Part shown: positions 1-61,628 of the stretch, piece after piece
How positions within the stretch are numbered: the stretch's first letter is position 1
Layout: every line of letters begins with the position of its first letter
Assembly (NCBI GenBank): GCA_947313825.1
Contig: CAMZNJ010000012.1
Span: forward strand, 1-61,628
Origin: an uncultured Deferribacteraceae bacterium
Lineage (GTDB): Bacteria > Chrysiogenota > Deferribacteres > CAMZNJ01
DNA: 61,628 bases
Reading direction: 5' to 3'
The notes under the pieces: model-generated
The model's input: only the letters and a program-made list of their open reading frames with translations
Databases searched by the model: none
What the model was told of the DNA's origin: nothing
Translations under genes and position numbers: made by a program

Positions 1-138
1 TGTATCATGTATCATGTACCGTGTATCGGCTGAGTGTCTGAGCAGCTAAGCAGCTTGCCGGCACCTAAAAAACACCTACCATAACACAACTTGCCACTTT
101 TCTCAAGTAATAATACTAAACCGAAATAGTGTGTCAAC

Positions 139-777
139 TTAGTCTTTGCTAGGCAAAGAGGGTGTGCGGAACATATCGCTCAAGTTGATGTTGAAGAAGT
201 ATGTGCCAAGTCGAAGAATAACAATGAAGGCTATGACGAATAGTTGTAGTGCCGTGATGGCAATACCGTGGGCGTCAAGGGTGATGAGCCCAACATAGTA
301 CATGGCACCGCCAAGCAAGGCTGCTGAGGCATAAACCTCCTTACGCAAAACAAATGGTGTGTCCCCAGCCAAAACATCCCGTATCATCCCGCCACCTGTG
401 GCTGTAATCACGCCCATGAGAATGCAGGTGTACCAGTTCATACCCATGTCAAACCCTTTCTGCGTGCCGATTACAACGAAAACACCTAATCCAAGGGCAT
501 CAAAAATTACAACATATTTGTAAATATGATCCATGAACCTGTAAAGGGCATAACAGAAAATAATGGCAGCGATGATAATGTAGAGGTAGTTGACATCTTG
601 GAAAAATGCGGGGGGGGTTGACCCTAGGATAACGTCGCGGGTTACACCGCCACCGATGGCAACAGCGGCAGCTAAGGTGAAGGCACCGTAGAGGTCAAAC
701 TTTTTGTAAAAGGCTAGCATGACGCCACTGATGGCGAAAGCAAATACTCCGATGTAGTCCAATATTAGAAGTAGCAT
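139..777 (-). CDS. UPF0126 / TRIC-family (YadS/YicG-like) integral membrane channel protein
   Basis: 212-aa polytopic ORF built from two internal halves. Each half carries the glycine-rich GGGxxRD signature (AIGGGVTRDV and ATGGGMIRDV) typical of the paired UPF0126 domain. Confidence 0.8.
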   Translation of the reverse strand: MLLLILDYIGVFAFAISGVMLAFYKKFDLYGAFTLAAAVAIGGGVTRDVILGSTPPAFFQDVNYLYIIIAAIIFCYALYRFMDHIYKYVVIFDALGLGVFVVIGTQKGFDMGMNWYTCILMGVITATGGGMIRDVLAGDTPFVLRKEVYASAALLGGAMYYVGLITLDAHGIAITALQLFVIAFIVILRLGTYFFNINLSDMFRTPSLPSKD

Positions 778-801
778 GTTCCCCCCTGTTGCCCGTTGCT
801 C

Positions 802-1572
802 CTAGCCCCCAAGTGGCTGTGCCTGCCTTGAGTGTATCGTTTCCACTCGTGAGCACTGCTTTGCAACACTCGCACTATGAGTTACAACAACAATCGTAAC
901 TCCTTGCCTATTGAGATTGTGGAATATATTCATGATCATTTCAGAGTTTTCGTTGTCCAAGTTCCCAGTGGGTTCGTCGGCGAGTAGAACTGCGGGGTTG
1001 TTTGCCATGGCTCTTGCAATTGCAACTCGTTGCTGTTCCCCCCCTGATAGCTCTAGTGGGTAGTGTTCTTCTCGGTTAGCGAGCCCCATGGTTGCTAGCA
1101 GGTTGTAGGCTTTGTTTTTGGCTTCGTCATGTTCTTTGCCTTGTATCATCATGGGCATCATTACGTTTTCGCTAGCGGAGAGCTCGTTTAGCAGGAAGTG
1201 CGACTGAAACACAAACCCTACTTCTTTGCCCCTCATGTGAGCCAGTTCTTGTTTGTTGAGTGTGTTTAGTTGTCGTCCTTTGTATGTTATTGTTCCTGCT
1301 GTTGGGCTTTCGAGGGATCCCAGCATGTGCATGAGTGTTGATTTCCCTGCCCCCGACGCTCCAACTATTGCGATCATTTCGCCCTGCTGAATCTCCATGT
1401 TGTAGTTATCGAAAACCACAACTTCACCAGTACGATTGTGGTGGTATGTTTTCACAATTTTTTGAGCCTGAAAAATTGCCCCCTTAGGTGTGGCATTGTC
1501 GAACGTTTCGAACGGTGATGTGTGTTGTTGAGCGTTTTTTTTGCTATTGAGGAAGTTGAGTTTATGAATCAT
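802..1572 (-). CDS. lolD: Lipoprotein-releasing system ATP-binding protein LolD (ABC ATPase)
   Basis: Walker A GASGAGKST, ABC signature [14 protein letters not shown] and Walker B LLADEPTGNLD. Lies immediately downstream of, and overlapping, a LolC/E-type permease gene. The ATG at 1572 (MIHKL) is preferred over the maximal ORF start at 1608, which would overlap lolC by 47 nt. Confidence 0.85.
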   Translation of the reverse strand: MIHKLNFLNSKKNAQQHTSPFETFDNATPKGAIFQAQKIVKTYHHNRTGEVVVFDNYNMEIQQGEMIAIVGASGAGKSTLMHMLGSLESPTAGTITYKGRQLNTLNKQELAHMRGKEVGFVFQSHFLLNELSASENVMMPMMIQGKEHDEAKNKAYNLLATMGLANREEHYPLELSGGEQQRVAIARAMANNPAVLLADEPTGNLDNENSEMIMNIFHNLNRQGVTIVVVTHSASVAKQCSRVETIHSRQAQPLGG

Positions 1573-2920
1573 CGCGAATACCCTCCAAAGGCTCCATCTT
1601 GCTTGCATGCTTTGCGGGGAAGTACGCTGCCAGCAGTGTGATGATTAGGGAGCTGATGGATACAATCACAAATGCACTTGGTATAATCTGAATGGGGATG
1701 GTGTCCACATTGTAAACCGATTCGGACAGTTCGATGATTTTGTATTTGCCCAAGATGTAGGATAGTACTAGTGCGATAATGTTTCCGAGAATAGTGCCGG
1801 TCAGCCCTAGGAAGAATCCGAGTCGTAGGAAGATATTGGTGATGCTTCTGTCAGTGGCACCCATGGATTTCATAATACCTATGTCCCGTTTTTTGTCGCG
1901 AGTGGTTACAGCCACCACACTTGCAATGTTGAAGGACGACACAACAATGATAATGATTAGGATGAGGAACATGGCGGCTTCTTCAAGCTTTAGTGCAGCG
2001 AATAGGGAGCTGTTGAGGCTTAGCCAGTCTTTTGCCGAAAATATAATGCCCAGTTTGTCGTTGATGGCGTCAGCCGTTTGTGCTGCGTGTTTGAAGCTGT
2101 TTGTTTTCACTGAGAACCCTGATATTTGGTCGTTAAACCCGTAAAACTGCTGTGCAGAGTTTAATGACATGTAGAGTAACGCCGCGTCGTATTCGTAAAC
2201 GCCTGAGCTAAATATTGCCACAACAACAAACTTCTGCACCTTGGGCACAAATCCAAACGGTGTCGATGCCCCGTTGGGGGAAAGCAGTTCGATGACGTCG
2301 CCGATACCCAGTCCGAGGTTGGTTGCTGCCACCGATCCTATTGCGATTGTGGGCAGGCTGAGTAGTGTTATCGGTTTGCTTTCGGGTAAGCCCTCGGGGT
2401 TAATGTTGCTCCCCCCTAGGATGGCGTTTTCGCCAACAAATCCGTCTATCACTTCTTTTGCTTTGTCGTAGTTGTCCATGGCGAGGAAGTCGCCCAGTAT
2501 GATGCTGTCCCCCACGTTGCTAACCAGCACCTCTTCTTCAGGGATGACTGCTCGCACGGATATCCCTTGGAAGAGGTTACCGTACTGCACAAGGGATTGG
2601 CTCATGATGAATGGTGAAACCGCCTTGACACCTTCAACCGCCTCAATATCCTCTTGGACGTAGTACCAGTCGGGGATGAGCGTCATGGACGCTTTGTTTA
2701 CGATAATATGTGAGTTTGCACCGACGATCTTATCACGCAGTATATTTGAGAACCCCGACATGACATTAATGGTCATGATGAGTGTTGCCACTCCAAGGGT
2801 GATGCCGATGATGGACGTTAGCGATATGAACGACACTAGGGCTGAGTGCCTATTTTTGCGGTACTTTCGTGATATAAATTTCTCAAATTTCAAGGTAAAA
2901 CACTCCAGCGTACAAAGCAA
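1562..2920 (-). CDS. lolC: LolC/LolE-family lipoprotein-releasing system permease (FtsX/MacB-type)
   Basis: 452 aa. N-terminal RKYRKNRHSALVSFISLTSIIGITLGVATL matches the LolC/E N-terminus. A large periplasmic domain sits between TM1 and TM2, and there is a C-terminal FtsX 3-TM bundle. Only one permease gene is adjacent to lolD. Confidence 0.85.
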   Translation of the reverse strand: MLCTLECFTLKFEKFISRKYRKNRHSALVSFISLTSIIGITLGVATLIMTINVMSGFSNILRDKIVGANSHIIVNKASMTLIPDWYYVQEDIEAVEGVKAVSPFIMSQSLVQYGNLFQGISVRAVIPEEEVLVSNVGDSIILGDFLAMDNYDKAKEVIDGFVGENAILGGSNINPEGLPESKPITLLSLPTIAIGSVAATNLGLGIGDVIELLSPNGASTPFGFVPKVQKFVVVAIFSSGVYEYDAALLYMSLNSAQQFYGFNDQISGFSVKTNSFKHAAQTADAINDKLGIIFSAKDWLSLNSSLFAALKLEEAAMFLILIIIIVVSSFNIASVVAVTTRDKKRDIGIMKSMGATDRSITNIFLRLGFFLGLTGTILGNIIALVLSYILGKYKIIELSESVYNVDTIPIQIIPSAFVIVSISSLIITLLAAYFPAKHASKMEPLEGIRDDS

Positions 2921-3180
2921 TGCCCAATCATACTACAGTTTCTACACTTTTGTAAACCACTTTTGCAAGCCTTTTTGCAAGCCATTTTGCACCAATCGGG
3001 AAGTTTGTATTAAATAGAAAACAATATGCTTGCCTTATTTTTGTTGCTAGTGTAAACTCAGTAGGTAATTATAAAGCAGTTTTCAAATTACGCTAAGTAA
3101 CATAAGTCGCACGGCATGAATTACGGTCGCACGGCATAAAAAACAACACGATACACGTATATTTTAACGGAGGTTTTCAT

Positions 3181-4161
3181 ATGTCAAACATACCAAGAAC
3201 GAAAATAGCACTCATCGGTGCAGGTCAAATCGGTGGAGTGCTGGCTCAGCTCATATCGGAGCGAGGTTTGGGAGACGTGGTACTCGTTGATATCATGGGA
3301 GACGTTGCCCGCGGAAAGGCTCTGGATATCGCCGAAGGGGCACTCGTAACCCGCTCCACAGTCAACATCGAAGGCACCGAAGACTATGCCCGTATTCAAG
3401 GTGCACACATCGTTATTGTTACCGCAGGACTTCCACGCAAACCGGGGATGAGTCGCGATGACCTCATCGGCGTTAACGCCAAAATCATCGTGTCCGCTGG
3501 CACAAACATCAAGAAATACGCACCTGAGGCTGTTGTCATCGTGGTTTCCAACCCCATGGATACCATGACCACACTCATGCAACACGTTACACAATTCCCA
3601 AAACATCGTGTTCTCGGTCAGGGAGGCGTACTGGATTCGTCGCGATTTGCCACATTCCTATCGTGGGAACTAGGCGTTGCCGTAGAGGATATCCACTCCA
3701 TGGTTTTTGGCGGACACGGCGACACCATGGTGCCACTAGTGGATTACGCAACGGTGCAAGGTGTGCCTGCCATGGTTCTGCTCACCCAAAAATACAATGG
3801 CGACAAAACCAAAGCCCAAGAAGTTATGGACGCTATTGTTAAACGTACGGCTGGTGCTGGTGGTGAAGTTGTTGGGTTGCTCAAAACAGGCTCAGCATTC
3901 TACTCCCCCGCTGTGTCTGCGTTGACCATGGCTGAGAGCATTATTCGCGATCAAAAACGTGTCCTACCATGTTGCGTAATGTGTGAAACCGAGTACAACG
4001 CTGGCGGTCATTACACCGGTGTCGCAGCTGTACTGGGTCATGGTGGTGTTGAGTCCATCCTAGAGGTACCACTCTCCAAAAAAGAGGCAGAGCTACTCAA
4101 AATATCCATTGATGCATGCAAAGAGAATATTCAAGCTTTGAAAACCCTAGGCTTCATGTAA
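3181..4161 (+). CDS. mdh: Malate dehydrogenase, LDH-like family
   Basis: N-terminal Rossmann motif [12 protein letters not shown], followed by [19 protein letters not shown] and the GGHGDTMVP catalytic-loop region. GGAGG Shine-Dalgarno 8 nt upstream of the ATG. Confidence 0.92.
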
Positions 4162-4211
4162 GAGTGTTGCCACTAGGAGGTGCACAGGGCACGGGTATTA
4201 CCACTGTCGCC

Positions 4212-4322
4212 CTGCTTGCACTTGCGTTTACGTAGCCTGCTTGCGTTTACGTAGCATGCTTGCATGTGCGTTTACGTAGCCTGCTTGCATGTGCGTTTAC
4301 GTAGCATGTTTGCGTTTACGTC
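4212..4322. repeat. Intergenic tandem repeat, 21/25-nt unit GCGTTTACGTAGC(C/A)TGCTTGC(ATGT), about 4.5 copies
   Basis: Read directly from the sequence. Lies in the convergent spacer between the mdh stop and the astacin stop. Confidence 0.85.
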
Positions 4323-4346
4323 CATGAAAGAACGCCATGCACCGCC

Positions 4347-7337
4347 CTAGTTGGTGTACCAATTCTGCACAGCCGAACCGTCGCAAGGTGATAAGGTATC
4401 GATGTATGGGGCACGTCCATGGTTGAAGGAGTTTGTCGACTGGAAATACTTCACACCGTTGCACCCAACAACGTCTTTTTTGAGGAAGAACACATTGTAG
4501 TGCATAATTGAAGATACGTCGTAGTTAGGTGAGCCCACTGTTCGTTGAATATCTTTGTACGTAAACAGAGGTGTTTGTGTTTGCACTTTCCCCACAATGC
4601 GTACTTTAATTTCGGCACCACCGGCAAAGTTGTAGAGTGGTATTTTGCCGAAGTTTGTTGTATCGCTAGCGTCTTGCGAGGATACTGTGATGTATTCGTC
4701 CCTGTCGTAACGTTGGTGTTCGTGCCATGCTCCCAGCACGTGTCCAAGTTCGTGTAGAGCCGTTGCATTTACAACCGAGTCGGGGTATATTCCATGGTAG
4801 TTTGCCACTGTGTTTTGTGTGTCTAGTGTTAGGGTATTGATGTGGTTTGGGTTGGTTCCTGTGCCTATGTTTGCAAGTCCGAAACCGCCGGCGTTCCCTG
4901 TTCTGTAGTCCACCACAAAGCCGCTTGCCGTGGGGTTTGGAGTGTTGGTTACGTTAACAAACTGCACTTTGCCACCTGTGGCATTTGTCCATTCGCCCAT
5001 TGCCCTTATCAGTGCTGTTTTGTGTTCGGGGAGGATATTGCTGTCCCATCGGTAGCGTATAATACCTTTTGGCCATAGGTTCGTGCGTTCTTTGTCGTAA
5101 AATACCTTTGAGGTAATGAGCCCGTCGCCATAAATTGCGTTCCCAGTGGTTGTAAGCACTATGCCGTTCTCTTTGGCAACAGTTTTCATCTCGCTGAATA
5201 TTTTTGTAAGATCTTCGCCACGATTTTCAGCAATAATTAGTTTGAGTTTGATCGTATTCTCGATAGTGCCGTCGTTGTTGATGAGAATATCCCTGTCGAA
5301 GGTAACCCTGTCCCCCGTCAGGCTAATACTGGCAACACTTCGCAAGTCGTCGTCGCTAGGTTTGAGGTTGCCCCTTAGGTTGTTGTATTTTAGGCGGAGT
5401 GCGTTCATTTCGTCGGTGTAGAACACAGTAATCGTATTGCCGTTGGCGTCGGTTTTTTCTCTGCTTAAGGATTGTGTTTGCCCCCCGAGCCTGTCGTTGA
5501 TAACGTCGTTGGTTGTTGGGTAGTTCCCTGTGCGAGCGAAGTAGCTGCTGAGGTATTCGTCAGATGTTTGGGAGTCGGTGGCATAGGATTGCACAATTGC
5601 TAGGGTTTCGTTGATTTCGTCAGCTTCTAGGCTCAATTCGTCCCTGTATGCCTTTGCCACGTTGGTTGTTAGCACCGACATACCGCCGCCGCCACCACCA
5701 CTATCACCACCACTATCACCACTATCACCACTATCACCACTATCACCACCGCTATCGCCACTACCACTGTACCAGCTGAAAACAGCGGAGCTATCGCAAG
5801 GGGAGAGTGTGTTAATGTATGGTGATCGTCCTTTGTTTGGTGAGTTTACTGACTTGAGATAGGTTACGCCGTTGCACCCCACAACGTCTTTTTTGAGTAG
5901 GAAGCCGTTGTAGTGCATGATGGATGATATGTCGTAGTTTGGCGATCCTATGGTATTTTTGCCATTGTCGGGTGTAAACAGGATGGTGCTTAGTTCCACA
6001 TCTCTGACAACGCGTGCTTTCCTCTCTGCCCCCATTGCGTAGTTGTAGTACGACACCCTACCGTAATTTACGATATCAGCTCTGTTTTCATCGGTAACGA
6101 TAATATATTTGTCTCTGTCGTATCGTTGGTGTTCGTGCCATGCACCTATCACATGACCTATTTCGTGCAGTGCTGTTGCTTCTACTACAGATTCGTCGTA
6201 TTTCCCTTTGTAGTTTGCTTTTGTGTTTCGATAATCGAGCACTAGTTTTGTTGGTTCGGTGAGGTCGTTGTATGTGCCGATATTTGCCCATCCGAAACCG
6301 TTTGCTTCCCCGGTTTCGTAGTCCACCACAGCACCACCGGCAAAGGGGTTTTCCAGATTGGTTACGTCTAGAAATTGGATACTGTTCCTCCCTGCTCCAG
6401 CTTCCCATTCGTTCATTGCTTTGATTAGTGCTGCTTTGTGTTCGGGGATGACGCTGTCGTCCCATCGGTAGCGGATAATTCCGTCTTTCCATAGGTTTGT
6501 GCGTCTTTTGGAGTAGAATGCTTTTGCAACTTGATACCCTTCTTCTGAGGCATCGTCGTTGTTGAGGAGTGTGTCGCCGTGATCGTGGTCGTGGTCATCG
6601 TCGTTGTAATAGTTGTATGCTGTTCCAAGTTGAACACCCCTGTTTTCGGCAACGGTTTTTAGTTCTTCGAATACTTCGGTGATATTTTCGTTACGACTTT
6701 CGGCAATGATGAGTAGTAGGTTGATTGTGTTGGCTATGTCGCCGTCGTTTTTGATGAGTATGTCCCTGTCGAAAATAACGTTTTCGCCGTTTACGTTAAT
6801 TTCGGGCACACTCATTAGTTCGTCAGTTGTAGGTCTTAATGCCTTAGCGTGTCCGTTGTATTTTGTTGCGAGGGTGCGTATTTCGTCTCTGTATGAGAGT
6901 GTTACGGTGTTGCCTTCGTCGTCGATGTAGTCTCTGATTAGGTTCGCGGCGTTGCTTCCGAGTCGATCGCCCACAATGTCGCCGATAGTTGGTGTATCTC
7001 CGCCCCTTCTGTTTGTGAAGTCAGCAATATACTCTTCGGTGGTGAGCCCATCGGTGGCATACTCTTGGATGATTTCTAGTGTTGAGTTCAGTTCGTTTGC
7101 GTCTAAGTTGAGAGATATTGCGTAAGCTTTGGCTACGTCGCTTTCTAGTGTTTCGGGAACGATTGTGCTTCCGTTGCCATCGTCGGCAATGTAGAAAACC
7201 GGTTTGTCGTCGGTGGTATTTTCGGCAACATTCGTTGTTAATCCGCACCCGGCAACAGCCATAGCAATGATGAATAGCGAGGATACCCCCACGTACATCT
7301 TTATAGCCCGTCTTTTGGTAGTGAAGTATGACGACAT
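4347..7337 (-). CDS. Tandem-duplicated (two-headed) astacin-family M12A zinc metalloprotease, predicted lipoprotein
   Basis: Two copies of the extended astacin zinc signature HExxHxxGxxHExxRxDRD (HEIGHVIGAWHEHQRYDRD and HELGHVLGAWHEHQRYDRD), each followed by the Met-turn SIMHY. The N-terminus has a basic n-region and lipobox AVAGC. The halves are joined by a (GDS)n/poly-G linker. AAGGAG lies 7 nt upstream of the ATG at 7337; the maximal ORF starts at a GTG at 7343. Confidence 0.85.
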   Translation of the reverse strand: MSSYFTTKRRAIKMYVGVSSLFIIAMAVAGCGLTTNVAENTTDDKPVFYIADDGNGSTIVPETLESDVAKAYAISLNLDANELNSTLEIIQEYATDGLTTEEYIADFTNRRGGDTPTIGDIVGDRLGSNAANLIRDYIDDEGNTVTLSYRDEIRTLATKYNGHAKALRPTTDELMSVPEINVNGENVIFDRDILIKNDGDIANTINLLLIIAESRNENITEVFEELKTVAENRGVQLGTAYNYYNDDDHDHDHGDTLLNNDDASEEGYQVAKAFYSKRRTNLWKDGIIRYRWDDSVIPEHKAALIKAMNEWEAGAGRNSIQFLDVTNLENPFAGGAVVDYETGEANGFGWANIGTYNDLTEPTKLVLDYRNTKANYKGKYDESVVEATALHEIGHVIGAWHEHQRYDRDKYIIVTDENRADIVNYGRVSYYNYAMGAERKARVVRDVELSTILFTPDNGKNTIGSPNYDISSIMHYNGFLLKKDVVGCNGVTYLKSVNSPNKGRSPYINTLSPCDSSAVFSWYSGSGDSGGDSGDSGDSGDSGGDSGGGGGGMSVLTTNVAKAYRDELSLEADEINETLAIVQSYATDSQTSDEYLSSYFARTGNYPTTNDVINDRLGGQTQSLSREKTDANGNTITVFYTDEMNALRLKYNNLRGNLKPSDDDLRSVASISLTGDRVTFDRDILINNDGTIENTIKLKLIIAENRGEDLTKIFSEMKTVAKENGIVLTTTGNAIYGDGLITSKVFYDKERTNLWPKGIIRYRWDSNILPEHKTALIRAMGEWTNATGGKVQFVNVTNTPNPTASGFVVDYRTGNAGGFGLANIGTGTNPNHINTLTLDTQNTVANYHGIYPDSVVNATALHELGHVLGAWHEHQRYDRDEYITVSSQDASDTTNFGKIPLYNFAGGAEIKVRIVGKVQTQTPLFTYKDIQRTVGSPNYDVSSIMHYNVFFLKKDVVGCNGVKYFQSTNSFNHGRAPYIDTLSPCDGSAVQNWYTN
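5685..5768. repeat. In-frame 9-nt tandem repeat (ACTATCACC on + strand) encoding the (GDS)n/poly-G linker between the two astacin modules
   Basis: Read directly from the sequence. The translated linker is SGSGDSGGDSGDSGDSGDSGGDSGGGGGG. Confidence 0.85.
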
Positions 7338-7517
7338 AAGCACTCTCCTTAAAGCCCCTAGAGCATTGCTTTATTCTACTATTTTAACCCATTTAAAGTA
7401 AAGAAAAATTAGTCCACTTGTATTTTGTGTCTTTTGTTGTTAGAATGTGAATTAGGTGCAAACAAAATAATACACGTAATTTACGACTCTGCTAATTACG
7501 TTTAGGTTCTATTTTTT

Positions 7518-8183
7518 ATGATACGCTTTCAAGATGTCTCCCTATCTTTTATAAAAGGGGAAAACATTCTAACAGACATTACGTTTCAGGCACAACGTGG
7601 CTCGTTTACGTATATTTCTGGTCGATCTGGTGCAGGCAAAACCACACTTTTACGCCTAATTTATGCCGACCTCAAGCCTAGTGGCGGGATTGTCAATATT
7701 GCTGGCAACGATATTACTGGTATGTCCCCACGCCTTGTTCCCTTTCTTCGTCGCCAAATCGGTATCGTATTCCAAGACTTCAAGCTTATTGAAGATAGCA
7801 CTGTTTACGAAAATGTCAAACTCCCACTGGATATATTCCGCCTCTCACGCCCTGTCATGGACGAAAAAATAGACGCTCTCCTCCATCGCCTTGGCATCAT
7901 CAACATTAAATTTGCCACTGTTCGCACCCTTTCTGGTGGTGAGAAACAACGTGTTGCCATTGCACGAGCCCTGATTAACGAGCCGTTCATTATTATCGCA
8001 GACGAGCCCACCGGCAACGTTGACGTGGAGAACGCTTACGCCATCACCGAGCTTTTACACAATGTGGCGAAAAACGGCACCACAGTTCTCATGGCAACCC
8101 ACGATCTACTCTTGAAGAAAATGTTCCCCGCACGCGAAATCTCCCTTGATCGGGGCAAACTGGTTTTGGATACAAAAATATGA
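7518..8183 (+). CDS. ftsE: Cell division ATP-binding protein FtsE
   Basis: 221-aa ABC ATPase with Walker [10 protein letters not shown], signature [15 protein letters not shown] and Walker [12 protein letters not shown]. Stop overlaps the start of an FtsX-type permease (ATGA). Confidence 0.88.
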
Positions 8184-9061
8184 CCAAGCTACTGCTACCA
8201 CTACAAAAAGGACTCAAAGTATTTTTCGGCAACCCCATGCTCACGTTTTTCTCCATCACGGTGCTAACGTCGGTCATACTAGTGTCGCAAATTTTCCTTG
8301 TCCTTGGCTTCAGCATCAACAACTACTTTCAAGGCTTAACCCTCATCTCTGAAGTTCGCCTGTACCTCGAGGACATCCCTGACGACAAAGCACAATCCCT
8401 TAGCAACAAAATCCTAGAGAACCCCAACGTAACCCATGTTCGTTACCTCAGCAAAGACCAAGTTTACCGTGCGTCTGTGTCCCTCAGTGGCGACGGTGTT
8501 TCCGACAAAGATGCCGCCCAATACTTCCCCGCCATGCTACTCATCGGCACACAGGTCAGCAATGGCGACACCTCTACCTTAGAGAGCATCATGGCAGAGT
8601 ACTCCCAGTCCGACGGTGTAATTTACGCCAGCTACGGCAAAGAGATAGTTTCAAAGCTCAAAATTTTATACTACTACATCTCTGCAGGTGTTCTCCTCCT
8701 CGGTGCCCTGCTATTCCTCGTCCTCACCTTCATCACCTACGTTGTCATCAAACTAACCCTGTACCGCTTAGCCAAAGAGATAGAAGTTTACAGCATCATC
8801 GGTGCCACCCCCCTCTTCATTAGCGTTGCCTACATCATGGACGTTACCATCAAGCTTGTTGTATCATTTGTTGCCGCCTACCTAATACTTCTCACCTTGG
8901 CATACTACACCCTCGCCGTCCTCCTCAACGTTGATTTCGCCTCGTACTTAGTTTACCCCCCCTTGTCGTACTTCCTCTACCTTTTCGTTGCCGTACTACT
9001 ATCGGGCATACTATCATCTTATGCTAGCGTGCGTAGCTTCATACGCTCCACACAGTCGTAA
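8180..9061 (+). CDS. ftsX: Cell division permease FtsX
   Basis: 293 aa with one N-terminal TM, a periplasmic domain and a C-terminal 3-TM FtsX bundle. Translationally coupled to ftsE and followed by an EnvC-like gene. Confidence 0.82.
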   Translation: MTKLLLPLQKGLKVFFGNPMLTFFSITVLTSVILVSQIFLVLGFSINNYFQGLTLISEVRLYLEDIPDDKAQSLSNKILENPNVTHVRYLSKDQVYRASVSLSGDGVSDKDAAQYFPAMLLIGTQVSNGDTSTLESIMAEYSQSDGVIYASYGKEIVSKLKILYYYISAGVLLLGALLFLVLTFITYVVIKLTLYRLAKEIEVYSIIGATPLFISVAYIMDVTIKLVVSFVAAYLILLTLAYYTLAVLLNVDFASYLVYPPLSYFLYLFVAVLLSGILSSYASVRSFIRSTQS

Positions 9062-9076
9062 GAGGAGGACGATAGC

Positions 9077-10300
9077 ATGGGCACAACAAACCAACACTCA
9101 AAACTACCACAACTCATCGCAACAACCCTACTCGCCATGGCAATACTCACCACCTTCACAGTAACCCCCCTCCCACTAATCACAACCGCCCACGGTGCCA
9201 TTAGCGATCCCAACAGCGACGCCTCCATTCGTAGCCTCAAAAACCTTGAAAAACAGATAGCCGACGAACAGAAAGAGCTACAACGACTCGCTAGCAAAAA
9301 AACATCCACAGCAAAACAGGTTGCCGCACTGGAAAGCCGTGAACGCAACCTCAAAACCCTCCTTCGCAACGTCAACAACGACATCAACTGGCTCAACCAC
9401 CTCATCAACAAAAGCAACAAAAACCTCCAACAACTCGACGCCGAACTATCCCAAGCAAAACAAGACCTACTATTCGCCAACGCTGTACTCGTGGAAACTG
9501 TGATAAAATCACACGAATCCCCAATATTCCTTGGCGACGCAATCGATAGCTACCTCATGAGCTCCGAAACCAAATCCATTGTCGCCAACAACATCGATGC
9601 CAAAATCTCAATCATCAACGACAAACAAAACAAGGTCAAACAGGTTTTGCAAGAGAACGACAAACGAGTGGCTAGTATCAAACAGAAGAAATCCCGCTAC
9701 CAAAAAATTACCAAAGATATTGTTGCCTCACAACAGGAATACGCAAAACAGATATCACTGCTGTCCAAAGATGAACAAAGCAAAAAAGAGTACATTAATC
9801 AACTAAAACAAAGCCAAGAAATACTACTCGAAACCATTCGCCGAGGCACAAACAAAGAACTCATCACCAAATACGCCAACCCCTTTGCCGAACTATCCGA
9901 CTCCAACTTCATCGCCAACAAAGGTCGCTACCCCAAGCCTGTTAGTGGCAGTATCACCGAGCCCTTTGGCGAACGATACATCGAACAACTCAAAACAAGC
10001 ATAAAAAATAACGGCATAAAAATCGGCGTAACCAAAGACAGCAACGTTATTGTTATCGCTCGGGGGATAGTGGTTTACACCGACTATGTTCGCGGTATGG
10101 GCAACGTTGTCATTGTCCAACACTCCCAAAACTACTACACCGTTTACGCACACCTGGACAGGATTACAGTTGAGGCTGGAGATATTCTTGAAAAGAGTTC
10201 TGTTTTAGGGTATATTTTTGGTAGCGGTGATTCCACGTTTTTGCATTTTGAGTTACGACGTGGACAACGAGCACTAAACCCTGTCAGCTGGATAAAATAA
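9077..10300 (+). CDS. envC: Murein hydrolase activator EnvC-like protein (coiled coil plus degenerate LytM/M23 domain)
   Basis: Signal sequence, a long Q/K/L-rich coiled coil and a C-terminal LytM fold (GMGNVVIVQHSQNYYTVYAHL...FLHFELR). The catalytic HxxxD is replaced (NNGIKIG) and the first His of HxH is lost (FLH), as in non-catalytic EnvC. GGAGG RBS. Confidence 0.8.
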   Translation: MGTTNQHSKLPQLIATTLLAMAILTTFTVTPLPLITTAHGAISDPNSDASIRSLKNLEKQIADEQKELQRLASKKTSTAKQVAALESRERNLKTLLRNVNNDINWLNHLINKSNKNLQQLDAELSQAKQDLLFANAVLVETVIKSHESPIFLGDAIDSYLMSSETKSIVANNIDAKISIINDKQNKVKQVLQENDKRVASIKQKKSRYQKITKDIVASQQEYAKQISLLSKDEQSKKEYINQLKQSQEILLETIRRGTNKELITKYANPFAELSDSNFIANKGRYPKPVSGSITEPFGERYIEQLKTSIKNNGIKIGVTKDSNVIVIARGIVVYTDYVRGMGNVVIVQHSQNYYTVYAHLDRITVEAGDILEKSSVLGYIFGSGDSTFLHFELRRGQRALNPVSWIK

Positions 10301-10410
10301 TTTTTCACCATTATTTTTTTCAAAACAAGTTGCACAGCGTCATGTTTTAGTATAAATATGTTTCATACAACAGCGAAATACTTCACAAACGAACAGCCCT
10401 AGGGGGACTC

Positions 10411-11706
10411 ATGGTCAAACGATTATTTTTATTCTCAGTAAGCTTACTACTCATTGCCGTCAGCATTGTTACAATACAAAGCCAAGTATCATTCGCCAAA
10501 GATACCACTGGCAAGAATACTAACGACAACTTTGAATACATTGAGGAGTTTTCCAACGTCATTAGCCTACTCGAGGCATACTACGTTGACAATGTTAGCG
10601 AGTCCACCCTGCTCCAAGGTGCCATCAACGGTCTGTTCCTCTCCCTCGACCCCCACTCAGGCTACATGAATGCCTCCTCCTACAAGGAGTTCAAGGATGC
10701 CAGCACCGGTCGTTACTTCGGTGTCGGTCTTGTTATCTCCCGCGGAGAATCGTCCATCGTTGTTGTCTCCCCCATCAAAGGCTCTCCAGCGTTTAAAGCC
10801 GGTCTCAAAGCTGGCGACATCATCATCAAAATCGACAACACACTCACCAGTGGCGTTACAACCACTGAAGCAGCCAAAATGATACGCGGACCTATCAAAA
10901 CTAAGGTGCGTCTCACCATTGTACGCGACGGGGAGAAAGAGCCGTTAGTGTTTACACTTGTACGCGACGAAATTGTTCAAGAGATTGTTGAAAGCGAAAA
11001 ATACGGCAAAAACGTGGGGTACATCTCACTCTCAACGTTTAACGATCAGCAAGCATACGAAAAACTTGCCAAAGAGTTTGCACGTATGGATAAAAGTGGT
11101 GTTGATGGGTTCATTCTAGATCTACGCGGTAACGGTGGCGGATTCCTCGACGAAGCCATCAAAATCTCTAGCATATTCTTGCCCGCAAACAGCCTTGTTG
11201 TGTACACCGAAGGGCGTAACGGACAACGATCAAACTACACAACACGCCGTGTAAACTACTCTACCCAAAAACCAACCGTTGTCCTTGTGGATGAAGGGAG
11301 TGCTAGTGCTAGCGAAATTGTTGCAGGGGCACTGCAAGACCACAACCGTGCGTTGATTGTCGGGGGGGTAACCTTTGGGAAGGCAAGTGTGCAGACCCTG
11401 TTCCCACTAGACACAGGCTCAGCTGTACGACTCACCATCGCTCGATACTACACACCCGCCGGCAGATCCATTCAAGGCGTGGGTATCGCACCCGATGTGC
11501 CTGTTGCCAAGGGTACAATTCAGTACGAAAAACCTGCATTTATCCTCCGTGAGTCCGACCTATCCAACACTCTGGACTCCAACAGCACAGCACTGGATTC
11601 CGCCACAATCACTGACGCAAAAGTTGATTCCGACCTACAACTCGAAACAGCCATCAATATACTCAAAGGGATGATTATCTCCCAACAACGGATGGCAAAC
11701 AGGTAG
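10411..11706 (+). CDS. ctpA: Carboxyl-terminal processing protease (S41 family, PDZ domain)
   Basis: Signal peptide, a PDZ segment (GVGLVISRGESSIVVVSPIKGSPAFKAGLKAGDIIIKID) and an S41 catalytic region (LDLRGNGGG...VLVDEGSASASEIVAGALQD...GKASVQT). Confidence 0.88.
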   Translation: MVKRLFLFSVSLLLIAVSIVTIQSQVSFAKDTTGKNTNDNFEYIEEFSNVISLLEAYYVDNVSESTLLQGAINGLFLSLDPHSGYMNASSYKEFKDASTGRYFGVGLVISRGESSIVVVSPIKGSPAFKAGLKAGDIIIKIDNTLTSGVTTTEAAKMIRGPIKTKVRLTIVRDGEKEPLVFTLVRDEIVQEIVESEKYGKNVGYISLSTFNDQQAYEKLAKEFARMDKSGVDGFILDLRGNGGGFLDEAIKISSIFLPANSLVVYTEGRNGQRSNYTTRRVNYSTQKPTVVLVDEGSASASEIVAGALQDHNRALIVGGVTFGKASVQTLFPLDTGSAVRLTIARYYTPAGRSIQGVGIAPDVPVAKGTIQYEKPAFILRESDLSNTLDSNSTALDSATITDAKVDSDLQLETAINILKGMIISQQRMANR

Positions 11707-11767
11707 CAACCACACAGGACAACACACTAAACACTAACGATACCATGTCGACTAATACTAGATTGAG

Positions 11768-13306
11768 GTGCTGGTTATGCGTAGCAACAACAAAAATAAC
11801 TCAACTGAGGGCAAAAACACTACTTCACGCCCTGACCCCTCAGAGAACCTGTTCAACGCTGACGACCGCGAATACAGCACCTCAAATACCTCAACACACA
11901 CTACTAATGAAAAAGCGAAAGGACAATCGCAAACCCTAACTCGCATCATCTACACCACACTATTCGCACTATCCATCGTCGTAATCGTCCTGCTGTACCT
12001 ACAATACAAAACCTCCAAAGAGCTCGCCTCACTATCGCAAAACAGCAGCCTCATCTCACAAGTCCAACTCCTCGACTCCCCACCTGTTACCTCCAACATT
12101 ATCTTTCAGGCGGTCAAAGGTGTGCTCATGGATCTCGGCGGCAACAACAACGACATTGTCATCTCCAAACTAGACGCCAGCCAAACACCACCCGTTGTAT
12201 GGGTCGACATTACCCTCCGTGGGGGGAGCACCAACGGCGACACGGAAGAGGCGGAACTACGCCATACATTTATCACCAACGTGGAAACACTCCTACTCCC
12301 CACAGGCGTTACCATCGAAGACAAAGGGTTCCAGATAGACGTCCGTGGTCCCGAGTACACCATCATCCTGTTGCTCAAAAATAACACAGGCGGAATCGTG
12401 CCCCATGACAACACAGGAGACATTGGCGAATACAGCAACATCACCGACGATATCTTCACCGACGCCACACCCACAAACACCACCACAAACATCACGGCGA
12501 ACGAAGAACTCAGCACAGCCTACCAAGAGTTTGCTCAATCCCTCACGCCAGCTCCCCCTGCAGGTAAATCCCTCGTATTTGTCATCGACGACTGTGGCTA
12601 CAGCGACAACCTCACCACCCGCGTAACCAACATCAACCGGAACCTCACCGTCGCTGTTATCCCCTTTTTGCGTCATAGCGTTTCCTCTGCCGAGATTGCA
12701 CGCAACAATGGCAACCCCGTATTCCTACACCTCCCCATGGAGCCCTACCATAACGCCCCCATCATGAACGACCTACAAAACAGACTCCTAGTCAACATGA
12801 CGGCGGACGAATGGACACACCTTGCAACCATCTCTGCAGAAAATATCGGTGGCATCGACGGCATCGGTGGCATCGACGGCTTCAACAACCACGAAGGCTC
12901 ATACTTCACCGAAGGGGTCGATCGAATGAGCACCGTTTTGCAAGCAATGGCTCCTTTTACTAATCTGTTTCTGGACTCACGAACATCATCCAAATCCGTC
13001 GGCTACAGCACCTGCAAGGGTATCCAAGGCTACAACTGTGCGTCAAACAACTGGTATCTCGACAACAACAACGATTACGCCTACATCTTTAACCAAACCT
13101 TAGGGCTCACCAAATCCAAACGCAAGGATACGGTTGTTATTGCCCACTGTCGCCCCAAAACCGTGGACGCCCTCGAGCTTGCCATCCCCCTCCTTGTGGA
13201 GAATGGTTACAGCATGGGAACGGTTCCACTAGTGTCGAAGCCTGCAACCACGCTCCCTGACAGTGGCATGAGCAACAGCGATAACAACAACGATAACAGC
13301 AACTAG
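11768..13306 (+). CDS. Divergent polysaccharide deacetylase family protein (YibQ-like) with long N-terminal TM/low-complexity region
   Basis: The C-terminal half matches the YibQ family pattern (LVFVIDDCGYS, LTVAVIPF, VFLHLPMEP, FNNHEGSYFTE, LFLDSRTS). It sits downstream of envC, as in the E. coli envC-yibQ arrangement. Contains an 18-nt in-frame duplication (IGGIDG x2) at 12845-12880. Confidence 0.75.
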   Translation: MLVMRSNNKNNSTEGKNTTSRPDPSENLFNADDREYSTSNTSTHTTNEKAKGQSQTLTRIIYTTLFALSIVVIVLLYLQYKTSKELASLSQNSSLISQVQLLDSPPVTSNIIFQAVKGVLMDLGGNNNDIVISKLDASQTPPVVWVDITLRGGSTNGDTEEAELRHTFITNVETLLLPTGVTIEDKGFQIDVRGPEYTIILLLKNNTGGIVPHDNTGDIGEYSNITDDIFTDATPTNTTTNITANEELSTAYQEFAQSLTPAPPAGKSLVFVIDDCGYSDNLTTRVTNINRNLTVAVIPFLRHSVSSAEIARNNGNPVFLHLPMEPYHNAPIMNDLQNRLLVNMTADEWTHLATISAENIGGIDGIGGIDGFNNHEGSYFTEGVDRMSTVLQAMAPFTNLFLDSRTSSKSVGYSTCKGIQGYNCASNNWYLDNNNDYAYIFNQTLGLTKSKRKDTVVIAHCRPKTVDALELAIPLLVENGYSMGTVPLVSKPATTLPDSGMSNSDNNNDNSN

Positions 13307-13319
13307 GACGGATATATTT

Positions 13320-14402
13320 GTGTCAACAAAGCAGTACTACTTAGGGATAGAAACATCGTGCGATGATACCGCCTTTGCCCTCTACCGAAGCACAGGCAAC
13401 GCGGGCAACGCGGGCAACACAGGCAACGTGAGCAACGCGGGCAGCATCGTTGCCTCAGGCGTCATCTCACAAGATGCAATACACTCTCAATACGGCGGTG
13501 TTGTTCCTGAAATCGCCTCCCGCAACCATATTCTAAAGCTCCAGCCCCTCTTTGCTCGCATTATGGCTGATGCCGGCATTACTCCTGGCCAAATTGATGC
13601 TGTTGGTGTTACCAATGGTCCCGGTCTTGTTGGCTCTATTTTCGTGGGTTTGAGTTATGCCAAGGGTCTGAGCTACGCCCTCAACATCCCCCTCTACCCC
13701 ATCAACCACATTTTAGCCCACGCCATGGTTACCATGCTTGACAACCCTTCATTGCGTTTGCCTTTTTTGTCATTGGTAATATCTGGTGGTCATACCCATA
13801 TTTTTTATATTTCTGAGTCGTACGAAATGCACCTAATCAGTCGCACAATCGACGATGCCCTTGGTGAGGCGTTCGACAAGGTTGCCAAAGGTATGGGTGG
13901 TCCCTACCCCGGTGGTCCTTATCTGGAGAGCCTTGCCAACACCATCAACAGCACGCCATTAAAGTTTACTCCCCCCATGCGTGGCAATAAGGATTTTTCG
14001 TTCAGCGGCTTGAAAACGGCGTCCCTTCTTGCTTACCAAAAGAACGAGCACTCCTTCAGCAACATCGATGCCCACGTTGCTTTGGCGTTTCACCAATGTG
14101 CTACCGCTTCCCTCACAGAGAAGGTTACCCACGGCGTTAATCTTGCTCGTGCAACCTATGGTCATGTTTCTAGCATGGTTGTGTCTGGTGGTGTTGCTTG
14201 CAACCGTCGCATTATTCAAGCTCTGGACGATCATGGCAAAACACTCCATCTCCATGTCTTTTTCCCGTCCCCCTACCATTCCACCGACAACGGCGACATG
14301 ATAGCTTACACAACCTACCTAATGGATACCTCGAAGTGTGTAACACCCCTAATGGGTGGCGACGCCATGGAGCTCAACGCCTATTCTAGCCTCCCGTCGT
14401 AG
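13320..14402 (+). CDS. tsaD: tRNA N6-adenosine threonylcarbamoyltransferase TsaD
   Basis: LGIETSCDDTA N-terminus, GVTNGPGLVGSIFVG and SGGHTH motifs, and VSGGVACN near the C-terminus. GTG start. Carries a 9-nt tandem-repeat insertion (GNAGNAGNTGNVSNAG). Confidence 0.9.
   Translation: MSTKQYYLGIETSCDDTAFALYRSTGNAGNAGNTGNVSNAGSIVASGVISQDAIHSQYGGVVPEIASRNHILKLQPLFARIMADAGITPGQIDAVGVTNGPGLVGSIFVGLSYAKGLSYALNIPLYPINHILAHAMVTMLDNPSLRLPFLSLVISGGHTHIFYISESYEMHLISRTIDDALGEAFDKVAKGMGGPYPGGPYLESLANTINSTPLKFTPPMRGNKDFSFSGLKTASLLAYQKNEHSFSNIDAHVALAFHQCATASLTEKVTHGVNLARATYGHVSSMVVSGGVACNRRIIQALDDHGKTLHLHVFFPSPYHSTDNGDMIAYTTYLMDTSKCVTPLMGGDAMELNAYSSLPS
13395..13443. repeat. In-frame 9-nt tandem repeat (GGCAACGCG) inside tsaD, about 5 copies
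   Basis: Read directly from the sequence: GGCAACGCG GGCAACGCG GGCAACACA GGCAACGTG AGCAACGCG. Encodes GNAGNAGNTGNVSNAG. Confidence 0.9.
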
Positions 14403-14408
14403 GGTTGT

Positions 14409-15566
14409 GTGTTGCAACTTTCAAAACACTTTGGCGTACAAAAACAAAACAAAAACAAGTATGGATACGTAAATAAAATGAGTAACACGAACACGAACAC
14501 GAACACAAACTACTTCCACAACCTACTACAAAGCGACGACCTTGTTGCCGCCCCTTTAGCTGGCGTAACCAACCGTGCTTTCCGCAATATTATTCGCAAC
14601 TACCATTCAGGGTTAATGTTCACCGAGATGATATCCGTTGAGGGTCTTGTTCGCCAAATACAAAAAACCCTCCACTACCTCTCCATCGACGCAAGTGAAG
14701 GGGACGTCCATGTTCAATTATTTGGTATGAATCCTGAAAGCTTCTCTGGTGCCGTACATGTTTGTGAGGATGGCTCTGAGGGGGAACACATCAAAGGGTA
14801 CAACGTAAACATGGGGTGCCCAGCGAAAAAGGTTTACAAAAAAGGTGGCGGTGCAGGACTTTTACGCGACACCAACACAATTGCAAAAATATGCCAACAC
14901 ATGCGTAAATCCACCACCAAACCCATATCCATAAAAATACGATTAGGGTGGGACAACAATAACATGGTGTATCGTGAAATACTGAACATCGCCGAAAATG
15001 AAGGGGTAAACGCACTCATCGTACACGCTCGTACACGCAAACAAATGTTCACCGGCGAACCCGTATACAGTGCGTTGGAAGAGCTTGCCCAAGATGCCAA
15101 AAACGTCGCACTCATCGGCAACGGTAACGTCTTCGATAGGGCAAGCTACCTACAAATCAAAAATACGGGGGTACAAGGGGTAATGATAGGACGTGGGATG
15201 ATGAAAAAGCCGTGGATTTTCCAAGCCATTAAAGCCCATGAAAACCCCGACACATACCTCGCACCAAAGGAGATATACAACCTACTGCAATCACTGGCAC
15301 AACACGAAACCGAACTCGCAACACGACGAAACGATCCCCATGGATACAACTTGGCTCTCATCAAAAAATACGCCGTGTGGTTTAGCAAAGGGCTAGCAAA
15401 CTCAGCCGAATTCCGTGGCAAGGTGTACGCGAAAATGTCTCCCGTGGAGAAAGCACTCGCAGCACGAGGGGGAACGCTAACACAGTCGTACCACGGCACA
15501 CCACAGTATGAGCAGGAAAAGGAGCAGTTTTGGCGTACCATGGACTACTACTTCAACGCCAATTAA
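14409..15566 (+). CDS. dus: tRNA-dihydrouridine synthase (Dus family)
   Basis: APLAGVTNRAFR, VNMGCPAKKV (catalytic Cys) and IVHARTR motifs. The start is uncertain: GTG at 14409 or ATG at 14479. The latter is followed by an (AACACG)n hexamer repeat encoding NTNTNTNTN. Confidence 0.85.
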   Translation: MLQLSKHFGVQKQNKNKYGYVNKMSNTNTNTNTNYFHNLLQSDDLVAAPLAGVTNRAFRNIIRNYHSGLMFTEMISVEGLVRQIQKTLHYLSIDASEGDVHVQLFGMNPESFSGAVHVCEDGSEGEHIKGYNVNMGCPAKKVYKKGGGAGLLRDTNTIAKICQHMRKSTTKPISIKIRLGWDNNNMVYREILNIAENEGVNALIVHARTRKQMFTGEPVYSALEELAQDAKNVALIGNGNVFDRASYLQIKNTGVQGVMIGRGMMKKPWIFQAIKAHENPDTYLAPKEIYNLLQSLAQHETELATRRNDPHGYNLALIKKYAVWFSKGLANSAEFRGKVYAKMSPVEKALAARGGTLTQSYHGTPQYEQEKEQFWRTMDYYFNAN

Positions 15567-15570
15567 TCAA

Positions 15571-15833
15571 CGTGCACCGCAACACCGCAACAACGCAACA
15601 CCGTGCACCGCAACACCGTGCACCGCAACACCGTGCACCGCAACACCGTGCACCGCAACAACGTGCAACGCAACACCGTGCACCGCAACAACGTGGCACC
15701 GCAACACCGTGCACCGCAACACCGTGGCAACGCAACACCGTGCACCGCAACAACGCAACAACGTGGCACCGCAACAACGCAACAACGTGGCACCGCAACA
15801 CCGTGCACCGTTGCAACGTTGCACCGTGGCACC
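15571..15833. repeat. Intergenic 15-nt minisatellite (GCACCGCAACACCGT and variants), about 17 copies
   Basis: Fills the whole convergent spacer from 5 nt after the dus stop (15566) to the base before the arcC stop (15834). A+C-rich on the + strand and open in all six frames. Confidence 0.92.
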
Positions 15834-16799
15834 CTAGCTCACAATATGCGTACCCGTCTCACCCCTCAACGCTTCATTGACCTTGCTTAGGGAGGTGATT
15901 AGTGCCTTGCGACCCTTTTTCGACTGCACAAACGCTGCACATGCCTCCACTTTTGGCAACATGGATCCTTTGGCGAAATGTCCTTGGGCAGTATACTCTT
16001 CTACTTCCTGCAATGTGAGGGTATTGAGCCATTTTTGGTTCTCCTTGCCGAAGTTGAGTGCTACTTTTTCCACCTCAGTAAGTATAACCAGTGTGTGTGC
16101 GTCTATGTTTTCCGCCAGTTTTGCCGACGCAAAATCTTTATCGATAACAGCTTCTACGCCGTCAAGGGTGGTGCCTTTTTTTACCACAGGCACGCCTCCC
16201 CCTCCAACGGCAATGACAGTTATGTTTTCGTCGAGCAGTGCTTTGATTGTGGCAAGCTCCACAATCTCCAGAGGCTTGGGGGATGCTATGACCCTGCGAA
16301 ACCCGCGACCGCTATCCTCCTTCATAACATACCCTTCGCTCCTTTCCAGTGCTTCTGCTTCAGATTTTGTGTAAAAAGGACCGATGGGTTTGGTAGGGTT
16401 GTTGAATGCCTCATCGTGGGGGTTCACCACCACCTGCGTAATCAATGAGCTCACTTCAGCTGCCATGGAGCGACGATTCAGCTCCCCCTTGAGTGCCTGT
16501 TGAATATGATAACCGAGCATACCCTGACTCATGGCACCACACACATCGAAAGGCATGGGTGGCGTAATCTCTTTGGCAGCCTCATTTTGCAACCCGATAC
16601 GCCCCACTTGAGGACCGTTGCCATGGGTAACCACAACCTTCATCCCCGCGGAAATCAATTCGGCAATATGCGTCATGGATGCTTCAATAACTTTCTTCTG
16701 ATTGTCAGCTGTGGGGGACGAACTATCCTCCAGTGCGTTACCCCCTAGGGCAACCACCACTGTTTGTGCAGTATTTTTCGACTGTTTTCCCATCTTCAT
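15834..16799 (-). CDS. arcC: Carbamate kinase
   Basis: 321 aa. VVVALGGNAL, VVTHGNGPQVG and VIAVGGGGVPV motifs. AAGGAG RBS. Last gene of an arcA-arcB-carrier-arcC cluster. Confidence 0.92.
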   Translation of the reverse strand: MKMGKQSKNTAQTVVVALGGNALEDSSSPTADNQKKVIEASMTHIAELISAGMKVVVTHGNGPQVGRIGLQNEAAKEITPPMPFDVCGAMSQGMLGYHIQQALKGELNRRSMAAEVSSLITQVVVNPHDEAFNNPTKPIGPFYTKSEAEALERSEGYVMKEDSGRGFRRVIASPKPLEIVELATIKALLDENITVIAVGGGGVPVVKKGTTLDGVEAVIDKDFASAKLAENIDAHTLVILTEVEKVALNFGKENQKWLNTLTLQEVEEYTAQGHFAKGSMLPKVEACAAFVQSKKGRKALITSLSKVNEALRGETGTHIVS

Positions 16800-16815
16800 A
16801 ACTAAATCTCCTTAC

Positions 16816-16850
16816 AAAAAGGGGGGGGACTGCCGCAGCTCGCCCCCCCC
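16816..16850 (-). terminator. Poly-G/poly-C hairpin plus T5, intra-operon terminator/attenuator between the carrier gene and arcC
   Basis: On the minus strand, GGGGGGGG-CGAGCTGCGGCAGT-CCCCCCCC is followed by TTTTT and then directly by the arcC AAGGAG RBS. Confidence 0.65.
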
Positions 16851-16867
16851 TCGCAAACACCTATTCA

Positions 16868-18256
16868 CTACAGAGCAAACATCACCACAACAAGGGCTAT
16901 GGTAATGTTTATCAATACCAGTGGGTAAATAAATTTTACCCAGTTTATCCAGCTAACCCGTGCCATGGCAAGAGCGGCGATGAGCACACCACTTGTTGGC
17001 GTAATCAGGTTGACCGCACCGGATGCTGATTGGTAAACCGTTACAATAAGCGATCTTGGCACGTCGAATAGATCGCCCAACGGTGCCATGATGGTCATTG
17101 TGAGGGCAGCGTGCCCAGATGACGACGGCACCAAGAAGGCAATACCCAGCTGAACCGCCTGATTTAGCACGATGAACGCATAAGTGGACAACCCCGACAA
17201 GAACTCCGCCGTACCGTTTAGGATGGTGTCCATAATAACACCATCTTGGGCAATCAAAACAATACCCCTAGCCAAACCGATAACGAGGGCTGCCGAAAGC
17301 AGATCCTGAGCACCTGTGATAAATGCATTCCAGAAAACTTCGTCCTTCATGCGACTAACAAGCCCGCTCAACATGGCAACAACCAAAAAGAGCATGGTTA
17401 TTTCCTGCATCCACCAACCCAAAACAATAATACTGTAGATCATGAAACCGATCATGGACGCAAACATTAGCAGTATTATCTTGTGGGATGCCAAAAACTC
17501 ACCCTGAGAAGCCTCACCCTGAGTAGTTTCATCCTGCTGCTGATTAAGGAAGTGCTCCCGATGCTCCTCCAAGGAGTCAGCAACAATGGATCGACTCGGA
17601 TCTTTCTTGACCTTCGCCGCGTAACGCATAACATACAGTATGGACACGGTTGTTACCAATACGTAAATAACAAGGCGGTGGTTCAAACCGTCGGCTAAAT
17701 CTACGCCCGCAATGGCAGAGGCGATACCCGTGGCAAATGGATTGACCGTCGAGCCAAGAACACCGGCACCCGCTCCGATAAAAATCACCGATACCCCAAC
17801 AATAGCGTCGTATCGTAAGGCTATCATGAGGGGTATCATCATCAAGTAAAACGGTAGCGTTTCTTCGTACATCCCCGTCGTTGTGCCCCCAATGGAGAAC
17901 AGTATCATCAGGATGGGTATTACGAGTTTGTCGTTTTTGCCCAACTTGCGAATAGCCTGACGCAAACCGCTATCGATGGCACCTGTTTTCAGGATAACAC
18001 CGTAAGCCCCCCCCACAATCAGCACAAACGCGATTATTTCAGCAGAATCGATGATACCCTTGGCAAAAGCGGTAAAAACACTCATGAAGCCTTGCGGGTT
18101 GGAGTCAACAATGTGGTAGGATCCGGGGATAACTAGCTCACGCCCTACCCCTTCGTCGAAAGCGGTATCGAACTGCCCAGCAGGTAACACCCAAGTTAGC
18201 ACTGCAAAGATAACAATTAGTCCAAAAATGATAGTAAATGTATGTGGTACTCTCAT
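16868..18256 (-). CDS. YfcC/DcuC-superfamily anaerobic carrier, candidate ArcE-type arginine/ornithine exchanger
   Basis: 462-aa polytopic protein that aligns by eye with E. coli YfcC along its length (TFTIIFGLIVIFAVLTWVLPAGQFD; GGAYGVILKTGAIDSGL; SSGHAALTMTIMAPLGDL; ITPTSGVLIAALAMARV). Embedded between arcB and arcC. Confidence 0.85.
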   Translation of the reverse strand: MRVPHTFTIIFGLIVIFAVLTWVLPAGQFDTAFDEGVGRELVIPGSYHIVDSNPQGFMSVFTAFAKGIIDSAEIIAFVLIVGGAYGVILKTGAIDSGLRQAIRKLGKNDKLVIPILMILFSIGGTTTGMYEETLPFYLMMIPLMIALRYDAIVGVSVIFIGAGAGVLGSTVNPFATGIASAIAGVDLADGLNHRLVIYVLVTTVSILYVMRYAAKVKKDPSRSIVADSLEEHREHFLNQQQDETTQGEASQGEFLASHKIILLMFASMIGFMIYSIIVLGWWMQEITMLFLVVAMLSGLVSRMKDEVFWNAFITGAQDLLSAALVIGLARGIVLIAQDGVIMDTILNGTAEFLSGLSTYAFIVLNQAVQLGIAFLVPSSSGHAALTMTIMAPLGDLFDVPRSLIVTVYQSASGAVNLITPTSGVLIAALAMARVSWINWVKFIYPLVLINITIALVVVMFAL

Positions 18257-18308
18257 TAGTCTCTCCTTATGATATTCGTCTTGTTTCGGATGTGTTTATT
18301 TGTGTTTA

Positions 18309-19295
18309 TCAGCTCCCCAGAGTTGCGACCATTACGGCTTTGATGGTGTGGAGTCTGTTTTCAGATTCATCGAAAACAACCGACTGTTCACTTTCAAACA
18401 CTTCGTCGGTAACCTCTAGTCCATTGAGTCCGTATTTTTCGAACACTTCTTGTCCCATGACGGTTTTTGTATCGTGGAATGCTGGCAAGCAGTGCAGGAA
18501 TATGGCGTCTTTGTTTGCTTTTGCCATGAGTTTTGCGTTAACTTGGTAAGGTTTGAGAAGTTCTATCCTTTCGCCCCAGTTGTCTTCTCCCATGGATACC
18601 CAAACGTCGGTGTACACAGCGTCAGCACCTTTTACGCCTTCGTCAATGTTGTCTGTGATGGTTATTTTTGCTCCAGATTTTTCGGCAATTTTGCGTGCTT
18701 CTGCAACCAATTTTTCGTCAGGGAATAGTGATTTGGGTGCACAGATGCGGAAGTCCATCCCCATGATTGCTGCCCCTTCGAGTAGTGAGTTTGCCATGTT
18801 GTTGCGTCCGTCTCCGCAATACACGAGGGTTACGTCTTCAAGTTTCCCTTTGTGTTCTTCTAGTGTCATGAAGTCTGCCAATATTTGTGTTGGGTGTGCT
18901 TCGTCTGTGAGTCCGTTGTACACTGGCACGCCTGAGTATTTTGCAAGATCTTCCACAGCTTTTTGCGAGAACCCACGGAATTCAATGGCATGGTACATGC
19001 GTCCTAAAACCCTTGCTGTGTCGGCAACAGATTCTTTTTTGCCAAGTTGCGATCCCGATGGTCCTAGGTAGGTTACGTGTGCACCTTGATCGAATGCTGC
19101 CACTTCAAAGGCACAGCGTGTTCGTGTGGAGTCCTTTTCGAAGATGAGGGCAATATTTTTCTTTGCGAGTACAGGCACCTCTGTGCCGTTGTATTTTGCT
19201 TGTTTTAGGGAGTGTGATAGGTCGAGTAAAAACCGTAGTTCTTTTTTAGAAAAATCCAACAACCGTATGAAACTTCTATTTCTCAAATTGTACAT
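18309..19295 (-). CDS. arcB: Ornithine carbamoyltransferase (catabolic context)
   Basis: STRTRCAFE carbamoyl-phosphate motif, [15 protein letters not shown], and HCLPAFH ornithine-binding motif. GGAG RBS. Confidence 0.93.
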
Positions 19296-19326
19296 TTGTT
19301 AACTCCTTGTAATGTTAAGCTCGGGT

Positions 19327-20556
19327 TTATATATCCTCACGAATAAGGGGCATGGACATGCATCTTGGACCACCACGACCGCGAGAAAGCTCGCTGGAAG
19401 CAACCACATGAATCTTAATGCCCGCCTCCTCAAGGAGCCTGTTGGTAATAACATTTCTGTCGTAAACAACGACCTCCCCTGGGGCTATTGCTAAGGTATT
19501 GGTGGCATCGTTCCACTGTTCGCGAGCGGCATAGATGGGGTGCCCACCTGCACACCGTATGAGATTGACACTACCACCAACACATTCCTCCAAAACACGC
19601 TGAAGGGTCTGCACCTCTTCCGTTACCTTTACGCCGTAGTCGGCATTATTATCTTTGACCATTTTATAAATACTGAGTGGTGCTTCAATCTCTGAATGTA
19701 TGGTGAATGTGGTATGATCGATGTGGGTAAAAACCGTGTCAAGGTGCATAAAAGCCCTTGTGGACGGTATTCTAAGTGCATAAATCGCCTCAACCTTGTT
19801 GTTGCCACTAAAAATGTTCCTCGCCAAAATGTCCAAGGACGAAGCATCCGTGCGTTGCGATATGCCTATGATGAGGGTTGTTTCACTCAAAACAAGGATG
19901 TCCCCACCCTCCAAACAAGCATCCGAATCACGCTCAAACCACCGCGGAACATTGTCGCCACCGTACGTAGGGTGATGAGTGAACACATACTGAGAGAACA
20001 GAGTCTCACGACGACGAGTCTCGTTACGCATACTATGCAACGACACACCGTTACCAATGGAGGCGAATGGATCACGCTGGAACAACAGGTTGGGCAAAGG
20101 ATCGCATAAAAACGGGTAGTGATCCTCAGCTATCGAAGAAAGGGAAACACCCTTATGCCCCTTGAGATCAGTCTTCAATACCCCTGCAATCATGTAGTTT
20201 ACCATCGCCAAAGGGGGCAAACCCAAAAGCAAATCCATAAGGGCTTCTGTTTTATGAGGCGAAATCACACCAGCCTCACGAAGAAACTCCTGCACAAACT
20301 GCTGTCGAACACTGTCCGAAACCAAAGACTCCGCTACAAGATTCTCAAAATAAACAACATCAACGCCTGCATTACGCAAAACCTGTGCAAAAGCATCGTG
20401 CTCTTTTTGTGCTACATCCAAAAAAGGTGTGTCGTCGAACAACAATCGACCAAGCAAATCGGGGGTCAAATTGTTTAACTCGTTACCAGGGCGGTGCAAC
20501 AACACTCTCCTCAGCTTACCTATCTCAGAAAAAACATGAATCGGATTATGAATCAT
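19327..20556 (-). CDS. arcA: Arginine deiminase
   Basis: About 410 aa. VFSEIGKLRRVLLHRPG N-terminus, FTRDPFA-like segment (LFQRDPFASIG), and C-terminal GGPRCMSMPL containing the catalytic Cys. GGAGG lies 5 nt upstream of the second ATG (20556); the first ATG is at 20559. Confidence 0.93.
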   Translation of the reverse strand: MIHNPIHVFSEIGKLRRVLLHRPGNELNNLTPDLLGRLLFDDTPFLDVAQKEHDAFAQVLRNAGVDVVYFENLVAESLVSDSVRQQFVQEFLREAGVISPHKTEALMDLLLGLPPLAMVNYMIAGVLKTDLKGHKGVSLSSIAEDHYPFLCDPLPNLLFQRDPFASIGNGVSLHSMRNETRRRETLFSQYVFTHHPTYGGDNVPRWFERDSDACLEGGDILVLSETTLIIGISQRTDASSLDILARNIFSGNNKVEAIYALRIPSTRAFMHLDTVFTHIDHTTFTIHSEIEAPLSIYKMVKDNNADYGVKVTEEVQTLQRVLEECVGGSVNLIRCAGGHPIYAAREQWNDATNTLAIAPGEVVVYDRNVITNRLLEEAGIKIHVVASSELSRGRGGPRCMSMPLIREDI

Positions 20557-20610
20557 CATTACCTCCTTAAGTCAAATAATACGTCAGCATATTATCTCGT
20601 TAGTCATAAA

Positions 20611-20674
20611 ATATACTACTTCGTAAATAGTAGCATGTCAATATATACTACTTCGTAAATAATAGCATGTCAAT
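20611..20674 (-). promoter_or_regulatory. Tandemly duplicated sigma70-type promoter upstream of arcA (two 32-bp copies)
   Basis: Each copy reads, on the minus strand, TTGACA-N17-TAGTAT. The -35 boxes are at 20636-20641 and 20668-20673; the -10 boxes are at 20613-20618 and 20645-20650. The copies differ at one base. The spacer contains the inverted repeat CTACT-N8-AGTAG. Confidence 0.6.
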
Positions 20675-20738
20675 ATATTCTCTTGTTAGTTATGAGTGAA
20701 ACATATCCGAACCGAATAGTATTCGCAAACAAAAGCAC

Positions 20739-21590
20739 CTAAGCTACTACAATCCTGCCTGAAATACGCCGTAACGCCAGTGGCACCAACAGTACGACCA
20801 TAACCAGCAAGTATACCACGTGTAGCATAATACCTAGATCGCCAACACTCAGCAAGCGTGCCGCCTCAACACCATGGTACAACGGAGTAAGGTAAACAAA
20901 GAAAGCTAGCACATTCGGTAAGTTTTCAATGGGGTAAAACACTCCTGAAAACATGAACAAAGGCATAATGAAGAAGGTGCTGTAAATGCCGTAATGATCC
21001 ATGGCACGAATAAACGATGTTGCGATAATCCCAAAAGCGGAATAAATTAGCCCCACCAGAAAGCCAACGAAAATTGCAACGATAATGTACGGCGAATGGA
21101 ATAGCCCCATTAACGCAAGGGGTATCATGACAATGGTCATGTTGAGGATAGCCTTCGTGCCTGCCCAAGCCATTTCACCGATAATAATGGAGCGAACATT
21201 CATCGGGGTTGCCAAAATCGCCTCATAAGTGCGTTGGTAGTGTATTTTGGTGTAGATGGCAAACGACGTTTCGTATGTTGCTGCCCACATTGCTGTGGTA
21301 ATGAGTATGCCAGGGGCGATAAACTCGATATACGTTAAGCCGTTGATTTTGCCCACGTAGGTACTAATCCCCAAGCCGATGGCAAATAAGTACAGTAACG
21401 GCTCGAAAAACCGTATCACTAATCCCACTTTGTAGGTTTTGCGAAAAACGGTGAGTTGTCGCATCCAAAGTAGTCTTGAGTCGTACAGATCTTTCCAAAT
21501 GGAGTTGCCGCCACAGAGGTCTGCAGTGCTAATTCTGCCTTCAACACCACCTGCACCGCGATTTTTTTTGTATGTGCGTAGTGAAATCAT
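20739..21590 (-). CDS. ABC-2 type transporter permease
   Basis: 283 aa with six predicted TM helices and the ABC-2/NodJ-like layout. Directly downstream (4-nt gap) of a DrrA/NodI-like ATPase. Confidence 0.75.
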   Translation of the reverse strand: MISLRTYKKNRGAGGVEGRISTADLCGGNSIWKDLYDSRLLWMRQLTVFRKTYKVGLVIRFFEPLLYLFAIGLGISTYVGKINGLTYIEFIAPGILITTAMWAATYETSFAIYTKIHYQRTYEAILATPMNVRSIIIGEMAWAGTKAILNMTIVMIPLALMGLFHSPYIIVAIFVGFLVGLIYSAFGIIATSFIRAMDHYGIYSTFFIMPLFMFSGVFYPIENLPNVLAFFVYLTPLYHGVEAARLLSVGDLGIMLHVVYLLVMVVLLVPLALRRISGRIVVA

Positions 21591-21593
21591 AAT

Positions 21594-22328
21594 CTACTCC
21601 TCGAGGGAACTGCCCATGGTTTTTAGGTAAACATCTTCTAGGTCGGTGGCGTTGTTTGCCGCCAAATGACCTTCAGGGGTGTCAAGGGCAACTATCTTCC
21701 CTGCATCAACAAAGGCGATGCGATGGCAAAGCTCCTCCGCCTCTTTCATGTAGTGTGTGGTGAGGATAACGGTGCACCCTTTTGCGTTGAGGTCGCGAAC
21801 AATGCTCCATACAACCTGACGACTATGGGGATCAAGCCCTGCACTGGGTTCGTCTAAGATGAGTATTTTGGGTTCGTTGATTATGGAGCGTGCGAGAACA
21901 ACACGACGTTGCTGTCCTCCTGATATTTGTGTAACACGTGCGTTACGTTTGTGTTCGAGCCCGACGAGTTTGAGTAGTTCATCGATACGTTCTAAACGCT
22001 TCTTACGCGGAACGCTGAAGTAGTTGGCGTAAAGGTAGAGGTTTTCGAAAACTGTTAAGTCGGGGTCGAGGTTATTGTCTTGTGGCATGATGCCGAGGCA
22101 GCGTTTGATTTTGCTTGCTTTTTTGTTCGGATCAAGACCGAGTACGCTTAGCTCACCACTTGTTGCGGGGAAGTAGCAGGATATCATTTTTATGAGTGTG
22201 GATTTGCCGGCACCGTTTGGTCCTAGGAAGCCGTATATTTCGCCTTTTTTTATATCGAAGCTGATTCCGCGAATAGCTTCAGTTCCGCTGGAATAGCGTT
22301 TGTTTAGATTTTTCGCTGAAACTACCAT
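21594..22328 (-). CDS. ABC transporter ATP-binding protein (ABC-2/DrrA-NodI-like exporter subunit)
   Basis: Walker A GPNGAGKST, signature ISGGQQRRVVLARS and Walker B LILDEPSAGLD. GGAGGAG lies upstream of the ATG at 22328 (MVVSAKNL); the maximal ORF reaches 22346. Confidence 0.85.
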   Translation of the reverse strand: MVVSAKNLNKRYSSGTEAIRGISFDIKKGEIYGFLGPNGAGKSTLIKMISCYFPATSGELSVLGLDPNKKASKIKRCLGIMPQDNNLDPDLTVFENLYLYANYFSVPRKKRLERIDELLKLVGLEHKRNARVTQISGGQQRRVVLARSIINEPKILILDEPSAGLDPHSRQVVWSIVRDLNAKGCTVILTTHYMKEAEELCHRIAFVDAGKIVALDTPEGHLAANNATDLEDVYLKTMGSSLEE

Positions 22329-22422
22329 TTTTGCACACTCCTCCATTGGCTCTTTAATGCTTTGTGATTACTGAGTCATGGTTCATGGTTTCTGTTTTAG
22401 TCATTTTCTTTTGTTGGTTTGT

Positions 22423-22542
22423 GGTTCGTTCAAAGCATGGTTCGTTCGTTCAAAGCATGGTTCGTTCGTTCAAAGCATGGTTCGTTCAAAGCATGGTTCG
22501 TTCAAAGCATGGTTCGTTCAAAGCATGGTTCGTTCAAAGCAT
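22423..22542. repeat. Intergenic tandem repeat, 16/20-nt unit GGTTCG(TTCG)TTCAAAGCAT, 7 copies
   Basis: Read directly from the sequence. Lies between the usp stop (22545) and the start of the ABC ATPase gene (22328). Confidence 0.9.
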
Positions 22543-22544
22543 AT

Positions 22545-22997
22545 TTAGTCGGATGAAACGTCGTGTTTGATGGTCATTACTGGGCATGGTGCTTCACGGA
22601 TTACTCGTTCGGCGGTGGATCCAAGCACCATGTGTTCGATACCGGATCGCCCGTGTGTGCCCATGATAATTAGGTCGGCACCCATGTTTTCTGCTTCTTC
22701 GTAAATAGCTTTGTGTACGTTCCCCTCGATAACCTTTGACTCAAAGGGGACGCCTTTGAAGTCAAACCTGCCAACAAAGCTTTCCATGTGCACCTTTGCT
22801 TCGGCAACAATATCTATGATTATGTTGGGGAGGTTGATTGTGCTGGAGTAAAACGATGATACGTAGAGATCGGTGGAGACGATGTGTACAAGTGATAGTG
22901 TTGAGTTGTTGTCCTTGGCAAAGCTAATGGCAACTTTTAGTAGGTTGTCGGAGTGGTCAGAGAAGTCCACTGGTAGGAGTACTTTTTCAAACTTCAT
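22545..22997 (-). CDS. Universal stress protein (UspA family)
   Basis: 150 aa. KVLLPVDFSDHS N-terminus and the C-terminal ATP-binding motif GTHGRSGIEHMVLGSTAERVIREAPCPV. GAGGTG RBS. Confidence 0.88.
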   Translation of the reverse strand: MKFEKVLLPVDFSDHSDNLLKVAISFAKDNNSTLSLVHIVSTDLYVSSFYSSTINLPNIIIDIVAEAKVHMESFVGRFDFKGVPFESKVIEGNVHKAIYEEAENMGADLIIMGTHGRSGIEHMVLGSTAERVIREAPCPVMTIKHDVSSD

Positions 22998-23181
22998 AAA
23001 ACACCTCTATTCTTAATGATAGATAAGGCATACTTGGGAGCTGTACTCAAACAGCCACTCAAGCTACTAATATATCGTATCACACCTAATATAAAATATC
23101 ACTAAATTTTTAGCTCTACTCTAATTTAGAGGGGCAAAGGGTATTAAGCCTCTGCCCCTAGAGGTCGACTTCTGTTTGTGG

Positions 23182-24813
23182 TTAGTAGAAGTAAACTGTT
23201 GCGTAGTACCCCATAATGCTTATGACCACAAAGTATGGGAAGGCGAGCTTCATCATCTGAAAGTACGAAAGCCTTATCAGCGGTGCCAACGCGGATGTTA
23301 GCAGGAACAGGAAGGCAGCCTGACCGTTGGGTGTTGCTACAGACGGGATGTTTGTTCCCATGTTGATGGCAACGGCGATGTGTTCCAGCTGTTTCCTATC
23401 AACAAGACCAGCATTAAACGCATCCAGAGCTTGTGTAATGTAGATTGTTGCCACAAACACATTGTCGGAAATAATCGACAGCAAGCCGTTGAAGATAAAG
23501 AACGACGATACCTGTGCTCGACCATCCAAGGAGAATACGTAATCCATGATGGGGAGGAATAGTCCTTGGGAGTTGATTATGGACACGATAATGAAGAACA
23601 CTACGAGGAGTGCCGTAAAGGGGAGTGCCTCTTGAAACGCTTTCCCGATTTGGTGTTCGTCAATAACACCGTTAAACGTTGTGAGGAGAATAATAATCGC
23701 CAAACCGATAATACCAACCTGAGCAACATGCAGGGCAAGACCAAGGACAAGCAAAACACCAACAACAAGCATGATAACCAGCTTACCTTTGTCAGATAGG
23801 GTTCTATTGGCATCTTTCTCTTTGGCACTTTCAGCAAGGATGCGGTGAACGTTGTCAGGGAGATCAGCACCGTAGCCAAACAGGTTAAATTTCTCAACGA
23901 GAACAGTTACAGTGATACCGGATATAAATACTGGCAGAGCAACAATATCCATGTGGTAGATGTACTCCATGAAGGACCAACCCATTTTGTCGGCAATGAT
24001 AATGTTTTGAGGCTCGCCAACGAGGGTCAAAGCTCCACCCAACGCAGTACCAACAGCACCATGCATTAGTAGGTTACGAAGGAAAGCACGAAACTCTTCC
24101 AACTCCTCTCTGGCATGTTCGTGGACGTCGTCATCGCTATTGACGCTATATTTCGCGTGAATAGATGATGAATATTTGTGGTAAACAGAGTAGAAGCCAA
24201 TACCAACAGCGATAATTACAGCTGTAACCGTTAAGGCGTCGAGGAATGCCGACAAAACTGCAGCAACTGAAAGGAATATTAGGCTGAGAAGTATTTTTGA
24301 GCGAACCTTGACGAGGAGGAATGAGAATACGTAGAGCAACCCATCCTTCATGAAGTAGATACCAGCAACCATAAACATGAGTAGCAGAATAACGGGTATG
24401 TTTTCTAGAACTTCATGGTAAACAACTTCTGTGCCTATTTCGAGTAGTTCCAAGGGGTTGGTGGCACTGCTGAGGTGAAACATTTCGGCGAACGCGGCGT
24501 TACCGTAAGGGATGGTCAACCCGAGGGCAATGCCTTGTAGTGCGAGTATCCCTGCGGGTCCGAGTGGGTAGGCTTTGAGAGCCATTGCCAAGGTGAAGAT
24601 AAACTGTAGGAGTATTATCCAGCCTAACACAAAGCGGTTAAAATTTTCTAGCCCCATCCCGTTCTCAGGCAGAATAAAGAGCAGTAGAATATTTGCAACC
24701 AGAAACGACGCCATCGTTATTTTATACCATCTTGGGGCATTCCCGAGGAAGTTACCCCACAGGGCATTCAAGAACGACCCTTCATTTGTAATATTCATAT
24801 CTTTGGTGGACAT
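23182..24813 (-). CDS. nhaB: Na+/H+ antiporter NhaB
   Basis: 543 aa, colinear by eye with E. coli NhaB: FIFTLAMALKAYPL, LLLMFMVAGIYFMK, LSAFLDALTVTAV, GTALGGALTLVGEPQN, NIPSVATPNGQAAFLFLLTSALAPLIRLSY. GGAGG RBS. Confidence 0.93.
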   Translation of the reverse strand: MSTKDMNITNEGSFLNALWGNFLGNAPRWYKITMASFLVANILLLFILPENGMGLENFNRFVLGWIILLQFIFTLAMALKAYPLGPAGILALQGIALGLTIPYGNAAFAEMFHLSSATNPLELLEIGTEVVYHEVLENIPVILLLMFMVAGIYFMKDGLLYVFSFLLVKVRSKILLSLIFLSVAAVLSAFLDALTVTAVIIAVGIGFYSVYHKYSSSIHAKYSVNSDDDVHEHAREELEEFRAFLRNLLMHGAVGTALGGALTLVGEPQNIIIADKMGWSFMEYIYHMDIVALPVFISGITVTVLVEKFNLFGYGADLPDNVHRILAESAKEKDANRTLSDKGKLVIMLVVGVLLVLGLALHVAQVGIIGLAIIILLTTFNGVIDEHQIGKAFQEALPFTALLVVFFIIVSIINSQGLFLPIMDYVFSLDGRAQVSSFFIFNGLLSIISDNVFVATIYITQALDAFNAGLVDRKQLEHIAVAINMGTNIPSVATPNGQAAFLFLLTSALAPLIRLSYFQMMKLAFPYFVVISIMGYYATVYFY

Positions 24814-24835
24814 TTGCCTACCTCCATCTTCTGTT

Positions 24836-25780
24836 TTACTTAATAATTATCTTTCTAAAACTTTTTTGCTTCAAGACCACTGATTTTATACTGTACGTTG
24901 ATTGATAGAAATCTGAATACGACTCAAGTAGGTTGTAACTGTTTGCATTTTCACTAACATGGGACAACACAAGAACCTTTACGCGACCGCTAACGGAAAG
25001 TTTCTCCATGAATTGCAATCCTTGTGCGTTTGATAAGTGCCCCGTTGATGAGGCTATCCTCTGTTTGACTGCTCGCGGGTAGGAAGATTTTTCCAGCAGT
25101 GAGTCGTCATAGTTCGCTTCCAAAAATAATATACGACACCGACCGTAACTGTCAAGCATTTCCGGTGTGATATCCCCTGTATCCGACAAAAAGCCAACAG
25201 ATACAATATTTTCATTACCGGAATATATTTCATGTTTGTTAAAAATATCCACATTCTTGGTATTCGATGCCGGTAGGTTGTCCGAGGTGATAGTGGCGGG
25301 CTCAGGCACAAGAATATCAAACCGATACGACAAACCAAGGGGAGAGTTGTGGAGGATTCTGTGAGTGCGTACGTTAATACGTGGAACACTGCCATTGCAC
25401 GGACTATCCCCTTCAACCAACATGTTCACACTGTAAAGCTTGTCCGGATGCATCTCATGGGGAGTTACAAACTCGGACAACCAAAACTTCTGAAGACTTG
25501 TCATGTTGTGCAAAAGGTTTAACACCGGTGTCGAAGCGTACACAAATATGGGCACAGTGGGGAACATGCGTTGCAACGACCGTAACCCACTAATATGATC
25601 GTTGTGCTCATGGGTAATGAATATATTAATATGACGAGGACGCTTCTCAGACAAAAGGGGACGCAACAAATTGCGTGCCACACCAACATCTACAAAGTTG
25701 TAAATATCGCCGAAAGGGAAATAATAACTATTGCCCGAACTACCACTCCCCAAAACAACTATCTCCACGAACACCTCCAA
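24836..25780 (-). CDS. MBL-fold metallo-hydrolase
   Basis: VVLGSGSSGNS N-terminus and the metallo-beta-lactamase motif ITHEHNDH (HxHxDH). The start is probably the GTG at 25768 (GGAGG 5 nt upstream); the maximal ORF starts at a TTG at 25780. Confidence 0.8.
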   Translation of the reverse strand: MEVFVEIVVLGSGSSGNSYYFPFGDIYNFVDVGVARNLLRPLLSEKRPRHINIFITHEHNDHISGLRSLQRMFPTVPIFVYASTPVLNLLHNMTSLQKFWLSEFVTPHEMHPDKLYSVNMLVEGDSPCNGSVPRINVRTHRILHNSPLGLSYRFDILVPEPATITSDNLPASNTKNVDIFNKHEIYSGNENIVSVGFLSDTGDITPEMLDSYGRCRILFLEANYDDSLLEKSSYPRAVKQRIASSTGHLSNAQGLQFMEKLSVSGRVKVLVLSHVSENANSYNLLESYSDFYQSTYSIKSVVLKQKSFRKIIIK

Positions 25781-25813
25781 AATAAATCACGGGAACGAAA
25801 CACGCACGAAACC

Positions 25814-26869
25814 CTAATACATTATCATGGCGTCGCCATAGCTGTAAAATTGGTACTGCTCCTTAATCGCCTCCCCATACGCCTCCAAAAGCTGCTCCCT
25901 GCCGTAGAAAGCACTCATCATCACGAGGAGAGTTGTGCGTGGCATGTGGAAGTTGGTTATGATGGCATCCGCAACGCGAAACCGGAACCCAGGGGTAATA
26001 TACAAGGACGTCTCACCAGTGTAGGGGGCAAGGAGGGGGAGGTTGCTCGTGCTAGCGTCAGGGCTCGTGCTAGCCAACAACGCGTTGCTCTCCAATGCAC
26101 GCACACTTGTGCTCCCCACACAAACAATCTTACGCCCCTCGATCTTATCCATATTAATAGCATGTGCAGTTTCAGGCGTAATTTCGTAGTATTCGCTGTG
26201 AATACTGTAGTCGTCGATGGCGTCCGTGTTAATGGGTTTGAACGTCCCTAGCCCTATGTGCAGGGTTATTTCGTGGACACGTATCCCACGTTGCTTCAGC
26301 TCCTCCAAAACATGTTGGCTAAAGTGTATGCTTGCGGTGGAGCTTGCCACTGAGCCTAGGTGGTTGGCGAAAATGGTTTGGTATGCATGCGTATCCTCTG
26401 GCGTGTCGTCTCGGTCGATGTATGGGGGCAACGGTGTATGTCCTTCGGCCGCCATAACTGCGAACGGATCGGACGAAAATTCTAGGAGTACAGTGCCATC
26501 TTCGAACCTCTCAATCAGCTGCACAGTGGACGTTTGCAGTGTGAGCGTCGTTCCCAGTGGCACCCGTCCCCTTATCATGGAGACGAACCTGTTTCCGCCG
26601 GCATGTTTTAGCAGGAGTAGCTCTATCCGTTTGCCTGTGGGCTTATTGGCGTAAAGGCGAGCCTGCATCACCTTGGTGTTGTTTACCACTAGGGAGCATT
26701 TTTCGGGGAAGATTTTGGTGAGTATGTTGGGAAGGTTTTTGAAGTAATCGTGGGAGATGGCATCAACCTTGCGTTCGATACACATGAGGCGTGAAGTCGC
26801 TCTGTCTGCCTTGCCATACTTGGCTATTAGGTGGTTTGGTAGGTGGTATTCAAAGTTAGAAGTCAACAT
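25814..26869 (-). CDS. queA: S-adenosylmethionine:tRNA ribosyltransferase-isomerase
   Basis: 351 aa. FEYHLPNHLIAKY...RATSRLM N-terminus, PLPPYI motif, HFS..VLEELK and GTTSVRALES-like (VGSTSVRALES) motif. Confidence 0.9.
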   Translation of the reverse strand: MLTSNFEYHLPNHLIAKYGKADRATSRLMCIERKVDAISHDYFKNLPNILTKIFPEKCSLVVNNTKVMQARLYANKPTGKRIELLLLKHAGGNRFVSMIRGRVPLGTTLTLQTSTVQLIERFEDGTVLLEFSSDPFAVMAAEGHTPLPPYIDRDDTPEDTHAYQTIFANHLGSVASSTASIHFSQHVLEELKQRGIRVHEITLHIGLGTFKPINTDAIDDYSIHSEYYEITPETAHAINMDKIEGRKIVCVGSTSVRALESNALLASTSPDASTSNLPLLAPYTGETSLYITPGFRFRVADAIITNFHMPRTTLLVMMSAFYGREQLLEAYGEAIKEQYQFYSYGDAMIMY

Positions 26870-27121
26870 GGGAAATATTATAAAAAAATATAGCTAATAT
26901 TACAAGTTGACTTTGCAGTTTTTTTGTGCGTACTCAAAGGTGTATTTATATTTATTAAATTATCTTTAGTAATCACAATCGGTGCCGAACTATAAAGGTA
27001 CAGGGAGTGAGCACCCCCTCGATTTACGCATACGCAAGCACCCGTTATAAATGTTTTCCTTGATTTTATAGCTTGTAATATGCAATACTCTAAGTTGACG
27101 ATGCTTATTTACTATTTTTTA

Positions 27122-27151
27122 TTGACCTTTTACAAACTGTAAGGTTATAAC
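27122..27151 (+). promoter_or_regulatory. Candidate sigma70-type promoter for the downstream beta-barrel gene
   Basis: TTGACC (27122-27127), then a 17-18 nt spacer, then TTATAAC (27145-27151), in an AT-rich divergent intergenic region about 110 nt upstream of the ATG at 27263. Confidence 0.3.
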
Positions 27152-27262
27152 AAAAGCAGTAGAGACTCTTATATAACAACGACACCGCGTTAATAAAATA
27201 CGGAGTGTCCTACTTTGACAAACAAAAACCTTAACATGGAATACTCTCGGAGGGGTATAAAT

Positions 27263-27928
27263 ATGAAAAAATACTCACTTATTATTTTGATGGCTGGACT
27301 ACTCATCTCTAGCATCGCTATGGCAAGCACAGCCAACGCAAACAAAGTCATTCGAAGCACAACTTTTGGTGGAGTATTTATTCCAAATACCAAAATTGCA
27401 AACGTAACCTTAGGGCTTGGTTTGGCTGGCGGTACAGGGATGATTATCGCCCTTGACGAAACATTCAGGCTATCTCTGGACTTCACATACGCAACAGCCT
27501 CTGCAACAGTAGCAGGCGACCTCGACCCCGAAACAGGAAAACTAGTATCCCATACCGGCTCCTACCAAACAATCAACGTCGAAGCATCCATGCTCGCTGT
27601 GAAAGATATGGGGAACTTCCAACCCTACATCGGTATCGGGCTTGTTATACCAAGTACATCCCTAACATACGAAAACGCCGACGGCGACACGCTTAAATAC
27701 GCATTTGCTGCAACAACACCTTTTGTTACACGATTCGGCTACGATATCAGCTTCACTCGCAGAACAACCATAGGCATATTTGCCCGCCTCTACGCTGCAC
27801 CAGCACCAACACAACTTATTGATGCTAGCGGCAACAAACTTGTTCCATCCTCAGGGCTACTCGGCGATCCGGAAGTTATCGACTGGGGTGGCACCACTGC
27901 AGGGCTAACATTTAACTTTAGGTTCTAG
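27263..27928 (+). CDS. Small outer-membrane beta-barrel protein (OmpW/OmpX-like size class)
   Basis: Signal peptide MKKYSLIILMAGLLISSIAMASTANA, an alternating amphipathic strand pattern and C-terminal ...LTFNFRF ending in Phe. GGAGGGG RBS 7 nt upstream of the ATG at 27263. Confidence 0.7.
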   Translation: MKKYSLIILMAGLLISSIAMASTANANKVIRSTTFGGVFIPNTKIANVTLGLGLAGGTGMIIALDETFRLSLDFTYATASATVAGDLDPETGKLVSHTGSYQTINVEASMLAVKDMGNFQPYIGIGLVIPSTSLTYENADGDTLKYAFAATTPFVTRFGYDISFTRRTTIGIFARLYAAPAPTQLIDASGNKLVPSSGLLGDPEVIDWGGTTAGLTFNFRF

Positions 27929-27996
27929 CCCCCTCCCCCTCTAAGAGCTTGAGCATCGCTTTTTAGTAGCCGTATAAACTACTATCAAGCAACACT

Positions 27997-28058
27997 CCCA
28001 CCATTGTGCACCATAGGAGCAGTAACATCTGCTTTACGGTGTACGATGGTGGGTTTTT
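27997..28058 (+). terminator. Rho-independent terminator downstream of the beta-barrel gene
   Basis: 16-nt arms CCCACCATTGTGCACC (27997-28012) and GGTGTACGATGGTGGG (28038-28053) pair with two mismatches. They are followed by TTTTT (28054-28058). Confidence 0.65.
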
Positions 28059-28070
28059 CGTTATACGGCA

Positions 28071-28123
28071 GTTGCGTTGTCGGTGAGGTGAGGTGTTGCG
28101 TCGTTGGTGAGGTGTTGCGTTGT
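28071..28123. repeat. Short tandem repeat GGTGAGGTGTTGCGT(N) about 2.5 copies downstream of bioA
   Basis: Read directly from the sequence. The reverse complement contains CGCAACACC, the same core as the 15571-15833 array. Confidence 0.6.
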
Positions 28124-28134
28124 CCCCCACTCTC

Positions 28135-29508
28135 CTAACTATGCCCAAAACTTTCAATAGCCTCCACACCTTTGTTTAGTGCATGTTGAATAAGGTCGAA
28201 CTCCCTAGCTTCAATGGTTAATGGTGCCCAAAGGTACACAACATCCCCCAAAGGTCGTACAAACACGCCAGCCTCAACCATTGCATTTGTAAACACCTTT
28301 GCAAGCTCTGCGGCTCGCTCTCCACGTTGAACCGCCTTTGCCATACAGCCACCTTTTTCGGCAATACTCAGCTTCATCATCCCTACCATGCCTATTGTTT
28401 CATGTGCAACTCCCAACCTCTGTGCACAGTGGTGAATAATCCTCCGCAATTCTTTCCCATTCCCTTTCACCGTACTGTAAATATCATCTTTTTTGTAGAT
28501 ATCTAGAACAGCCAATGCAGCTTCACACGCCGATGGGTATCCGCCAAAGGTATGTGAGTGCCAAAAGATTTTATTTTCGAACGAATTGTAGACCCGTTCG
28601 TTAGCGATGGCGACGCTCATGGGTGCGTGTCCTGCTGTTAGAGCCTTTCCTAGCACAAGGATATCGGGCACAACGTTACTGTGATTGCATGCGAATAGTT
28701 CCCCTGTTCTGTAGAAGCCCACGGCGATTTCGTCTGCAATGAGGAGGATGTTGTAGTCATCACACACCTTTCGCAATTTGGTCATGTATTTGGCTGGTGA
28801 TATTTTCACACCACCAGCCCCTTGCACCATGGGTTCGATGATAATTGCTGCTACTTCGCTGTGGTATTTTGTTACAATTTGTTTCATGCTGTGGAAGCAC
28901 TCCACGTTGCATGTTTTCGGTTGCTGTCCGTGTGGGCACTGTAGGCAGTTGGGGGATTCGGCAACATGGGCACGATTTACAACTTCAGCGAGTGGTTCGT
29001 GGAATGATTCGAGGAACCCCACACCAATTGCTCCCATTGTGTCGCCGTGGTATGCATCTTGCAGTGCTATGAACCTATTTTTCCCCTGCACGCCAATATT
29101 TGTCCAATACTGAATAGCCATACGCAGGGCAGCTTCCACAGCACTGGCTCCATCGCTAGCGTAGAAGGAGTGGTTTAGGGATCCGGGTGTGATGTTGGCA
29201 AGTTTTTGTGAGAGCTCGATTACGCTGGGGTGTGCCATCCCCCCTAGTATTACGTGTTGTTTGGTTTTGAGTGAGTTTATCATCCGTTCCACAATTTCAC
29301 TACGGGAGTGCCCGAGAGATACGCACCACCATGACGATATTCCGTCGAGTAGTTTGCGTCCGTCAGTGGTGTGCATGTAAAACCCTTGTGCACGTTCGAT
29401 AATGGGGTAGTTTGTTTGTTTGAATTGGGTCATGTTTGTGTCGGGGTGCCATGTGAGGTTGCTTGCGTGTGTTGGTGTTGGTGCTGGTGTTGGTGTTTCG
29501 TTGTTCAT
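28135..29508 (-). CDS. bioA: Adenosylmethionine-8-amino-7-oxononanoate aminotransferase
   Basis: Class-III aminotransferase. SSWWCVSLGH, DEIAVGFYRTGELFA and the PLP-lysine region LGKALTAG. The start is probably the ATG at 29508 (GGAG 7 nt upstream); the maximal ORF reaches 29574 and would overlap bioD. Confidence 0.9.
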   Translation of the reverse strand: MNNETPTPAPTPTHASNLTWHPDTNMTQFKQTNYPIIERAQGFYMHTTDGRKLLDGISSWWCVSLGHSRSEIVERMINSLKTKQHVILGGMAHPSVIELSQKLANITPGSLNHSFYASDGASAVEAALRMAIQYWTNIGVQGKNRFIALQDAYHGDTMGAIGVGFLESFHEPLAEVVNRAHVAESPNCLQCPHGQQPKTCNVECFHSMKQIVTKYHSEVAAIIIEPMVQGAGGVKISPAKYMTKLRKVCDDYNILLIADEIAVGFYRTGELFACNHSNVVPDILVLGKALTAGHAPMSVAIANERVYNSFENKIFWHSHTFGGYPSACEAALAVLDIYKKDDIYSTVKGNGKELRRIIHHCAQRLGVAHETIGMVGMMKLSIAEKGGCMAKAVQRGERAAELAKVFTNAMVEAGVFVRPLGDVVYLWAPLTIEAREFDLIQHALNKGVEAIESFGHS

Positions 29509-29521
29509 CGCCATACTCCAC

Positions 29522-30403
29522 TCATATGGATTTCGTTGTTGCCCTATTGATGGCTGCGAATAGCTTGTCGCCATGTGTTATTATTGTTGTATTGCCGTGC
29601 ATCTTGGTGCCGTGCACCTTGGTGCCGTGCACCTGTGCAATGCATGGTATTCCCGAAAAGTTTTCGATGGTTTGAATGTTGTCTTGGTGCCGTGCAACAG
29701 TTGCGTGCTGTGCATCTTGGTGCTGTGCAACAGTTGCGTGCTGTGCATCTTGGTGCTGTGCATCTTGGTGCTGTGCATCTTGGTGCCGTGCATCTTGGTG
29801 CCGTGCATCTTGGTGCCGTGCATCTTGGTGCCGTCGTGCATCTTGGTGCTGTGCATCAGTTGCGTGCTGGTGGGGGATATGGTTCGCCACAAACCCCATG
29901 ATACTCACCTCACGTCTAATATTGTGCATTGCACTAAGTGTGGCGATGGTACTGTGTATTGCTCCTAGTTTGTTGTTCATCACCACAATTGCGGGTATCT
30001 CCATGAGTGCAATCAGGTCGATATTGAGTGTGCCTTCGTCCATTGGTGAGCAAGCCCCCCCTGCCCCTTCCACAATCACAATATTGTGTTTGTTTTCGAG
30101 GTATTTGTAGCATTGCACAATGTGCTCCATGGATATGGTTGTTGCGTCCTTTTCCATTCTTTGTGCCAAGTGTGGTGAAACTTCGTGTGCAAAGTTGTAG
30201 GGTATATTTTCGTGCAACGGTGGTGTGTTTTGCCCTATCACTGTTTGGTAGTCGGTTGTGTTTCCGGTTTTGTTTACCCCTGTTTGCACAGGTTTCATGT
30301 ATGCTACAGTTAGCCCTTTCTGAGTGAGGTGGTTGTAGAGAGCCTTTGCGAACACTGTTTTGCCCACATCCGTTCCTGTGCCTGTTATGAATACTCCAGC
30401 CAT
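29522..30403 (-). CDS. bioD: Dethiobiotin synthetase with tandem-repeat insertions near the C-terminus
   Basis: P-loop FITGTGTDVGKTV, then VIVEGAGG and NIQTIENFSGIPCIAQV tail motifs. GAGGTG RBS 6 nt upstream of the ATG at 30403. About 60 extra residues (HQDAR)n and (HGTKV/M)n are inserted. Confidence 0.88.
   Translation of the reverse strand: MAGVFITGTGTDVGKTVFAKALYNHLTQKGLTVAYMKPVQTGVNKTGNTTDYQTVIGQNTPPLHENIPYNFAHEVSPHLAQRMEKDATTISMEHIVQCYKYLENKHNIVIVEGAGGACSPMDEGTLNIDLIALMEIPAIVVMNNKLGAIHSTIATLSAMHNIRREVSIMGFVANHIPHQHATDAQHQDARRHQDARHQDARHQDARHQDAQHQDAQHQDAQHATVAQHQDAQHATVARHQDNIQTIENFSGIPCIAQVHGTKVHGTKMHGNTTIITHGDKLFAAINRATTKSI
29594..29636. repeat. In-frame 15-nt repeat in bioD (array A), coding-strand unit CACGGCACCAAGATG/GTG encoding HGTKM/V
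   Basis: Read directly from the sequence. The translated segment is VHGTKVHGTKMHG. Confidence 0.85.
29682..29868. repeat. In-frame 15-nt repeat in bioD (array B, with 18-nt variants), same unit read as CACCAAGATGCACGG encoding HQDAR/Q
   Basis: About 8 copies of GTGCATCTTGGTGC(C/T) on the + strand plus three 18-nt variants. The translated segment is HQDARRHQDARHQDARHQDARHQDAQHQDAQHQDAQHATVAQHQDAQHATVARHQD. Confidence 0.9.
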
Positions 30404-30413
30404 CCTGTACACC

Positions 30414-31304
30414 TCATTTTTGTGCAATAATAAACAGTACGTTGTAGGATAGTGCCACGGCGGGCACACCGTTTACGTTGGCGTTGTTTGCCCCCAAGAA
30501 CATTTCGTCGTATTTTTGTAGAAACGTTTTGCGGTAGGTTATTTCTGCCAATGATTCTGTCTTTTGTGTTGAGGGTGGTGTTGAGGGTGGTGTTGATCCC
30601 ACGTTTTTCATGGATTTTAGGGCATCCAGCCCTGAGGGGAATAGTGGCGAAAAGCCCTGACGTGTGTGCAGTTTCGGAATAAACCCACACTCTATTACAC
30701 TTTTCATAACATTATCGCTGCGTGGAAATTCTAACATGGGGAGTTGTTCCCCTTCAGGTAGAGTTTTGTTGACTTCGCTAATCTCTTTGAGGGAGCCGTC
30801 AACGGGCAAGGCAACCACGAGTAAGCCTCCATCTTTCAGGAGTTTGTATGCTTTTTCGAAAAAACCGTGAATATCCTGCAACCAGTGTGCTGAAAAGCTA
30901 CTTGTAACAATATCTTGGGTATCTTGCATACTTTTGTCCACCTGATAGTGGTCAAAATCTGCCACAGCAAACTGCCATTGAGGTTTGAATTCGTCAAACT
31001 TTGCGACACATTCAGCCACCATTTCGGAAGCGATATCCAAACCCAAAACACTAGGTTGGGCGTCCTCATCTAGCAAACCTTTTATGGCCAACATATGCAC
31101 AATGGATTGAATGCAAAACCCTGTTCCACACCCTATGTCCACCATGGCAAAGTTGCTGTCTAGGGGGAGGCTATTGCGGACAATGGCGGTGTACATGTAG
31201 CTTGCCAGCACCTCCGAAACATGGTACTGCAAGTGTGCTGACTCATCATACCCTTTTGCATGTTTGTTGAAGCTTTGTGCTATTTTGTGTTTATTTAAGT
31301 CCAT
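30414..31304 (-). CDS. bioC: Malonyl-[ACP] O-methyltransferase
   Basis: KIAQSFNKHAKGYDESAHLQ N-terminus typical of BioC and SAM motif VDIGCGTGF. Positioned between bioH and bioD. Contains an in-frame 12-nt repeat (STPP x2). Confidence 0.82.
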   Translation of the reverse strand: MDLNKHKIAQSFNKHAKGYDESAHLQYHVSEVLASYMYTAIVRNSLPLDSNFAMVDIGCGTGFCIQSIVHMLAIKGLLDEDAQPSVLGLDIASEMVAECVAKFDEFKPQWQFAVADFDHYQVDKSMQDTQDIVTSSFSAHWLQDIHGFFEKAYKLLKDGGLLVVALPVDGSLKEISEVNKTLPEGEQLPMLEFPRSDNVMKSVIECGFIPKLHTRQGFSPLFPSGLDALKSMKNVGSTPPSTPPSTQKTESLAEITYRKTFLQKYDEMFLGANNANVNGVPAVALSYNVLFIIAQK

Positions 31305-32022
31305 AAAAACTCGATACCTCGTTGAATATTAACTCGTGCTGAGGTAGTAGGTTGTGTCCGGCGTTTTCAACGGCACAAACCTTACACCTAGTGGCATCAT
31401 CTTTCGCAATACTTTCAGTATACAGAGCCATTTCGAAGGGTGCAACCCTGTCGCTGTCGCCATGGATAATCAGAATACTCCTCCCCGCAAGCATCCCACG
31501 AGCATCACCAGTGCTCAGGAAGTCCAGTCCGTCGTAGAGGTGGTTGACGCTGAGCCCCATACATGAGCGTATGAAGTCATCCTGCCAGTTAATACCATGG
31601 GAATCATGGGAGTCATCACTAAACCCCAGCTTAGCAAAACCCTTTGCCACAGCTTTCTTGGATATTCTGAGTCCCATCATCATGGTGCCCAACGCAGAAG
31701 CATCAACCCCCACAGCACCATCCTCGTCCCCCTTGATGTACTTCACAAAGCTCGACACCAACACAACATTTTTCACAGGGGTATGCAACGCTAGCAAACC
31801 ACCAAGAGACCAACCCATAAGAATGTCCACATCACTAAACATTTGAGACAAAGCCTCTGTATCGTTTGATTTTATGGCGTGCAAAACATCAACCCACGGG
31901 AAATACTGCACCTCAATATTTTCAACACCACCATCCGCAACAGCAAAGTCGGACAACGCATTCATAAACGGCAATGAAAACTTCTCATCACTACCCCACC
32001 CTGAAATAAAACCTACTCTCAT
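31291..32022 (-). CDS. bioH: Pimeloyl-[ACP] methyl ester esterase (BioH-like alpha/beta hydrolase)
   Basis: 243 aa. Nucleophile elbow GWSLGG identical to E. coli BioH, then HGDSDRVAP and GHNLL (catalytic His region). Sits between bioF and bioC. GAGGTG RBS. Confidence 0.72.
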   Translation of the reverse strand: MRVGFISGWGSDEKFSLPFMNALSDFAVADGGVENIEVQYFPWVDVLHAIKSNDTEALSQMFSDVDILMGWSLGGLLALHTPVKNVVLVSSFVKYIKGDEDGAVGVDASALGTMMMGLRISKKAVAKGFAKLGFSDDSHDSHGINWQDDFIRSCMGLSVNHLYDGLDFLSTGDARGMLAGRSILIIHGDSDRVAPFEMALYTESIAKDDATRCKVCAVENAGHNLLPQHELIFNEVSSFYGLK

Positions 32023-32061
32023 GTATCACCTCTCTGAAAATTTATTACTAAAAATAGTCGG

Positions 32062-33399
32062 CTAACGCGTCGAACCAGAACTCTTCGCAATAGCTTGAAC
32101 AACACTATGGGCAATCTCAGCCAGCTGCCCCTCGTCAAACCCCAAGGTAATGGAAAACCGCAAGCGAGCTCCATGAAGGGGCACAGTTGGATAACGAATA
32201 GCACGAACATGCACGCCAGACTCACCCAACAACCGACTCAAAGCAACAGCACGATCATTATCGTACACCATAATTGGCACAATTTGCGACGAAAATGCCA
32301 GCAACATCGGCTCTGTACCATCCGTCGCAGTACCGCTCTCCTCCTCAACGCGAAGTCCAGCATCCATTAGCATACCGTGAAACATCTTAGCTCGCAACAT
32401 CAATTCCTCACCCATGGTCAATTCTTCACCCATGGTTATGGTTGAAGTGGAAGACACAATCTCTAAAGCACCAATGGACGACGCAACAACAGACGGTGGC
32501 AACGACGTGGAGAAAATAAACGTACGCATGGTGTTCAGCAGGTATTCGCGTACAAGGTGGGAGCACGAGATGAAACCACCGTACGACGCATAAGCCTTGC
32601 TCAAGGTGCCAACAACAATGTAGGGACGCACACCCATCTCCACACACAAACCACCACCAACACCACCAGCACCAGCATCAGCATCAGCACCACCAACACC
32701 AACACCACCAACACCAACACCAGCACCAGCACCACAAATACCCATGGCGTGGGACTCATCAACAATCATCTTAGCACCGTACATGGTTGACAACCGTTGC
32801 AAAGCCACCAGATCTGCCCTATCACCATCCATGCTGAAAATGCTATCGGTAACAATATAAATGTTCTCATACTTCGACGCAACACGACGAAGAGACTCTT
32901 CCAAGACATGATAGTTTTTATGGGGGAAACTTTTCCACTTGCAACCGCTATGCAGTATGCCATCCAGCAGGCTCGCATGGTTGAGTTTGTCGAAAAATAC
33001 GTAATCGGACTTGCCAAGCAAAGCAGTGAGCAAGCCATAGTTCGCAAGGTAACCGCTACCCACAAGGAGCGTACTCGGGAACCCTGTTAACACAGCGAGA
33101 CGCTCCTCCAACTCACCATGCAAAGGGGTCGCACCACCCATAAGACGCGAACCACCGGAACCAACACCATACATCGCCATGGCATTCGAAGCACACTCTT
33201 GTAAATAGGGGTGATGAATAAGGTTGAGGTAATCGTTGCAGGAGAGGTTGTACTTGGTCGCCCCCTCCGCCTCAGGAGCATCCGCCTCAGAAACACTCAC
33301 ACCACCCGTAAAAGGTAGCTCATGAATATTTCGCAAGAGCCCCTTACGCGTCATGGAGTTGATTCGTTCACGTAAGTTTTCATCACTGCTGATCGCCAT
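32062..33399 (-). CDS. bioF: 8-amino-7-oxononanoate synthase with G/A/V/D-rich repeat insertion
   Basis: NDYLNL, GSGGSRLMGG, VDESHAMG and the PLP-lysine motif GTLSKA. GGGGG RBS 6 nt upstream of the ATG at 33399 (MAISSDENL); the maximal ORF extends to 33558. Confidence 0.88.
   Translation of the reverse strand: MAISSDENLRERINSMTRKGLLRNIHELPFTGGVSVSEADAPEAEGATKYNLSCNDYLNLIHHPYLQECASNAMAMYGVGSGGSRLMGGATPLHGELEERLAVLTGFPSTLLVGSGYLANYGLLTALLGKSDYVFFDKLNHASLLDGILHSGCKWKSFPHKNYHVLEESLRRVASKYENIYIVTDSIFSMDGDRADLVALQRLSTMYGAKMIVDESHAMGICGAGAGVGVGGVGVGGADADAGAGGVGGGLCVEMGVRPYIVVGTLSKAYASYGGFISCSHLVREYLLNTMRTFIFSTSLPPSVVASSIGALEIVSSTSTITMGEELTMGEELMLRAKMFHGMLMDAGLRVEEESGTATDGTEPMLLAFSSQIVPIMVYDNDRAVALSRLLGESGVHVRAIRYPTVPLHGARLRFSITLGFDEGQLAEIAHSVVQAIAKSSGSTR
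32651..32733. repeat. In-frame hexamer-based repeat (CACCAA/CACCAG/CATCAG on + strand) inside bioF
   Basis: Encodes GAGAGVGVGGVGVGGADADAGAGGVGG on the minus strand, between DESHAMG and the PLP-lysine motif. Confidence 0.85.
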
Positions 33400-33735
33400 G
33401 GTCAACCCCCTGCTCATCAAAAATATATTGTACCATTTAACCAGATAATAAAGAAGACAAGAAAAAAGGAGTGCCCCAGAAATAACTCCGAAACACTCCT
33501 GATTCAAGGTATGGCAGGCTTCCCACATAACCCCCACAGCTATCCATGGGGAGCCCATCTAGATCGGCATCAGAGGCGTATCACCCCTGTAGCCATTACT
33601 AGCAATTAATATGTCCAGTGTGGTGAGGCGGACACTGTACCCGTACGCACTAGCACAACCATGGCACTAACAAATACGAACAGTCGCCCCCCCTATTCCA
33701 CACCGGAAACGTTAACCATCTGCCCAAAGGCTTGG

Positions 33736-36174
33736 TTAAGATGTTATCAAGCTCAAAGCTGTTTGAGGTAGTGCTTTGGCTTGTGCGAGCATGGCCGTTG
33801 CGGCCTGTTGTAGTACTTGGTTACGCGTAAACAGAGTTGTTTCAGCCGCAATATCCGCATCCATTACTCGCGAATTCGCCGCCGTAAGGTTCTCACGCAT
33901 AATATCCAAGTTGCTCACAGTGTAGGTAATACGACTCATTTGGGCACCGATTGTTGCCCTTGTTGAGTTCACCCGCGTTAGGGCATTGTCAAACAGACTA
34001 ATCGCCTGCTCAGCAACATGTTGATCGTAAACATACGCCCCAGATAGTTGCAACGACTCGATGGTCATCTCAGGGATGGACACACTCATGGTTTGTCCAG
34101 CATTTGCCCCAATATGGAGATCAGTTCTGTTGTCCACAAGGTGGAGGTAGAAGTTATCCTTTGAGCCAGTGCTTGTGTAGTCGATGAGTCCGCTATTTGG
34201 GTTGTAGGAGGCTATCAGTCCAGCAGTTGAGTCCACTTTGAGCATTACACCTTGGATATTTGGGGGGAAGAGGAATCCCGATGTTGTGGAATCTGAGGAT
34301 TGGTGCTTGCCCGTGTGTGCGTCGTAAACATCGATGAACAAACGCGACTCCGCTTCGTTTATCACCGAGCCGAAACTAAACGCATCCACAATATCGCTGT
34401 TGCCTACAACAGATATTCGGGAATTCGCACCCAAACCTGCTGCCTGCATAATAAACGTACCCGGAATCTTAGCAATATCACCAACCTTATTGAGATCGGT
34501 AACAAACTTAACCAAGTTTTTGTTAATCTCATCGGCAGCAGCTTGCGAACCTGCTGTTTCCCTAGTGGCACCAAGTCCCATCTTTTGGAGAAGGTTTGTC
34601 AACAGGTCATCCACCTCAAAGAGGGTATCGTTCCCCTCGAGGAATACCTCCTCTTTGGAGCCATTCCCGCCGTAAAGTGTTAACGTTTGCACAATATCCA
34701 TGATATTGAGCCCATTGGCATTGCGAAAACTTGCCAGCTGATTGAGGGTTGTGCTCTCTGTGGCAACCTCGCCACCGCCGTTAATAAAGTAGGTGGACGT
34801 ACCGGGGATAGTACCAACAGCTGTGGTTATCTCGTTGAAGTACATTTCAGCAGCTGTGTAGCGAACTGTTCCTGTGGAGGGATCCATAATTGCGTAGTGC
34901 AGTTGCACCCGTGCCAAATCATCTTTCCCATCGTTGTTGTCGAACATGCCCAGCTCTTGAGGCAGATACTCAACTTGAGGTGTGGACGCCGTGCCTGCCG
35001 GTGTTCCGTTAATGGCAAACCCTGTTTCACTACCGTTGTTGGCAATGTTAATTACACCACCACCTGTAAGCAGTCTGTCAGCATTAGCTGCAATCTCTGC
35101 CTGAACAGTGTTCAAAAACTTTGTACCAGGCTCAATCAGTGTCGGAACAGTTGTGCTCACACTACTTATGCTAAAGTTAATCCTAAACGACGAAACACCT
35201 GTTATTGTTACCTCAAACGACGACTTACCAACAATACTAGCCGAGGCATCAAGTGTGCCCGATTTAACCTCGCCTGTTTTTGAGTCAGTAAACTTGTAGC
35301 GAATAGTTTCCACTGCCGAAGCACCGCCAGAAGTCTTATTGCCAGACATGGTAACAACCTCGTACTCGAAATAACCACTCCTGTCCACAGAGCCAGTAAC
35401 TGCAGTAACTGTAGCAGAAGTCGCAACATCGATGCTTCGTCCAGCGAGGTACATGGAAACGTTATCCGTACTTGCAGCAACAGCACCAGTAGGGTTGCTA
35501 ACATTGATATCGTAGGTTCCGCCATTGGTGGAAAAATCCTGATCGCGAAGGGTACGAACGTACGCCAACGAGCCGTTTTGTGTTGCTAAGCCAGCGGCAA
35601 ACTGACCCTCAGCAAGTTGCATAATGTGGGATTTATACACAGCCGAAGACCCCGGCTCAGTATTGACGGCAATACGATAGTTGCCCTCCTTTACCTCACC
35701 AGTAATTAACGCCTCAACCCTGCTACTACTACTTGACCACAGAGCTGTTGCATCGCCGTTCAGTAATTTCTTGGTGTTGAATTCCACGGAAACCGTAACA
35801 CGATTCATCTCGTCCTTGAGCTGATCAACCTCTTTCTGAAGCTCTGCCCTATCTGATGTGGTGTAGGTTCCGTTGGCTGCCTGAATAGACAACTCACGCA
35901 TGCGGAGAATCATATCTCCAAGTGCCTGCAAACCGCCCTCTGCTACTTGCAACATGGACAAACCATCTTGTGCGTTCCTGTTGGCAACACTCAAGCCGTT
36001 TATCTGACTCTCCAACCGCTTGGATACCGCCAAGCCAGAAGCGTCATCAAGAGCACTGTTAATACGTAGGCCGGATGATAAACGCTGAATCGACTGATCC
36101 AACATGGACTGCGATCTGGTCAGACTGTTTTGTGCCGTAATGGCAAGGGGGTTACTATAAATACGTAAAGCCAT
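33736..36174 (-). CDS. fliC: Flagellin, giant type (812 aa) with about 540-aa central hypervariable region
   Basis: Canonical flagellin N-terminal D0/D1 (RLSSGLRINSALDDASGLAVSKRL...NAQDGLSMLQVAEGGL) and C-terminal D1/D0 (ATIGAQMSRI...NSRVMDADIAAETTLFTRNQVLQQAATAMLAQAKALPQTALSL). GGAGG RBS. Confidence 0.92.
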   Translation of the reverse strand: MALRIYSNPLAITAQNSLTRSQSMLDQSIQRLSSGLRINSALDDASGLAVSKRLESQINGLSVANRNAQDGLSMLQVAEGGLQALGDMILRMRELSIQAANGTYTTSDRAELQKEVDQLKDEMNRVTVSVEFNTKKLLNGDATALWSSSSSRVEALITGEVKEGNYRIAVNTEPGSSAVYKSHIMQLAEGQFAAGLATQNGSLAYVRTLRDQDFSTNGGTYDINVSNPTGAVAASTDNVSMYLAGRSIDVATSATVTAVTGSVDRSGYFEYEVVTMSGNKTSGGASAVETIRYKFTDSKTGEVKSGTLDASASIVGKSSFEVTITGVSSFRINFSISSVSTTVPTLIEPGTKFLNTVQAEIAANADRLLTGGGVINIANNGSETGFAINGTPAGTASTPQVEYLPQELGMFDNNDGKDDLARVQLHYAIMDPSTGTVRYTAAEMYFNEITTAVGTIPGTSTYFINGGGEVATESTTLNQLASFRNANGLNIMDIVQTLTLYGGNGSKEEVFLEGNDTLFEVDDLLTNLLQKMGLGATRETAGSQAAADEINKNLVKFVTDLNKVGDIAKIPGTFIMQAAGLGANSRISVVGNSDIVDAFSFGSVINEAESRLFIDVYDAHTGKHQSSDSTTSGFLFPPNIQGVMLKVDSTAGLIASYNPNSGLIDYTSTGSKDNFYLHLVDNRTDLHIGANAGQTMSVSIPEMTIESLQLSGAYVYDQHVAEQAISLFDNALTRVNSTRATIGAQMSRITYTVSNLDIMRENLTAANSRVMDADIAAETTLFTRNQVLQQAATAMLAQAKALPQTALSLITS

Positions 36175-36444
36175 ACCCTAAATCCTCCTTGATAGAATTT
36201 AAAGCACACTTTACATGTATGATCGTAATAATAATTTAGCGTCAATATTTCAACTAGTACCCAAAAAACTAGCTTGATAGTAAGTAGAACGGTTAAAATA
36301 CGATTTACTTAAGAGCAAATTGGAATATGACGAAAAATTAACAAGGGAGAAATGCCGCGAAAGGCAATGACTGCAAGACTTTAGACAACTTGCACAAAAA
36401 ACTATATTAACGCAAAAAATGGGTACACAAAGAACAACGAAAAA

Positions 36445-37389
36445 CTACTTCACAAATATGGCAGCATCGCAAGCACCAAACATAATACTATGATGAGACG
36501 ACGACGCAAACCCCGCCGCCAAACCCAACTTGTCAAACTCGCTACGACTAGGGTAAAACGCGACCGACTCAGGCAAATAACGGTACGCATCACCATCACC
36601 ACGAGAAAAAATAGACGCAACACGAGGCATAATCTTGCCAAAATACAACTTATGCACAAAAGACATGGGCTGACGAGACGGTATACGTATATCTAAAATG
36701 CAAAACTTACCACCCGGAACAAGCAAACGATAACACTCTGACATCACTGCCGACTTATCAGGCATGTTGCGAATACCGTAAGCAACCGTTATCATATCAA
36801 AACTAGAAGCAGGGAAACTCGTGGAAGTCGCATCCATCAAATGGAAACGCAAATGGGGATAGTTCGCCTTAGCAACTGAAAGCATACCCTCAGAAAAATC
36901 CAAACCATCAACATTAGCATCACCAACATGGGACGCAATCAAAGTTGTCAACGCACCTGTACCGCAAGCAAGATCAAGAACCTTGTCGCCAGGGCTTATA
37001 CCCGCTTTTCGTAAAAAAATGTTGCGGAAAATATTGTCCATGTTGAATGATATGAGGCGATTAAGGCGATCGTAACGACCTGAGATACGGTTAAACATGT
37101 CCTGAACATACTCAGCATCGCCATGGCGAATCTGAATGCTTGCACCCGTGGTGCTCGCATCTGTGGTGCTCGAACCCGTGGTTCTCGAACCCGTGGTGCT
37201 CGAACCCGTGGTGCTCGAACCCGTGGTGCTCGAACCCGTGGTGCCCGCATCTGTGGTGCCCGCATCTGTGGTGCTCGAACCCGTGGTGCTTGCATCTGTG
37301 GTGCTTGCATCTGCGGTGCTTGCACCCGTGGTGCCCGAACCTGTGGTTCTTGCACCACCTTCACCATTATTTAAACTATCCCGTGCCAT
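36445..37389 (-). CDS. ubiE: Demethylmenaquinone / ubiquinone biosynthesis C-methyltransferase with repeat-encoded N-terminal extension
   Basis: VQDMFNRISGRYDRLNRLISF (UbiE signature region), SAM motif VLDLACGTG and AYGIRN. The about 85-aa N-terminal extension (STTGS)n has no internal Met before the conserved domain. Confidence 0.85.
   Translation of the reverse strand: MARDSLNNGEGGARTTGSGTTGASTADASTTDASTTGSSTTDAGTTDAGTTGSSTTGSSTTGSSTTGSRTTGSSTTDASTTGASIQIRHGDAEYVQDMFNRISGRYDRLNRLISFNMDNIFRNIFLRKAGISPGDKVLDLACGTGALTTLIASHVGDANVDGLDFSEGMLSVAKANYPHLRFHLMDATSTSFPASSFDMITVAYGIRNMPDKSAVMSECYRLLVPGGKFCILDIRIPSRQPMSFVHKLYFGKIMPRVASIFSRGDGDAYRYLPESVAFYPSRSEFDKLGLAAGFASSSHHSIMFGACDAAIFVK
37138..37352. 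repeat. In-frame 15-nt tandem repeat (GCTCGAACCCGTGGT on + strand), about 14 copies, at the 5' end of ubiE
   Basis: Read directly from the sequence. Encodes (G/A/D)(S/T)TT(G/D) pentapeptides: TTGSSTTGSSTTGSSTTGSRTTGSSTTDASTTGAS and similar. Confidence 0.92.
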
Positions 37390-37805
37390 TAAAAGTTATA
37401 ATCCAAGAAGTTTAAGCTCAGTGCCGCCGACTCGAATGAATTCGAAAGGGAGATACTAGGCATTTGCAACCCTAAACTAGGCTGAGGCTGTGTCGAAACA
37501 TAAACACCCGACATGCCATTGTCCACATAGAGCACGTTAACTTCGTACGCACCAATGCCAACACCAACCAAACCACCAGCAAGGAGTCCGTATGAGATGT
37601 AGTCCAAATGCTCGCCCGGTTTTTCAGTTGTTAGCAACAACGCCGCACCGATGAGCGTACCGATACCCATTCCGTACAGTGTATTTACGAAAATTATCTC
37701 ACCCAGTTCATTACCCTGAGCAGTGGCACGTGTGCCCGTACCCGTTGAAAAAACCATCACTGTAACCATTGCCATTGTTGCCAATACGGTCATACTCTTA
37801 CGCAT
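37389..37805 (-). CDS. Small secreted/membrane protein with glycine-zipper segments, hypothetical
   Basis: Signal-like N-terminus MRKSMTVLATMAMVTVMVFS and G-rich hydrophobic stretches (GMGIGTLIGAALL, GLLAGGLVGVGIGA). The C-terminus ends in Phe. GGAGTG RBS. The stop overlaps the ubiE start (TAATG). Confidence 0.5.
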   Translation of the reverse strand: MRKSMTVLATMAMVTVMVFSTGTGTRATAQGNELGEIIFVNTLYGMGIGTLIGAALLLTTEKPGEHLDYISYGLLAGGLVGVGIGAYEVNVLYVDNGMSGVYVSTQPQPSLGLQMPSISLSNSFESAALSLNFLDYNF

Positions 37806-38056
37806 ATCACACACTCCATTTTTGCTACGAACCCAAATCGATTTGGCACCCATAGCCGTAATTGCTGAAACTTACGTGGTTAATTCTACTAGGTTTCTTC
37901 AAACTTTACAACAAAAACTTACCCACTAGCAAATATTTACAAGGGGTAATGTTATGTCGTAAGTAATTTGTTGCTAATTTACGGATTATATAATATAATT
38001 ATAGATAACGGCAATGCTGTCGCACACATAAAAACACGAACCACGGAGGCATATCA

Positions 38057-38485
38057 ATGGACTGTATTTTCTGCAAAATAGTGAACAACGAAATCCCATC
38101 CACTACCATCTTTGAAGACGAAAACCTGAAAGTTATACTCGACATAAACCCAGTAAACAAAGGACATGTGCTTATTCTAACAAAAAAACACTACAATAAT
38201 ATTTTCGACGTACCCGAAGAACTACTCACAAATATCTACCCGCTAGCAAAAAAAATCGCCTCCACGCTGAAAACCGTTACTGAAAACCGCAACAAACACC
38301 AAATCGCTGGTATCAATATCATGCAAAATAACGGTGCCGCCGCTGGACAAGAGGTCTCGCACTTCCACCTACACGTTATCCCACGACATGCTGGCGAAAT
38401 CGGAATTATCAAAATCACACGAACAAAGTACGACTCAATGGACGAAATGAACGCACTAGGCAACGAAATCAAAGAGCTACTGTAG
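38057..38485 (+). CDS. HIT-family (histidine triad) nucleotide hydrolase
   Basis: CIFCKI N-terminal motif and the histidine triad HFHLHVIP. GGAGG RBS 7 nt upstream. Confidence 0.9.
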   Translation: MDCIFCKIVNNEIPSTTIFEDENLKVILDINPVNKGHVLILTKKHYNNIFDVPEELLTNIYPLAKKIASTLKTVTENRNKHQIAGINIMQNNGAAAGQEVSHFHLHVIPRHAGEIGIIKITRTKYDSMDEMNALGNEIKELL

Positions 38486-38578
38486 GCAACACGCACGAAC
38501 GCACGAACGCACGAACGCACCAACGAACCAACGAACGCACGAACGCACCAACGCACGAACGCACCAACGCACTCACGC
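38486..38578. repeat. Intergenic 8-nt tandem repeat (GCACGAAC / GCACCAAC), about 11 copies
   Basis: Starts at the base after the HIT gene stop codon and ends at the pgk terminator hairpin. A+C+G only, nearly T-free on the + strand. Confidence 0.88.
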
Positions 38579-38623
38579 AAAAAGGGCAAGGGGATGAACC
38601 GTTTGGCTCCACCCTCTTGCCCT
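38579..38623 (-). terminator. Rho-independent terminator of gap-pgk
   Basis: On the minus strand, AGGGCAAGAGGG pairs with CCCCTTGCCC (one bulge) around an 18-nt loop, followed by TTTTT. The structure begins about 45 nt downstream of the pgk stop. Confidence 0.6.
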
Positions 38624-38668
38624 CTCATGCTTGCCAACCTTAGTATCTGGTTGTTGTATGCAGTGCGA

Positions 38669-39838
38669 TTATGCCCGCAAAACGTCGATGCCTGGCAATG
38701 TACCGAACTCGATGTACTCCAAAGAGGCACCGCCACCAGTGGAGATGTGGGACACCTTGTCCGCAACACCAGCCTGATTTATTGCCGATACTGAATCGCC
38801 ACCACCGATAACAACAGTAGCATCCATTTCTGCTAGAGTGTTGGCTATGGCGAACGTTCCGTTGGCGAAGTTTTCATCTTCAAACACGCCCATGGGACCG
38901 TTCCACAATACTGTTTTGCACCCTTCAAGCTCTTTGCGAAATAGTTCCACACTTTTGGCACCAATATCCAAGCCCATGAGGTCGTCGGATATTTCTCTGC
39001 TATCAATGGCAACAGGTGCACCGCGAAACTCTTTTGAGCCAACGAAATCCACGGGCAGAATAATTTTTACCCCCCGCGACTCAGCTTTCTCTAGTAGCAT
39101 GCGACAGGTGTCCACCTTGTCGAGCTCCATGAGTGATTGTCCCACATTGTGCCCCATCTGTTTGAGGAAGGTGTACGCCATCCCCCCGCCGATGAACACT
39201 TTGTCGGCACGACCGAGTAGTGCTTCGATGACTCCGAGTTTGTCTGACACTTTCGCACCGCCGATGATGGCAGCAAACGGCGTGTCGGGGTTTTTGAGTA
39301 GTTGGTCGAAATATTTGGACTCCTTGAGCACAAGGAACCCTGCCCCTTTTTGGTCTTTCGCTGTTGCGAGTCCATAGGTTGAGGCATGTTTGCGGTGGCA
39401 AGCTCCGAATGCGTCGTTGATGTAAACGTCGCAAAGCTTTGCTAGTTCGGACACGAATGACGAGTCGTTTTTCTCTTCGCCACTGTGAAACCGCAAGTTC
39501 TCCAACAGTACTACTTCACCGTTTTCCATGCTGTTGATTGCTGTTTCCACATCGTTGCCAATGCAGTCGCTTAGGAATTGCACCTTCATGAACATGGTGT
39601 TAATGTGGTCGGCAACGGGTCGCAGTGAGTATTTTGGGTTACGTTCCCCTTTGGGGCGTCCGAAGTGGGAGGCGAGAACCACCTTTGCACCGTTATCAAC
39701 GGCGTATTTGATGGTTGTCATTGCACCTTTGATGCGGGTATCATCGGCAACAAGTCCGTCTGCCACGGGAACATTGAAGTCCACACGAATGAACACACGT
39801 TTCCCTTTGAGGTCTAGTTTTTCAATGCTTTGAACCAT
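38669..39838 (-). CDS. pgk: Phosphoglycerate kinase
   Basis: KRVFIRVDFNVP, ASHFGRPKG and GGGMAYTFL motifs, plus the C-terminal STGGGASLE. GGAGG 5 nt upstream of the ATG at 39838; the maximal ORF starts at a TTG at 39850. Confidence 0.94.
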   Translation of the reverse strand: MVQSIEKLDLKGKRVFIRVDFNVPVADGLVADDTRIKGAMTTIKYAVDNGAKVVLASHFGRPKGERNPKYSLRPVADHINTMFMKVQFLSDCIGNDVETAINSMENGEVVLLENLRFHSGEEKNDSSFVSELAKLCDVYINDAFGACHRKHASTYGLATAKDQKGAGFLVLKESKYFDQLLKNPDTPFAAIIGGAKVSDKLGVIEALLGRADKVFIGGGMAYTFLKQMGHNVGQSLMELDKVDTCRMLLEKAESRGVKIILPVDFVGSKEFRGAPVAIDSREISDDLMGLDIGAKSVELFRKELEGCKTVLWNGPMGVFEDENFANGTFAIANTLAEMDATVVIGGGDSVSAINQAGVADKVSHISTGGGASLEYIEFGTLPGIDVLRA

Positions 39839-39853
39839 TTTAACCTCCAAGAG

Positions 39854-40852
39854 TTATAGTACTTTTGTTGTTAGTTCTGCAACTCTGTTGGAGTAAGCCC
39901 ACTCGTTGTCGTACCATGAGAGAACCTGTAGCAAGCTACCGCCAACAACTTTGGTGGATAGAGCGTCCACAGTGGAGGAGAAAGCGTTGCCGTTGTAGTC
40001 GATGGAAACGAGGGGTTTTTCTTCATACGCCAAGAACCCTTTCATTGTTGTTTCCGATGCTTTTTTCAGTGCAGCGTTAACCTCTTCAGCTGTAACGTCT
40101 TTGCTGAGTTTGAAAATCATTTCGGTAACAGAAACGTTTGGTGTTGGAACGCGTAACGCCATGCCATCCAGTTTCCCTTTTAGTTCGGGGATAACGAGGG
40201 TAACAGCCTTTGCTGCTCCTGTGGATGTTGGGATGATGGACATACCTGCAGCACGTGCACGACGTAGGTCGCCGTGTGGTAGGTCGAGGATATTCTGGTC
40301 GTTGGTGTAGGAGTGAACGGTCATCATTGTGCCGTGTTCGATGCCGAATGTGTCGTTGATTACTTTTGCAACGGGAGCCATGCAGTTGGTTGTGCATGAT
40401 GCGTTGGAGATGATGTGGTGTTTGGATTTGTCGTATTCGCTGTCATTTACGCCGAAAACAAGGGTCAAGTCTTCATCGGTTGCGGGTGCGGAGATGATAA
40501 CTTTTTTTGCACCTGCATCAATGTGTAGCTGAGCTTTGTCGCGTTTGGTGAAGATACCGGTGGACTCGATAACAACGTCAACGCCAAGTTTGCCCCAGCC
40601 AAGATCAGCAGGGTTGCGTTCAGCAAGAACCTTAATCTTTTTGCCGTCAACAATAATATTGCTGTCGTCGTAACTAACAGTAAACTTTGCTTTACCGTGT
40701 ACAGAATCGTACTCCAAAAGGTGTGCAAGGGTTTTGGTGTCAGTTAGGTCGTTGATTGCGACAACGTTAACGTCAAGCTTACGCTCAACGATAGCACGAA
40801 AAACTGAGCGACCTATCCTACCGAAACCATTAATTCCTACTTGTACTGCCAT
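39854..40852 (-). CDS. gap: Type I glyceraldehyde-3-phosphate dehydrogenase
   Basis: INGFGRIGR N-terminus, active site SNASCTTNC and WYDNEWAYS near the C-terminus. GGAGG RBS. Confidence 0.95.
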   Translation of the reverse strand: MAVQVGINGFGRIGRSVFRAIVERKLDVNVVAINDLTDTKTLAHLLEYDSVHGKAKFTVSYDDSNIIVDGKKIKVLAERNPADLGWGKLGVDVVIESTGIFTKRDKAQLHIDAGAKKVIISAPATDEDLTLVFGVNDSEYDKSKHHIISNASCTTNCMAPVAKVINDTFGIEHGTMMTVHSYTNDQNILDLPHGDLRRARAAGMSIIPTSTGAAKAVTLVIPELKGKLDGMALRVPTPNVSVTEMIFKLSKDVTAEEVNAALKKASETTMKGFLAYEEKPLVSIDYNGNAFSSTVDALSTKVVGGSLLQVLSWYDNEWAYSNRVAELTTKVL

Positions 40853-41020
40853 GAAATCCTCCTACCATGGAACCTATGCCCATGAACAAAAAATTAGTGA
40901 GCAAACAACTACTTAAAAGCTACAGTGGAAAAGCCCTGTAGCATAATAAAACAATATACCCACTCTATTCCTATTATAACACCACTCTTTCGCAAAATCA
41001 ATTACTTAAAAACAAATAAA

Positions 41021-41833
41021 CTAACAAGCAAGAGTATACAACTTCACACTAGATGCACCCTGAGACTTCAACACCTTAGCACACTCATTCGCCGTCGCAC
41101 CGGTGGTCAAAATATCGTCAACAAGAAGCACCGACTTACCTGCAACAGGAGACACAACACGAAATGCCCCAGCAACATTACGACTGCGATTCGATCGTAC
41201 AAGACGACTCTGATACCGCGTCATACGATCGCGACGAAGAACTGTGCGGACAGGAATACCCGTGTACAACGAAAGGGTCGAAGCTAACGTAACATTAGGG
41301 TGGCGGAAACGTGTTAAACGACGAGTTATGTGTGTCGGAATCGGACAAATAATATCAATATCGTTGGCATCCAAATGTTGAAGAACAACGAGGGCACCAA
41401 AAATATGACCAACATGGAAGTAGTACTGAAACTTGCTACGAAGCAACAACGAACGCAATGAACCCTCATAATGGTACGACGACTCGGTGTAATCCAAATA
41501 CACCAAAAGGCGACCACCACGACCAATAGGCGACGAACGACACAAATCACAACGGCTAACAACACCACTCACACCACGAACAACATGACCACAATGCAAA
41601 CAATAATTCAACACAGGAGACACCGACGAAATACAAACAGAACAAAGGGGATAACTCCATGACGTACTCGTAAGCAACGACGACTCAGAAGCATCCGAAA
41701 CACGAGCAACATCCGAAGAACAATGGACGCACTCCTTGTAAAACACCAAACCCAACAAAGGACGTAAACGAACAAAACTGAAACAAAAATAAAGGAAGCG
41801 AACAAAACGGACGCCAATACTAGGCAGGTACAT
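41021..41833 (-). CDS. comF: ComF-family protein (zinc-finger plus phosphoribosyltransferase domain)
   Basis: N-terminal CxxC pairs (CVHC, CSVC, CLHC, CDLC) and the C-terminal PRTase motif VLLVDDILTTGATANE. Confidence 0.75.
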   Translation of the reverse strand: MYLPSIGVRFVRFLYFCFSFVRLRPLLGLVFYKECVHCSSDVARVSDASESSLLTSTSWSYPLCSVCISSVSPVLNYCLHCGHVVRGVSGVVSRCDLCRSSPIGRGGRLLVYLDYTESSYHYEGSLRSLLLRSKFQYYFHVGHIFGALVVLQHLDANDIDIICPIPTHITRRLTRFRHPNVTLASTLSLYTGIPVRTVLRRDRMTRYQSRLVRSNRSRNVAGAFRVVSPVAGKSVLLVDDILTTGATANECAKVLKSQGASSVKLYTLAC

Positions 41834-41940
41834 GACTAAACACTCAACACTAAACTAAAAACATAACTCAGTGTAACACAATAGTAATAAAATGGTTGGG
41901 AAAATAATAGACGTCAAACAGAACAACAACACTCAAGATA

Positions 41941-42023
41941 AACACGGGGGGGATAGCCCCCCCAAACGAAACCAAATCTTAAGGGTGTACAAAATGAACG
42001 GGGTGTCATTTCTTTATAATAAT
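41941..42023. repeat. 83-bp dispersed/direct repeat, copy 1 (contains G7-ATAG-C7 hairpin)
   Basis: Near-identical to 42211-42293. From CCCCAAACGAA onward, all but one position match. Confidence 0.85.
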
Positions 42024-42210
42024 ACATAAATCAAGTGGCAAATACGACATACCTCAGTGCCAATAAGCAAACGGCAAACGGCAACAATGGCACGGTAACA
42101 CAACCATAAACACAACAACAACGCCCATCGCTAAGCAATAACCGCTAACCCCTAGCCTCTGACCAACGCAAGCACGCTAAACAAATCGTAAACCCAGATG
42201 CCTCGCGGGA

Positions 42211-42293
42211 AACACGGGGAGCAAATGCCCCCCAAACGAAACTAAATCTTAAGGGTGTACAAAATGAACGGGGTGTCATTTCTTTATAATAAT
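42211..42293. repeat. 83-bp dispersed/direct repeat, copy 2 (overlaps the last 5 codons of the 74-aa ORF)
   Basis: Lies 270 bp from copy 1 in the same orientation. The hairpin part has diverged (GGGGAGC-AAAT-GCCCCCC). Confidence 0.85.
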
Positions 42294-42500
42294 GTCTCTA
42301 TTTGCAAAGTGCGAAACATCACGTATGCCAAGGTCGGTACGCACAACTAAGATTGTGCCATCACCCTCCCCAGCTTCTGGAAGCCGTACACGGACAACAC
42401 GCCCATGCACCTCAGTAAGTTTCGCTGGAATATCAGATTGTTTTTTCCTACCCCCATCAGGTGAAGTACTCTGCACCGAGGGTATAATCCTTATATCCAT
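42276..42500 (-). CDS. Hypothetical 74-aa protein (weakly supported)
   Basis: Only an ORF of non-repetitive composition in an otherwise non-coding 850-bp region. No Shine-Dalgarno is visible upstream. Its last five codons and 3' flank lie inside an 83-bp duplicated element. Confidence 0.25.
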   Translation of the reverse strand: MDIRIIPSVQSTSPDGGRKKQSDIPAKLTEVHGRVVRVRLPEAGEGDGTILVVRTDLGIRDVSHFANRDIIIKK

Positions 42501-42680
42501 AATTAGAATATCGGTGATGATAAGGTTTACTTGAGCTTTTTTTGAAAACAGTTAACAAAAAGGTGATTTTCTGTGAGAACACAAAGGCGATGGCGATTAA
42601 ACAGGGGCGTACTGTAGTCGCAAAGCATGGTGCAATAATATACTGCAAAGGACGTATTGTTTTATTGTAACAGATTGTAG

Positions 42681-43640
42681 CTACTGCTGAGCTTGAAGGG
42701 TGTTGAAAACAGTGGACAGCATGGAGTCCATCCCACTAAGGGGAACCATGTTCGCACCATCAGACAGAGCCGAATCAGGGTTTGGGTGAGTCTCAAAAAA
42801 GAACCCCTTGATACCAATGGCTGCGGCCATATTAGCATAATACGGAACATACTCCCTGTTGCCACCAGAGGAATCCCCCAATGAGGACGGCTTCTGCACA
42901 CTGTGGGTCGCATCTAAAATCAGGGGAACACCAGCCAACGACGCCATGTTGCCCATGTCGATCAAATTGCGAAAATCAAGAACCAGATCACCGTACCCCA
43001 TCATAGTGCCACGCTCAGTAAGCATAACCTTGGAGTTACCGCTCTCGATAACCTTTTGAACAGGGTTGACCATGTTGGTGCCACTCAAAAACTGTGCCTT
43101 CTTGATATTCACAATTGCACCCGTCTTCGCCGACGAAACAAGAAGATCGGTTTGACGACATAAAAATGCCGGTATCTGAATAATATCAGCAACCTCAGAG
43201 ATAGCACCTGCCTGATGGCTCTCGTGAATATCCGTAACAATGGGGACGCCAAACTGTGTCTTTATTTTGGACAACACCTCCAAACCTGCCTCCAGCCCCG
43301 GACCACGATGGGAGTTAATCGATGTGCGGTTCGCCTTGTCGAACGAACTCTTGAACACATAAACAAACCCGTATCTACTGGAAAGCTCTAGCATCTCCTC
43401 GCAAACTTGGCTCATGATGTCGTAATCTTCGATGACACAAGTGCCCGCAAGAATAAAGGGGCGACTTTGTAGCTTAGCGTAAAGGGAGTCTAGGCTCGCC
43501 ATGCTTCTCCCGTTGTTGCCGCTCCCGTTGTTGCCGCTCCCGTTACCGCTACTGTTGCCGCTACTGTTGCCGCTCCCGTTACCGCTACTGTTACTACTAC
43601 CGTTACCGTTACCGCTACTGTTACTGCTACTATGCATCAT
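42681..43640 (-). CDS. kdsA: 2-dehydro-3-deoxyphosphooctonate aldolase (KDO-8-P synthase)
   Basis: Colinear with E. coli KdsA: FKSSFDKANRTSI, HRGPGLEAGL, IVTDIHE, IQIPAFLCRQTDL, LTERG, DATHSVQ, FETHPNPD. Two plausible starts exist. The ATG at 43640 (GAGGT RBS) includes an S/G/N repeat tail; the ATG at 43502 (GGGAG RBS) excludes it. Confidence 0.9.
   Translation of the reverse strand: MMHSSSNSSGNGNGSSNSSGNGSGNSSGNSSGNGSGNNGSGNNGRSMASLDSLYAKLQSRPFILAGTCVIEDYDIMSQVCEEMLELSSRYGFVYVFKSSFDKANRTSINSHRGPGLEAGLEVLSKIKTQFGVPIVTDIHESHQAGAISEVADIIQIPAFLCRQTDLLVSSAKTGAIVNIKKAQFLSGTNMVNPVQKVIESGNSKVMLTERGTMMGYGDLVLDFRNLIDMGNMASLAGVPLILDATHSVQKPSSLGDSSGGNREYVPYYANMAAAIGIKGFFFETHPNPDSALSDGANMVPLSGMDSMLSTVFNTLQAQQ
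43503..43634. repeat. 12-15-nt tandem repeat at the 5' end of kdsA (encodes S/G/N-rich tail if translated)
   Basis: + strand units CCGTTGTTGCCGCTC / CCGTTACCGCTACTGTTGCCGCTA. The translated tail would be SSGNGNGSSNSSGNGSGNSSGNSSGNGSGNNGSGNNG. Confidence 0.85.
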
Positions 43641-43675
43641 TACTGTACCTCAACGGGCTAATACGTTTGGGTTCT

Positions 43676-45079
43676 TTAGAAGTATACATTCAGAGCCGTT
43701 GCAAGGGATGTTGCATTCGTGGGGTACACGTCTTTGAAGCTTCCCCTGTTGGTTTCTGCTGTTACGCCAATGTTGAAGTTGTTGTTGATGAGGTATTCGG
43801 CGTGGGCCGAAAATTGGTTGGACTCATCGGTTGTAACGTAGGAGTAGGACGATTTGAATCGGAATCGTGAGTACAGTTCGTATTCAACGCCGGCTGTGAT
43901 AACCTTGGCGTCAATATCCACATCTTCATCGTCGCTTGTGGCTTTGAGGTCTTCCAAAACATCTTCCATGGCTTTGTTGGCGGAGTCTTGAAGGTAGTAT
44001 TCAGCCGTGAGTCTTAGGTTTCCGCTGGAGTACTCCAACCCTGTGGATAGCTGGTAAAAGAGGGGATCGCCTTTTGGTTTGCCCTCTGGAGCTTTAAAAC
44101 TCACCTCCCGATTGAGGAAGTTTGCTTCGGAATCTGAGAGCTCGTTTGCACCGCTGTTGAAGTAGGATATTTGGTGCATTACTCCTTCAGTATAAAAACC
44201 GAAAGAGTAGAAGTGTTTTTCTAGTGAGCCACCACCGTAGTTGCTTCGTGTAATTTTGCACAGGTAGGATACGTCTGTGCCTACTAGTCCGCAACGATTG
44301 ATGGTGCCACCTTGAAGTTGAATATCCACTGCTTCGGCGTTAATGTTGGAGCGTACTGTGATAGTTTTGCTACTTTCGTTGGTGGATAGTCCGTAAATAA
44401 GGTTTACTTCAGAGAGCCCCACAGGGATATCCATACGCATGACATCTATTCCGTATCGGTATTCTGAGTTAAGGTAGAGGTTGTAGACGTCTAGGGGTGA
44501 GTACACATTTGAGGTACCGAGCCCAACGGGTTGGCGTCCTACTTTGAGGTTAAAGTATGGTGATGGGATATTTAGGTAAAGCCAGTCCATGTCGAAATAG
44601 TAGATACCAGCTCCATTGGGGAGGTATCCGGCTTTGGTGAAGTCTGTAATACGGTAGGTGGTGTCGTTACGGTTAATGTTCGCAGGGGCATCGTACGCAG
44701 GGAAGTACCTGCTTGTTAGCAGAAAGGAGTCGTAAATAAATACTGCGTCAAACTCATCCCCATCTTTGTTGTAGGTATCAACCTCTCTTATTTGCAGAGC
44801 GATAGCACCCAGCGTTGGCTGAGCAACAAAGCGTATGTAGTCGCCACCGATATCGAAAAGGAGCCTGTTGCCTATTTCTAGCTTGTTTGCACGTGTTTCA
44901 AAGTAGTCGGAAAAGTCGATACCTATGCTTGTGGTGGACAGTTCGATCATTGTGTCTGTGCCAACACTAGCGTAGTATCCATCTCCATACTCGAGTGTTA
45001 TTCCATATGCCGGCAACGAAGCGAAAGCTATAGTTGCACTAATTAGTAGTAATGTTAAACTCTTTTTCTTTGCCATCAT
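43676..45079 (-). CDS. Large outer-membrane beta-barrel protein (DUF1302/alginate-export-like pattern), hypothetical
   Basis: Signal peptide MMAKKKSLTLLLISATIAFASLPAYG, a KVGRQPVGLGTS segment reminiscent of porin-like barrels and the C-terminal aromatic ...ALNVYF. Last gene of the ABC cluster. The maximal ORF start is at 45094. Confidence 0.6.
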   Translation of the reverse strand: MMAKKKSLTLLLISATIAFASLPAYGITLEYGDGYYASVGTDTMIELSTTSIGIDFSDYFETRANKLEIGNRLLFDIGGDYIRFVAQPTLGAIALQIREVDTYNKDGDEFDAVFIYDSFLLTSRYFPAYDAPANINRNDTTYRITDFTKAGYLPNGAGIYYFDMDWLYLNIPSPYFNLKVGRQPVGLGTSNVYSPLDVYNLYLNSEYRYGIDVMRMDIPVGLSEVNLIYGLSTNESSKTITVRSNINAEAVDIQLQGGTINRCGLVGTDVSYLCKITRSNYGGGSLEKHFYSFGFYTEGVMHQISYFNSGANELSDSEANFLNREVSFKAPEGKPKGDPLFYQLSTGLEYSSGNLRLTAEYYLQDSANKAMEDVLEDLKATSDDEDVDIDAKVITAGVEYELYSRFRFKSSYSYVTTDESNQFSAHAEYLINNNFNIGVTAETNRGSFKDVYPTNATSLATALNVYF

Positions 45080-45749
45080 AGTGAATTTGCCCATCCCTTA
45101 ACCATATTAATCTATCGCAATAACTCATTACGTCCTTGTCGTGTGTAGAAATTAGAAACGTTATTCCACTTGTTTTATTTAGCTGACTGACGAGTTCTAG
45201 AAAGCTTTCCGAGGTTTTTGAGTCCAAGTTTGCAGTGGGCTCATCCGCAAGGATAATCGCGGGGCTTGAGGCTAGTGCCCGTGCAATGGCAACGCGTTGT
45301 TGTTGCCCGCCAGAGAGTTGACGCGGATACCTACTATGCAGGTCGGCAATACCAACAGAGTCCAACGCCTCCATCGCCATGGCACGGCGTTCACTACGGG
45401 GCACCCCTTGGATGGTCAGAACGTACTCAGCATTCTCCACTGCAGTCAAAACAGGGATAAGGTTGTAGCTCTGAAAAATAAATCCCATTTTGTGGCGACG
45501 CAACGAGCTTTGCTGATGGCTTGTGTACCCTGTTGTGAGGTCGCCGTCCACGTAAATCACTCCGCTAGTGGGGGAGTCAAGTGCACCGATGAGGTTGAGG
45601 AGAGTAGATTTACCGCTACCGGAAGGACCACCCATGGCAGTCAGCTCCCCAGCTGTTATCTCCAGAGATACATCATTGACAGCAAGAACCTCAACATCAC
45701 CCTGTTTGTAAATTTTACTCACACTTTCAAGCTTTATAATAGACTTCAT
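45039..45749 (-). CDS. ABC transporter ATP-binding protein (MacB/LolD-like)
   Basis: Walker A GPSGSGKSTLLN, signature [15 protein letters not shown] and Walker B ILADEPTANLD. GGTGGAG lies 5 nt upstream of the ATG at 45749. Confidence 0.88.
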   Translation of the reverse strand: MKSIIKLESVSKIYKQGDVEVLAVNDVSLEITAGELTAMGGPSGSGKSTLLNLIGALDSPTSGVIYVDGDLTTGYTSHQQSSLRRHKMGFIFQSYNLIPVLTAVENAEYVLTIQGVPRSERRAMAMEALDSVGIADLHSRYPRQLSGGQQQRVAIARALASSPAIILADEPTANLDSKTSESFLELVSQLNKTSGITFLISTHDKDVMSYCDRLIWLRDGQIHYDGKEKEFNITTN

Positions 45750-45812
45750 ACAAACTCCACCATATTTCAGCACATGGCTCTATGGATAAGCACTAGCGTA
45801 CTTTAATTATTA

Positions 45813-47195
45813 TCACGACCTATCTGTTATATCAACATCTGTACATTTCTTCACGCCAACAAGGTTTAAAATAGCCGATGCAGCCCAAATATAGATAAAT
45901 GTTCCCCAGAAATTCGACATGCTCAGCCTAGCGTAAACTCGCAAATCGGAAAACTGGAAGAACAGCTCTGATATTTCGGATAAGTTAAGTATCTTGGCAA
46001 AATCAACACCGATATTTGAAAGGGGAATAAGGAGTAAAAACGTTAGCAAGCTGCCTATTACTGCACCCAAAAAGCCGTAAAGAACACCCTCGATTAAGAC
46101 CTGCAACCGTAAGTAGGTTGGCGATGATCCCAAAGAGAGGATTGTGGAAAATTCTCGCCTACGCTCAAAAACAGACAAAAGAAATATATTTAAAATACCG
46201 AGGATTATCAAAAATATGAGCATGTACGTAATAACCTTGACCAAAGCCCTGTCAAACGCAATAAACGAAACAATCTCAGGCTTAATCTCATCCCAACGAA
46301 ACACGGTGCGGGTATCTGTATTAAAAGAGCTCATGGCAGAATAAATACGCGGAAGGTTCTCAACGGCATCTATCTCAAGACCGATACGAGTGTACTCATT
46401 CGGACCCATTCCCAAAAGGGAGCGAAGGGTTTCGCGGTTGGTCAAAACAACACCGTCATCGTATTCGCTACCACTTGTGTCCAGAATACCGTATACGCGG
46501 AGAGATCGCATGCTCAACTCGCCACTCTTATCGCTAGCACCAACAACAACCCTACTCCCAACGCGAAGGTTAAGCTTCTCAGCCAAATCAACACCGATAA
46601 CAATACGATTAGTTGTGGTTTCGTCGATAAACTTGCCGTCAACAATACGACTCTTCAGGGGTATAACCTGATCGAACACATCAAAATCTGTGGCACGAAT
46701 GGAGACGCTCTTGGTGTTGTACGGAGACTGCACCACACCCGTTGCCAAAACATAAGGCTTAACATAAGTAACACCCTTAACATTGGCAATCTCCTCCAAC
46801 TCACTTGCAGTAACATTGATCGTATTGCCATTGGACGGATACTCGTAGTAAGTAGGGCTCTGAACAACAACAAAACCCTCTGTTGCCTTTATGTTTTCGG
46901 AGATGAGCTTGTGGAAAAAACCCTCACCAAGGCTAAGCCAAACCATGGTAAACGCCATGCCAGCTGCAAGTGTCAGTATAATCGCGAGGGAACGAAGCCT
47001 GTTACGCACCATGGTACGTATTGCCAAACGGAAGATCATGGCTAAGTTGCTGCCAACACCACCGTGTTGCTCTGTGCCCTTGGGTTTGTGGGGCACTGAC
47101 GCTGATGACGACGAATAGGAATCGCTATGTTTACGACTACCATTGCCATTATGCTTATCGGTGCGTCCTTCCAAGTTACTCTCGGGTCTAGCCAT
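45813..47195 (-). CDS. FtsX/MacB-type ABC transporter permease (second of pair)
   Basis: TM1 (RLRSLAIILTLAAGMAF), a large periplasmic domain and a C-terminal 3-TM FtsX bundle. The ATG at 47195 overlaps the stop of the upstream permease gene (ATGGCTAG). An S/H/K-rich cytoplasmic N-tail precedes TM1. Confidence 0.82.
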   Translation of the reverse strand: MARPESNLEGRTDKHNGNGSRKHSDSYSSSSASVPHKPKGTEQHGGVGSNLAMIFRLAIRTMVRNRLRSLAIILTLAAGMAFTMVWLSLGEGFFHKLISENIKATEGFVVVQSPTYYEYPSNGNTINVTASELEEIANVKGVTYVKPYVLATGVVQSPYNTKSVSIRATDFDVFDQVIPLKSRIVDGKFIDETTTNRIVIGVDLAEKLNLRVGSRVVVGASDKSGELSMRSLRVYGILDTSGSEYDDGVVLTNRETLRSLLGMGPNEYTRIGLEIDAVENLPRIYSAMSSFNTDTRTVFRWDEIKPEIVSFIAFDRALVKVITYMLIFLIILGILNIFLLSVFERRREFSTILSLGSSPTYLRLQVLIEGVLYGFLGAVIGSLLTFLLLIPLSNIGVDFAKILNLSEISELFFQFSDLRVYARLSMSNFWGTFIYIWAASAILNLVGVKKCTDVDITDRS

Positions 47196-48414
47196 GCTGC
47201 AACCCCCTAACAGTATCAATACGTAAAACCTTCCAGGCAGGGTAAAGGGACGTCAGCAGAACTATGCCCATAATCGACAGGGGCACAGTGATGTAAAGCG
47301 ACGGCACAACCGCACCGTACAACAGCGGATCGAAATAAACACCCCCCAAAGAAACAACGGGCAACACGTTGGAAAAATCTATGCCAACAATTTTGATGTA
47401 AGCGTTGATAGGTATCGCAATTGCTATCCCCACAACAATACCCACAGACGACACAAACAACGCCTCAAGGGACGTCATTATAAACAAGTAGTGGGGGCGT
47501 GTGCCCAGTGCACTCATGATGGCGTACTCGCGAATACGCTCGTTTACCGAGATGATCATTAAGTTGAGGATGCCGATGGCAACAGCAAGACCAAAAATTA
47601 CAACATATAAATAAACAAAACCGTCAAGAAGCTGAAACATCTGATTAAGGGACGGGTTCGACTCGTACCAACGTAAAATCTCATCCACGTTACCAAGCTC
47701 ATTATTGAGCGCCATGAGCTTGTCGTAAAACGGCTCCAAAGCTACTGAAGGCATATTGAACACAATTTCGTGGGGGAGGTCGTTCGTGCGAAATAGATCC
47801 TGAAACTCAGTACGGGGCATGAAAATAGCAACGCGATCAGATTCTTCATTCAAAGGACCGAAAATACCACGAATATGGTAGATCTCATTGGCAAAAGAAC
47901 CATCGTAAGCAGAGCCGAGGAATACTAGCTCGCTGCCAAGGCTCAGGTTGAGGTACTGTGCTAGAACACGACCAACAACGATACCCTTGGGATCATCCTC
48001 CGAGATAAATTCACCTTGAAGAACGCTGTTAGGGATGACAGTTGTGTTGGCTTCAGCAGCGGGGTTCACCGCAACGATGGCAACACCTGTGGAAAGGGTG
48101 TCGGATGAACCAAGACCAGAGGCATAACTACGCACAGAGTAGGAGACACCCTCAGACTCAGCAAGGGATATGTAGGACTCATTGGCCAAAATAGGCTCGT
48201 AAATACTGTTGGTATCGCTAAATAAGTGTGAGCGTACGGCAATCTTGCCGATAACATCGGTGAGGTCATCCTCGGTTTTGAAGATGAAGCCACTAATCAA
48301 GGATTGGAATACTATAATCAGAGCCGTCGCAATAGCAACAGCCACAACCATAATACTACTCCGAGTAGGGTTACGCAAAACATTTCGTGCTGCAATAAAT
48401 GGTACTTGTCTCAT
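47188..48414 (-). CDS. FtsX/MacB-type ABC transporter permease (first of pair)
   Basis: FIAARNVLRNPTRSSIMVVAVAIA N-terminus, a large periplasmic domain and a C-terminal FtsX bundle. ATG at 48414; the maximal ORF starts at a TTG at 48441. Confidence 0.82.
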   Translation of the reverse strand: MRQVPFIAARNVLRNPTRSSIMVVAVAIATALIIVFQSLISGFIFKTEDDLTDVIGKIAVRSHLFSDTNSIYEPILANESYISLAESEGVSYSVRSYASGLGSSDTLSTGVAIVAVNPAAEANTTVIPNSVLQGEFISEDDPKGIVVGRVLAQYLNLSLGSELVFLGSAYDGSFANEIYHIRGIFGPLNEESDRVAIFMPRTEFQDLFRTNDLPHEIVFNMPSVALEPFYDKLMALNNELGNVDEILRWYESNPSLNQMFQLLDGFVYLYVVIFGLAVAIGILNLMIISVNERIREYAIMSALGTRPHYLFIMTSLEALFVSSVGIVVGIAIAIPINAYIKIVGIDFSNVLPVVSLGGVYFDPLLYGAVVPSLYITVPLSIMGIVLLTSLYPAWKVLRIDTVRGLQHG

Positions 48415-48549
48415 AATAACTATTATATTAACCAACGACAAGGGGTTCTGTCAACACTAAAATAATAAAAATAGCTATCAATGGAAATATTTCGTTAGAA
48501 TAATTTTTTGGCAACGGGTAGATGCTAGGTGTGGCAGTGAGCGGAGCCC

Positions 48550-48871
48550 TTTCGTAACGTACGCAACCGCGACCAACGTACGAAACTGCGACCGAGGCAC
48601 ACGCACACTAACGTACACGAACGCATGCAACTGCGATCAACTAACGTACGCGAAACCGCAACCGAGGTACACGTACACTAACGTACGCAACCGCATGCAA
48701 CGTACACGACCGCGACCAACGTACACGTACGCAACCGCGACCAATGTACACGTACACTAACGTACGCGAGACCGCGACCGAGGCACACGTATACGCACAC
48801 TAACGCATGCAACTGCGATCAACTAACGCACACGACCGCAACCGAGGCACACGCACGCAACGTACACGCAA
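48550..48871. repeat. About 320-bp A+C+G-rich nested minisatellite block
   Basis: Short motifs (ACGTACAC, CGCAACCGCGACC, CGACCGAGGCACACG, CACTAACG) are organised in a higher-order unit seen twice (about 48588-48680 and 48771-48860). Occupies the spacer between the LolA-like gene stop and the first permease gene. Confidence 0.85.
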
Positions 48872-49696
48872 CTAGCGTATGCGACGAATGTTCGTCAACG
48901 AGAAGAAGTTGCGAGCAATCGGCGTGTCAAACACTAGTGAATCGTACTGAAAAACAGTGTACTGACCCTCCACTAACTCATTGGTAGCAACGATACGTAG
49001 CGGAGTTAGCTTCCCGTCAATCGTTTGAACATCGGAAAACTTTTTAACACGCACAATCTCACCAAGATCGTCGTAATATTCTTCTACTACAGGGAGCCCC
49101 GTCTTAGGGGAAACATGGAGAACCACCTTGTCCCAGATAATCGCGGAATCTTTGTCGGGGATGCACTGCAAGGTTTGCTCAACACGGTCGTCCCGCGTTA
49201 CTTCGCAAACATAGTCTTCCGTAAATGTGTTCGACTCAACAAGGTCGTTGTTGGTGATATCGCTCCCCATCCAGCCGTCGTCCATGAGGGATGACGGAAC
49301 TTTGATAATTCTGTCGGTTTTGGGGAGGTAGTTGTAAACAAGGTCGTCGACCATTAGCGTTGCTGTGCCCCTGTCGATCCTAGGTTGGTCAACCATGACG
49401 ATAAAGTTGTCCGTCCCTTCGCTCCAAGTGCGTAGGGATAGGGTTCGGGTAAACCTAGAGTTATGAATGGTCATCGTCGCCTTGCCTTTGGTTGTTTCGG
49501 AGCGGAAGAGGTTATCCACCCCCCTTAAAATCTCCAACGCACGTGCATCGGTGGTCTTGGCAAACGAAACTGATGGTGTGAATGAAAACGTGAGTAAAAG
49601 CAGGATGACGGCAACACTAAGGAGAATAGTATTACGTACACCACCAGAGCCAAAACGAGCCAAACCGTAAACCCCAACACCAAAATATCCGAACAT
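48872..49696 (-). CDS. LolA-like outer membrane lipoprotein-sorting protein family protein
   Basis: Signal/TM segment followed by the LolA_like pattern (ALEILRGVDNLF...KATMTIHNSRFTRTLSLRTWSEG...MGSDITNNDL...YTVFQYDSLVFDTPI..FFSL). AGAGGG RBS. Confidence 0.7.
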   Translation of the reverse strand: MFGYFGVGVYGLARFGSGGVRNTILLSVAVILLLLTFSFTPSVSFAKTTDARALEILRGVDNLFRSETTKGKATMTIHNSRFTRTLSLRTWSEGTDNFIVMVDQPRIDRGTATLMVDDLVYNYLPKTDRIIKVPSSLMDDGWMGSDITNNDLVESNTFTEDYVCEVTRDDRVEQTLQCIPDKDSAIIWDKVVLHVSPKTGLPVVEEYYDDLGEIVRVKKFSDVQTIDGKLTPLRIVATNELVEGQYTVFQYDSLVFDTPIARNFFSLTNIRRIR

Positions 49697-49833
49697 AGAC
49701 GAACCCTCTTAAACAAATTAAGACTATTTTTATTTATATCAACTTCATTTATATCAACAATATTTAAAAAAGTAAACAGTTAGCAAAATCACTCTTCAGC
49801 AGCAAGGAAAACCACGTTGGCAGTATTACAGTG

Positions 49834-49925
49834 CGTTAACAGTGGCGAACCGTGTCGTGCCAAATACCATATTAGTAGCACTAGCTACACGTTAACAGTG
49901 GCGAACCGTGTCGTGCCAAATACCA
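49834..49925. repeat. 36-bp direct repeat CGTTAACAGTGGCGAACCGTGTCGTGCCAAATACCA, 2 copies with 56-bp period
   Basis: Exact copies at 49834-49869 and 49890-49925, inside a 770-bp ORF-poor region. Confidence 0.9.
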
Positions 49926-50467
49926 CGTGAGCTGTACTAATTATAAGTGTTCCTCGGGCTCGTGTCAAGGGAATATTGTGCCCTAGCACACAGTAAAGCA
50001 AGCTCCCCAACTTTGCTCTGTAAAGCAGTAATCTGCCTGTAAATAGGCACCCTACTGCCGTACTTGAACTACGCGATAATCTACTATTTGTAGCAAAATT
50101 ATCCCATGAGTACTGCAAATATGCCCTCGAGCAAGTCAGGCCTCGAGCAAGTCAGGGTTGGTAGCTCACAATTCGGCTCATCACCAATTAATAATATACT
50201 ATGCAATTTGCCCTTAGTCAACAATAAAAAATATTTCCTGAATACTTCTCTGATACTTAATATTTTTACTATTCGCTTTTGCACCGAGACGCAACTATGT
50301 GCTTAGAGTTTAGTCGCCACACACCTTCATTGGTTCTTTATTTTTTCTGTTTACGTGGCATATTTTTTGCTCAACAAACTCTATGACGCGTCCCTTACGC
50401 TATTGAATATATCTCAAGGTTCTGGTATGATCCTCTCAAGTGATTATCTCAGCTTGGTGCATAAATT

Positions 50468-51301
50468 ATGAAAAAATACGTTATCTTTCTTGTTATTGTT
50501 CTCGCGACGATGGCGATGGGTATTGCCGCTCAAACAAGTATCCCCGACTCCCTTCGCAAGTACTACCCACCATACTCCCACAACTATGAGTTCTACAACA
50601 ACATGCGTAATCAGGAGATCGCTTTGATGTCCCTCAAGGATGGCATCGACCGAGGCGACTGGGTTGCAATCGAGAAGTGGTCCCTGTCCCTCAGTTTTCT
50701 CAATCAAAGAGCCAACGCCATGGTTCCCGAGTGGAAGGACTACGAACGCGACCGCACCTACGTGGAGCTACTGAAGATTATCAACAGCAACAACTCAGAA
50801 AATAGGGGTATCGGTCAGATTTCGACCCTCTACAACACCGTCGTTGTTTCGTGTGATTCGTGCCACACCGTCAACCTTGCCAACACAAAACGTGTGTTCT
50901 ACTCCAATTTTGTAAACAGAAACACAACTATTCTGAGCAACTACAACAAACAGGTTTACACGTACAAATCGTACATGGAATTCATGAACAGCAACCTCAA
51001 GGGGATGGTTGTTGCCTCCCTAAACAGCAACTGGCGTAGCTCTGCACAGAAGTTTAACGCTTTCTTTTCCTCTTATGAGCAGCTTGAGGAGACGTGTGCG
51101 TCATGCCACAGCGATCAGGCTAGTATCGACCGCTTTTTTGGTAAAAGCTACCTACGCCAAAAAGCACGTATTCAGCTGGATATTTCCAAGCGTTTGTCCG
51201 ACAACCTGTCGTACGATGTTCGCAGCTTTGAGGACAACTATTGTCAGAGCTGCCACAACACGCATAGATGGACAGATCCTGCACTTTTCAACAAGAAATA
51301 A
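50468..51301 (+). CDS. Secreted putative multihaem c-type cytochrome (three CxxCH motifs)
   Basis: Signal peptide MKKYVIFLVIVLATMAMGIAAQ. Haem-binding motifs CDSCH (aa 129-133), CASCH (210-214) and CQSCH (259-263). The helical segments preceding the first two motifs are reminiscent of class II cytochromes c. Confidence 0.55.
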   Translation: MKKYVIFLVIVLATMAMGIAAQTSIPDSLRKYYPPYSHNYEFYNNMRNQEIALMSLKDGIDRGDWVAIEKWSLSLSFLNQRANAMVPEWKDYERDRTYVELLKIINSNNSENRGIGQISTLYNTVVVSCDSCHTVNLANTKRVFYSNFVNRNTTILSNYNKQVYTYKSYMEFMNSNLKGMVVASLNSNWRSSAQKFNAFFSSYEQLEETCASCHSDQASIDRFFGKSYLRQKARIQLDISKRLSDNLSYDVRSFEDNYCQSCHNTHRWTDPALFNKK

Positions 51302-51402
51302 CCTGTTTTTTCAAAAAAAATAGAATTTTTCATTGATATCACATACCTCTAAGTATATAGTATTATTTGTACTGGGTGTACTAAACATATTAGAGAAACG
51401 AG

Positions 51403-52698
51403 GTGTGTGTGTCTTCCAAGACATTATCTGCCTGCTCTTTACGGGTTTCTTCTGCGTATTATTTTACGTATCCACTGCTATTCCTGTTTTTAGCAGCATT
51501 ATTTTTAACCTCCAATACCTCCTTTGCCGACACGGGCGTTGGTCCTGATAATAGGCGTGTTGCGAACCTGAAGGAGATACGTGGAAAAAATATTGTTGAT
51601 CAGTCCGACGTGGCTGTTCGTCAACTTTCACAAAGTGCTTTAAATAGCACACCTATTATCGTGCCCAAACGCGACAATATCACCGATTCACAAAGCTTAA
51701 CAGCCCAAAACTGGCAACCGCCTAAACTCCTCAACATTCTTGATGCCCGCGAACTTTCCGCCTACGGTTCACAGTTCGACAACACCACTGACGCACAACT
51801 CGTACTTGCGTACCTGCATATTGAGCAAGAACACTACAACACAGCCCTCAAAATACTGCAGGAGGCATCTGTTCTAGAGCCGTACGATGGTCGCATTCAG
51901 TTTTTGTCAGGCATTGCCTACCTCCTATCTGGCTCCTACTACTCGGCAATCACTAGCCTCAACCGCTCACTGAAGCTCCAAGGGGAAGCCCTAGCCCAAC
52001 CCAACGCACCACTTTCAGTCAACAACCTCTTTGCCGCTGATATTGCACCGTGCACTTACTACAGCCTTGCCATGGCTCAAACCCTTGCCGGCAGGCACTC
52101 CCAAGCGTACAACACTAGCACAGCCTTGATCAACTCATACAAAACAGGGGGCACCACCGCACCCACCAACCTACCACTACTCAAACCCCAAAAAACAGGG
52201 ACGGCTTGCTTCTACAACCTTCAAAAGCAGGTACTGAGATTAATCCCCAACGGCGGTCTGTCGGATGCCTCCCTCCGCAAGGTGCACCCCCTAGATGCCA
52301 ACATGCAACTTGCCATACTCTACTACTTGCGTGCAGTAATACTTAGCAATGCAAAATACTTTGAGGAAGCAGTAGGGGACGACAAACAAGCCATCAAACT
52401 TGTTCCCAACGAAATCGCATTCCAAAACCACCTCGCCTACAACTACATGGAGGCAAAAGAATACCGAAAAGCAGTGGAGCAACAACTATCCATCATCGCA
52501 ACCTTTGGCGGCTCAGCATACTCTTACAACGCCCTATCCCTAGCGTACACACTGTACGGTGCACTGGAAAGCGACAACCACCTGTTTTACCAGCAAAAAG
52601 CCAAAGAAGCCTCCTACAACGCCTGCTACTTCTACCAAGACTGCACGATGTACAACGCCATTAACAACGGCGACGTCTTTGTCGAACAATTGTATTGA
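51403..52698 (+). CDS. TPR-repeat protein with signal sequence
   Basis: N-terminal hydrophobic leader, then repeated about 34-aa A/Y/L-patterned helical pairs (e.g. LVLAYLHIEQEHYNTALKILQEA, AILYYLRAVILSNAKYFEEAVGDDKQAIKL). GTG start with GAGGT upstream. Confidence 0.65.
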   Translation: MCVSSKTLSACSLRVSSAYYFTYPLLFLFLAALFLTSNTSFADTGVGPDNRRVANLKEIRGKNIVDQSDVAVRQLSQSALNSTPIIVPKRDNITDSQSLTAQNWQPPKLLNILDARELSAYGSQFDNTTDAQLVLAYLHIEQEHYNTALKILQEASVLEPYDGRIQFLSGIAYLLSGSYYSAITSLNRSLKLQGEALAQPNAPLSVNNLFAADIAPCTYYSLAMAQTLAGRHSQAYNTSTALINSYKTGGTTAPTNLPLLKPQKTGTACFYNLQKQVLRLIPNGGLSDASLRKVHPLDANMQLAILYYLRAVILSNAKYFEEAVGDDKQAIKLVPNEIAFQNHLAYNYMEAKEYRKAVEQQLSIIATFGGSAYSYNALSLAYTLYGALESDNHLFYQQKAKEASYNACYFYQDCTMYNAINNGDVFVEQLY

Positions 52699-52755
52699 AA
52701 AAAAGACGCCTTGCCTGTATTATGAAATGAATAAGTAACACCGAATACGAATCAT

Positions 52756-53631
52756 GTGAGATCAAGAATGAACCATATTGCCAGCGAAATACTTAACAAC
52801 CACACAACACAACCACTCTACCAACAACCTGTTTCACTAGATGACAAATACAACATGGAAGACCTCGCCAACCTACTCCATAATACGTTTGCAAGACCAT
52901 CAGCATCAGCATCAGCATCGTCATCAGCATCGTCATCAGAAAACAACGCCCTTGACGAACTCAACAATGACAGTAGAAGTAACGACAACAGTACCGACGG
53001 CGATATCCGTACCGTAAATGTGGACCATGCCCGCAATATCCTCAACCACCTCTTGGCATCACTGGAATCCCACGGCACACAGAGCTCACACGGCTCGCAC
53101 GGCGGGTTTCAACACCCTCACCCCACTGCCCCAACACACACCACGCCCCACAACACAACACACCACAACGCAACACACCCCACTAGCGAACAGGTTACCA
53201 TTCGCGTACACCGTTCCCCCAATGCCAAGCTCCCCACCTACGGAAGCACAGAGGCTGCTGGTGCCGACATATCCGCACTCAATGGCGGCATAATCAACCC
53301 CGGTCAGCGTGTTCTCATCGCCACAGGGTTACGCATGGAAATCCCACAAGGGTACGAGATACAAATACGACCTCGTAGCGGTCTCGCACTTAAGAAAGGT
53401 ATCACCATGCTGAACACCCCCGGAACCATCGACAGCGACTACAGAGGCGAAATAGGACTCATCGCCATTAACCACTCCCAAGAAGTTTTCCGCTACGAAA
53501 AAGGGGACAGGCTTGCACAGGCAGTTGTTGCCCCCGTTTTACGTGCAACCTTTCATGACTCAGAACCACACCAATCCCTTAGCGAATCAGAGCGTGGGAG
53601 CGGCGGATTCGGCTCCACAGGGATTAGCTAA
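52756..53631 (+). CDS. dut: dUTP diphosphatase with about 140-aa low-complexity N-terminal extension
   Basis: The C-terminal about 150 aa carry dUTPase motifs ([40 protein letters not shown]). The N-terminal region is S/A/H/T-rich, and no ATG lies between aa 34 and the conserved domain. Confidence 0.85.
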
Positions 53632-53698
53632 CCCCCCAACAACAGCAATAACACACAGCCCCACCTAACACATATTTATAGCAAACAGAGGCACACGA

Positions 53699-54598
53699 AT
53701 GACATTTCAATACGGACACACTGTTGTACTAGTCAACGAAAAGGGGCACAAACACCTCATACCACTCAAAGAAGACGGGGTATTCCATACTCAATACGGA
53801 ACCATCACACACGAAAGCATTTGCAACTCTGGGGACGGTGCACGCGTACTCACCTCCAAAAAACACCCCTACTTCGCCTTCTCCCTCACCTACTCCGACT
53901 TCGTAATGAACATCAAACGTAACGCCCAAATCATCTACCCCAAAGACTCCTCCGTTATGATGACTTGGGGGGATATTTTCACCGGTGCAAAAGTTTTAGA
54001 AGCCGGCATCGGGCAAGGTGCGTTATCCATCAAAATACTGCAATCCATCGGTGGCGACGGACTACTCGTAAGCTACGAAAAACGTGAAGACTTTGCTCTA
54101 CAATCACAAAAGTTTATTCGCCAATACCTCGTCGAAAGCTCCAAAACCCCCCTCCCATTGGACAAAATGCACCGTGTGGAGATACGCGATATCTATGAAG
54201 GGATTGAAGAAACATTCGAACGAATCATGCTTGACCTACCCGAACCGTGGCAAGTTATCCCACATATGCACAACTCCCTCGAAAATGGCGGCATTGTTGT
54301 GGCTTACCTACCATCCATCATACAAGTATCCAAATACGTGGACGCACTGGAAGCATCAGGAATATTTCGCGAAATCGAAACTTTCGAACTAATACTCAGA
54401 CCATGGAAAGTTTCAGGACGTGCTGTACGACCCGAAATGTGGACTTACAACCACTCCGCTTTTATCATCAAAGCACGCAAAGTTGCCAAAGCTGACAACA
54501 AACCTAGCCAAACCCATAAAACTAGTGAAGCTAGTGATACCACTAACACCAACGATACCAACGATACCAACGATACCACGCCACAAAAGGAACAGTAA
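53699..54598 (+). CDS. trmI: tRNA (adenine-N1)-methyltransferase TrmI (GCD14 family)
   Basis: N-terminal beta-domain (HTVVLVNEKGHKHLIPL...HTQYGTITHESI), IIYPKDSS and SAM motif VLEAGIGQGALS. C-terminal (TNDTNDTND) tail from a 9-nt repeat. Confidence 0.82.
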   Translation: MTFQYGHTVVLVNEKGHKHLIPLKEDGVFHTQYGTITHESICNSGDGARVLTSKKHPYFAFSLTYSDFVMNIKRNAQIIYPKDSSVMMTWGDIFTGAKVLEAGIGQGALSIKILQSIGGDGLLVSYEKREDFALQSQKFIRQYLVESSKTPLPLDKMHRVEIRDIYEGIEETFERIMLDLPEPWQVIPHMHNSLENGGIVVAYLPSIIQVSKYVDALEASGIFREIETFELILRPWKVSGRAVRPEMWTYNHSAFIIKARKVAKADNKPSQTHKTSEASDTTNTNDTNDTNDTTPQKEQ

Positions 54599-54600
54599 AC

Positions 54601-55458
54601 ATGAACATACTACTCACAAACGACGACGGTTACGACGCACCCGGACTAAGAGCCATGCTCCATGAAGTCAACAAACATGACGCTATGGAAGCAATCTACG
54701 TCGCACCACACAAACACATGAGTGCAAAAAGCCACAGCGTTACCATATTCGAACCCATCAAACACTACGACCACCACGACGCAAACGGAAACCTCGAAGG
54801 CGTATCCGTCGACGGCACACCTGTGGACTGCGTCAACATCGCCCTAGATCGTATCGTAACCAACAAGCCGAACATACTCATCTCAGGCATCAACGATGGG
54901 GGGAACTTCTCCACCATCTCGCTCCTGTCCGGCACATACGCCGCCGCTGAAGCTGGTGCCAAAGCTGGCATCCCCTCCATCGCCGTGTCCCTCCTCACAG
55001 GGTTCGGAATCAAAGCTAGTAGCGACGACAGCATCCCCGACGGCATCGACCCCAACATCCTAGCTAGCATCGACTCCAACAACAGAGACTTCAGTGTTGC
55101 CGCAAACTTCGTCATGTTCTTCATCACAGAAATTATGCCACAACTCAACATCACAGGAGTACCCTTCTTCAACATCAACGTGCCACCACTCAAAAAAGAA
55201 CACATCAAAGGTTGGAAATTTACTAGCTTCAGCAAAAACAACTACTCAGCAAACTACGAAGTTAACGTGTCCCCCCAAGGTGAAAAATACTACTGGTACG
55301 ACTCACGAACCATTCACAACGATATGGCAGACATGAGACCCGATACTGACGACCTCGAACTATTCCGTGGATACATCACCGTCTCGCCATCGAAAATCGA
55401 CTTCACCGACCACGAAACACTAAACAAACTACTCAAACAAGATTTCAAAAAATACTAA
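54601..55458 (+). CDS. surE: 5'/3'-nucleotidase SurE
   Basis: MNILLTNDDGYDAPGL N-terminus (DDG motif), then GTPVDCV, SGINDGGN and SGTYAAA. Confidence 0.9.
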   Translation: MNILLTNDDGYDAPGLRAMLHEVNKHDAMEAIYVAPHKHMSAKSHSVTIFEPIKHYDHHDANGNLEGVSVDGTPVDCVNIALDRIVTNKPNILISGINDGGNFSTISLLSGTYAAAEAGAKAGIPSIAVSLLTGFGIKASSDDSIPDGIDPNILASIDSNNRDFSVAANFVMFFITEIMPQLNITGVPFFNINVPPLKKEHIKGWKFTSFSKNNYSANYEVNVSPQGEKYYWYDSRTIHNDMADMRPDTDDLELFRGYITVSPSKIDFTDHETLNKLLKQDFKKY

Positions 55459-55476
55459 CAACAGGAGGCTACTTGC

Positions 55477-58293
55477 GTGGTTGTAGAGGACAAAATATCG
55501 GACGCCAACAAACTAAACAATGGAACATCGCAACACGCCAATAGCCACATACGCGTTGCAGGACTGCTCACCCTTGCCATACTCACTGCACTCACTGCAC
55601 TCACTGCACTACTAATGCTCAGCACCGCTTACGCCATCGAACCGAAAAGCATCAAAGATGCCATCATCGGCTCACAACTCTCCAACGCAAACAGGTACGG
55701 CTCCAACACCGCAAACCCTGAAGCAGCATACACACTGGAAACCCTCACCACCAATCTCCAAGGGTACGAATCCAACTACGCATCATACAAAGAATCACTC
55801 GACAACCTCGTAAACGATACCCCGTACATGCGTCGAAACCTTCGTGGCATTGACGACTTACGTCGAAGCATCATCGTATCATTCCAACGGGGGAAGTATG
55901 CTGAAGTTGTGAGCTCCTACAACAACGAAAACCTCAACTCCTCTCTAAACCAATACAGCGACGAACTCAGCCTACTCTACAGCATCGCACTGCTACAACA
56001 AGGATCCTACAACGCCGGAACAGCCATACTCAGCAACCTTGCACAAAAACCTGATAGCAAAGATATCACCAAACACAACTTCAACCTCATCGCCATGGAT
56101 GTACTCGCACAATACGCTGTGGAGAACAACAACTTCGACCTATTCCTCAAATCGTTCAACCGATACGCAAACAAAGCATCAGACTACGCAACAGCCACAT
56201 ACCTGCAATACCTACTCGTAAACAGCAAATTCAAAGAACTCGAAAATATTGAAAAAAATAATCCGGAAATCAAAAAACGACTCAGAACAAACCCAAAACT
56301 CAACGAATTCAAAACAAAAGGGTACTACCTTACACGAAAATACGACAAAGTATTAACCTACGGACGCGAATTCAACACACCAAATACATACGACATTGTG
56401 CTGGATAGTGCCGCCATACTCGCCAACGCAACATACCTCGAATCCTACATACTCAGAATACCAAACGGCAAACTAACTAACACTGCCCAAACAAAACTCG
56501 CCATCACACTCGCAACCAACAACACCAACAACACAACCATACTCAACAAAAACAACGACGCCATACTAAAAGCACTCGAAAAACAGAACCAAGACTTCCT
56601 CGAAATCTACACCTACTACCAATACAAATTCAACAACAATATCAACACAACCATCGTCAACACCATCTACAACCAAAGCTCCACAATCGCACGTACATAC
56701 ATGGACACAGACAACACACTAAGACTAATCTCCAAACTACAATGCACAGACGCAATCACATACATCAACAAAAATATGCCCCGAATACCACTCGAAGTAA
56801 ACCTACTACTCGGCGAATGCCTACTAATCGACAACAACGAAATCGCTAAAAAATACCTCTACACATTCCTAGACAACACAAACAAACGCAACAACGACTA
56901 CTGGAAAGCAAAAAGCCTACTCGCACTCGCACTCTTCTCAAACAACGAAACAGTGGAAAGCAGCATCATCATTGACGACTGCAAAACAGACAACTGCAAC
57001 CTAGTCAGATCCTACTCCCAACTAAAACAACGCAAATACGTTACAGCCCTAAACACCGCCAAAACAATCCACAACCCCAGCCTCACAAACATCACCACAA
57101 ACATACAACTACTCAGCCTCTACGGACTAGGCAAATGCAACAACGTTATCGCCATCGCCAAAAACAACACCTTCAACTCCGAAACAACTTCATACGCAAT
57201 CGCAGACTGCTACCTCACACAAAATAACGAAAAACTAGGACTAAAATACCTCAACACACACATCAAAACTAACACAACTTACACCAAACTCGGCATGAAA
57301 TACTTCTTCAACAAAGAGGAATACAACAAAACAATCACCCTCGGAAACAACATCAATAGCCGACAACTCGACTCCGATATCGCACTACTACTGGGATACT
57401 CTTACCACTCAATAGGAGAATACAACAACGCTTACCGATACTACAAAGCAATCGCCACAACAAACAACTCAAACACACCAATGGGCATCGACAGCATGAT
57501 AAACATCTGGAGCAACGTTACCGCCTACAACGCCACACAAGATATCACAACAATACTACTCACAAACAAAAATATCGACAACCGTGAAGTATACCTAATG
57601 AAAGCCGCAACACTCTTCACCAAAAGCAACCTCATCAACGAAGCTTTCCAACTCGTAAACACCCTCTTTGACGACTACTCCAAACCTGAAGCCATACGTG
57701 GTGCATATGTTGTGCGAGCAGAACTGTTTTACCAACTGCAAAACTACAACGCATGCCTCGCTGACGTACAAACAGGACTCTCATACAAAAAAAACGACGA
57801 AGCACCACTACTCTACTACAACGCCCTCTGCAACGAACACCTCAACCCTGAAGCAAGCCTCAAAACATACCAACAACTAAGACAGTACCCCGAATTCGAA
57901 TACCTAGCTAACGAAAAAGTCATCAAACTAAGCGACAACCCAAGACTACTACTCGACTCCGCAAACTACTTCGCCGACAAAGACCAAAACCTCTACAACA
58001 AAGGGATACAAAAATTCCTCTTACTCGTACCACTCTTTGAACTAGCACAAAATACCAACTACCTACCCGTACTCGAAAACTCTGAAGACGCCAACACAAG
58101 AGCAAAAGGGTACTTCCTACGTGCACAACTCGCCGAACGAAATACCAATCACACAAAAGCAATCGCCAACTACCTACTAGCTTTCTACACAACAACAGAC
58201 GAAATTAGCAAAAAACAAGCTAAGGAAAACCTTGTCGAAATCTACACCAAACTCGGACTAACCGAACGTGTCGAAATTATCAACAAACTCTAA
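55477..58293 (+). CDS. Large (938 aa) N/T/K-rich TPR-like helical-repeat protein with N-terminal TM anchor
   Basis: GGAGG RBS with a GTG start. One TM helix contains a 9-nt repeat (LTALTALTAL). Helical repeat patterns run throughout (e.g. ALLLGYSYHSIGEYNNAYRYYKAI). No catalytic motif recognised. Confidence 0.6.
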   Translation: MVVEDKISDANKLNNGTSQHANSHIRVAGLLTLAILTALTALTALLMLSTAYAIEPKSIKDAIIGSQLSNANRYGSNTANPEAAYTLETLTTNLQGYESNYASYKESLDNLVNDTPYMRRNLRGIDDLRRSIIVSFQRGKYAEVVSSYNNENLNSSLNQYSDELSLLYSIALLQQGSYNAGTAILSNLAQKPDSKDITKHNFNLIAMDVLAQYAVENNNFDLFLKSFNRYANKASDYATATYLQYLLVNSKFKELENIEKNNPEIKKRLRTNPKLNEFKTKGYYLTRKYDKVLTYGREFNTPNTYDIVLDSAAILANATYLESYILRIPNGKLTNTAQTKLAITLATNNTNNTTILNKNNDAILKALEKQNQDFLEIYTYYQYKFNNNINTTIVNTIYNQSSTIARTYMDTDNTLRLISKLQCTDAITYINKNMPRIPLEVNLLLGECLLIDNNEIAKKYLYTFLDNTNKRNNDYWKAKSLLALALFSNNETVESSIIIDDCKTDNCNLVRSYSQLKQRKYVTALNTAKTIHNPSLTNITTNIQLLSLYGLGKCNNVIAIAKNNTFNSETTSYAIADCYLTQNNEKLGLKYLNTHIKTNTTYTKLGMKYFFNKEEYNKTITLGNNINSRQLDSDIALLLGYSYHSIGEYNNAYRYYKAIATTNNSNTPMGIDSMINIWSNVTAYNATQDITTILLTNKNIDNREVYLMKAATLFTKSNLINEAFQLVNTLFDDYSKPEAIRGAYVVRAELFYQLQNYNACLADVQTGLSYKKNDEAPLLYYNALCNEHLNPEASLKTYQQLRQYPEFEYLANEKVIKLSDNPRLLLDSANYFADKDQNLYNKGIQKFLLLVPLFELAQNTNYLPVLENSEDANTRAKGYFLRAQLAERNTNHTKAIANYLLAFYTTTDEISKKQAKENLVEIYTKLGLTERVEIINKL

Positions 58294-58317
58294 AAAATAA
58301 ACGGCAAAACAACGCAA

Positions 58318-59664
58318 CTACGTAATCTCACGTACCCAATGACCACGCCACAAATACACTGTGTAAAACAGCGACACCAATCCAAACGCCAACAACTCAG
58401 CCAAATACAAACTCGACAAACCCATATGAAACACATACAAAAATAGAAACATCATGGGCAAAACCAAAAACCACTGACGTACAATATTCACAACCATAAC
58501 AATAAATGTATTACCCGCACCCGTAACAACATTACGCATAAGAATCAAATAATTCACAAAAAACTGGTTCAACGCCAAAAGAACCAAAGGCGAGGTCGCA
58601 AGAACCACTAATCCCGCATCAGCAGTGAAAATACCCACCAACTGACGCTGAAACAACAAGAGCACAGCCATAGTAATAATACTCCACGTCGTAATCATAA
58701 CAATGGAAACACGCAAAACATCACGAACACGCTGTCTGTTGCCAGCACCAAGGGCATGACTAATAAACACCGACGCAACCAACGCAAATCCGAACGAAGG
58801 CATAGCCGAAAAACCCTTCATACTAGCCAAAATCGGCACAAGGGCGATACTACTCGTTCCCAAGGTCGCAACCATAAACGATACCACCACGGCTGACCCC
58901 TCAGTAAACATATCCGTTGTTGCCGTTGGCGTGCCATACTTACCTATTTGCAAAAATAAACGGGGCGAAAAATGAAAATCACCAAAAAAACTCAACCGCA
59001 ACGACGAACGACTCACAAATAACAAATAAAAAAATATGAAAGCACTCATGCTACGACTAATCAACGTGGACAACGCAACACCATTAACCCCCATCTCAGG
59101 GAACAACCACCAACCAACAATAAATACATAATTAAGCACAATATTAAGCACTACGGTTACAATAGTGAGGTTCATGGATATCATTGTGTTGCCCAAAGAA
59201 CGAAAAATAAAACCACCCGAAAACGCTATGCCCATCGGTATCACAGAATAAGATACGATTTTCGAGTATGAAATAAAATTCTCACGCACCTCATCCTCAA
59301 AACCATACAAAGAAGCAATACTACCCAATGAAAAATGCAGAACCAAGATGACAAAGATGGAGATGGCAATATTAATGGAAATGGTGTGCAGGGCTACCAA
59401 ACGGAACCCCTGACGGTTTTGTGCACCATGATAACGACCCATAATCGCCATGGCACCGTGGTTAAAGGAAAAAAGTGTGAGGGCTGCCGAAAGTACAATA
59501 TTAGCGTAACCAACAGCCGCTAACGCCTCAACACCTATCATACGACCAACCATGATGGTGTCCGTCATACCCGTCATCACACGCAAAGTCATGGCGATTA
59601 TCGACGGAACCGCCGCCACAAACATCAACCACGCCAACGACTTCCTTACCCTAAACCTAAACAT
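58318..59664 (-). CDS. MATE-family efflux transporter
   Basis: 448 aa, 12 predicted TM helices. MATE pattern with paired halves (MTDTIMVGRMIGVEALAAVG; second-half GAGNRQRV). Confidence 0.82.
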   Translation of the reverse strand: MFRFRVRKSLAWLMFVAAVPSIIAMTLRVMTGMTDTIMVGRMIGVEALAAVGYANIVLSAALTLFSFNHGAMAIMGRYHGAQNRQGFRLVALHTISINIAISIFVILVLHFSLGSIASLYGFEDEVRENFISYSKIVSYSVIPMGIAFSGGFIFRSLGNTMISMNLTIVTVVLNIVLNYVFIVGWWLFPEMGVNGVALSTLISRSMSAFIFFYLLFVSRSSLRLSFFGDFHFSPRLFLQIGKYGTPTATTDMFTEGSAVVVSFMVATLGTSSIALVPILASMKGFSAMPSFGFALVASVFISHALGAGNRQRVRDVLRVSIVMITTWSIITMAVLLLFQRQLVGIFTADAGLVVLATSPLVLLALNQFFVNYLILMRNVVTGAGNTFIVMVVNIVRQWFLVLPMMFLFLYVFHMGLSSLYLAELLAFGLVSLFYTVYLWRGHWVREIT

Positions 59665-59692
59665 AAACCCCTAAACATAAACCCGAAATGTC

Positions 59693-61072
59693 TTACTTAA
59701 TCTTTATCCTGAGCCAACTACCACGCCTGAAATAAACATACAGGATAATCGCAAAGGCACCAAAACCGAAAAACTCACCAATGTAAAACGCCTCCAAACC
59801 CAAGTCAAACGTGGACGCAACAATACCCGTTACTGGCAACACGAGCAACCACTGGCGAAGAGTTGTCGTCAACATGATGACTTTAGTCGCACCTGAACCG
59901 CGAAGAAAACCTGTCATCAAAATCACATAGATCAACAACGGCTGATTAATCGCAAAAATAAGCACGGGTATCCTAGCCGCAGCCAAAACGTCAGCATCAG
60001 AAGTGTACACCAATAAAATATAACTACCAGCAAACAAAAACAAGACCGTCATCAATAGTCCCCACGTAATCGCATAAACACTCGCAATACGACCAACCAA
60101 CACAGCACGCTGACTGTCCCCCGCACCCAAAGACTGACCGCACAATGCCGCCGACGCTATGGCCAAACCAACTCCCGGCATAAAAGATAACGACTCAATA
60201 TTCAACAACATAGGCAATGCCGCCTCTGAAGCCGTCTCAAGGTGGATTGCCAACATCACCAACAAAACATTAATCGACAAATTCACCATGAACTCCTCGA
60301 TAATAGTAGGAATACCCAAACGCAACACCTGACCGCTAATACCACGTGTCGGACGCATCAAACGAACCTTTATACGCGTAACACCCTTATGAACAAAAAA
60401 TATGTACAAATAGGCTGACGCCTCCAAATACCTAGCCAAAACAGTGGCAATAGCTGCACCCTTAACTCCCAACTCCGGAAAAAACCAAAAACCCGTTATC
60501 AAAACATAGTTGCCAACAATATTAAAAGCAATGGCAACAACAGCAATCTGCATGGGCAACTTCGTATTACCCAATGCACGCAAGGTTATCGCACCTGAAA
60601 ATAGTATGAAAAATGCCGGTATCGACAACAAAACAATGTAAACATAAGAAAGATACAATGACTCAACAACAGGCTCAAACCTGTAAAGCATCACAAGAAC
60701 AGATATAATCGGAAGCAACACCAAAACCAAAAGAACAGAAGCAAATATATTAAGACTAAAATTCTCCGCAATAACACGGCGAAGCTTAACCAACTTACCA
60801 CCACCATAGTAACGTGCTATAATCGCTGCCGCACCGTAATTGAAACCGATAACAGTAAACATGGACGTGTACATGAGCAAGTTCGCATAACCACTCGCCG
60901 ACAAAGCCTCCTTGCCCAAAAACTGACCTATCATTACAACGTCAACAAAACTTATCAGCGTACGCAACAACATATCAGCAACTGCAGGAGCAGCCATCAG
61001 CAGTACTGTTTTCGACAGCTGGGGGTTCTCACGAATTACGCGGGGGCGGGGGATATGTCTTGTCCAAATCAT
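59693..61072 (-). CDS. MATE-family efflux transporter (tandem paralogue)
   Basis: 459 aa, 12 predicted TM helices. FVDVVMIGQFLGKEALSASG and GAGDSQRA motifs. Clearly paralogous to the downstream gene. Confidence 0.82.
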   Translation of the reverse strand: MIWTRHIPRPRVIRENPQLSKTVLLMAAPAVADMLLRTLISFVDVVMIGQFLGKEALSASGYANLLMYTSMFTVIGFNYGAAAIIARYYGGGKLVKLRRVIAENFSLNIFASVLLVLVLLPIISVLVMLYRFEPVVESLYLSYVYIVLLSIPAFFILFSGAITLRALGNTKLPMQIAVVAIAFNIVGNYVLITGFWFFPELGVKGAAIATVLARYLEASAYLYIFFVHKGVTRIKVRLMRPTRGISGQVLRLGIPTIIEEFMVNLSINVLLVMLAIHLETASEAALPMLLNIESLSFMPGVGLAIASAALCGQSLGAGDSQRAVLVGRIASVYAITWGLLMTVLFLFAGSYILLVYTSDADVLAAARIPVLIFAINQPLLIYVILMTGFLRGSGATKVIMLTTTLRQWLLVLPVTGIVASTFDLGLEAFYIGEFFGFGAFAIILYVYFRRGSWLRIKIK

Positions 61073-61286
61073 GGCATCTCCTTCAAAATTGTTGAGCTAC
61101 GGCTGGAATCTGCATCGCGGGAATGCTCGAGCCTAAAACAAATCACAAAGCAAACCCAAAGATAATAAAAATTGTTAAGTAATCTTTTTGTAAATATAAA
61201 ATAAACCTATCCTAGTGTTATAAGCCTAAAAAATTGTTATTGCAAGCAAAATTAACAACCAAAATAACTACTTCTACTGCAATAGC

Positions 61287-61554
61287 ATAACGCAAAAGGG
61301 GGCAGGCTTTTCACAGCACTACGCCACGCACACCTACACACCTGCACACCTGAACACAAGCATCACGGACGTACGGACGCACACCTACACACCTGCACAC
61401 CTGAACACAAGCATCACGGACGTACGGACGCACACCTGAACACAAGCACCACGCCACGCACACAAGCACCACGGACGGACGTACGGACACACACCTGCAC
61501 ACCACACCACATAACGAAAAAGGGGGCAGGCTTTTCACAGCACTACCCCCCCCC
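61287..61554. repeat. A+C-rich minisatellite (51-nt unit x2 plus degenerate copies) bracketed by a 35-bp direct duplication
   Basis: The 51-nt unit GCACACCTACACACCTGCACACCTGAACACAAGCATCACGGACGTACGGAC occurs at 61328-61378 and 61379-61429. The flank CATAACG(C/A)AAAAGGGGGCAGGCTTTTCACAGCACTA occurs at 61287-61321 and 61510-61545. A C9 run lies at 61546-61554. Confidence 0.85.
61517..61554 (-). terminator. Possible poly-G/poly-C terminator for a minus-strand gene beyond the window end
   Basis: On the minus strand, G9-TAGTGCTGTGAAAAGCCTG-C5 is followed by TTTTT. The loop is long, so the call is weak. Confidence 0.3.
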
Positions 61555-61628
61555 TTCGTTGCAATAATTATTTACTTATAGTAAATAAACAGCACTCAGT
61601 GTCCCATTACTTGCCTTCAGGTGAATCT

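Follow-up and report, generated by a model that had tools for sequence, protein, structure and literature searches.

Tandem arrays within genes

Analysis of the 61,628-base DNA stretch (hereafter, the window) in the TRF program revealed 58 merged tandem arrays at a score of at least 30 and 29 at a score of at least 50. ORFs cover ~90% of the window, and the arrays are spread over its full length, both within genes and in spacers. All arrays listed in a preceding sequence-only reading, which had reported tandem repeats throughout the window, including in housekeeping enzymes, were found at the named genes, and its count of at least 15 affected genes proved about right (13 genes at a score of at least 50 and 19 at a score of at least 30). 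Its gene names agreed with Pfam, except that the designation "TPR" for a 938-aa protein is unconfirmed, since this protein has no Pfam match. The carriers assigned in Pfam include the YibQ-like deacetylase, TsaD, Dus, BioA, BioD, BioC, BioF, UbiE/MenG, KdsA, Dut, TrmI, and SurE.

On the minus strand, an astacin gene carries an in-frame 9-nt array with 21/30-nt super-units (5693..5767). It encodes an (SGD)n linker joining two duplicated astacin modules; in a sister species it has a 45-nt deletion, and the protein length is 977, 981, 986, and 998 aa across four related assemblies. The YibQ-like deacetylase (plus strand) contains two in-frame copies of an 18-nt unit (12845..12880, IGGIDG twice), of which the sister species has one. 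The array of TsaD (13391..13443, plus strand, in-frame 9 nt x 5.4) encodes a loop, GNAGNAGNTGN..., and is the sole difference between the TsaD cluster members of 357, 360, and 363 aa. This loop insert is absent from Deferribacteres homologues and from a 78%-identical relative, whose TsaD has its own N-terminal DTSA repeat. The array at Dus (14484..14510, plus strand, 6 nt x 4.5, NTNTNTNTN) lies upstream of the Dus domain, and its translation is uncertain; in the sister species, the corresponding spacer holds a perfect array of 12 nt x 10.7, and the called Dus gene begins downstream of it.

The genes of BioA, BioD, BioC, and BioF carry in-frame arrays on the minus strand. The BioA array (29469..29497, 6 nt x 4.8, TPTPAPTPT) lies near the N-terminus and is 12 nt longer in the related genome GCA_947313805.1. 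BioD contains two arrays. The first, (HGTKV)n (29593..29634, 15 nt x 2.8), has an AlphaFold pLDDT below 50 and reaches seven copies in the BioD of the sister species (P0129). The second, (HQDAR/HQDAQ)n (29682..29869), is composed of 15/33-nt units (33 = 15+18) in 11 copies and forms a 63-aa insert within the enzyme domain, of which almost nothing is found in the BioD of the sister species or in 20 further BioD sequences. According to the AlphaFold model, the core of BioD has a pLDDT above 90, whereas that of this insert is 45–63. The (STPP)n array of BioC (30566..30596, 12 nt x 2.6) is 24 nt longer in GCA_947313805.1. Deletions of 24 nt and 15 nt in the same genome affect, respectively, the 18-nt array of BioF (32400..32436, 2.1 copies, MGEELT twice) and its 6-nt-based array (32650..32742, GAGAGVGVGGVGVGGADADAGAGGVGGG).

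At the N-terminus of UbiE/MenG (37137..37356, minus strand), an in-frame array of 15/45-nt units in 13.6 copies, (TTGSS/TTDAS)n, shows a 45-nt deletion in a close strain (GCA_947313785.1). The UbiE protein has 314 aa in the window and 280 aa in the sister species, and the sequence MARDSLNNGEG preceding the array is conserved. The N-terminal 12/15-nt array of KdsA (43507..43631, minus strand, (SGN/SSGN)n) is 15 nt longer in the close strain; three genomes encode proteins of 319, 323, and 312 aa, in each of which the frame is kept and the MMHSS start is conserved. This array is probably translated, and the Met right after it is a possible alternative start.

Dut has a 155-aa N-terminal extension with three in-frame arrays of 6/12, 9, and 15 nt (52898..53179, plus strand), with a gain of 36 nt in the close strain; the extension is translated, since the blocks between the arrays are conserved across species. 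In the C-terminal tail of TrmI (54536..54579, plus strand, in-frame 9 nt x 3.4, (TND)n), the close strain shows insertions of 18 and 9 nt, and the entire 33-aa tail is missing from two other genomes, which are otherwise 97% identical. SurE (55032..55081, plus strand) contains an in-frame 24 nt x 2.1 array. The 938-aa protein has an in-frame (LTA)n array near its N-terminus (55581..55610, plus strand, 9 nt x 3.3), with a 21-nt deletion in the sister species, and a Logan contig ends at this array. A 14 nt x 2.1 array was also found at the junction of two MatE genes (59650..59684).

Arrays between genes

One intergenic feature is a proto-array of two copies of the 7-nt unit GTTGC(C/T)C (788..801), located in the 24-nt spacer between the stop codon of a LolD-like gene and the start of the next gene. 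In GCA_947313785.1, this site contains 17 copies (+105 nt; L083 5779-5897). An array of 12 nt x 3.6 (2948..2991) shows no difference in the close strain. The convergent MDH and astacin genes are separated by a 25 nt x 4.3 array (4213..4321) that differs by a 6-nt indel from that of the close strain, whose contig stops within the array; in the sister species, the site is occupied by a different, 24-nt array (L088 959-1071). The largest intergenic array, between the convergent Dus and carbamate kinase genes (15568..15833), comprises ~16 copies of A+C-rich 15/31-nt units and contains no terminator-like site; its counterpart in the sister species is 163 nt shorter, with a diverged unit.

Further arrays of 32 nt x 2.1 (20611..20678) and 16 nt x 7.1 (22422..22542) were detected, the latter cut down by a 100-nt deletion to roughly a single copy in the sister species. 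Downstream of bioA, a 24 nt x 2.2 array (28071..28122) corresponds to a (TGGTGY)n hexamer array of ~160 nt in GCA_947313805.1. The A+C-rich array between the convergent HIT and PGK genes (38491..38577, 8/36-nt units) has gained 4 and 20 nt in the close strain, and a Logan contig ends inside it. A cluster of A+C-rich 19/25-nt arrays (48556..48757) has lost 87 and 25 nt in the close strain and is mostly missing from the sister species. The remaining arrays are one of 15 nt x 2.4 (49731..49766), a perfect 16 nt x 2.0 duplication (50125..50156) present as one copy in the close strain, and an A+C-rich array of 8/16/51-nt units (61326..61490) with 94-nt and 39-nt deletions in the close strain.

Repeat density and shared sequence

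At a TRF score of at least 50, the window contains 4.7 arrays per 10 kb, and 3.7% of its bases lie inside arrays. The chance level is far lower: 50 composition-matched second-order Markov shuffles gave a mean of 0.12 arrays per window (maximum 2). The density is also unusual for bacteria, as the sequence-only reading had proposed: diverse bacteria (153 loci, 2.4 Mb) showed 0.8–1.05 arrays per 10 kb with a median of 0.5–0.6, and seven loci of free-living Deferribacterales 0.27. A similar local density was found in three of ~110 comparator loci of at least 15 kb (L025, L126, and L138), so that the density of the window is extreme yet not unique. A SATFIND-like count gave 114 arrays per Mb for the window, 66–178 for its relatives, and 10 for the comparators. 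In a published survey of 119 bacterial genomes, the maximum was 23 satellites per Mb and the median 0–3 (PMC6749651); the two counting methods are similar, not identical. The three related assemblies examined have the same load (4.5 arrays per 10 kb in the close strain and 4.1 in the sister species), as does ~15 kb of sequence outside the window. Since the sequence covered amounts to ~77 kb of a ~1.3 Mb genome, the term "genome-wide" is an extrapolation.

The CA-rich cores that the earlier reading saw in several arrays are real strings, but their sharing does not exceed what composition gives: a common 9-mer was found in 23 pairs of the 29 arrays, compared with a mean of 27 in composition-matched shuffles. 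This bears on the earlier suggestion of a dedicated repeat-spreading mechanism, in which an element or enzyme would place copies of a single repeat family at many sites, and on the possibility that CRISPR-like or mobile repeats were mis-recognised. The hexamer family CACCAR/YTGGTG, which occurs in BioA, in BioF, and in the 160-nt array beside bioA in the related genome, is in line with such spreading, as is the A+C-richness of many arrays on one strand; however, the latter equals the general skew of this strand. The units vary in length between 6 and 51 nt and their consensus sequences are unrelated, the copies lie head to tail without spacers, arrays at orthologous sites differ in sequence or unit in the sister species, and searches for Rfam and tRNA matches found none. 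A repeat-spreading mechanism is accordingly very improbable.

Reading frame and selection

The unit length is a multiple of three in all 16 strong arrays within coding sequences and in 5 of the 13 intergenic ones (Fisher p = 3e-4). The claim that coding units are always multiples of three thus holds for strong arrays; periods of 7, 10, or 11 occur in coding sequences only among weak two-copy matches of 19–23 nt. Every net coding indel between genomes is a multiple of three as well, which supports the proposed frame selection on coding arrays. The TsaD, BioD, and BioF inserts fall at loop positions of homologues. An N-terminal open frame alone does not prove translation, because the A+C-rich arrays are free of stop codons in every frame of that strand. 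Frame conservation suggests that the N-terminal arrays of Dus, KdsA, and BioA are translated. The dN/dS ratio over 28 genes is 0.09, and the host genes are under strong purifying selection.

The arrays could alternatively represent adaptive hypervariable or contingency loci that tune or diversify proteins and expression for life in contact with the gut epithelium of the host. The carriers include exported or surface proteins (the double astacin protease; the 938-aa protein, with its array in an N-terminal hydrophobic region), outer-membrane or flagellar genes are found among the neighbours, and the 7-nt array before a start codon, with its 15-copy difference between strains, could alter translation. 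Yet the carriers are mostly cytoplasmic housekeeping enzymes (TsaD, BioA, BioD, BioC, BioF, UbiE, KdsA, Dut, TrmI, and SurE), and coding arrays never change frame, so that they cannot serve as on/off switches. Convergent genes, between which promoters are not expected, flank many of the large arrays, and array sequences are not conserved across species. An adaptive role of this kind is considered unlikely.

Variation between strains and species

Comparison of the window with GCA_947313785.1 showed 180 SNPs (0.63%) over 28.5 kb aligned and whole-unit differences in 9 of the 16 strong arrays. In several arrays, the repeats are 100% perfect. At the level of the sister species (~89% identity, ~11% divergence), most arrays have disappeared, changed in size, or given way to others, and in relatives new arrays appear at other places, including one of 234 nt within an FtsX-like gene. 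Because copies are gained and lost between close strains, the lineage seems unusually prone to copying slips. Such whole-unit changes among 99.4%-identical strains fit the lineage-wide elevated slippage that was one of the explanations offered earlier.

All assemblies are short-read MAGs in which long arrays may be collapsed, and contigs break inside arrays, so that exact copy numbers and some differences between assemblies could be assembly effects. A rival reading attributes the arrays themselves, or the differences between them, to artefacts of short-read metagenome assembly or of mixed-strain binning. The sequences are indeed all MAG or Logan contigs, several of which end within arrays, and the longest arrays (220–266 nt) approach read length. 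Most arrays are nevertheless below read length. Four genomes assembled independently of one another have arrays at the same loci, as do Logan contigs that match the window at 100% identity. In no assembly does a coding array break the frame, as chance assembly errors would be expected to do, and the peptides flanking these arrays are conserved. There is very little probability that assembly created the pattern.

Loss of mismatch repair was another earlier suggestion; in this reading, mutS/mutL would be lost and the repeats would be the footprint of a mutator state. MutS-type repair handles loops of up to ~4 nt, not units of 6–51 nt. Host-restricted bacteria with reduced genomes often lose repair genes, which would favour this suggestion. 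The MAGs are small, 1.25–1.36 Mb (PMC9636832). The excess, however, lies in 6–51-nt units, beyond the reach of that repair, and homopolymers and microsatellites are not in excess: no homopolymer is longer than 9, short dinucleotide runs number only 8, and trinucleotide runs stay below 4 copies. Single-base events make up only 3–4 of ~23 strain-level indels. The ts/tv ratio between strains is 2.9, whereas repair-deficient mutators show extreme transition bias, and the low dN/dS (0.09) speaks against a general mutator load. Mismatch-repair loss is thus decidedly unlikely.

Source organism

The nearest named TsaD homologues belong to Deferribacteres (44–48% identity), and the protein clusters have four members, drawn from sequential MAG accessions. 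GC content, the number of genomes, ANI range, and the biotin and flagellar genes agree with those described by Aubé et al. 2022 (PMC9636832) for Candidatus Rimicarispirillum, a Deferribacterota symbiont that lives in the midgut of Rimicaris shrimp from deep-sea vents, whose MAGs have the size given above; the source is probably this lineage (~1.3 Mb). Deferribacterota from the gut of Rimicaris kairei have an arginine deiminase pathway resembling that of the window (PMC10344455). The GC content of the window organism is 47%, and its lifestyle is probably that of an extracellular gut filament.

Proposed origin of the arrays

The likely explanation is that replication slippage or unequal recombination, occurring at a high rate throughout the lineage, generates minisatellites and alters their size, while selection purges variants that break the frame or the fold. 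As a first step, a stretch that already contains a small direct repeat would be duplicated, either by slippage during replication or by unequal recombination involving sister or multiple genome copies; from two copies on, more slips would change the array by whole units or by blocks of them, and point mutations would later blur the copies. Selection would not halt array formation and would purge only frame- or fold-breaking outcomes. In spacers, any unit length could survive, as selection acts on frame and fold only, and arrays would accumulate above all between convergent genes. Within genes, only multiples of three would survive, at protein ends or in surface loops, as hydrophilic or glycine-rich, probably disordered peptides. 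In this reading, arrays with units of 6–51 nt would form at an unusually high rate, slippage or unequal recombination would be the molecular step, and this rate, rather than weak selection, would be the unusual feature. The high standing density could instead result from slow removal.

Comparison with known systems

The closest precedent is Ehrlichia ruminantium, in which the same kind of repeat proneness is already known: an exceptional load of tandem repeats that expand and contract between strains, as cited from Frutos et al. 2006 (in PMC10710844, PMC7343930). E. ruminantium resembles the window organism as a host-dependent bacterium with a small genome (~1.3–1.5 Mb) and repeats that break assemblies; its repeats are described there as mostly non-coding and linked to intergenic regions of great length and to a coding ratio of ~64%. 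Here, in contrast, more than half of the strong arrays are translated in conserved enzymes, ORFs occupy ~90% of the sequence, and the organism, with 47% GC, is probably an extracellular gut filament of Deferribacterota.

Bacterial VNTR loci (Mycobacterium, Burkholderia; PMC6749651) likewise consist of head-to-tail units of 6–60 nt with strain-variable copy number, and multiples of three dominate among those in genes. Their maximum of 23 per Mb compares with ~114 here, by methods that are not identical, and typical VNTRs lie in surface or PE/PPE-type proteins, whereas many window arrays lie in core metabolic enzymes. In phase-variable contingency loci (Haemophilus, Neisseria, and Mycoplasma), slipped-strand mispairing also alters the copy number of short repeats. 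In those loci, the units are 1–8 nt long, and copy changes alter the frame or the promoter spacing in genes for surface or restriction functions. The present coding units are always multiples of three and lie in housekeeping enzymes; mono- to tetranucleotide repeats are scarce here.

Housekeeping proteins of Plasmodium falciparum and Dictyostelium carry strain-variable low-complexity insertions in loops and termini that are thought to be born by slippage. The window arrays resemble them as repetitive hydrophilic peptides in loops and at termini of conserved enzymes. Those proteins come from eukaryotes whose A+T bias is extreme, and they contain Asn/Lys or Gln runs, whereas the window belongs to a bacterium of 47% GC with Thr/Ser/Gly/His/Asn/Asp-rich units. 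Finally, in the nascent symbiont Candidatus Sodalis pierantonius, also a host-restricted bacterium, slippage at direct repeats is a dominant mutation class and was ascribed to lost recombination and fork-repair functions (PMC4948707). The slips in Sodalis are strongly deletional and inactivate genes, whereas the arrays of the window both expand and contract, in intact genes under strong purifying selection.

Tandem Repeat Content and Reading Frame

Analysis of the window in the TRF program gave 92 rows, which merged into 58 arrays at a score of at least 30 and 29 at a score of at least 50 (hereafter, strong arrays). The strong arrays consist of 2–16 head-to-tail copies of units of 6–51 nt; they occur at 4.7 per 10 kb and occupy 3.7% of the bases. 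Second-order Markov shuffles of the window (n = 50) contained a mean of 0.12 arrays each. All arrays named in the sequence-only reading were found by TRF in the genes to which they had been assigned, and Pfam upheld the names of these genes: TsaD, Dus, YibQ-type deacetylase, double astacin, BioA, BioD, BioC, BioF, UbiE, KdsA (DAHP_synth_1), Dut, and TrmI. The name “TPR” was not confirmed for the 938-aa protein, which has no Pfam match at E <= 1e-5. SurE was identified by Pfam as an additional array carrier. The gene of the 938-aa protein (55477–58293, + strand) has an extremely skewed coding strand (GC skew −0.45, AT skew +0.44).

It had also been proposed that units inside coding sequences are multiples of three, and this is the case for 16 of 16 strong arrays within ORFs versus 5 of 13 intergenic ones (Fisher p = 3e-4); the other periods within ORFs (7, 10, and 11) come only from weak matches that have two copies and span about 20 nt. 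ORFs cover approximately 90% of the window and contain 16 of the 29 strong arrays. The other 13 are located in the intergenic share of about 10%, and several of the largest are placed between convergent genes. The A+C richness of the arrays follows the overall skew of the window strand. When translated, A+C-rich arrays give peptides rich in Thr, Pro, His, Gln, and Asn, and in the opposite orientation, peptides rich in Gly and Val.

Density Compared with Other Bacteria

As comparators, loci fetched for other purposes were used, including PGK matches among GTDB representative genomes. In 153 loci of diverse bacteria (2.4 Mb), there were 0.8–1.05 arrays per 10 kb (median 0.5–0.6), occupying 0.5–0.65% of bases, and in seven loci of free-living Deferribacterales (146 kb), 0.27 arrays per 10 kb and 0.25% of bases. 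Three comparator loci of at least 15 kb reach a local density similar to that of the window. The claim that the density is unusual for bacteria agrees with the difference from both the comparators (0.27–1.05) and the shuffled windows. According to a SATFIND-like criterion (four or more occurrences of an exact decamer in a stretch of 800 nt), the window contains 114 arrays per Mb, a value extrapolated from 61 kb, versus 10 in the comparators. In a survey that covered 119 bacterial genomes by methods not identical to ours, the median was 0–3 satellites per Mb, and no genome exceeded 23 (PMC6749651).

Source Organism and Lineage

The PGK search of GTDB representative genomes found no relative nearer than 54%, which indicates that the lineage is absent from this collection. 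The closest named homologues of TsaD belong to Deferribacteres (44–48% identity). Searches by exact protein pointed to MAG contigs of the assemblies GCA_947313785.1, GCA_947313805.1, and GCA_947313855.1 and to Logan assemblies of the runs ERR7998034 and ERR7998035, and the protein clusters consistently have four members each. Four Deferribacteres MAGs (46.7–47.6% GC, 1.25–1.36 Mb, 87–97.6% ANI) carrying biotin and flagellar genes were described by Aubé et al. 2022 from the midgut of Rimicaris exoculata and named Candidatus Rimicarispirillum, family Microvillispirillaceae (PMC9636832). In addition, the arginine deiminase pathway reported for R. kairei symbionts (PMC10344455) is also encoded in the window. 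The match is strong, and we infer that the window originates from Candidatus Rimicarispirillum. Tandem repeats other than CRISPR are not discussed in the main text of either paper (PMC9636832, PMC10344455).

The arginine deiminase cluster (15834–20559, − strand) is complete, comprising arginine deiminase, ornithine carbamoyltransferase, a DcuC-type transporter, and carbamate kinase; its gene content suggests ATP generation from arginine. In the flagellin (812 aa; 33736–36174, − strand), the helical domains at the N- and C-termini are normal, and the central region between them is very large.

The repeats proved to be a property of the lineage, with 4.5 arrays per 10 kb in the close strain GCA_947313785.1 and 4.1 in the sister species; approximately 15 kb beyond the window is likewise array-bearing. 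The TsaD of another relative (P0009; Logan contig of 1516 nt) is 74% identical by BLASTP and 78% in the alignment. It is devoid of the loop repeat and has an N-terminal DTSADTSADTS repeat of its own, which hints that the repeat-prone trait may reach beyond the genus.

Changes in the Arrays between Strains and Species

The 28.5-kb alignment with the close strain contains 180 SNPs (0.63%) and some 23 indels; nearly every indel consists of entire repeat units located within an array. The suggested repeat-length polymorphism is present, since 9 of 16 strong arrays differ by whole units. Coding indels occur in UbiE (45 nt), KdsA (15 nt), Dut (36 nt), and TrmI (18 and 9 nt), and those between genes measure 4, 6, 14, 16, 20, 25, 39, 62, 87, 94, and 105 nt. 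The 7-mer at 788–801 is present in two copies in the window and in 17 in the close strain. Size variants were also observed in proteins: TsaD has 357, 360 or 363 aa, with the difference confined to the repeat loop; TrmI has 266, 299 or 308 aa, owing to its C-terminal tail; and the astacin protein has 977, 981, 986 or 998 aa.

Of the window arrays, most are missing or shorter in the sister species (about 89% nucleotide identity) or are replaced there at the same site by an array with a different unit. At other sites, the sister species has new arrays, among them one of 234 nt within an FtsX-like gene and three with units of 10 nt (8.8 copies, perfect), 28 nt (4.3 copies), and 12 nt (10.7 copies, perfect); a hexamer array of about 160 nt lies next to bioA in a related genome (GCA_947313805.1). 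The (HQDAR)n array of BioD, large in the window, is nearly absent from the sister species, and the neighbouring (HGTKM)n array has 2.8 copies in the window versus 7 there. All net coding indels between genomes preserve the frame.

Divergence from the sister species is far higher in the 770-nt spacer at 49700–50470 than on either side of it, and some ten indels of 6–57 nt occur there; the spacer looks like a turnover hot spot or a fast-evolving element that has escaped annotation. Between the ComF-like and KdsA genes, a spacer of 850 nt carries an 84-nt dispersed direct repeat (41940–42023 and 42210–42293; 93% identical, 270 nt apart) with a G7...C7 hairpin. This repeat may represent a duplicated terminator or else a small RNA or ORF.

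These data come from short-read MAGs and cover about 77 kb of the lineage, approximately 6% of the genome. Contigs of other assemblies from this lineage end inside arrays, namely at the loci L083, L084 (window 4251), L087 (window 55610), L082 (window 38566), and L081 (ubiE array). Therefore, the arrays break up short-read assemblies, and the copy numbers given here probably represent minimum values.

Translation and Selection

Arrays located within domains (TsaD, BioD, BioF, BioC, YibQ-like protein, SurE, astacin) must be translated. For N-terminal arrays, an open frame is weak proof of translation because A+C-rich sequence is free of stop codons. Positive sequence evidence nevertheless favours translation of those of UbiE, KdsA, and Dut: the start of UbiE (MARDSLNNGEG) is identical in two species ahead of arrays differing in length, MMHSS and the frame of KdsA are retained in three genomes, and in the 155-aa extension of Dut, non-repeat blocks between three arrays are well conserved. 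Translation of the Dus array appears doubtful, with the gene called in the sister species beginning downstream of it.

The inserts are located at variable loops of homologues. In the AlphaFold model of BioD, the pLDDT of the core is >90, that of the main insert 45–63, and that of the second insert <50. Across 28 genes compared between the two species, dN/dS amounts to 0.09 (TsaD 0.10, TrmI 0.03, SurE 0.04), and the array-carrying genes are not decaying. In view of this value, relaxed selection or genetic drift was rejected as the main driver of the repeats. Since substitutions are under strong purifying selection, it is more likely that the rate of array formation is unusual than that selection has collapsed.

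The astacin gene (4347–7343, − strand) consists of two tandem copies of one module (about 460 aa), which are 53% identical in amino acids and are linked by (SGD)n, encoded by the 9-nt array.

Possible Mechanism

The arrays change in whole-unit steps, start from two-copy seeds, and show super-units (15 within 45; 15 + 18 = 33) and a strict frame filter; some are perfect and hence young. Such features are expected of slipped-strand mispairing or unequal recombination with subsequent selection against disruption of frame or fold. Of the genome-wide process put forward earlier, a lineage-wide, slippage-type process combined with frame selection is supported, whereas two of its proposed versions, loss of mismatch repair and dedicated repeat spreading, are not. 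Loss of mismatch repair is a poor fit. Long repeat units are beyond the reach of MutS-type correction, and the units observed here are too long for it. Moreover, a transition-dominated spectrum with instability of homopolymers and 1–4-nt repeats was not seen: ts/tv is 2.9, only 3 or 4 of the approximately 23 indels are of one base, homopolymers reach at most 9, and short SSRs are scarce and, like homopolymers, not enriched. In the parts available, the supplementary tables of the two Rimicaris symbiont papers do not list mutS, mutL, recJ, uvrD, or recA.

A dedicated spreading element is likewise a poor fit, given that orthologous sites in different species bear different units. The shared CA-rich cores are not in excess, as 23 array pairs share a 9-mer versus 27 in composition-matched shuffles, a control that shuffles whole arrays and may slightly overstate chance. 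For a dispersed family or CRISPR, the consensus units are unrelated and the copies contiguous, without spacers. Rfam and tRNA scans of the window gave no matches. A promoter and terminator scan placed no terminator-like site in the largest spacer array (15568–15833).

As to the root cause of the slippage-type process, two candidates are speculative. By analogy with Sodalis pierantonius, for which such a cause of slippage was proposed (PMC4948707), fork-repair or single-strand exonuclease functions might have been lost. Alternatively, recombination might occur among genome copies in elongating, non-dividing cells; symbiont cells were reported to elongate without dividing (PMC9636832). A tentative and rather doubtful extension is that Microvillispirillaceae are in a heritable “minisatellite mutator” state, caused by a fork/single-strand exonuclease change or by multi-copy recombination in long non-dividing filaments, and are the most tandem-repeat-dense bacteria known, with Plasmodium-like inserts in a proteome otherwise under strong purifying selection.

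Should the window prove representative, the lineage would lie at or beyond the top tandem-repeat density recorded in bacteria. Over half of the arrays are translated in core enzymes still under strong purifying selection, and mutational input can be told apart from relaxed selection more cleanly than in classic endosymbiont cases. The lineage may serve as a natural system for finding the replication and repair functions that normally suppress bacterial minisatellites. In practical terms, the arrays split short-read assemblies, can pass for CRISPR arrays, and cause gene calls to be inflated or shifted. As strain markers of very high resolution, they would be suited to following how symbionts are passed on among vent shrimp.

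Comparison with Known Systems

The window arrays correspond to the definition of bacterial VNTRs (minisatellites): all 29 strong arrays have head-to-tail units within about 6–100 nt, and their frequency exceeds both chance (shuffles) and that of typical genomes (comparators). The defining features of mobile repeat families (REP/MITE-like), CRISPR, and a mismatch-repair mutator signature were not found. CRISPR arrays lacking cas genes, in both cases at the end of a contig, have been reported for two of the Deferribacteres MAGs (PMC9636832); given the repeat load of the window, these might be mis-called tandem arrays. Contingency loci differ in having units that are not multiples of three in coding sequences, or that alter promoter spacing, so that a change in copy number switches expression, whereas here the units of all 16 strong coding arrays and the lengths of all net coding indels are divisible by three. 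They also reside in surface, virulence or restriction-modification genes, and the carriers here are mostly TsaD, BioA, BioD, BioC, BioF, UbiE, KdsA, Dut, TrmI, and SurE. A possible exception is the 7-nt array at 788–801, which lies ahead of a start codon.

The closest precedent, judged from secondary accounts, is Ehrlichia ruminantium, in which tandem repeats expand and contract between strains of a small host-associated genome, as they do here. Its repeats are described as lying mainly in long non-coding regions of a genome with a low coding ratio, unlike the largely coding window with over half of its strong arrays in genes. The likeness in genome size takes the size from PMC9636832 and depends on the inferred identity of the organism.

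With respect to the proteins, the translated inserts of the window are similar to those of Plasmodium. Housekeeping proteins of Plasmodium carry low-complexity insertions. The repeat behaviour of this lineage belongs to a known kind of genome behaviour and is itself apparently unreported; the lineage is notable for the density of the repeats and for the number of core enzymes carrying them.

Follow-up and report, generated by a model that had tools for sequence, protein, structure and literature searches.

Astacin is a digestive enzyme of crustaceans and was first discovered in the crustacean gut. In astacins the tyrosine of the SxMHY Met-turn serves as fifth zinc ligand, and the animal enzymes exhibit a conserved disulfide pattern which is typical rather than strictly defining. 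A signal peptide, a folded pro-domain of ∼190 residues and a metzincin catalytic domain are combined in profragilysin-3, the Bacteroides fragilis toxin (PDB 3P24). Latency of profragilysin is conferred by an aspartate switch, and the pro-segment of myroilysin is short and carries a cysteine switch (PMC9848320). As summarized in the same review, astacin pro-domains comprise 34–486 residues, structurally characterized pro-segments are essentially unstructured peptides, and the family-specific glutamate binds the free N-terminus of the mature enzyme. Bacterial astacins are rare, with flavastacin and the myroilysins being the only characterized ones (PMC9848320), so that this 2023 review agrees with a first reading of the present DNA (hereafter the original prediction), which had called them comparatively few. 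The review further lists predicted animal proteins with several astacin domains (Amphimedon A0A1X7U9V1, Ancylostoma A0A368GTC8 and Lucilia A0A0L0BYD0) and does not mention a multi-headed bacterial astacin.

The gene described here encodes a lipoprotein with two astacin heads, each preceded by a folded N-domain. It is located in a DNA stretch of 61,628 nucleotides, the whole of which is referred to as the window, from an uncultured Deferribacteraceae bacterium. The likely identity of this bacterium is Candidatus Rimicarispirillum, which inhabits the midgut of Rimicaris deep-sea vent shrimp as a symbiont lodged between the microvilli.

Gene architecture and lipoprotein signal

The protein is encoded by one uninterrupted minus-strand open reading frame (4347..7343; stop codon 4347-4349) which opens at a GTG (7343). 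The ATG at 7337, with which the coordinates of the original prediction agree, is the likely start rather than this GTG, because an AAGGAGA Shine-Dalgarno sequence (7344-7350) is located 6 nt upstream and the orthologues begin with MSSYF. Residue numbers are counted from the GTG throughout, and subtraction of 2 yields ATG-based numbers. The signal peptide consists of a KRR n-region followed by a hydrophobic core, and ends in the lipobox VAGC (7245-7256) with Cys33 (7245-7247), the residue predicted to be lipidated. It thus fits the pattern applied here for signal peptidase II substrates ([LVI][ASTVI][GAS]C), in line with the prediction of a single-frame lipoprotein, and each of the family members examined likewise has a lipobox (LAGC or VAGC in P0001/2/10/11, LAGC in P0003, IGGC in P0004, VSSC in P0006). 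The only other cysteines of the whole protein are residues 490, 516, 961 and 987. Two identical-looking hairpins of terminator type lie within the gene (plus strand, 4457-4473 and 5870-5886); they were rejected as terminators, because they correspond to the complementary strand of the sequence that codes for the conserved KKDVVGCNG in each module.

Table 1. Features of the two-headed gene, with coordinates in the window.
Feature	Residues	Coordinates	Strand	Basis
Whole gene, 996-aa pre-pro-lipoprotein with two astacin modules		4347..7337	(-)	Open reading frame list, Shine-Dalgarno sequence, orthologue starts
Signal peptide (MSSYFTTKRRAIKMYVGVSSLFIIAMAVAG)		7248..7337	(-)	Read from sequence
Tether, lipid anchor to first N-domain	34-65	7149..7244	(-)	Outside repeat alignment or weakly aligned; dN/dS 0.33
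N-domain copy 1, folded alpha/beta	66-235	6639..7148	(-)	46% identical to copy 2; dN/dS 0.185
Linker 1, D/H-rich, variable length	236-274	6522..6638	(-)	Equivalent module-2 segment pLDDT <35
Astacin catalytic domain 1	275-526	5766..6521	(-)	PF01400, motifs; dN/dS 0.086
Catalytic domain 1 sites		zinc motif 6111-6167; SIMHY 5910-5924; Cys490 5874-5876; Cys516 5796-5798	(-)	
Inter-module (SGD)n/Gly low-complexity linker	527-557	5673..5765	(-)	9/21-nt tandem repeat
N-domain copy 2	558-725	5169..5672	(-)	AF2 model; dN/dS 0.248
Linker 2, disordered	726-746	5106..5168	(-)	pLDDT 27-31, model residues 181-200
Astacin catalytic domain 2	747-998	4350..5105	(-)	PF01400, motifs; dN/dS 0.169
Catalytic domain 2 sites		zinc motif 4698-4754; SIMHY 4497-4511; Cys961 4461-4463; Cys987 4383-4385	(-)	

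Tandem duplication

Local alignment of the two halves pairs residues 54-526 with 546-998 (247/473 identities, 52%; BLOSUM62 score 1246), which bears out the prediction of two modules that are alignable over their whole length with about half of the positions identical. At the DNA level the modules share only 62% identity, and this indicates that the duplication is old. The two-headed architecture occurs in five independently assembled variants from related uncultured Deferribacteraceae, among which orthologous copies of a module are 83-86% identical and paralogous copies 46-48%. Tandem Repeats Finder (TRF) arrays at 5693-5767 encode the inter-module linker, the length of which is polymorphic among the five variants.

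All sources are metagenome assemblies, in which repeats can mislead assemblers, and the two heads might accordingly represent an artefact of assembly or gene calling. The probability of this is negligible in our view: in addition to the low overall DNA identity, the modules agree at just 49% of third codon positions and share no exact match longer than 20 nt, the reading frame is unbroken, and at least four further contigs, assembled independently, encode a protein of like architecture in which each module exhibits orthologue-specific divergence. The duplication thus survives the artefact test that had been proposed along with the original prediction.

Catalytic domains

When each catalytic domain was scored separately against the Pfam Astacin family (PF01400; gathering cut-off 22.5 bits), domain 1 reached 58.8 bits (E 7.5e-16) and domain 2 64.9 bits (E 1e-17), so that the scan proposed for both halves returned an astacin domain in each. 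The signature HExxHxxGxxHExxRxDRD is complete in both heads (HEIGHVIGAWHEHQRYDRD, residues 393-411, and HELGHVLGAWHEHQRYDRD, residues 864-882) and is kept in all five two-headed variants; the family-specific glutamate follows the third histidine in both, and the Met-turn SIMHY is located at residues 474 and 945, all as predicted. In either head of every one of the five variants the zinc ligands, the catalytic and the family-specific glutamate, the Met-turn Met and Tyr, and both cysteines are intact. Judged by these residues, none of which is missing, both heads are astacin (M12A) catalytic domains, and the expectation that both active sites are functional appears sound. Their catalytic chemistry is ordinary astacin chemistry, and nothing known is overturned.

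A catalytic-domain profile built from five sequences matched BMP-1 (2e-18), astacin (1.7e-12) and myroilysin (1.2e-5), with three segments aligning: (i) the N-terminal WxGxIxY, (ii) the zinc motif, and (iii) the stretch from the Met-turn through the C-terminal SxxD...Y. Foldseek applied to the module model retrieved BMP-1 (5.8e-5), myroilysin (1.7e-4) and astacin with target-normalized TM-scores of ∼0.5, the pLDDT of the catalytic part being low (∼30-60). Each head contains just two cysteines (490/516 and 961/987), which both follow the Met-turn, while the single-headed relatives lack even these; inspection of the cysteine positions revealed the animal-astacin disulfide pattern in neither head. 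The Cys-containing tail, which had been proposed as a third part of each module, is paired in the alignment with the ...LSxxDxxxxxxLY terminus of BMP-1 and is thus the C-terminal segment of the catalytic domain, so that a module is best divided into two parts, N-domain and catalytic domain. The best NCBIfam match is LegP (NF045530); with 89.7 bits for both heads together and a cut-off of 300 bits, assignment as a LegP equivalog was rejected.

N-domains and linkers

The upstream portion, originally taken as one domain of ∼230 residues, comprises instead ∼170 folded residues and a disordered linker of 20-40 residues. The AF2 model of N-domain copy 2 is confident (pLDDT 81.5, pTM 0.72) and consists of helices H10-36, H43-54, H60-68, H91-107, H113-117, H143-156 and H161-174 and strands E76-80, E86-90, E122-125, E128-131 and E135-138. 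Scans of all seven N-domain copies against Pfam and NCBIfam yielded zero matches, a PDB sequence-profile search with the N-domain yielded none, and a Foldseek search of the model against PDB and BFVD found no counterpart (best PDB E 0.25, TM <0.2), the profragilysin pro-domain being absent among its PDB matches. The domain had thus rightly been called unrecognized. The wider remark that a tandem astacin of this kind is unfamiliar needs qualifying, as multi-headedness is not wholly without precedent, given the three predicted animal proteins cited above. An exhaustive search of 1.84 billion representative proteins returned, beyond the domain's own cluster, a sole credible match, a single-headed lipoprotein astacin; another match, P0007, was rejected as an unrelated repeat protein. 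N-domain copy 1 is homologous to the N-domains of the single-headed relatives (hhalign 94%, E 1.2e-7).

Linker 1 contains an invariant GD(T/G)L(L/I) as well as a 6-nt repeat (6578-6604), varies in length among orthologues, and ends with Lys274, a putative activation site (K↓AFYSK) 11 residues ahead of the conserved Trp. Linker 2 holds the acidic residue of YGDGLI (Asp740, invariant in 4/4 aligned copies) and Lys746, likewise a putative activation site (K↓VFYDK). A Lys or Arg is found at -9 to -11 from the invariant Trp in 5/5 module types, preceded by an acidic residue at a distance of ∼6 residues in four of the five; the equivalent Trp of TLL-1 is residue 10.

The segments GDIVGDRLG and NDVINDRLG, for which an aspartate-switch role had been considered, are poor candidates, because they are located in predicted helix H60-68 of the folded N-domain and the Asp is not kept by the single-headed relatives. 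The linker acidic residue ∼6 positions before the conserved Lys/Arg may be the better candidate. The FxGDI motif of animal pro-astacins is absent, its nearest equivalents being IGDIV (in a predicted helix and unconserved in relatives) and, in the linkers, YGDGL and HGDTL. N-domains and linkers contain no cysteine, and hence no residue for a switch of the myroilysin type. Alignment of seven N-domain-plus-linker sequences reveals no invariant Asp or Cys as candidate for a zinc-blocking residue. In a whole-module AF2 model based on seven sequences the catalytic half is of low confidence (pLDDT ∼30-60), and this model is uninformative on docking of the N-domain.

Relatives and selection

Searches for homologues with word-indexed methods yielded 2, 3 and 4 matches for the whole protein, a module profile and a broader profile, respectively. 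A scan of metagenome contigs identified 13 loci, exclusively through matches to the catalytic domain: none matches the N-domain and none (0/13) exhibits two zinc motifs in one reading frame. The corresponding scan of genome contigs located a single matching locus, in a metagenome-assembled Deferribacteraceae genome from Rainbow. The family is very sparsely sampled. The survey of single- versus double-headed forms that had been called for arrives at three uncharacterized single-headed lipoproteins (P0003, P0004 and P0006) and the five two-headed variants. Because the N-domain which these three share with the two-headed protein also precedes an astacin domain there, the ancestral unit consists of N-domain, linker and astacin domain, and was duplicated in tandem in the two-headed lineage. 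The dN/dS values (Table 1) indicate that both copies of the module are maintained by purifying selection.

Discussion

We lean towards reading this gene as that of a lipid-anchored double pro-astacin of a Deferribacteraceae bacterium, probably Candidatus Rimicarispirillum. Export would proceed via Sec, Cys33 would receive the lipid, and Gly at +2 would direct the protein to the outer membrane (a sorting rule from E. coli which may not hold in Deferribacterota); each N-domain would act as pro-domain of the catalytic domain that follows, conferring latency and perhaps assisting folding. For activation, the chain would be cleaved behind the conserved Lys/Arg located 9-11 residues ahead of the invariant Trp, and the N-terminus freed in this way would be buried against the family-specific glutamate, which both heads possess. 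With several Lys/Arg, the linkers would suit a trypsin-like activator, possibly a digestive enzyme of the host. Cleavage would release head 2, and head 1 still fused to N-domain 2, from the anchor, and in this proposal it would therefore be the zymogen, not the active enzyme, that is held by the anchor. The likely role would be extracellular protein degradation or remodelling of the host surface in the ectoperitrophic space. It is tempting, if rather speculative, to go further and regard the N-domain as a new class of folded pro-domain, with midgut trypsin of the shrimp activating the enzyme, the heads being released sequentially, and the host thus governing, at the surface of the microvilli, a protease of its symbiont; latency may then be imposed otherwise than by the unstructured pro-segments with Asp or Cys switch.

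Conservation of the N-domains comes close to that of the catalytic domains, which would fit a permanent functional domain as well. The N-domains may instead be accessory domains for substrate binding, spacing or oligomerization in a protease that stays whole and lipid-anchored, and presents two active heads at different distances from the membrane. We regard this as a serious possibility, albeit not the probable one. The N-domains are folded (pLDDT 81.5) and under purifying selection similar to that of the catalytic domains (dN/dS 0.19-0.25), the alignments yield no conserved switch residue, and a lipid anchor is most sensible if the active enzyme remains attached; known pro-segments of astacins, moreover, are unstructured (PMC9848320). 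On the other hand, the glutamate that binds the free mature N-terminus (PMC9848320) is kept in both heads, and a disordered linker containing K/R is located exactly where astacins are matured. Pro-domains usually diverge faster than their catalytic domains, and in distant relatives identity is indeed 14-25% for the N-domain and 24-32% for the catalytic domain.

For a protein with two heads one may ask if both work, since tandem duplicates often sub-functionalize and head 2 and N-domain 2 (dN/dS 0.169 and 0.248) evolve somewhat faster than head 1 and N-domain 1 (0.086 and 0.185). However, with the catalytic residues and both cysteines intact in both heads of 5/5 variants, and dN/dS well below 1 in both, it is unlikely that one of them is a degenerating or regulatory pseudo-enzyme. 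Still harder to sustain is recent horizontal capture of the gene from the crustacean host, resulting in a mimic of the host's own enzyme. Such an origin is suggested by the midgut habitat, by a catalytic-domain profile scoring animal BMP-1 and astacin above bacterial myroilysin, and by the argument that astacins reached bacteria, mostly animal-associated ones, as xenologues from animal donors (PMC9848320). Yet the GC content of the gene (0.475) matches that of the window (0.468), the gene resides among housekeeping genes with conserved synteny, the animal cysteine pattern is missing, and recent transfer from the shrimp is thus unsupported. Furthermore, the catalytic domain is far from animal astacins (∼1e-6 in a search with the entire protein), and other metagenomic lipoproteins also combine a lipobox, the N-domain and the catalytic domain in the same bacterial-type unit. 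Any transfer would therefore have been ancient.

Returning to the double pro-astacin that we favor, we regard the two-headed lipoprotein as a genuine, if modest, addition to a well-known enzyme family. It adds a bacterial tandem astacin to a heavily studied family of animal proteases, and defines a small subfamily of lipoproteins in which the catalytic domain always follows a folded domain devoid of detectable relatives. The organism is pressed against a crustacean gut epithelium, that is, the setting in which astacin itself was first discovered. Should the N-domain prove to be a pro-domain, the astacin family would have a third, structurally distinct latency device, at which the host might exert control over an enzyme of its symbiont. 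Since neither of the published genome analyses of Rimicaris Deferribacteraceae symbionts mentions the protease, a candidate for the nutritional or host-interaction side of this symbiosis has been overlooked.

Comparison with known systems

With crayfish astacin, BMP-1 and TLL-1 (M12A) the protein shares the zinc motif, SIMHY, WxGxIxY, SxxD...Y and the family-specific glutamate. Its heads, however, comprise ∼250 residues with insertions and not ∼200, and it differs from animal astacins in having (i) only two cysteines per head, both after the Met-turn, (ii) no FxGDI, (iii) a lipoprotein signal, and (iv) two heads per chain. Myroilysin of Myroides (PDB 5GWD and 5ZJK) is likewise a bacterial M12A enzyme and is synthesized as a zymogen carrying a pro-segment at its N-terminus, but is less similar in sequence to the present heads (1.2e-5) than the animal enzymes are; the two-headed protein, in turn, has no cysteine in N-domain or linker, a folded N-domain of ∼170 residues and two heads instead of one. 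LegP of Legionella and flavastacin are also astacin-like enzymes of animal-associated bacteria, yet neither has the N-domain or tandem heads, and LegP is, by its NCBIfam description, a Dot/Icm effector and not a lipoprotein. The animal multi-astacin proteins are uncharacterized eukaryotic gene models and not lipoproteins. Finally, profragilysin-3 offers a similar working layout in a gut-associated bacterium, although it is a single-headed, adamalysin-like metzincin.

The tandem astacin gene

The long ORF can be read from a GTG, from which residues are numbered here. Its ATG at position 7337, two codons inside, is preceded by AAGGAGA at a spacing of 6 nt, and orthologues begin at the equivalent of this ATG (MSSYF...); hence the gene extends over 4347-7337, as originally predicted. 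The protein starts with a basic n-region and a hydrophobic core, after which comes the lipobox VAGC. Its two halves share 52% identity (247 identities in 473 columns of a local alignment of residues 54-526 with 546-998), and each contains VAKAY (residues 70 and 562), the zinc motif HExxHxxGxxHE (393 and 864) and SIMHY (474 and 945). The whole protease matches Pfam Astacin (5.3e-31), and each catalytic half searched alone passes the cut-off of 22.5 bits (58.8 and 64.9 bits), which bears out the two astacin modules with intact motifs that had been proposed from sequence inspection.

A profile of five catalytic sequences aligns with BMP-1 (E 2e-18) as an astacin domain over its whole length, in three segments: WxGxIxY at the N-terminal end, the zinc motif, and a stretch from the Met-turn to SxxD...Y at the C-terminal end; the same profile also matches astacin (1.7e-12) and myroilysin (1.2e-5). 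BMP-1, myroilysin and astacin are likewise among the Foldseek matches of a module 2 model, in which the catalytic part is poorly modelled. Since the profile aligns along the entire domain, the segment CNGV...LSPCD, previously taken for a separate Cys-containing tail, forms the C-terminal end of the catalytic domain, and each module consists of two parts rather than three. The protease contains five cysteines (33, 490, 516, 961 and 987). Two in each head constitute a lineage-specific pair, which single-headed relatives do not have and which probably forms a disulfide. The protein does not exhibit the cysteine pattern of animal astacins, and it lacks their FxGDI motif.

Coordinates of features in the window
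Feature	Position	Strand	Remark
LolD-like ABC ATPase	802-1608	minus	
LolC/E-like MacB_PCD+FtsX permease	1562-2920	minus	
Protease ORF	4347-7343	minus	998 codons from GTG; single long ORF
Terminator-like hairpins	4457-4473 and 5870-5886	plus	near-identical
Inter-module linker (SGD)n/Gly	5693-5767		9/21-nt tandem repeat
D/H-rich linker (DDDHDHDH)	6578-6604		6-nt repeat
ftsE, ftsX, M23 (EnvC-like) peptidase, S41 C-terminal processing protease, divergent polysaccharide deacetylase	7518-13306	plus	
Flagellin	33736-36174	minus	812 aa; Flagellin_N residues 7-142, Flagellin_C 727-810
ORF	43676-45094	minus	472 aa
Second MacB_PCD+FtsX permease	45813-47219	minus	
ORF	55477-58293	plus	938 aa

The N-terminal domain and its relatives

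An AlphaFold2 model of module 2, run with an alignment of seven sequences, comprises an N-domain predicted with confidence (pLDDT 85-92 for residues 10-120), a disordered linker (pLDDT 27-31 over residues 181-200, ...TTGNAIYGDGLITSKVFYDKERT) and a poorly modelled catalytic domain. Folded alone, the N-domain reaches a pLDDT of 81.5 and a pTM of 0.72, with three helices followed by an alpha/beta part. The domain first estimated at ∼230 residues is thus a folded part of ∼170 residues plus linker. Its description as unrecognised stands: none of seven N-domain copies matches a Pfam or NCBIfam family, the N-domain profile finds no match in the PDB by sequence (best E 0.07), and the confidently folded model finds none with Foldseek in the PDB (best E 0.25, TM <0.2) or BFVD.

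An exhaustive HMMER search with the N-domain profile across 1.84 billion representative proteins returned three: its own cluster, the single-headed relative P0006 (E 2.4e-5) and a repeat protein, which we rejected as spurious. Two further relatives, P0003 and P0004, came from a word-indexed homologue search. All three relatives are single-headed lipoproteins of 456-482 residues with lipobox, N-domain, linker and astacin domain, and their N-domains match the four of the window lineage in a profile-profile comparison (94% probability, E 1.2e-7, 158 columns). It follows that the ancestral unit joins an N-domain to an astacin domain, and that the window gene arose by duplicating this entire unit in tandem. 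Of 19 astacin-like loci retrieved, none but the symbiont genes combines two zinc motifs in a single ORF. On the 19-kb contig L007, which carries P0006, five small ORFs lacking a Pfam match and then a caspase-like Peptidase_C14 gene come after the P0006 gene (region 5001-9813); upstream lie two SNF-family transporters and NeuB.

Age and maintenance of the duplication

That the duplication might be an assembly artefact, a caveat raised with the original prediction, is unlikely, and we reject it: the DNA of the modules shares 62% identity, falling to 49% at third codon positions, with no exact run longer than 20 nt, four other variants of the two-headed gene (977-986 aa) come from independent assemblies, and each copy has diverged separately from its orthologue. 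The variants share the neighbours ftsE, ftsX, M23 peptidase and S41 peptidase. Identity is 83-86% between orthologous copies and 46-48% between paralogous ones, which places the duplication before the divergence of the window and orthologue lineages. Every variant retains the zinc motif, the Met-turn and the Cys pair of each head, and dN/dS between the window gene and its 83% orthologue (Nei-Gojobori) is 0.185 for N1, 0.086 for CD1, 0.248 for N2 and 0.169 for CD2. Purifying selection maintains both heads and both N-domains, and it is unlikely that the second head is dead. Recent transfer from the host is likewise improbable for a gene with a GC content of 0.475 (window, 0.468) in housekeeping surroundings (lolD/lolC-like, mdh, ftsEX, M23, S41, tsaD).

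Length differences among the variants are confined to the two low-complexity linkers; since the repeats in both are length-polymorphic across the five variants, spacer length seems to vary by slipped-strand events. The two hairpins (CGTTGCACCC[A/C]ACAACG, then TCTTTTTTGA) are rejected as signals: they are antisense to the conserved ...KKDVVGCNG... coding segment of each catalytic domain, and hence a by-product of the duplication.

A proposed double zymogen

Astacins are synthesized as zymogens in which a pro-segment blocks the zinc, and upon maturation the new N-terminus is buried and salt-bridged to a family-specific Glu after the third His (PMC9848320). Both heads possess this Glu. All five module types have a Lys/Arg 9-11 residues ahead of an invariant Trp. 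If the chain were cut behind this Lys/Arg, the Trp would become residue 9-11 of the mature domain; the corresponding Trp is residue 10 in TLL-1 and in astacin. About 6 residues further upstream of the Lys/Arg, four of the five module types carry an acidic residue. It is a candidate for blocking the zinc, and the four aligned copies of the window lineage and orthologue all have it within GD(T/G)L(L/I). The residues that come into question are Asp740 in YGDGL and, in module 1, Glu268/Glu269 or Asp257. We rank the linker residue above the aspartate switch originally suggested in GDIVGDRLG / NDVINDRLG, because that segment lies inside predicted helix H60-68 and the single-headed relatives do not conserve its Asp.

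Since this geometry, the acidic linker residue and the family-specific Glu fit established astacin biology, our preferred interpretation, with moderate confidence, is that each N-domain and its linker form a pro-region, and that the protease is a lipid-anchored double zymogen. Maturation would then proceed by cleavage after the linker Lys/Arg ahead of the invariant Trp, with AFYSK... and VFYDK... as the predicted new N-termini. Because the linkers carry several K/R, the activator may be trypsin-like, possibly host trypsin in the shrimp midgut. If both sites were cut, lipid-N1 would stay behind on the membrane, and CD1-linker-N2 and CD2 would be set free. In the main rival, which we consider possible but less likely, the N-domain serves as a lasting accessory domain of an enzyme that stays anchored with both heads active. 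The N-domain is indeed folded and nearly as conserved as the catalytic domain, whereas pro-segments in astacin structures are unstructured (PMC9848320). Against this rival stand the family-specific Glu, which is conserved, the geometry of the maturation site in the linker, and the fact that among distant relatives the N-domain has diverged faster than the catalytic domain.

Organism and genomic context

A scan of GTDB contigs, with one genome per species, gave a single match, 'uncultured Deferribacteraceae bacterium isolate M_Rainbow_MAG_00001', at 83% identity. This MAG has been named Candidatus Rimicarispirillum atlantis; we infer that the window organism is a sister lineage in the same genus. 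A 98% two-headed match (P0001) is found in GCA_947313785.1, which by its accession series seems to belong to the same project. Neither the Candidatus Rimicarispirillum atlantis paper nor that on the R. kairei Deferribacterota mentions astacin, metalloprotease or peptidase.

Two genes away from the protease gene lie the LolD-like and LolC/E-like genes, which would be lipoprotein-release machinery; their closeness to a lipoprotein gene may be coincidental. The ftsE-to-deacetylase cluster is divergent from the protease gene, with synteny kept in orthologous contigs, and it attracts attention because the symbiont reportedly grows as long non-septate filaments containing many chromosomes. The flagellin is unusually long, its central ∼580 residues having no Pfam match. 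Two further ORFs (938 and 472 aa) have none at E <= 1e-8, the former within a ∼52-60 kb stretch of strongly negative GC skew and positive AT skew. No tRNA genes or Rfam families (gathering threshold) were found across the 61.6-kb window (1-61628).

Comparison with known systems

The original interpretation was largely right as to a two-headed astacin lipoprotein with an unrecognised N-domain; its three-part division and domain length did not hold, and its switch motif is unlikely. The protease is a bacterial tandem astacin lipoprotein of a crustacean gut symbiont; its N-terminal domain is specific to this family and otherwise unknown. Its chemistry is standard for astacins and its function is deduced, and the putative new pro-domain together with the host context makes it worth an experiment. 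Astacins with several catalytic domains have precedents: a review lists three predicted animal proteins of this kind, with no mention of a bacterial case (PMC9848320). The protease scores below the cut-off of the LegP equivalog (89.7 versus 300 bits) and, having no pro-segment cysteine, is unlike myroilysin in its latency. Although the N-domain model has no match to its pro-domain (Foldseek, PDB), profragilysin-3 of a gut bacterium, in which a large folded pro-domain precedes the metzincin domain, is the closest in layout.

Follow-up and report, generated by a model that had tools for sequence, protein, structure and literature searches.

How one 15-nt repeat comes to be translated in two codon registers within a single biosynthetic gene, and whether that gene still encodes an enzyme, are the questions raised by bioD in the 61.6-kb stretch of DNA analysed here (hereafter, the window). 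The host is a Deferribacteraceae bacterium close to Candidatus Rimicarispirillum, the symbionts that inhabit the gut of Rimicaris vent shrimp, and bioD sits in a biotin operon encoded on one strand in the order bioF, bioH-like, bioC, bioD, bioA (Table 1). With the start placed at the ATG of MAGVFITGTGTDVGKT, following the orthologue P0002, the minus-strand translation is open throughout, running from MAGVFITGTGTDVGKT through GFVANHIP, a first array (array B), DNIQTIENFSGIPCIAQ and a second array (array A) to NTTIITHGDKLFAAINRATTKSI and the stop codon.

Table 1. Positions in the window of the biotin operon genes and of the repeat features of bioD.
Feature	Position	Strand	Description
bioA	28135-29514	minus	directly downstream of bioD; TIGR00508 match, 428.8 bits
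bioA repeat	29469-29497		in-frame hexanucleotide repeat TPTPAPTPT (TRF)
bioD	29522-30403	minus	882-nt ORF, 293 aa; predicted dethiobiotin synthetase
Array A	29594-29636 (TRF span to 29634)	minus	residues about 258-270; 2.8 copies
Spacer between arrays	29637-29681	minus	45 nt, NIQTIENFSGIPCIAQ; conserved non-repetitive BioD segment
Array B	29682-29869	minus	residues 179-241; composite in-frame tandem array in the loop after the GFVAN strand
bioC	30414-31304	minus	upstream, same operon; in-frame repeat at 30566-30596
BioH-like esterase	31291-32022	minus	upstream, same operon
bioF	32062-33558	minus	upstream, same operon; in-frame repeats at 32400-32436 and 32650-32742

The bioD product is predicted from its sequence to be a functional dethiobiotin synthetase, carrying out ATP-dependent ureido ring closure of 7,8-diaminononanoate. 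It matches Pfam AAA_26 (PF13500; E=2.8e-40, 138.7 bits against a cut-off of 27) and the NCBIfam bioD profile TIGR00347 (130.5 bits against a cut-off of 83.3), and, in an alignment of 65 BioD sequences, every invariant or nearly invariant position is kept, as are the P-loop GxxxxGKT, K37, the EGAGG motif and N174. An AlphaFold model of the protein (pLDDT 86.9) has a confident DTBS-like core, for which the best Foldseek matches are 3of5, 1dae and 1dts (TM(target) 0.77-0.81). The dN/dS ratio is 0.33 for bioD and 0.13 for bioA, and bioD is under purifying selection. The initial annotation had allowed that bioD might be a pseudogene; an ORF intact in both full-length copies, the kept invariant residues and the dN/dS value indicate that it is not one. 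A homologue search yielded one near relative of the protein, P0002, and one distant relative, P0003, and a protein look-up returned no record of the exact protein in any other assembly.

Array B is composite, and TRF describes it both with a period of 15 (11.1 copies, score 229) and with a period of 33 (5.9 copies, score 246). It consists of about eight 15-nt units, C(A/G)G-CAC-CAA-GAT-GCA, translated as (Q/R)HQDA (four RHQDA and four QHQDA copies, one with an additional CGA codon), and three 18-nt units, CAG-CAC-GCA-ACT-GTT/GAT-GCA, translated as QHATVA/QHATDA, and it ends in a partial unit; the 33-nt higher-order period arises because units of the two lengths are mixed. The array had been described as (HQDAR)n, and the HQDA units are indeed present, but it is not pure, since the 18-nt units are interspersed among them. 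In array A the codons are GTG/ATG-CAC-GGC-ACC-AAG, giving (V/M)HGTK (TRF period 15, 2.8 copies, 96% matches, score 77). The units of the two arrays are one cyclic 15-mer, neither departing from CACGGCACCAAGATG at more than one position, and their codon boundaries differ by a shift of one nucleotide, so that the codon listing and unit comparison bear out the central claim of the initial annotation that bioD reads the same 15-nt unit in two registers. Because the unit holds two CAC triplets in different frames, each register yields one His per five residues. In the window, the unit was matched 13 times at two or fewer mismatches, compared to 0.16 expected; of 100 shuffles none gave as many, and bioD holds 11 of these matches.

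The arrays had been placed about 45 nt apart, and the distance is exactly that. The spacer NIQTIENFSGIPCIAQ fixes the reading frame on both sides: it is alignable to all BioD homologues, contains the nearly invariant N242, and corresponds to a native helix and beta-strand that align to residues 187-206 of 3of5 and are modelled with pLDDT >90.

Alignments to homologues show that both arrays are additions to an otherwise canonical BioD, as expected for the lineage-specific insertions that had been proposed. N174 and N242 are separated by 67 residues in the window protein versus a median of 13 (range 10-16) in 62 other BioDs. Relative to the median of these 62 homologues, the added length is approximately 54 residues at site B and 14 at site A; the earlier figure of about 60 extra residues differs from these measured values. 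The outgroup protein (P0003, locus L003; 33% identity) is repeat-free at both sites. Site B lies between the beta-strand that terminates in N174 and the next helix, and site A between the final beta-strand and the C-terminal helix. Alignment to 3of5 and 1dts, together with the AlphaFold model, places both sites in exposed, permissive positions, consistent with the surface loops anticipated in the initial annotation; site B can also be called permissive because the outgroup has a longer non-repetitive loop there. Array A is modelled as a loop (residues 263-270 at pLDDT <50) and array B as a helical extension projecting from the core, with residues 210-250 forming a single long helix that continues the native one (pLDDT 81-92 over residues 211-240). 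The helix prediction for the insert is effectively a single-sequence prediction, as the alignment there is nearly without information.

Two related Deferribacteraceae MAGs, one of which bears the name of a Candidatus Rimicarispirillum symbiont from the gut of Rimicaris shrimp, also have arrays at both bioD sites. Site B holds about eight 15-nt and three 18-nt units in the window, one 15-nt and three 18-nt units in L001 (GCA_947313805.1; 83-87% nucleotide identity to the window), and at least ten copies in L002 (M_Rainbow_MAG_00001; 91% nucleotide identity to L001), where the contig ends inside array B and the ORF is partial. Site A holds 2.8 copies in the window, 5.7 perfect copies in L001 and 2.6 in L002. 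Copy number between relatives, a comparison that the initial annotation had proposed, therefore ranges across the three genomes from 1 to at least 10 at site B and from 2.6 to 5.7 at site A, with no compensation between sites; the exact values are uncertain, as they come from MAG contigs that were probably assembled from short reads and array B, at 188 nt, would not fit in a typical short read. All the length differences are divisible by 3, and the ORF remains open to the conserved C-terminus ITHGDKLF, the frame being kept in the window, in L001 and in the partial L002 ORF (units of 15, 18 and 33 nt). The single 15-nt copy at site B of L001 (TGCACAGCACCAAGA) and the site A unit agree at 14/15 positions, and the window array B contains four CGG (Arg) copies indistinguishable from the array A unit, whereas L001 and L002 have only CAG there; the CGG copies could reflect conversion between the arrays instead of pure slippage. 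The BioD of L001 has a third repeat, DADIDADI, and its biotin operon has an identical gene order and is syntenic with the window across the whole 8.6 kb.

Repeats of this kind extend well beyond bioD. TRF returned 92 rows for the window, with scores up to 315, compared to 16 rows and a best score of 51 for a control of 50 kb around the E. coli bio operon. Approximately 18 in-frame arrays, with differing units of 6-51 nt, occur in about 15 of the 50 window ORFs, including bioF, bioC, bioA, menG/ubiE, kdsA and dut; the orthologous arrays of L001 have other copy numbers, and its bioA carries a longer repeat. In-frame repeats are in excess in housekeeping genes across the genome of this lineage, and the bioD arrays are one case. 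BioC, BioH and bioF score under the curated cut-offs of their NCBIfam profiles, and bioF is hit in two separate stretches.

The initial annotation had suggested that a 15-nt repeat family present elsewhere in the genome, and selected to be stop-free, independently invaded or expanded at two sites in bioD. One unit is indeed found at two separate sites in two frames, in a genome rich in tandem arrays of which several have period 15, and independent lengthening and shortening of the arrays is seen in the three related genomes; the invading family, by contrast, was not found. A search with two tandem units of representative genomes from 185,579 species, a collection that includes one related MAG, returned a single locus, the orthologous bioD of M_Rainbow_MAG_00001, and in JGI metagenome contigs neither the unit nor a query with the conserved spacer gave a match. 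No array of the unit was found outside bioD in the window or in the L001 and L002 loci, so that within this one related MAG and approximately 75 kb of examined sequence the unit is confined to the bioD locus, and a dispersed family is rejected. Kinship with the other 15-nt arrays of the window was likewise rejected, as these differ from the bioD unit at 5-7 of 15 positions irrespective of rotation and strand, a distance expected at random; the nearest of them, at 15571-15810 (distance 5), falls in the 2% tail and is unconvincing. The unit does lack stops in all six cyclic frames, and six-frame ORFs cross the region as phantoms, just as the initial annotation had observed. Selection for this property found no support, however, since the same holds for 23% of random 15-mers drawn uniformly, for 28% of those matched in composition and for 31% of real 15-mers taken from neighbouring genes; stops are rare in any frame because the coding strand is T-poor (16% T). 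Nor do the arrays resemble inverted repeats or hairpins: as DNA, array B folds no better than its shuffles do (z = +1.05) and the result for array A is marginal (z = -2.2, from a small stem in the GTG variant only), and hairpin-driven slippage was dropped as a candidate. We thus consider invasion by a mobile or dispersed, stop-free-selected family to be extremely unlikely.

It is also very improbable that the arrays or their frame relation are products of short-read misassembly, or that bioD is decaying. The L002 contig does terminate within array B, which is longer than typical short reads, and the exact window protein has no counterpart record, but three independent assemblies agree on both sites and on the frame relation, the conserved flanks lie in one frame of an uninterrupted ORF, and the intact catalytic motifs, the dN/dS ratio and the synteny with L001 all argue for a real and maintained gene. 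A different reading holds that the arrays are functional, selected modules, serving as His/Asp-rich metal-binding or protein-interaction arms or as 'tuning knobs' on biotin output for the host, with both frames retained for their His. Counting against neutrality are the persistence of both arrays, in frame, in three lineages at 83-91% nucleotide identity, the presence of His in both pentapeptides, and the fairly confident helix modelled for the second half of array B; biotin synthesis has, moreover, been proposed as a symbiotic service in papers on Rimicaris Deferribacterota MAGs (PMC9636832; PMC10344455), in which no discussion of tandem repeats in genes was found. Copy number is nonetheless unconstrained and uncompensated, the arrays are absent from the outgroup and from 62 other BioDs, the helix is effectively a single-sequence prediction, and the residue composition (H, Q, T, N, K, A) tracks the A+C-rich bias of the coding strand. 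The many unrelated housekeeping genes of the window with arrays of their own further point to a mutational rather than a gene-specific cause, and we regard selected modules as unlikely. A broader proposal, which we hold to be improbable, is that a lineage-wide mutational or selective regime in the Rimicaris gut symbionts (Candidatus Rimicarispirillum/Microvillispirillaceae) seeds and maintains in-frame minisatellites in a large share of housekeeping enzymes, in which case the bioD arrays would be functional appendages, enzyme-tuning or metal-binding in the metal-rich vent and gut habitat.

Taken together, the bioD arrays are probably neutral or tolerated in-frame coding VNTRs that slippage or unequal recombination produced at two surface sites where a functional enzyme permits additions; neutrality is here an assumption. 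Sites A and B are presumably related by descent, given their shared unit, and both arrays would have derived from one local 15-nt motif and predate the split of the three sampled lineages; one site may have seeded the other, or the two may owe their likeness to ectopic gene conversion or to a shared ancestral motif. Site B reads TTGCAC + (AGCACCAAGATGCAC)n and site A TTGCAC + AGATGCAC + (GGCACCAAGATGCAC)n. Because of 8 additional nt at the site A junction, the same unit stands one nucleotide out of register there, and this register shift of one unit gives (Q/R)HQDA at site B and (M/V)HGTK at site A. Subsequent length changes would arise by replication slippage or unequal recombination, with only multiples of 3 (15, 18 and 33 nt) surviving because the enzyme is under purifying selection, and the repeat unit would need no special property.

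Tolerated in-frame VNTRs of this type have several known counterparts. Low-complexity and repeat inserts occur in the housekeeping proteins of compositionally biased genomes such as that of Plasmodium falciparum. These share with bioD lineage-specific, non-globular surface-loop inserts whose composition follows nucleotide bias and whose length changes rapidly; here, however, the host is a bacterial symbiont, the bias takes the form of a coding strand rich in A+C and poor in T, not of extreme AT-richness, and the units are minisatellites of 6-51 nt instead of homopolymer runs. The lineage-wide regime considered above, if true, would be a bacterial counterpart of the Plasmodium inserts. The in-frame coding VNTRs of bacteria, used in MLVA typing and found in many surface proteins, likewise consist of head-to-tail units in multiples of 3 that keep the frame, vary in copy number among close relatives, lie at exposed sites of low constraint and presumably change by slippage or unequal recombination, but BioD is neither secreted nor a surface protein: it is a small biosynthetic enzyme of the cytoplasm, and its gene carries two arrays of one DNA unit, 45 nt apart, in different codon registers. 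Phase-variable contingency loci are also hypermutable intragenic tandem repeats in host-associated bacteria; the 15- and 18-nt units within the bioD coding sequence, in contrast, never shift the frame, so that on/off switching is impossible. Recombination between the two arrays as a source of phase variation was considered and rejected on sequence reasoning: the unit-to-unit distance is 65 + 15k nt, never a multiple of 3, and the resulting deletion would remove an essential beta-strand and be an irreversible knockout, not a switch. With regard to the two registers, repeats often persist in frameshifted translations (Osmanli et al., FEBS J 2025, PMC12871928), and in both cases DNA-level periodicity yields another peptide repeat in another frame. 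That survey set reference proteins against hypothetical +1/-1 translations, whereas bioD holds both registers within one uninterrupted ORF, on either side of a conserved in-frame segment, with an offset that stems from the junction of array and flank and involves no frameshift mutation.

In itself, the two-register repeat of bioD is a curiosity of modest interest, which ordinary slippage in a very repeat-prone genome explains. It illustrates that a small enzyme can take approximately 70 additional residues at two loops adjoining conserved structural elements, and that a single DNA unit can become established in two codon registers with no frameshift, simply via the position of the array junction. 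For those working with such genomes, the arrays break contigs in MAG assembly, as in L002, and affect gene calling and HMM annotation, several bio genes scoring under curated cut-offs and bioF being matched in two pieces; they also offer ready-made VNTR markers for symbiont populations across vent fields and hosts. More broadly, an uncultured lineage of vent-shrimp symbionts carries fast-evolving in-frame repeats in many core genes, a pattern that bears on how drift or repair deficiency shapes the genomes of host-restricted bacteria.

The bioD gene, which encodes a dethiobiotin synthetase, lies within a one-strand operon in the order bioF, bioH-like gene, bioC, bioD and bioA. Its product matches Pfam AAA_26 (E=2.8e-40), NCBIfam TIGR00347 bioD (130.5 bits; cut-off 83.3) and, by sequence, solved DTBS structures, and all invariant BioD residues are kept in an alignment of 65 sequences. 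A homologue search returned a single close protein homologue, P0002, encoded at L001, a locus of GCA_947313805.1 that is syntenic with positions 36184-27815 of the window (83-87% nucleotide identity). Compared with this orthologue, bioD has a dN/dS of 0.33 and bioA one of 0.13; bioD is no pseudogene but a gene kept under purifying selection. Three other genes of the operon (30414-33558, minus strand) score under NCBIfam curated cut-offs (bioC, 101.6 vs 185; BioH-like esterase, 47.1 vs 207; bioF, 319 vs 426), and a repeat insert splits the bioF profile match in two, so that the biotin pathway of this lineage may be under-called by automated annotation. Adjoining the operon is a flagellin of 812-814 aa (window 33736-36174, minus strand; L001 11-2455), unusually large for its kind, with a big central region; the L001 homologue carries Flagellin_N and Flagellin_C domains.

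Read codon by codon on the minus strand, bioD consists of GFVANHIPH followed by array B, the conserved NIQTIENFSGIPCIAQ, array A and the conserved C-terminus NTTIITHGDKLFAAINRATTKSI with its stop. The codons of array B, C(A/G)G-CAC-CAA-GAT-GCA, specify (Q/R)HQDA, and those of array A, (G/A)TG-CAC-GGC-ACC-AAG, specify (V/M)HGTK. Allowing for no more than one mismatch, each unit is a rotation of CACGGCACCAAGATG; the codon boundaries of the two are offset by 1 nt, and the unit recurs in bioD far beyond chance (13 matches vs 0.16 expected; 13 was reached in 0/100 shuffles). This reading bears out the claim of the initial annotation that the same 15-nt unit is translated in two frames inside bioD, across a 45-nt gap. 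Array B had been described as (HQDAR)n; the 15-nt units are present, but the array is composite, with about eight of them interspersed with three 18-nt units, CAG-CAC-GCA-ACT-GTT-GCA (QHATVA), a mixture that gives rise to the 33-nt higher-order period in TRF. Site B has the form TTGCAC + (AGCACCAAGATGCAC)n and site A the form TTGCAC + AGATGCAC + (GGCACCAAGATGCAC)n, and the octamer TTGCACAG precedes both arrays, as native BioD I-A-Q at site A and as the V-A-Q end of an 18-nt unit at site B. Site A carries 8 additional nucleotides (8 mod 3 = 2), which account for the one-nucleotide register shift between the arrays.

Coordinates of bioD and of tandem arrays in the window
Feature	Position	Strand	Evidence or remark
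bioD, dethiobiotin synthetase, 293 aa	29522-30403	minus	ORF, Pfam, NCBIfam and structure matches
array B	29682-29869	minus	residues 179-241; codon reading, TRF
array A	29594-29636	minus	residues about 258-270; codon reading
bioA array	29469-29497		in frame
bioC array	30566-30596		in frame
bioF arrays	32400-32436, 32650-32742		in frame
menG/ubiE methyltransferase array	37137-37356		N-terminal repeat extension, about 73 aa
kdsA array	43507-43631		in frame
dut array	52898-53179		about 148 aa N-terminal to Dut domain
further arrays	5696-5767, 12845-12880, 13391-13443, 54536-54579, 55032-55081, 55581-55610		in frame
arrays outside greedy ORF set	4213-4321, 20611-20678, 22422-22542, 48556-48757, 50125-50156, 61326-61490		probably intergenic

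Two spacings were taken from the 65-sequence alignment. Between N174 and N242, which flank site B, window BioD has 67 residues, P0002 has 26 and the more distant outgroup protein P0003 has 31, compared to a median of 13 (range 10-16) in the 62 other BioDs; after N242, in the tail that contains site A, the corresponding numbers are 51, 66, 35 and a median of 37. P0003, encoded at L003, has no repeats at site A or site B. By these comparisons both arrays are insertions particular to this lineage, in an enzyme that is probably functional. The insertions fall between secondary structure elements of the DTBS fold, consistent with the proposed surface location: site B lies between the beta-strand that ends in N174 and the helix after it, where the alignment of Francisella DTBS 3of5 skips from chain residue 177 to 187, and site A separates the last beta-strand from the C-terminal helix. 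An AlphaFold model of BioD (mean pLDDT 86.9, pTM 0.83) has a confident, DTBS-like core, with 3of5, 1dae and 1dts as the best Foldseek matches. Array A is modelled as a loop (pLDDT <50) and array B as a helical extension whose first half has pLDDT 52-68 and whose second half (81-92) runs on into the native helix, a part of the model to be treated cautiously as the alignment is nearly information-free for this insert.

A scan for two tandem units across 185,579 species, each represented by a single genome, identified one locus, L002, which is again bioD, in a contig from 'uncultured Deferribacteraceae bacterium M_Rainbow_MAG_00001', one of the Rimicaris exoculata gut symbionts named Candidatus Rimicarispirillum, family Microvillispirillaceae (PMC9636832). 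L002 and L001 share 91% nucleotide identity. At site B, the 15-nt unit is present about 8 times in the window, once in L001 and at least 10 times (always with CAG) in L002, whose contig ends inside the array, and the window and L001 each have three 18-nt units in addition; at site A the copy numbers are 2.8 in the window, 5.7 (all perfect) in L001 and 2.6 in L002, the exact numbers being uncertain because the counts come from MAG assemblies, one with a contig that breaks in the array. All length differences among the three are multiples of 3, and the frame relationship of the arrays is identical. As the repeats are present in these three lineages and absent from the outgroup, both arrays predate the three-lineage split, each having grown or shrunk independently afterwards. 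The 53-kb L002 contig (CAMZNS010000021.1) stops within array B (5134-5293), an indication that such arrays break short-read assemblies and leave bioD truncated in that MAG. L001 BioD also contains, in frame, a third repeat (GACGCAGACATA x 2, giving DADIDADI; L001 6110-6133) that the window lacks, and downstream of L001 bioA is a 190-nt hexanucleotide array, (ACCAGC) x 31.7 (L001 8143-8332).

The lone 15-nt copy at site B of L001 agrees with the site A unit at 14/15 positions, far too close for chance, which argues for a relationship by descent between the sites. One of them may have served as a local seed for the other, through template switching or ectopic recombination at shared microhomology; it is also possible that both arrays originated in one ancestral motif. 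Four CGG units in array B of the window match the unit of array A exactly, at a position where L001 and L002 have only CAG; these could reflect either a spread A-to-G transition or conversion from array A. The proposed invasion by a dispersed repeat family does not fit the confinement of the unit to bioD: no copy was found elsewhere in the window, the fetched loci, the related MAG or JGI metagenome contigs (one related MAG in the genome collection and about 75 kb of sequence), and the other 15-nt arrays of the window are unrelated. Selection for a stop-free unit was likewise rejected, since 15-mers free of stops in all six cyclic frames are common (23% of uniform random, 28% of composition-matched and 31% of real local 15-mers) and the coding strand is only 15.9% T. 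DNA folding did not set the arrays apart by hairpin formation, and phase variation is ruled out by the 15- and 18-nt units. The initial interpretation was therefore right in part, as to lineage specificity, surface position and independent expansion, and wrong on invasion and stop-free selection.

Among known systems, the bioD arrays come closest to in-frame coding VNTRs or minisatellites and show every defining feature of these that was tested, making them a fresh example of an already known kind of feature. How a DNA periodicity persists when the frame changes, yielding another peptide repeat, has been surveyed (Osmanli et al. 2025; PMC12871928); unlike those cases, bioD uses both registers in one uninterrupted ORF with no frameshift, a neat twist that is mechanistically unremarkable. 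In papers on the Rimicaris symbionts, biotin synthesis is named among the services that the host may receive (PMC9636832, PMC10344455), and no discussion of gene-internal tandem repeats was found in them. That the inserts themselves have some function seems improbable.

Tandem repeats are a general property of this genome, of which bioD offers one case. TRF yielded 92 rows in the 61.6-kb window (scores up to 315), compared to 16 rows (best score 51) in 50 kb of E. coli K-12 around its bio operon. About 18 in-frame arrays, all with different units, lie within about 15/50 ORFs; those in housekeeping genes have periods between 6 and 45 nt and units unrelated to one another, and in L001 the copy numbers of the orthologous arrays are different. 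No array with a period indivisible by 3 lies in the ORF set, except for one at 15568-15826, which is covered solely by a doubtful 116-aa ORF. This 260-nt array (period 15 x 15.6 or 31 x 8.4 copies; TRF 300-315, the strongest in the window) lies between convergent ORFs at 14409-15566 (plus) and 15834-16799 (minus), and its unit, CGTGCACCGCAACAC, is the nearest to that of bioD, marginally so at 5/15 mismatches. For most of the arrays outside the ORF set the period is likewise indivisible by 3 (25, 32, 16 x 7.1 copies, 19/25 and 16), and one has a period of 51. Across the window the coding strand is strongly asymmetric, A+C-rich and T-poor (for example, 52001-60000), with a skew sign that reverses with gene orientation (GC skew -0.45 and AT skew +0.44 in the 2 kb at 56001-58000); bioD is 35.4% A, 26.8% C, 22.0% G and 15.9% T, and the outgroup bioD is without this bias. 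The genome-wide in-frame pattern suggests that the cause is lineage-wide and lies in mutation or population genetics, for example weak purifying selection or frequent slippage in a host-restricted symbiont, and it would speak against a bioD-specific function; the genome-wide repeat excess is arguably of more interest than the bioD case.
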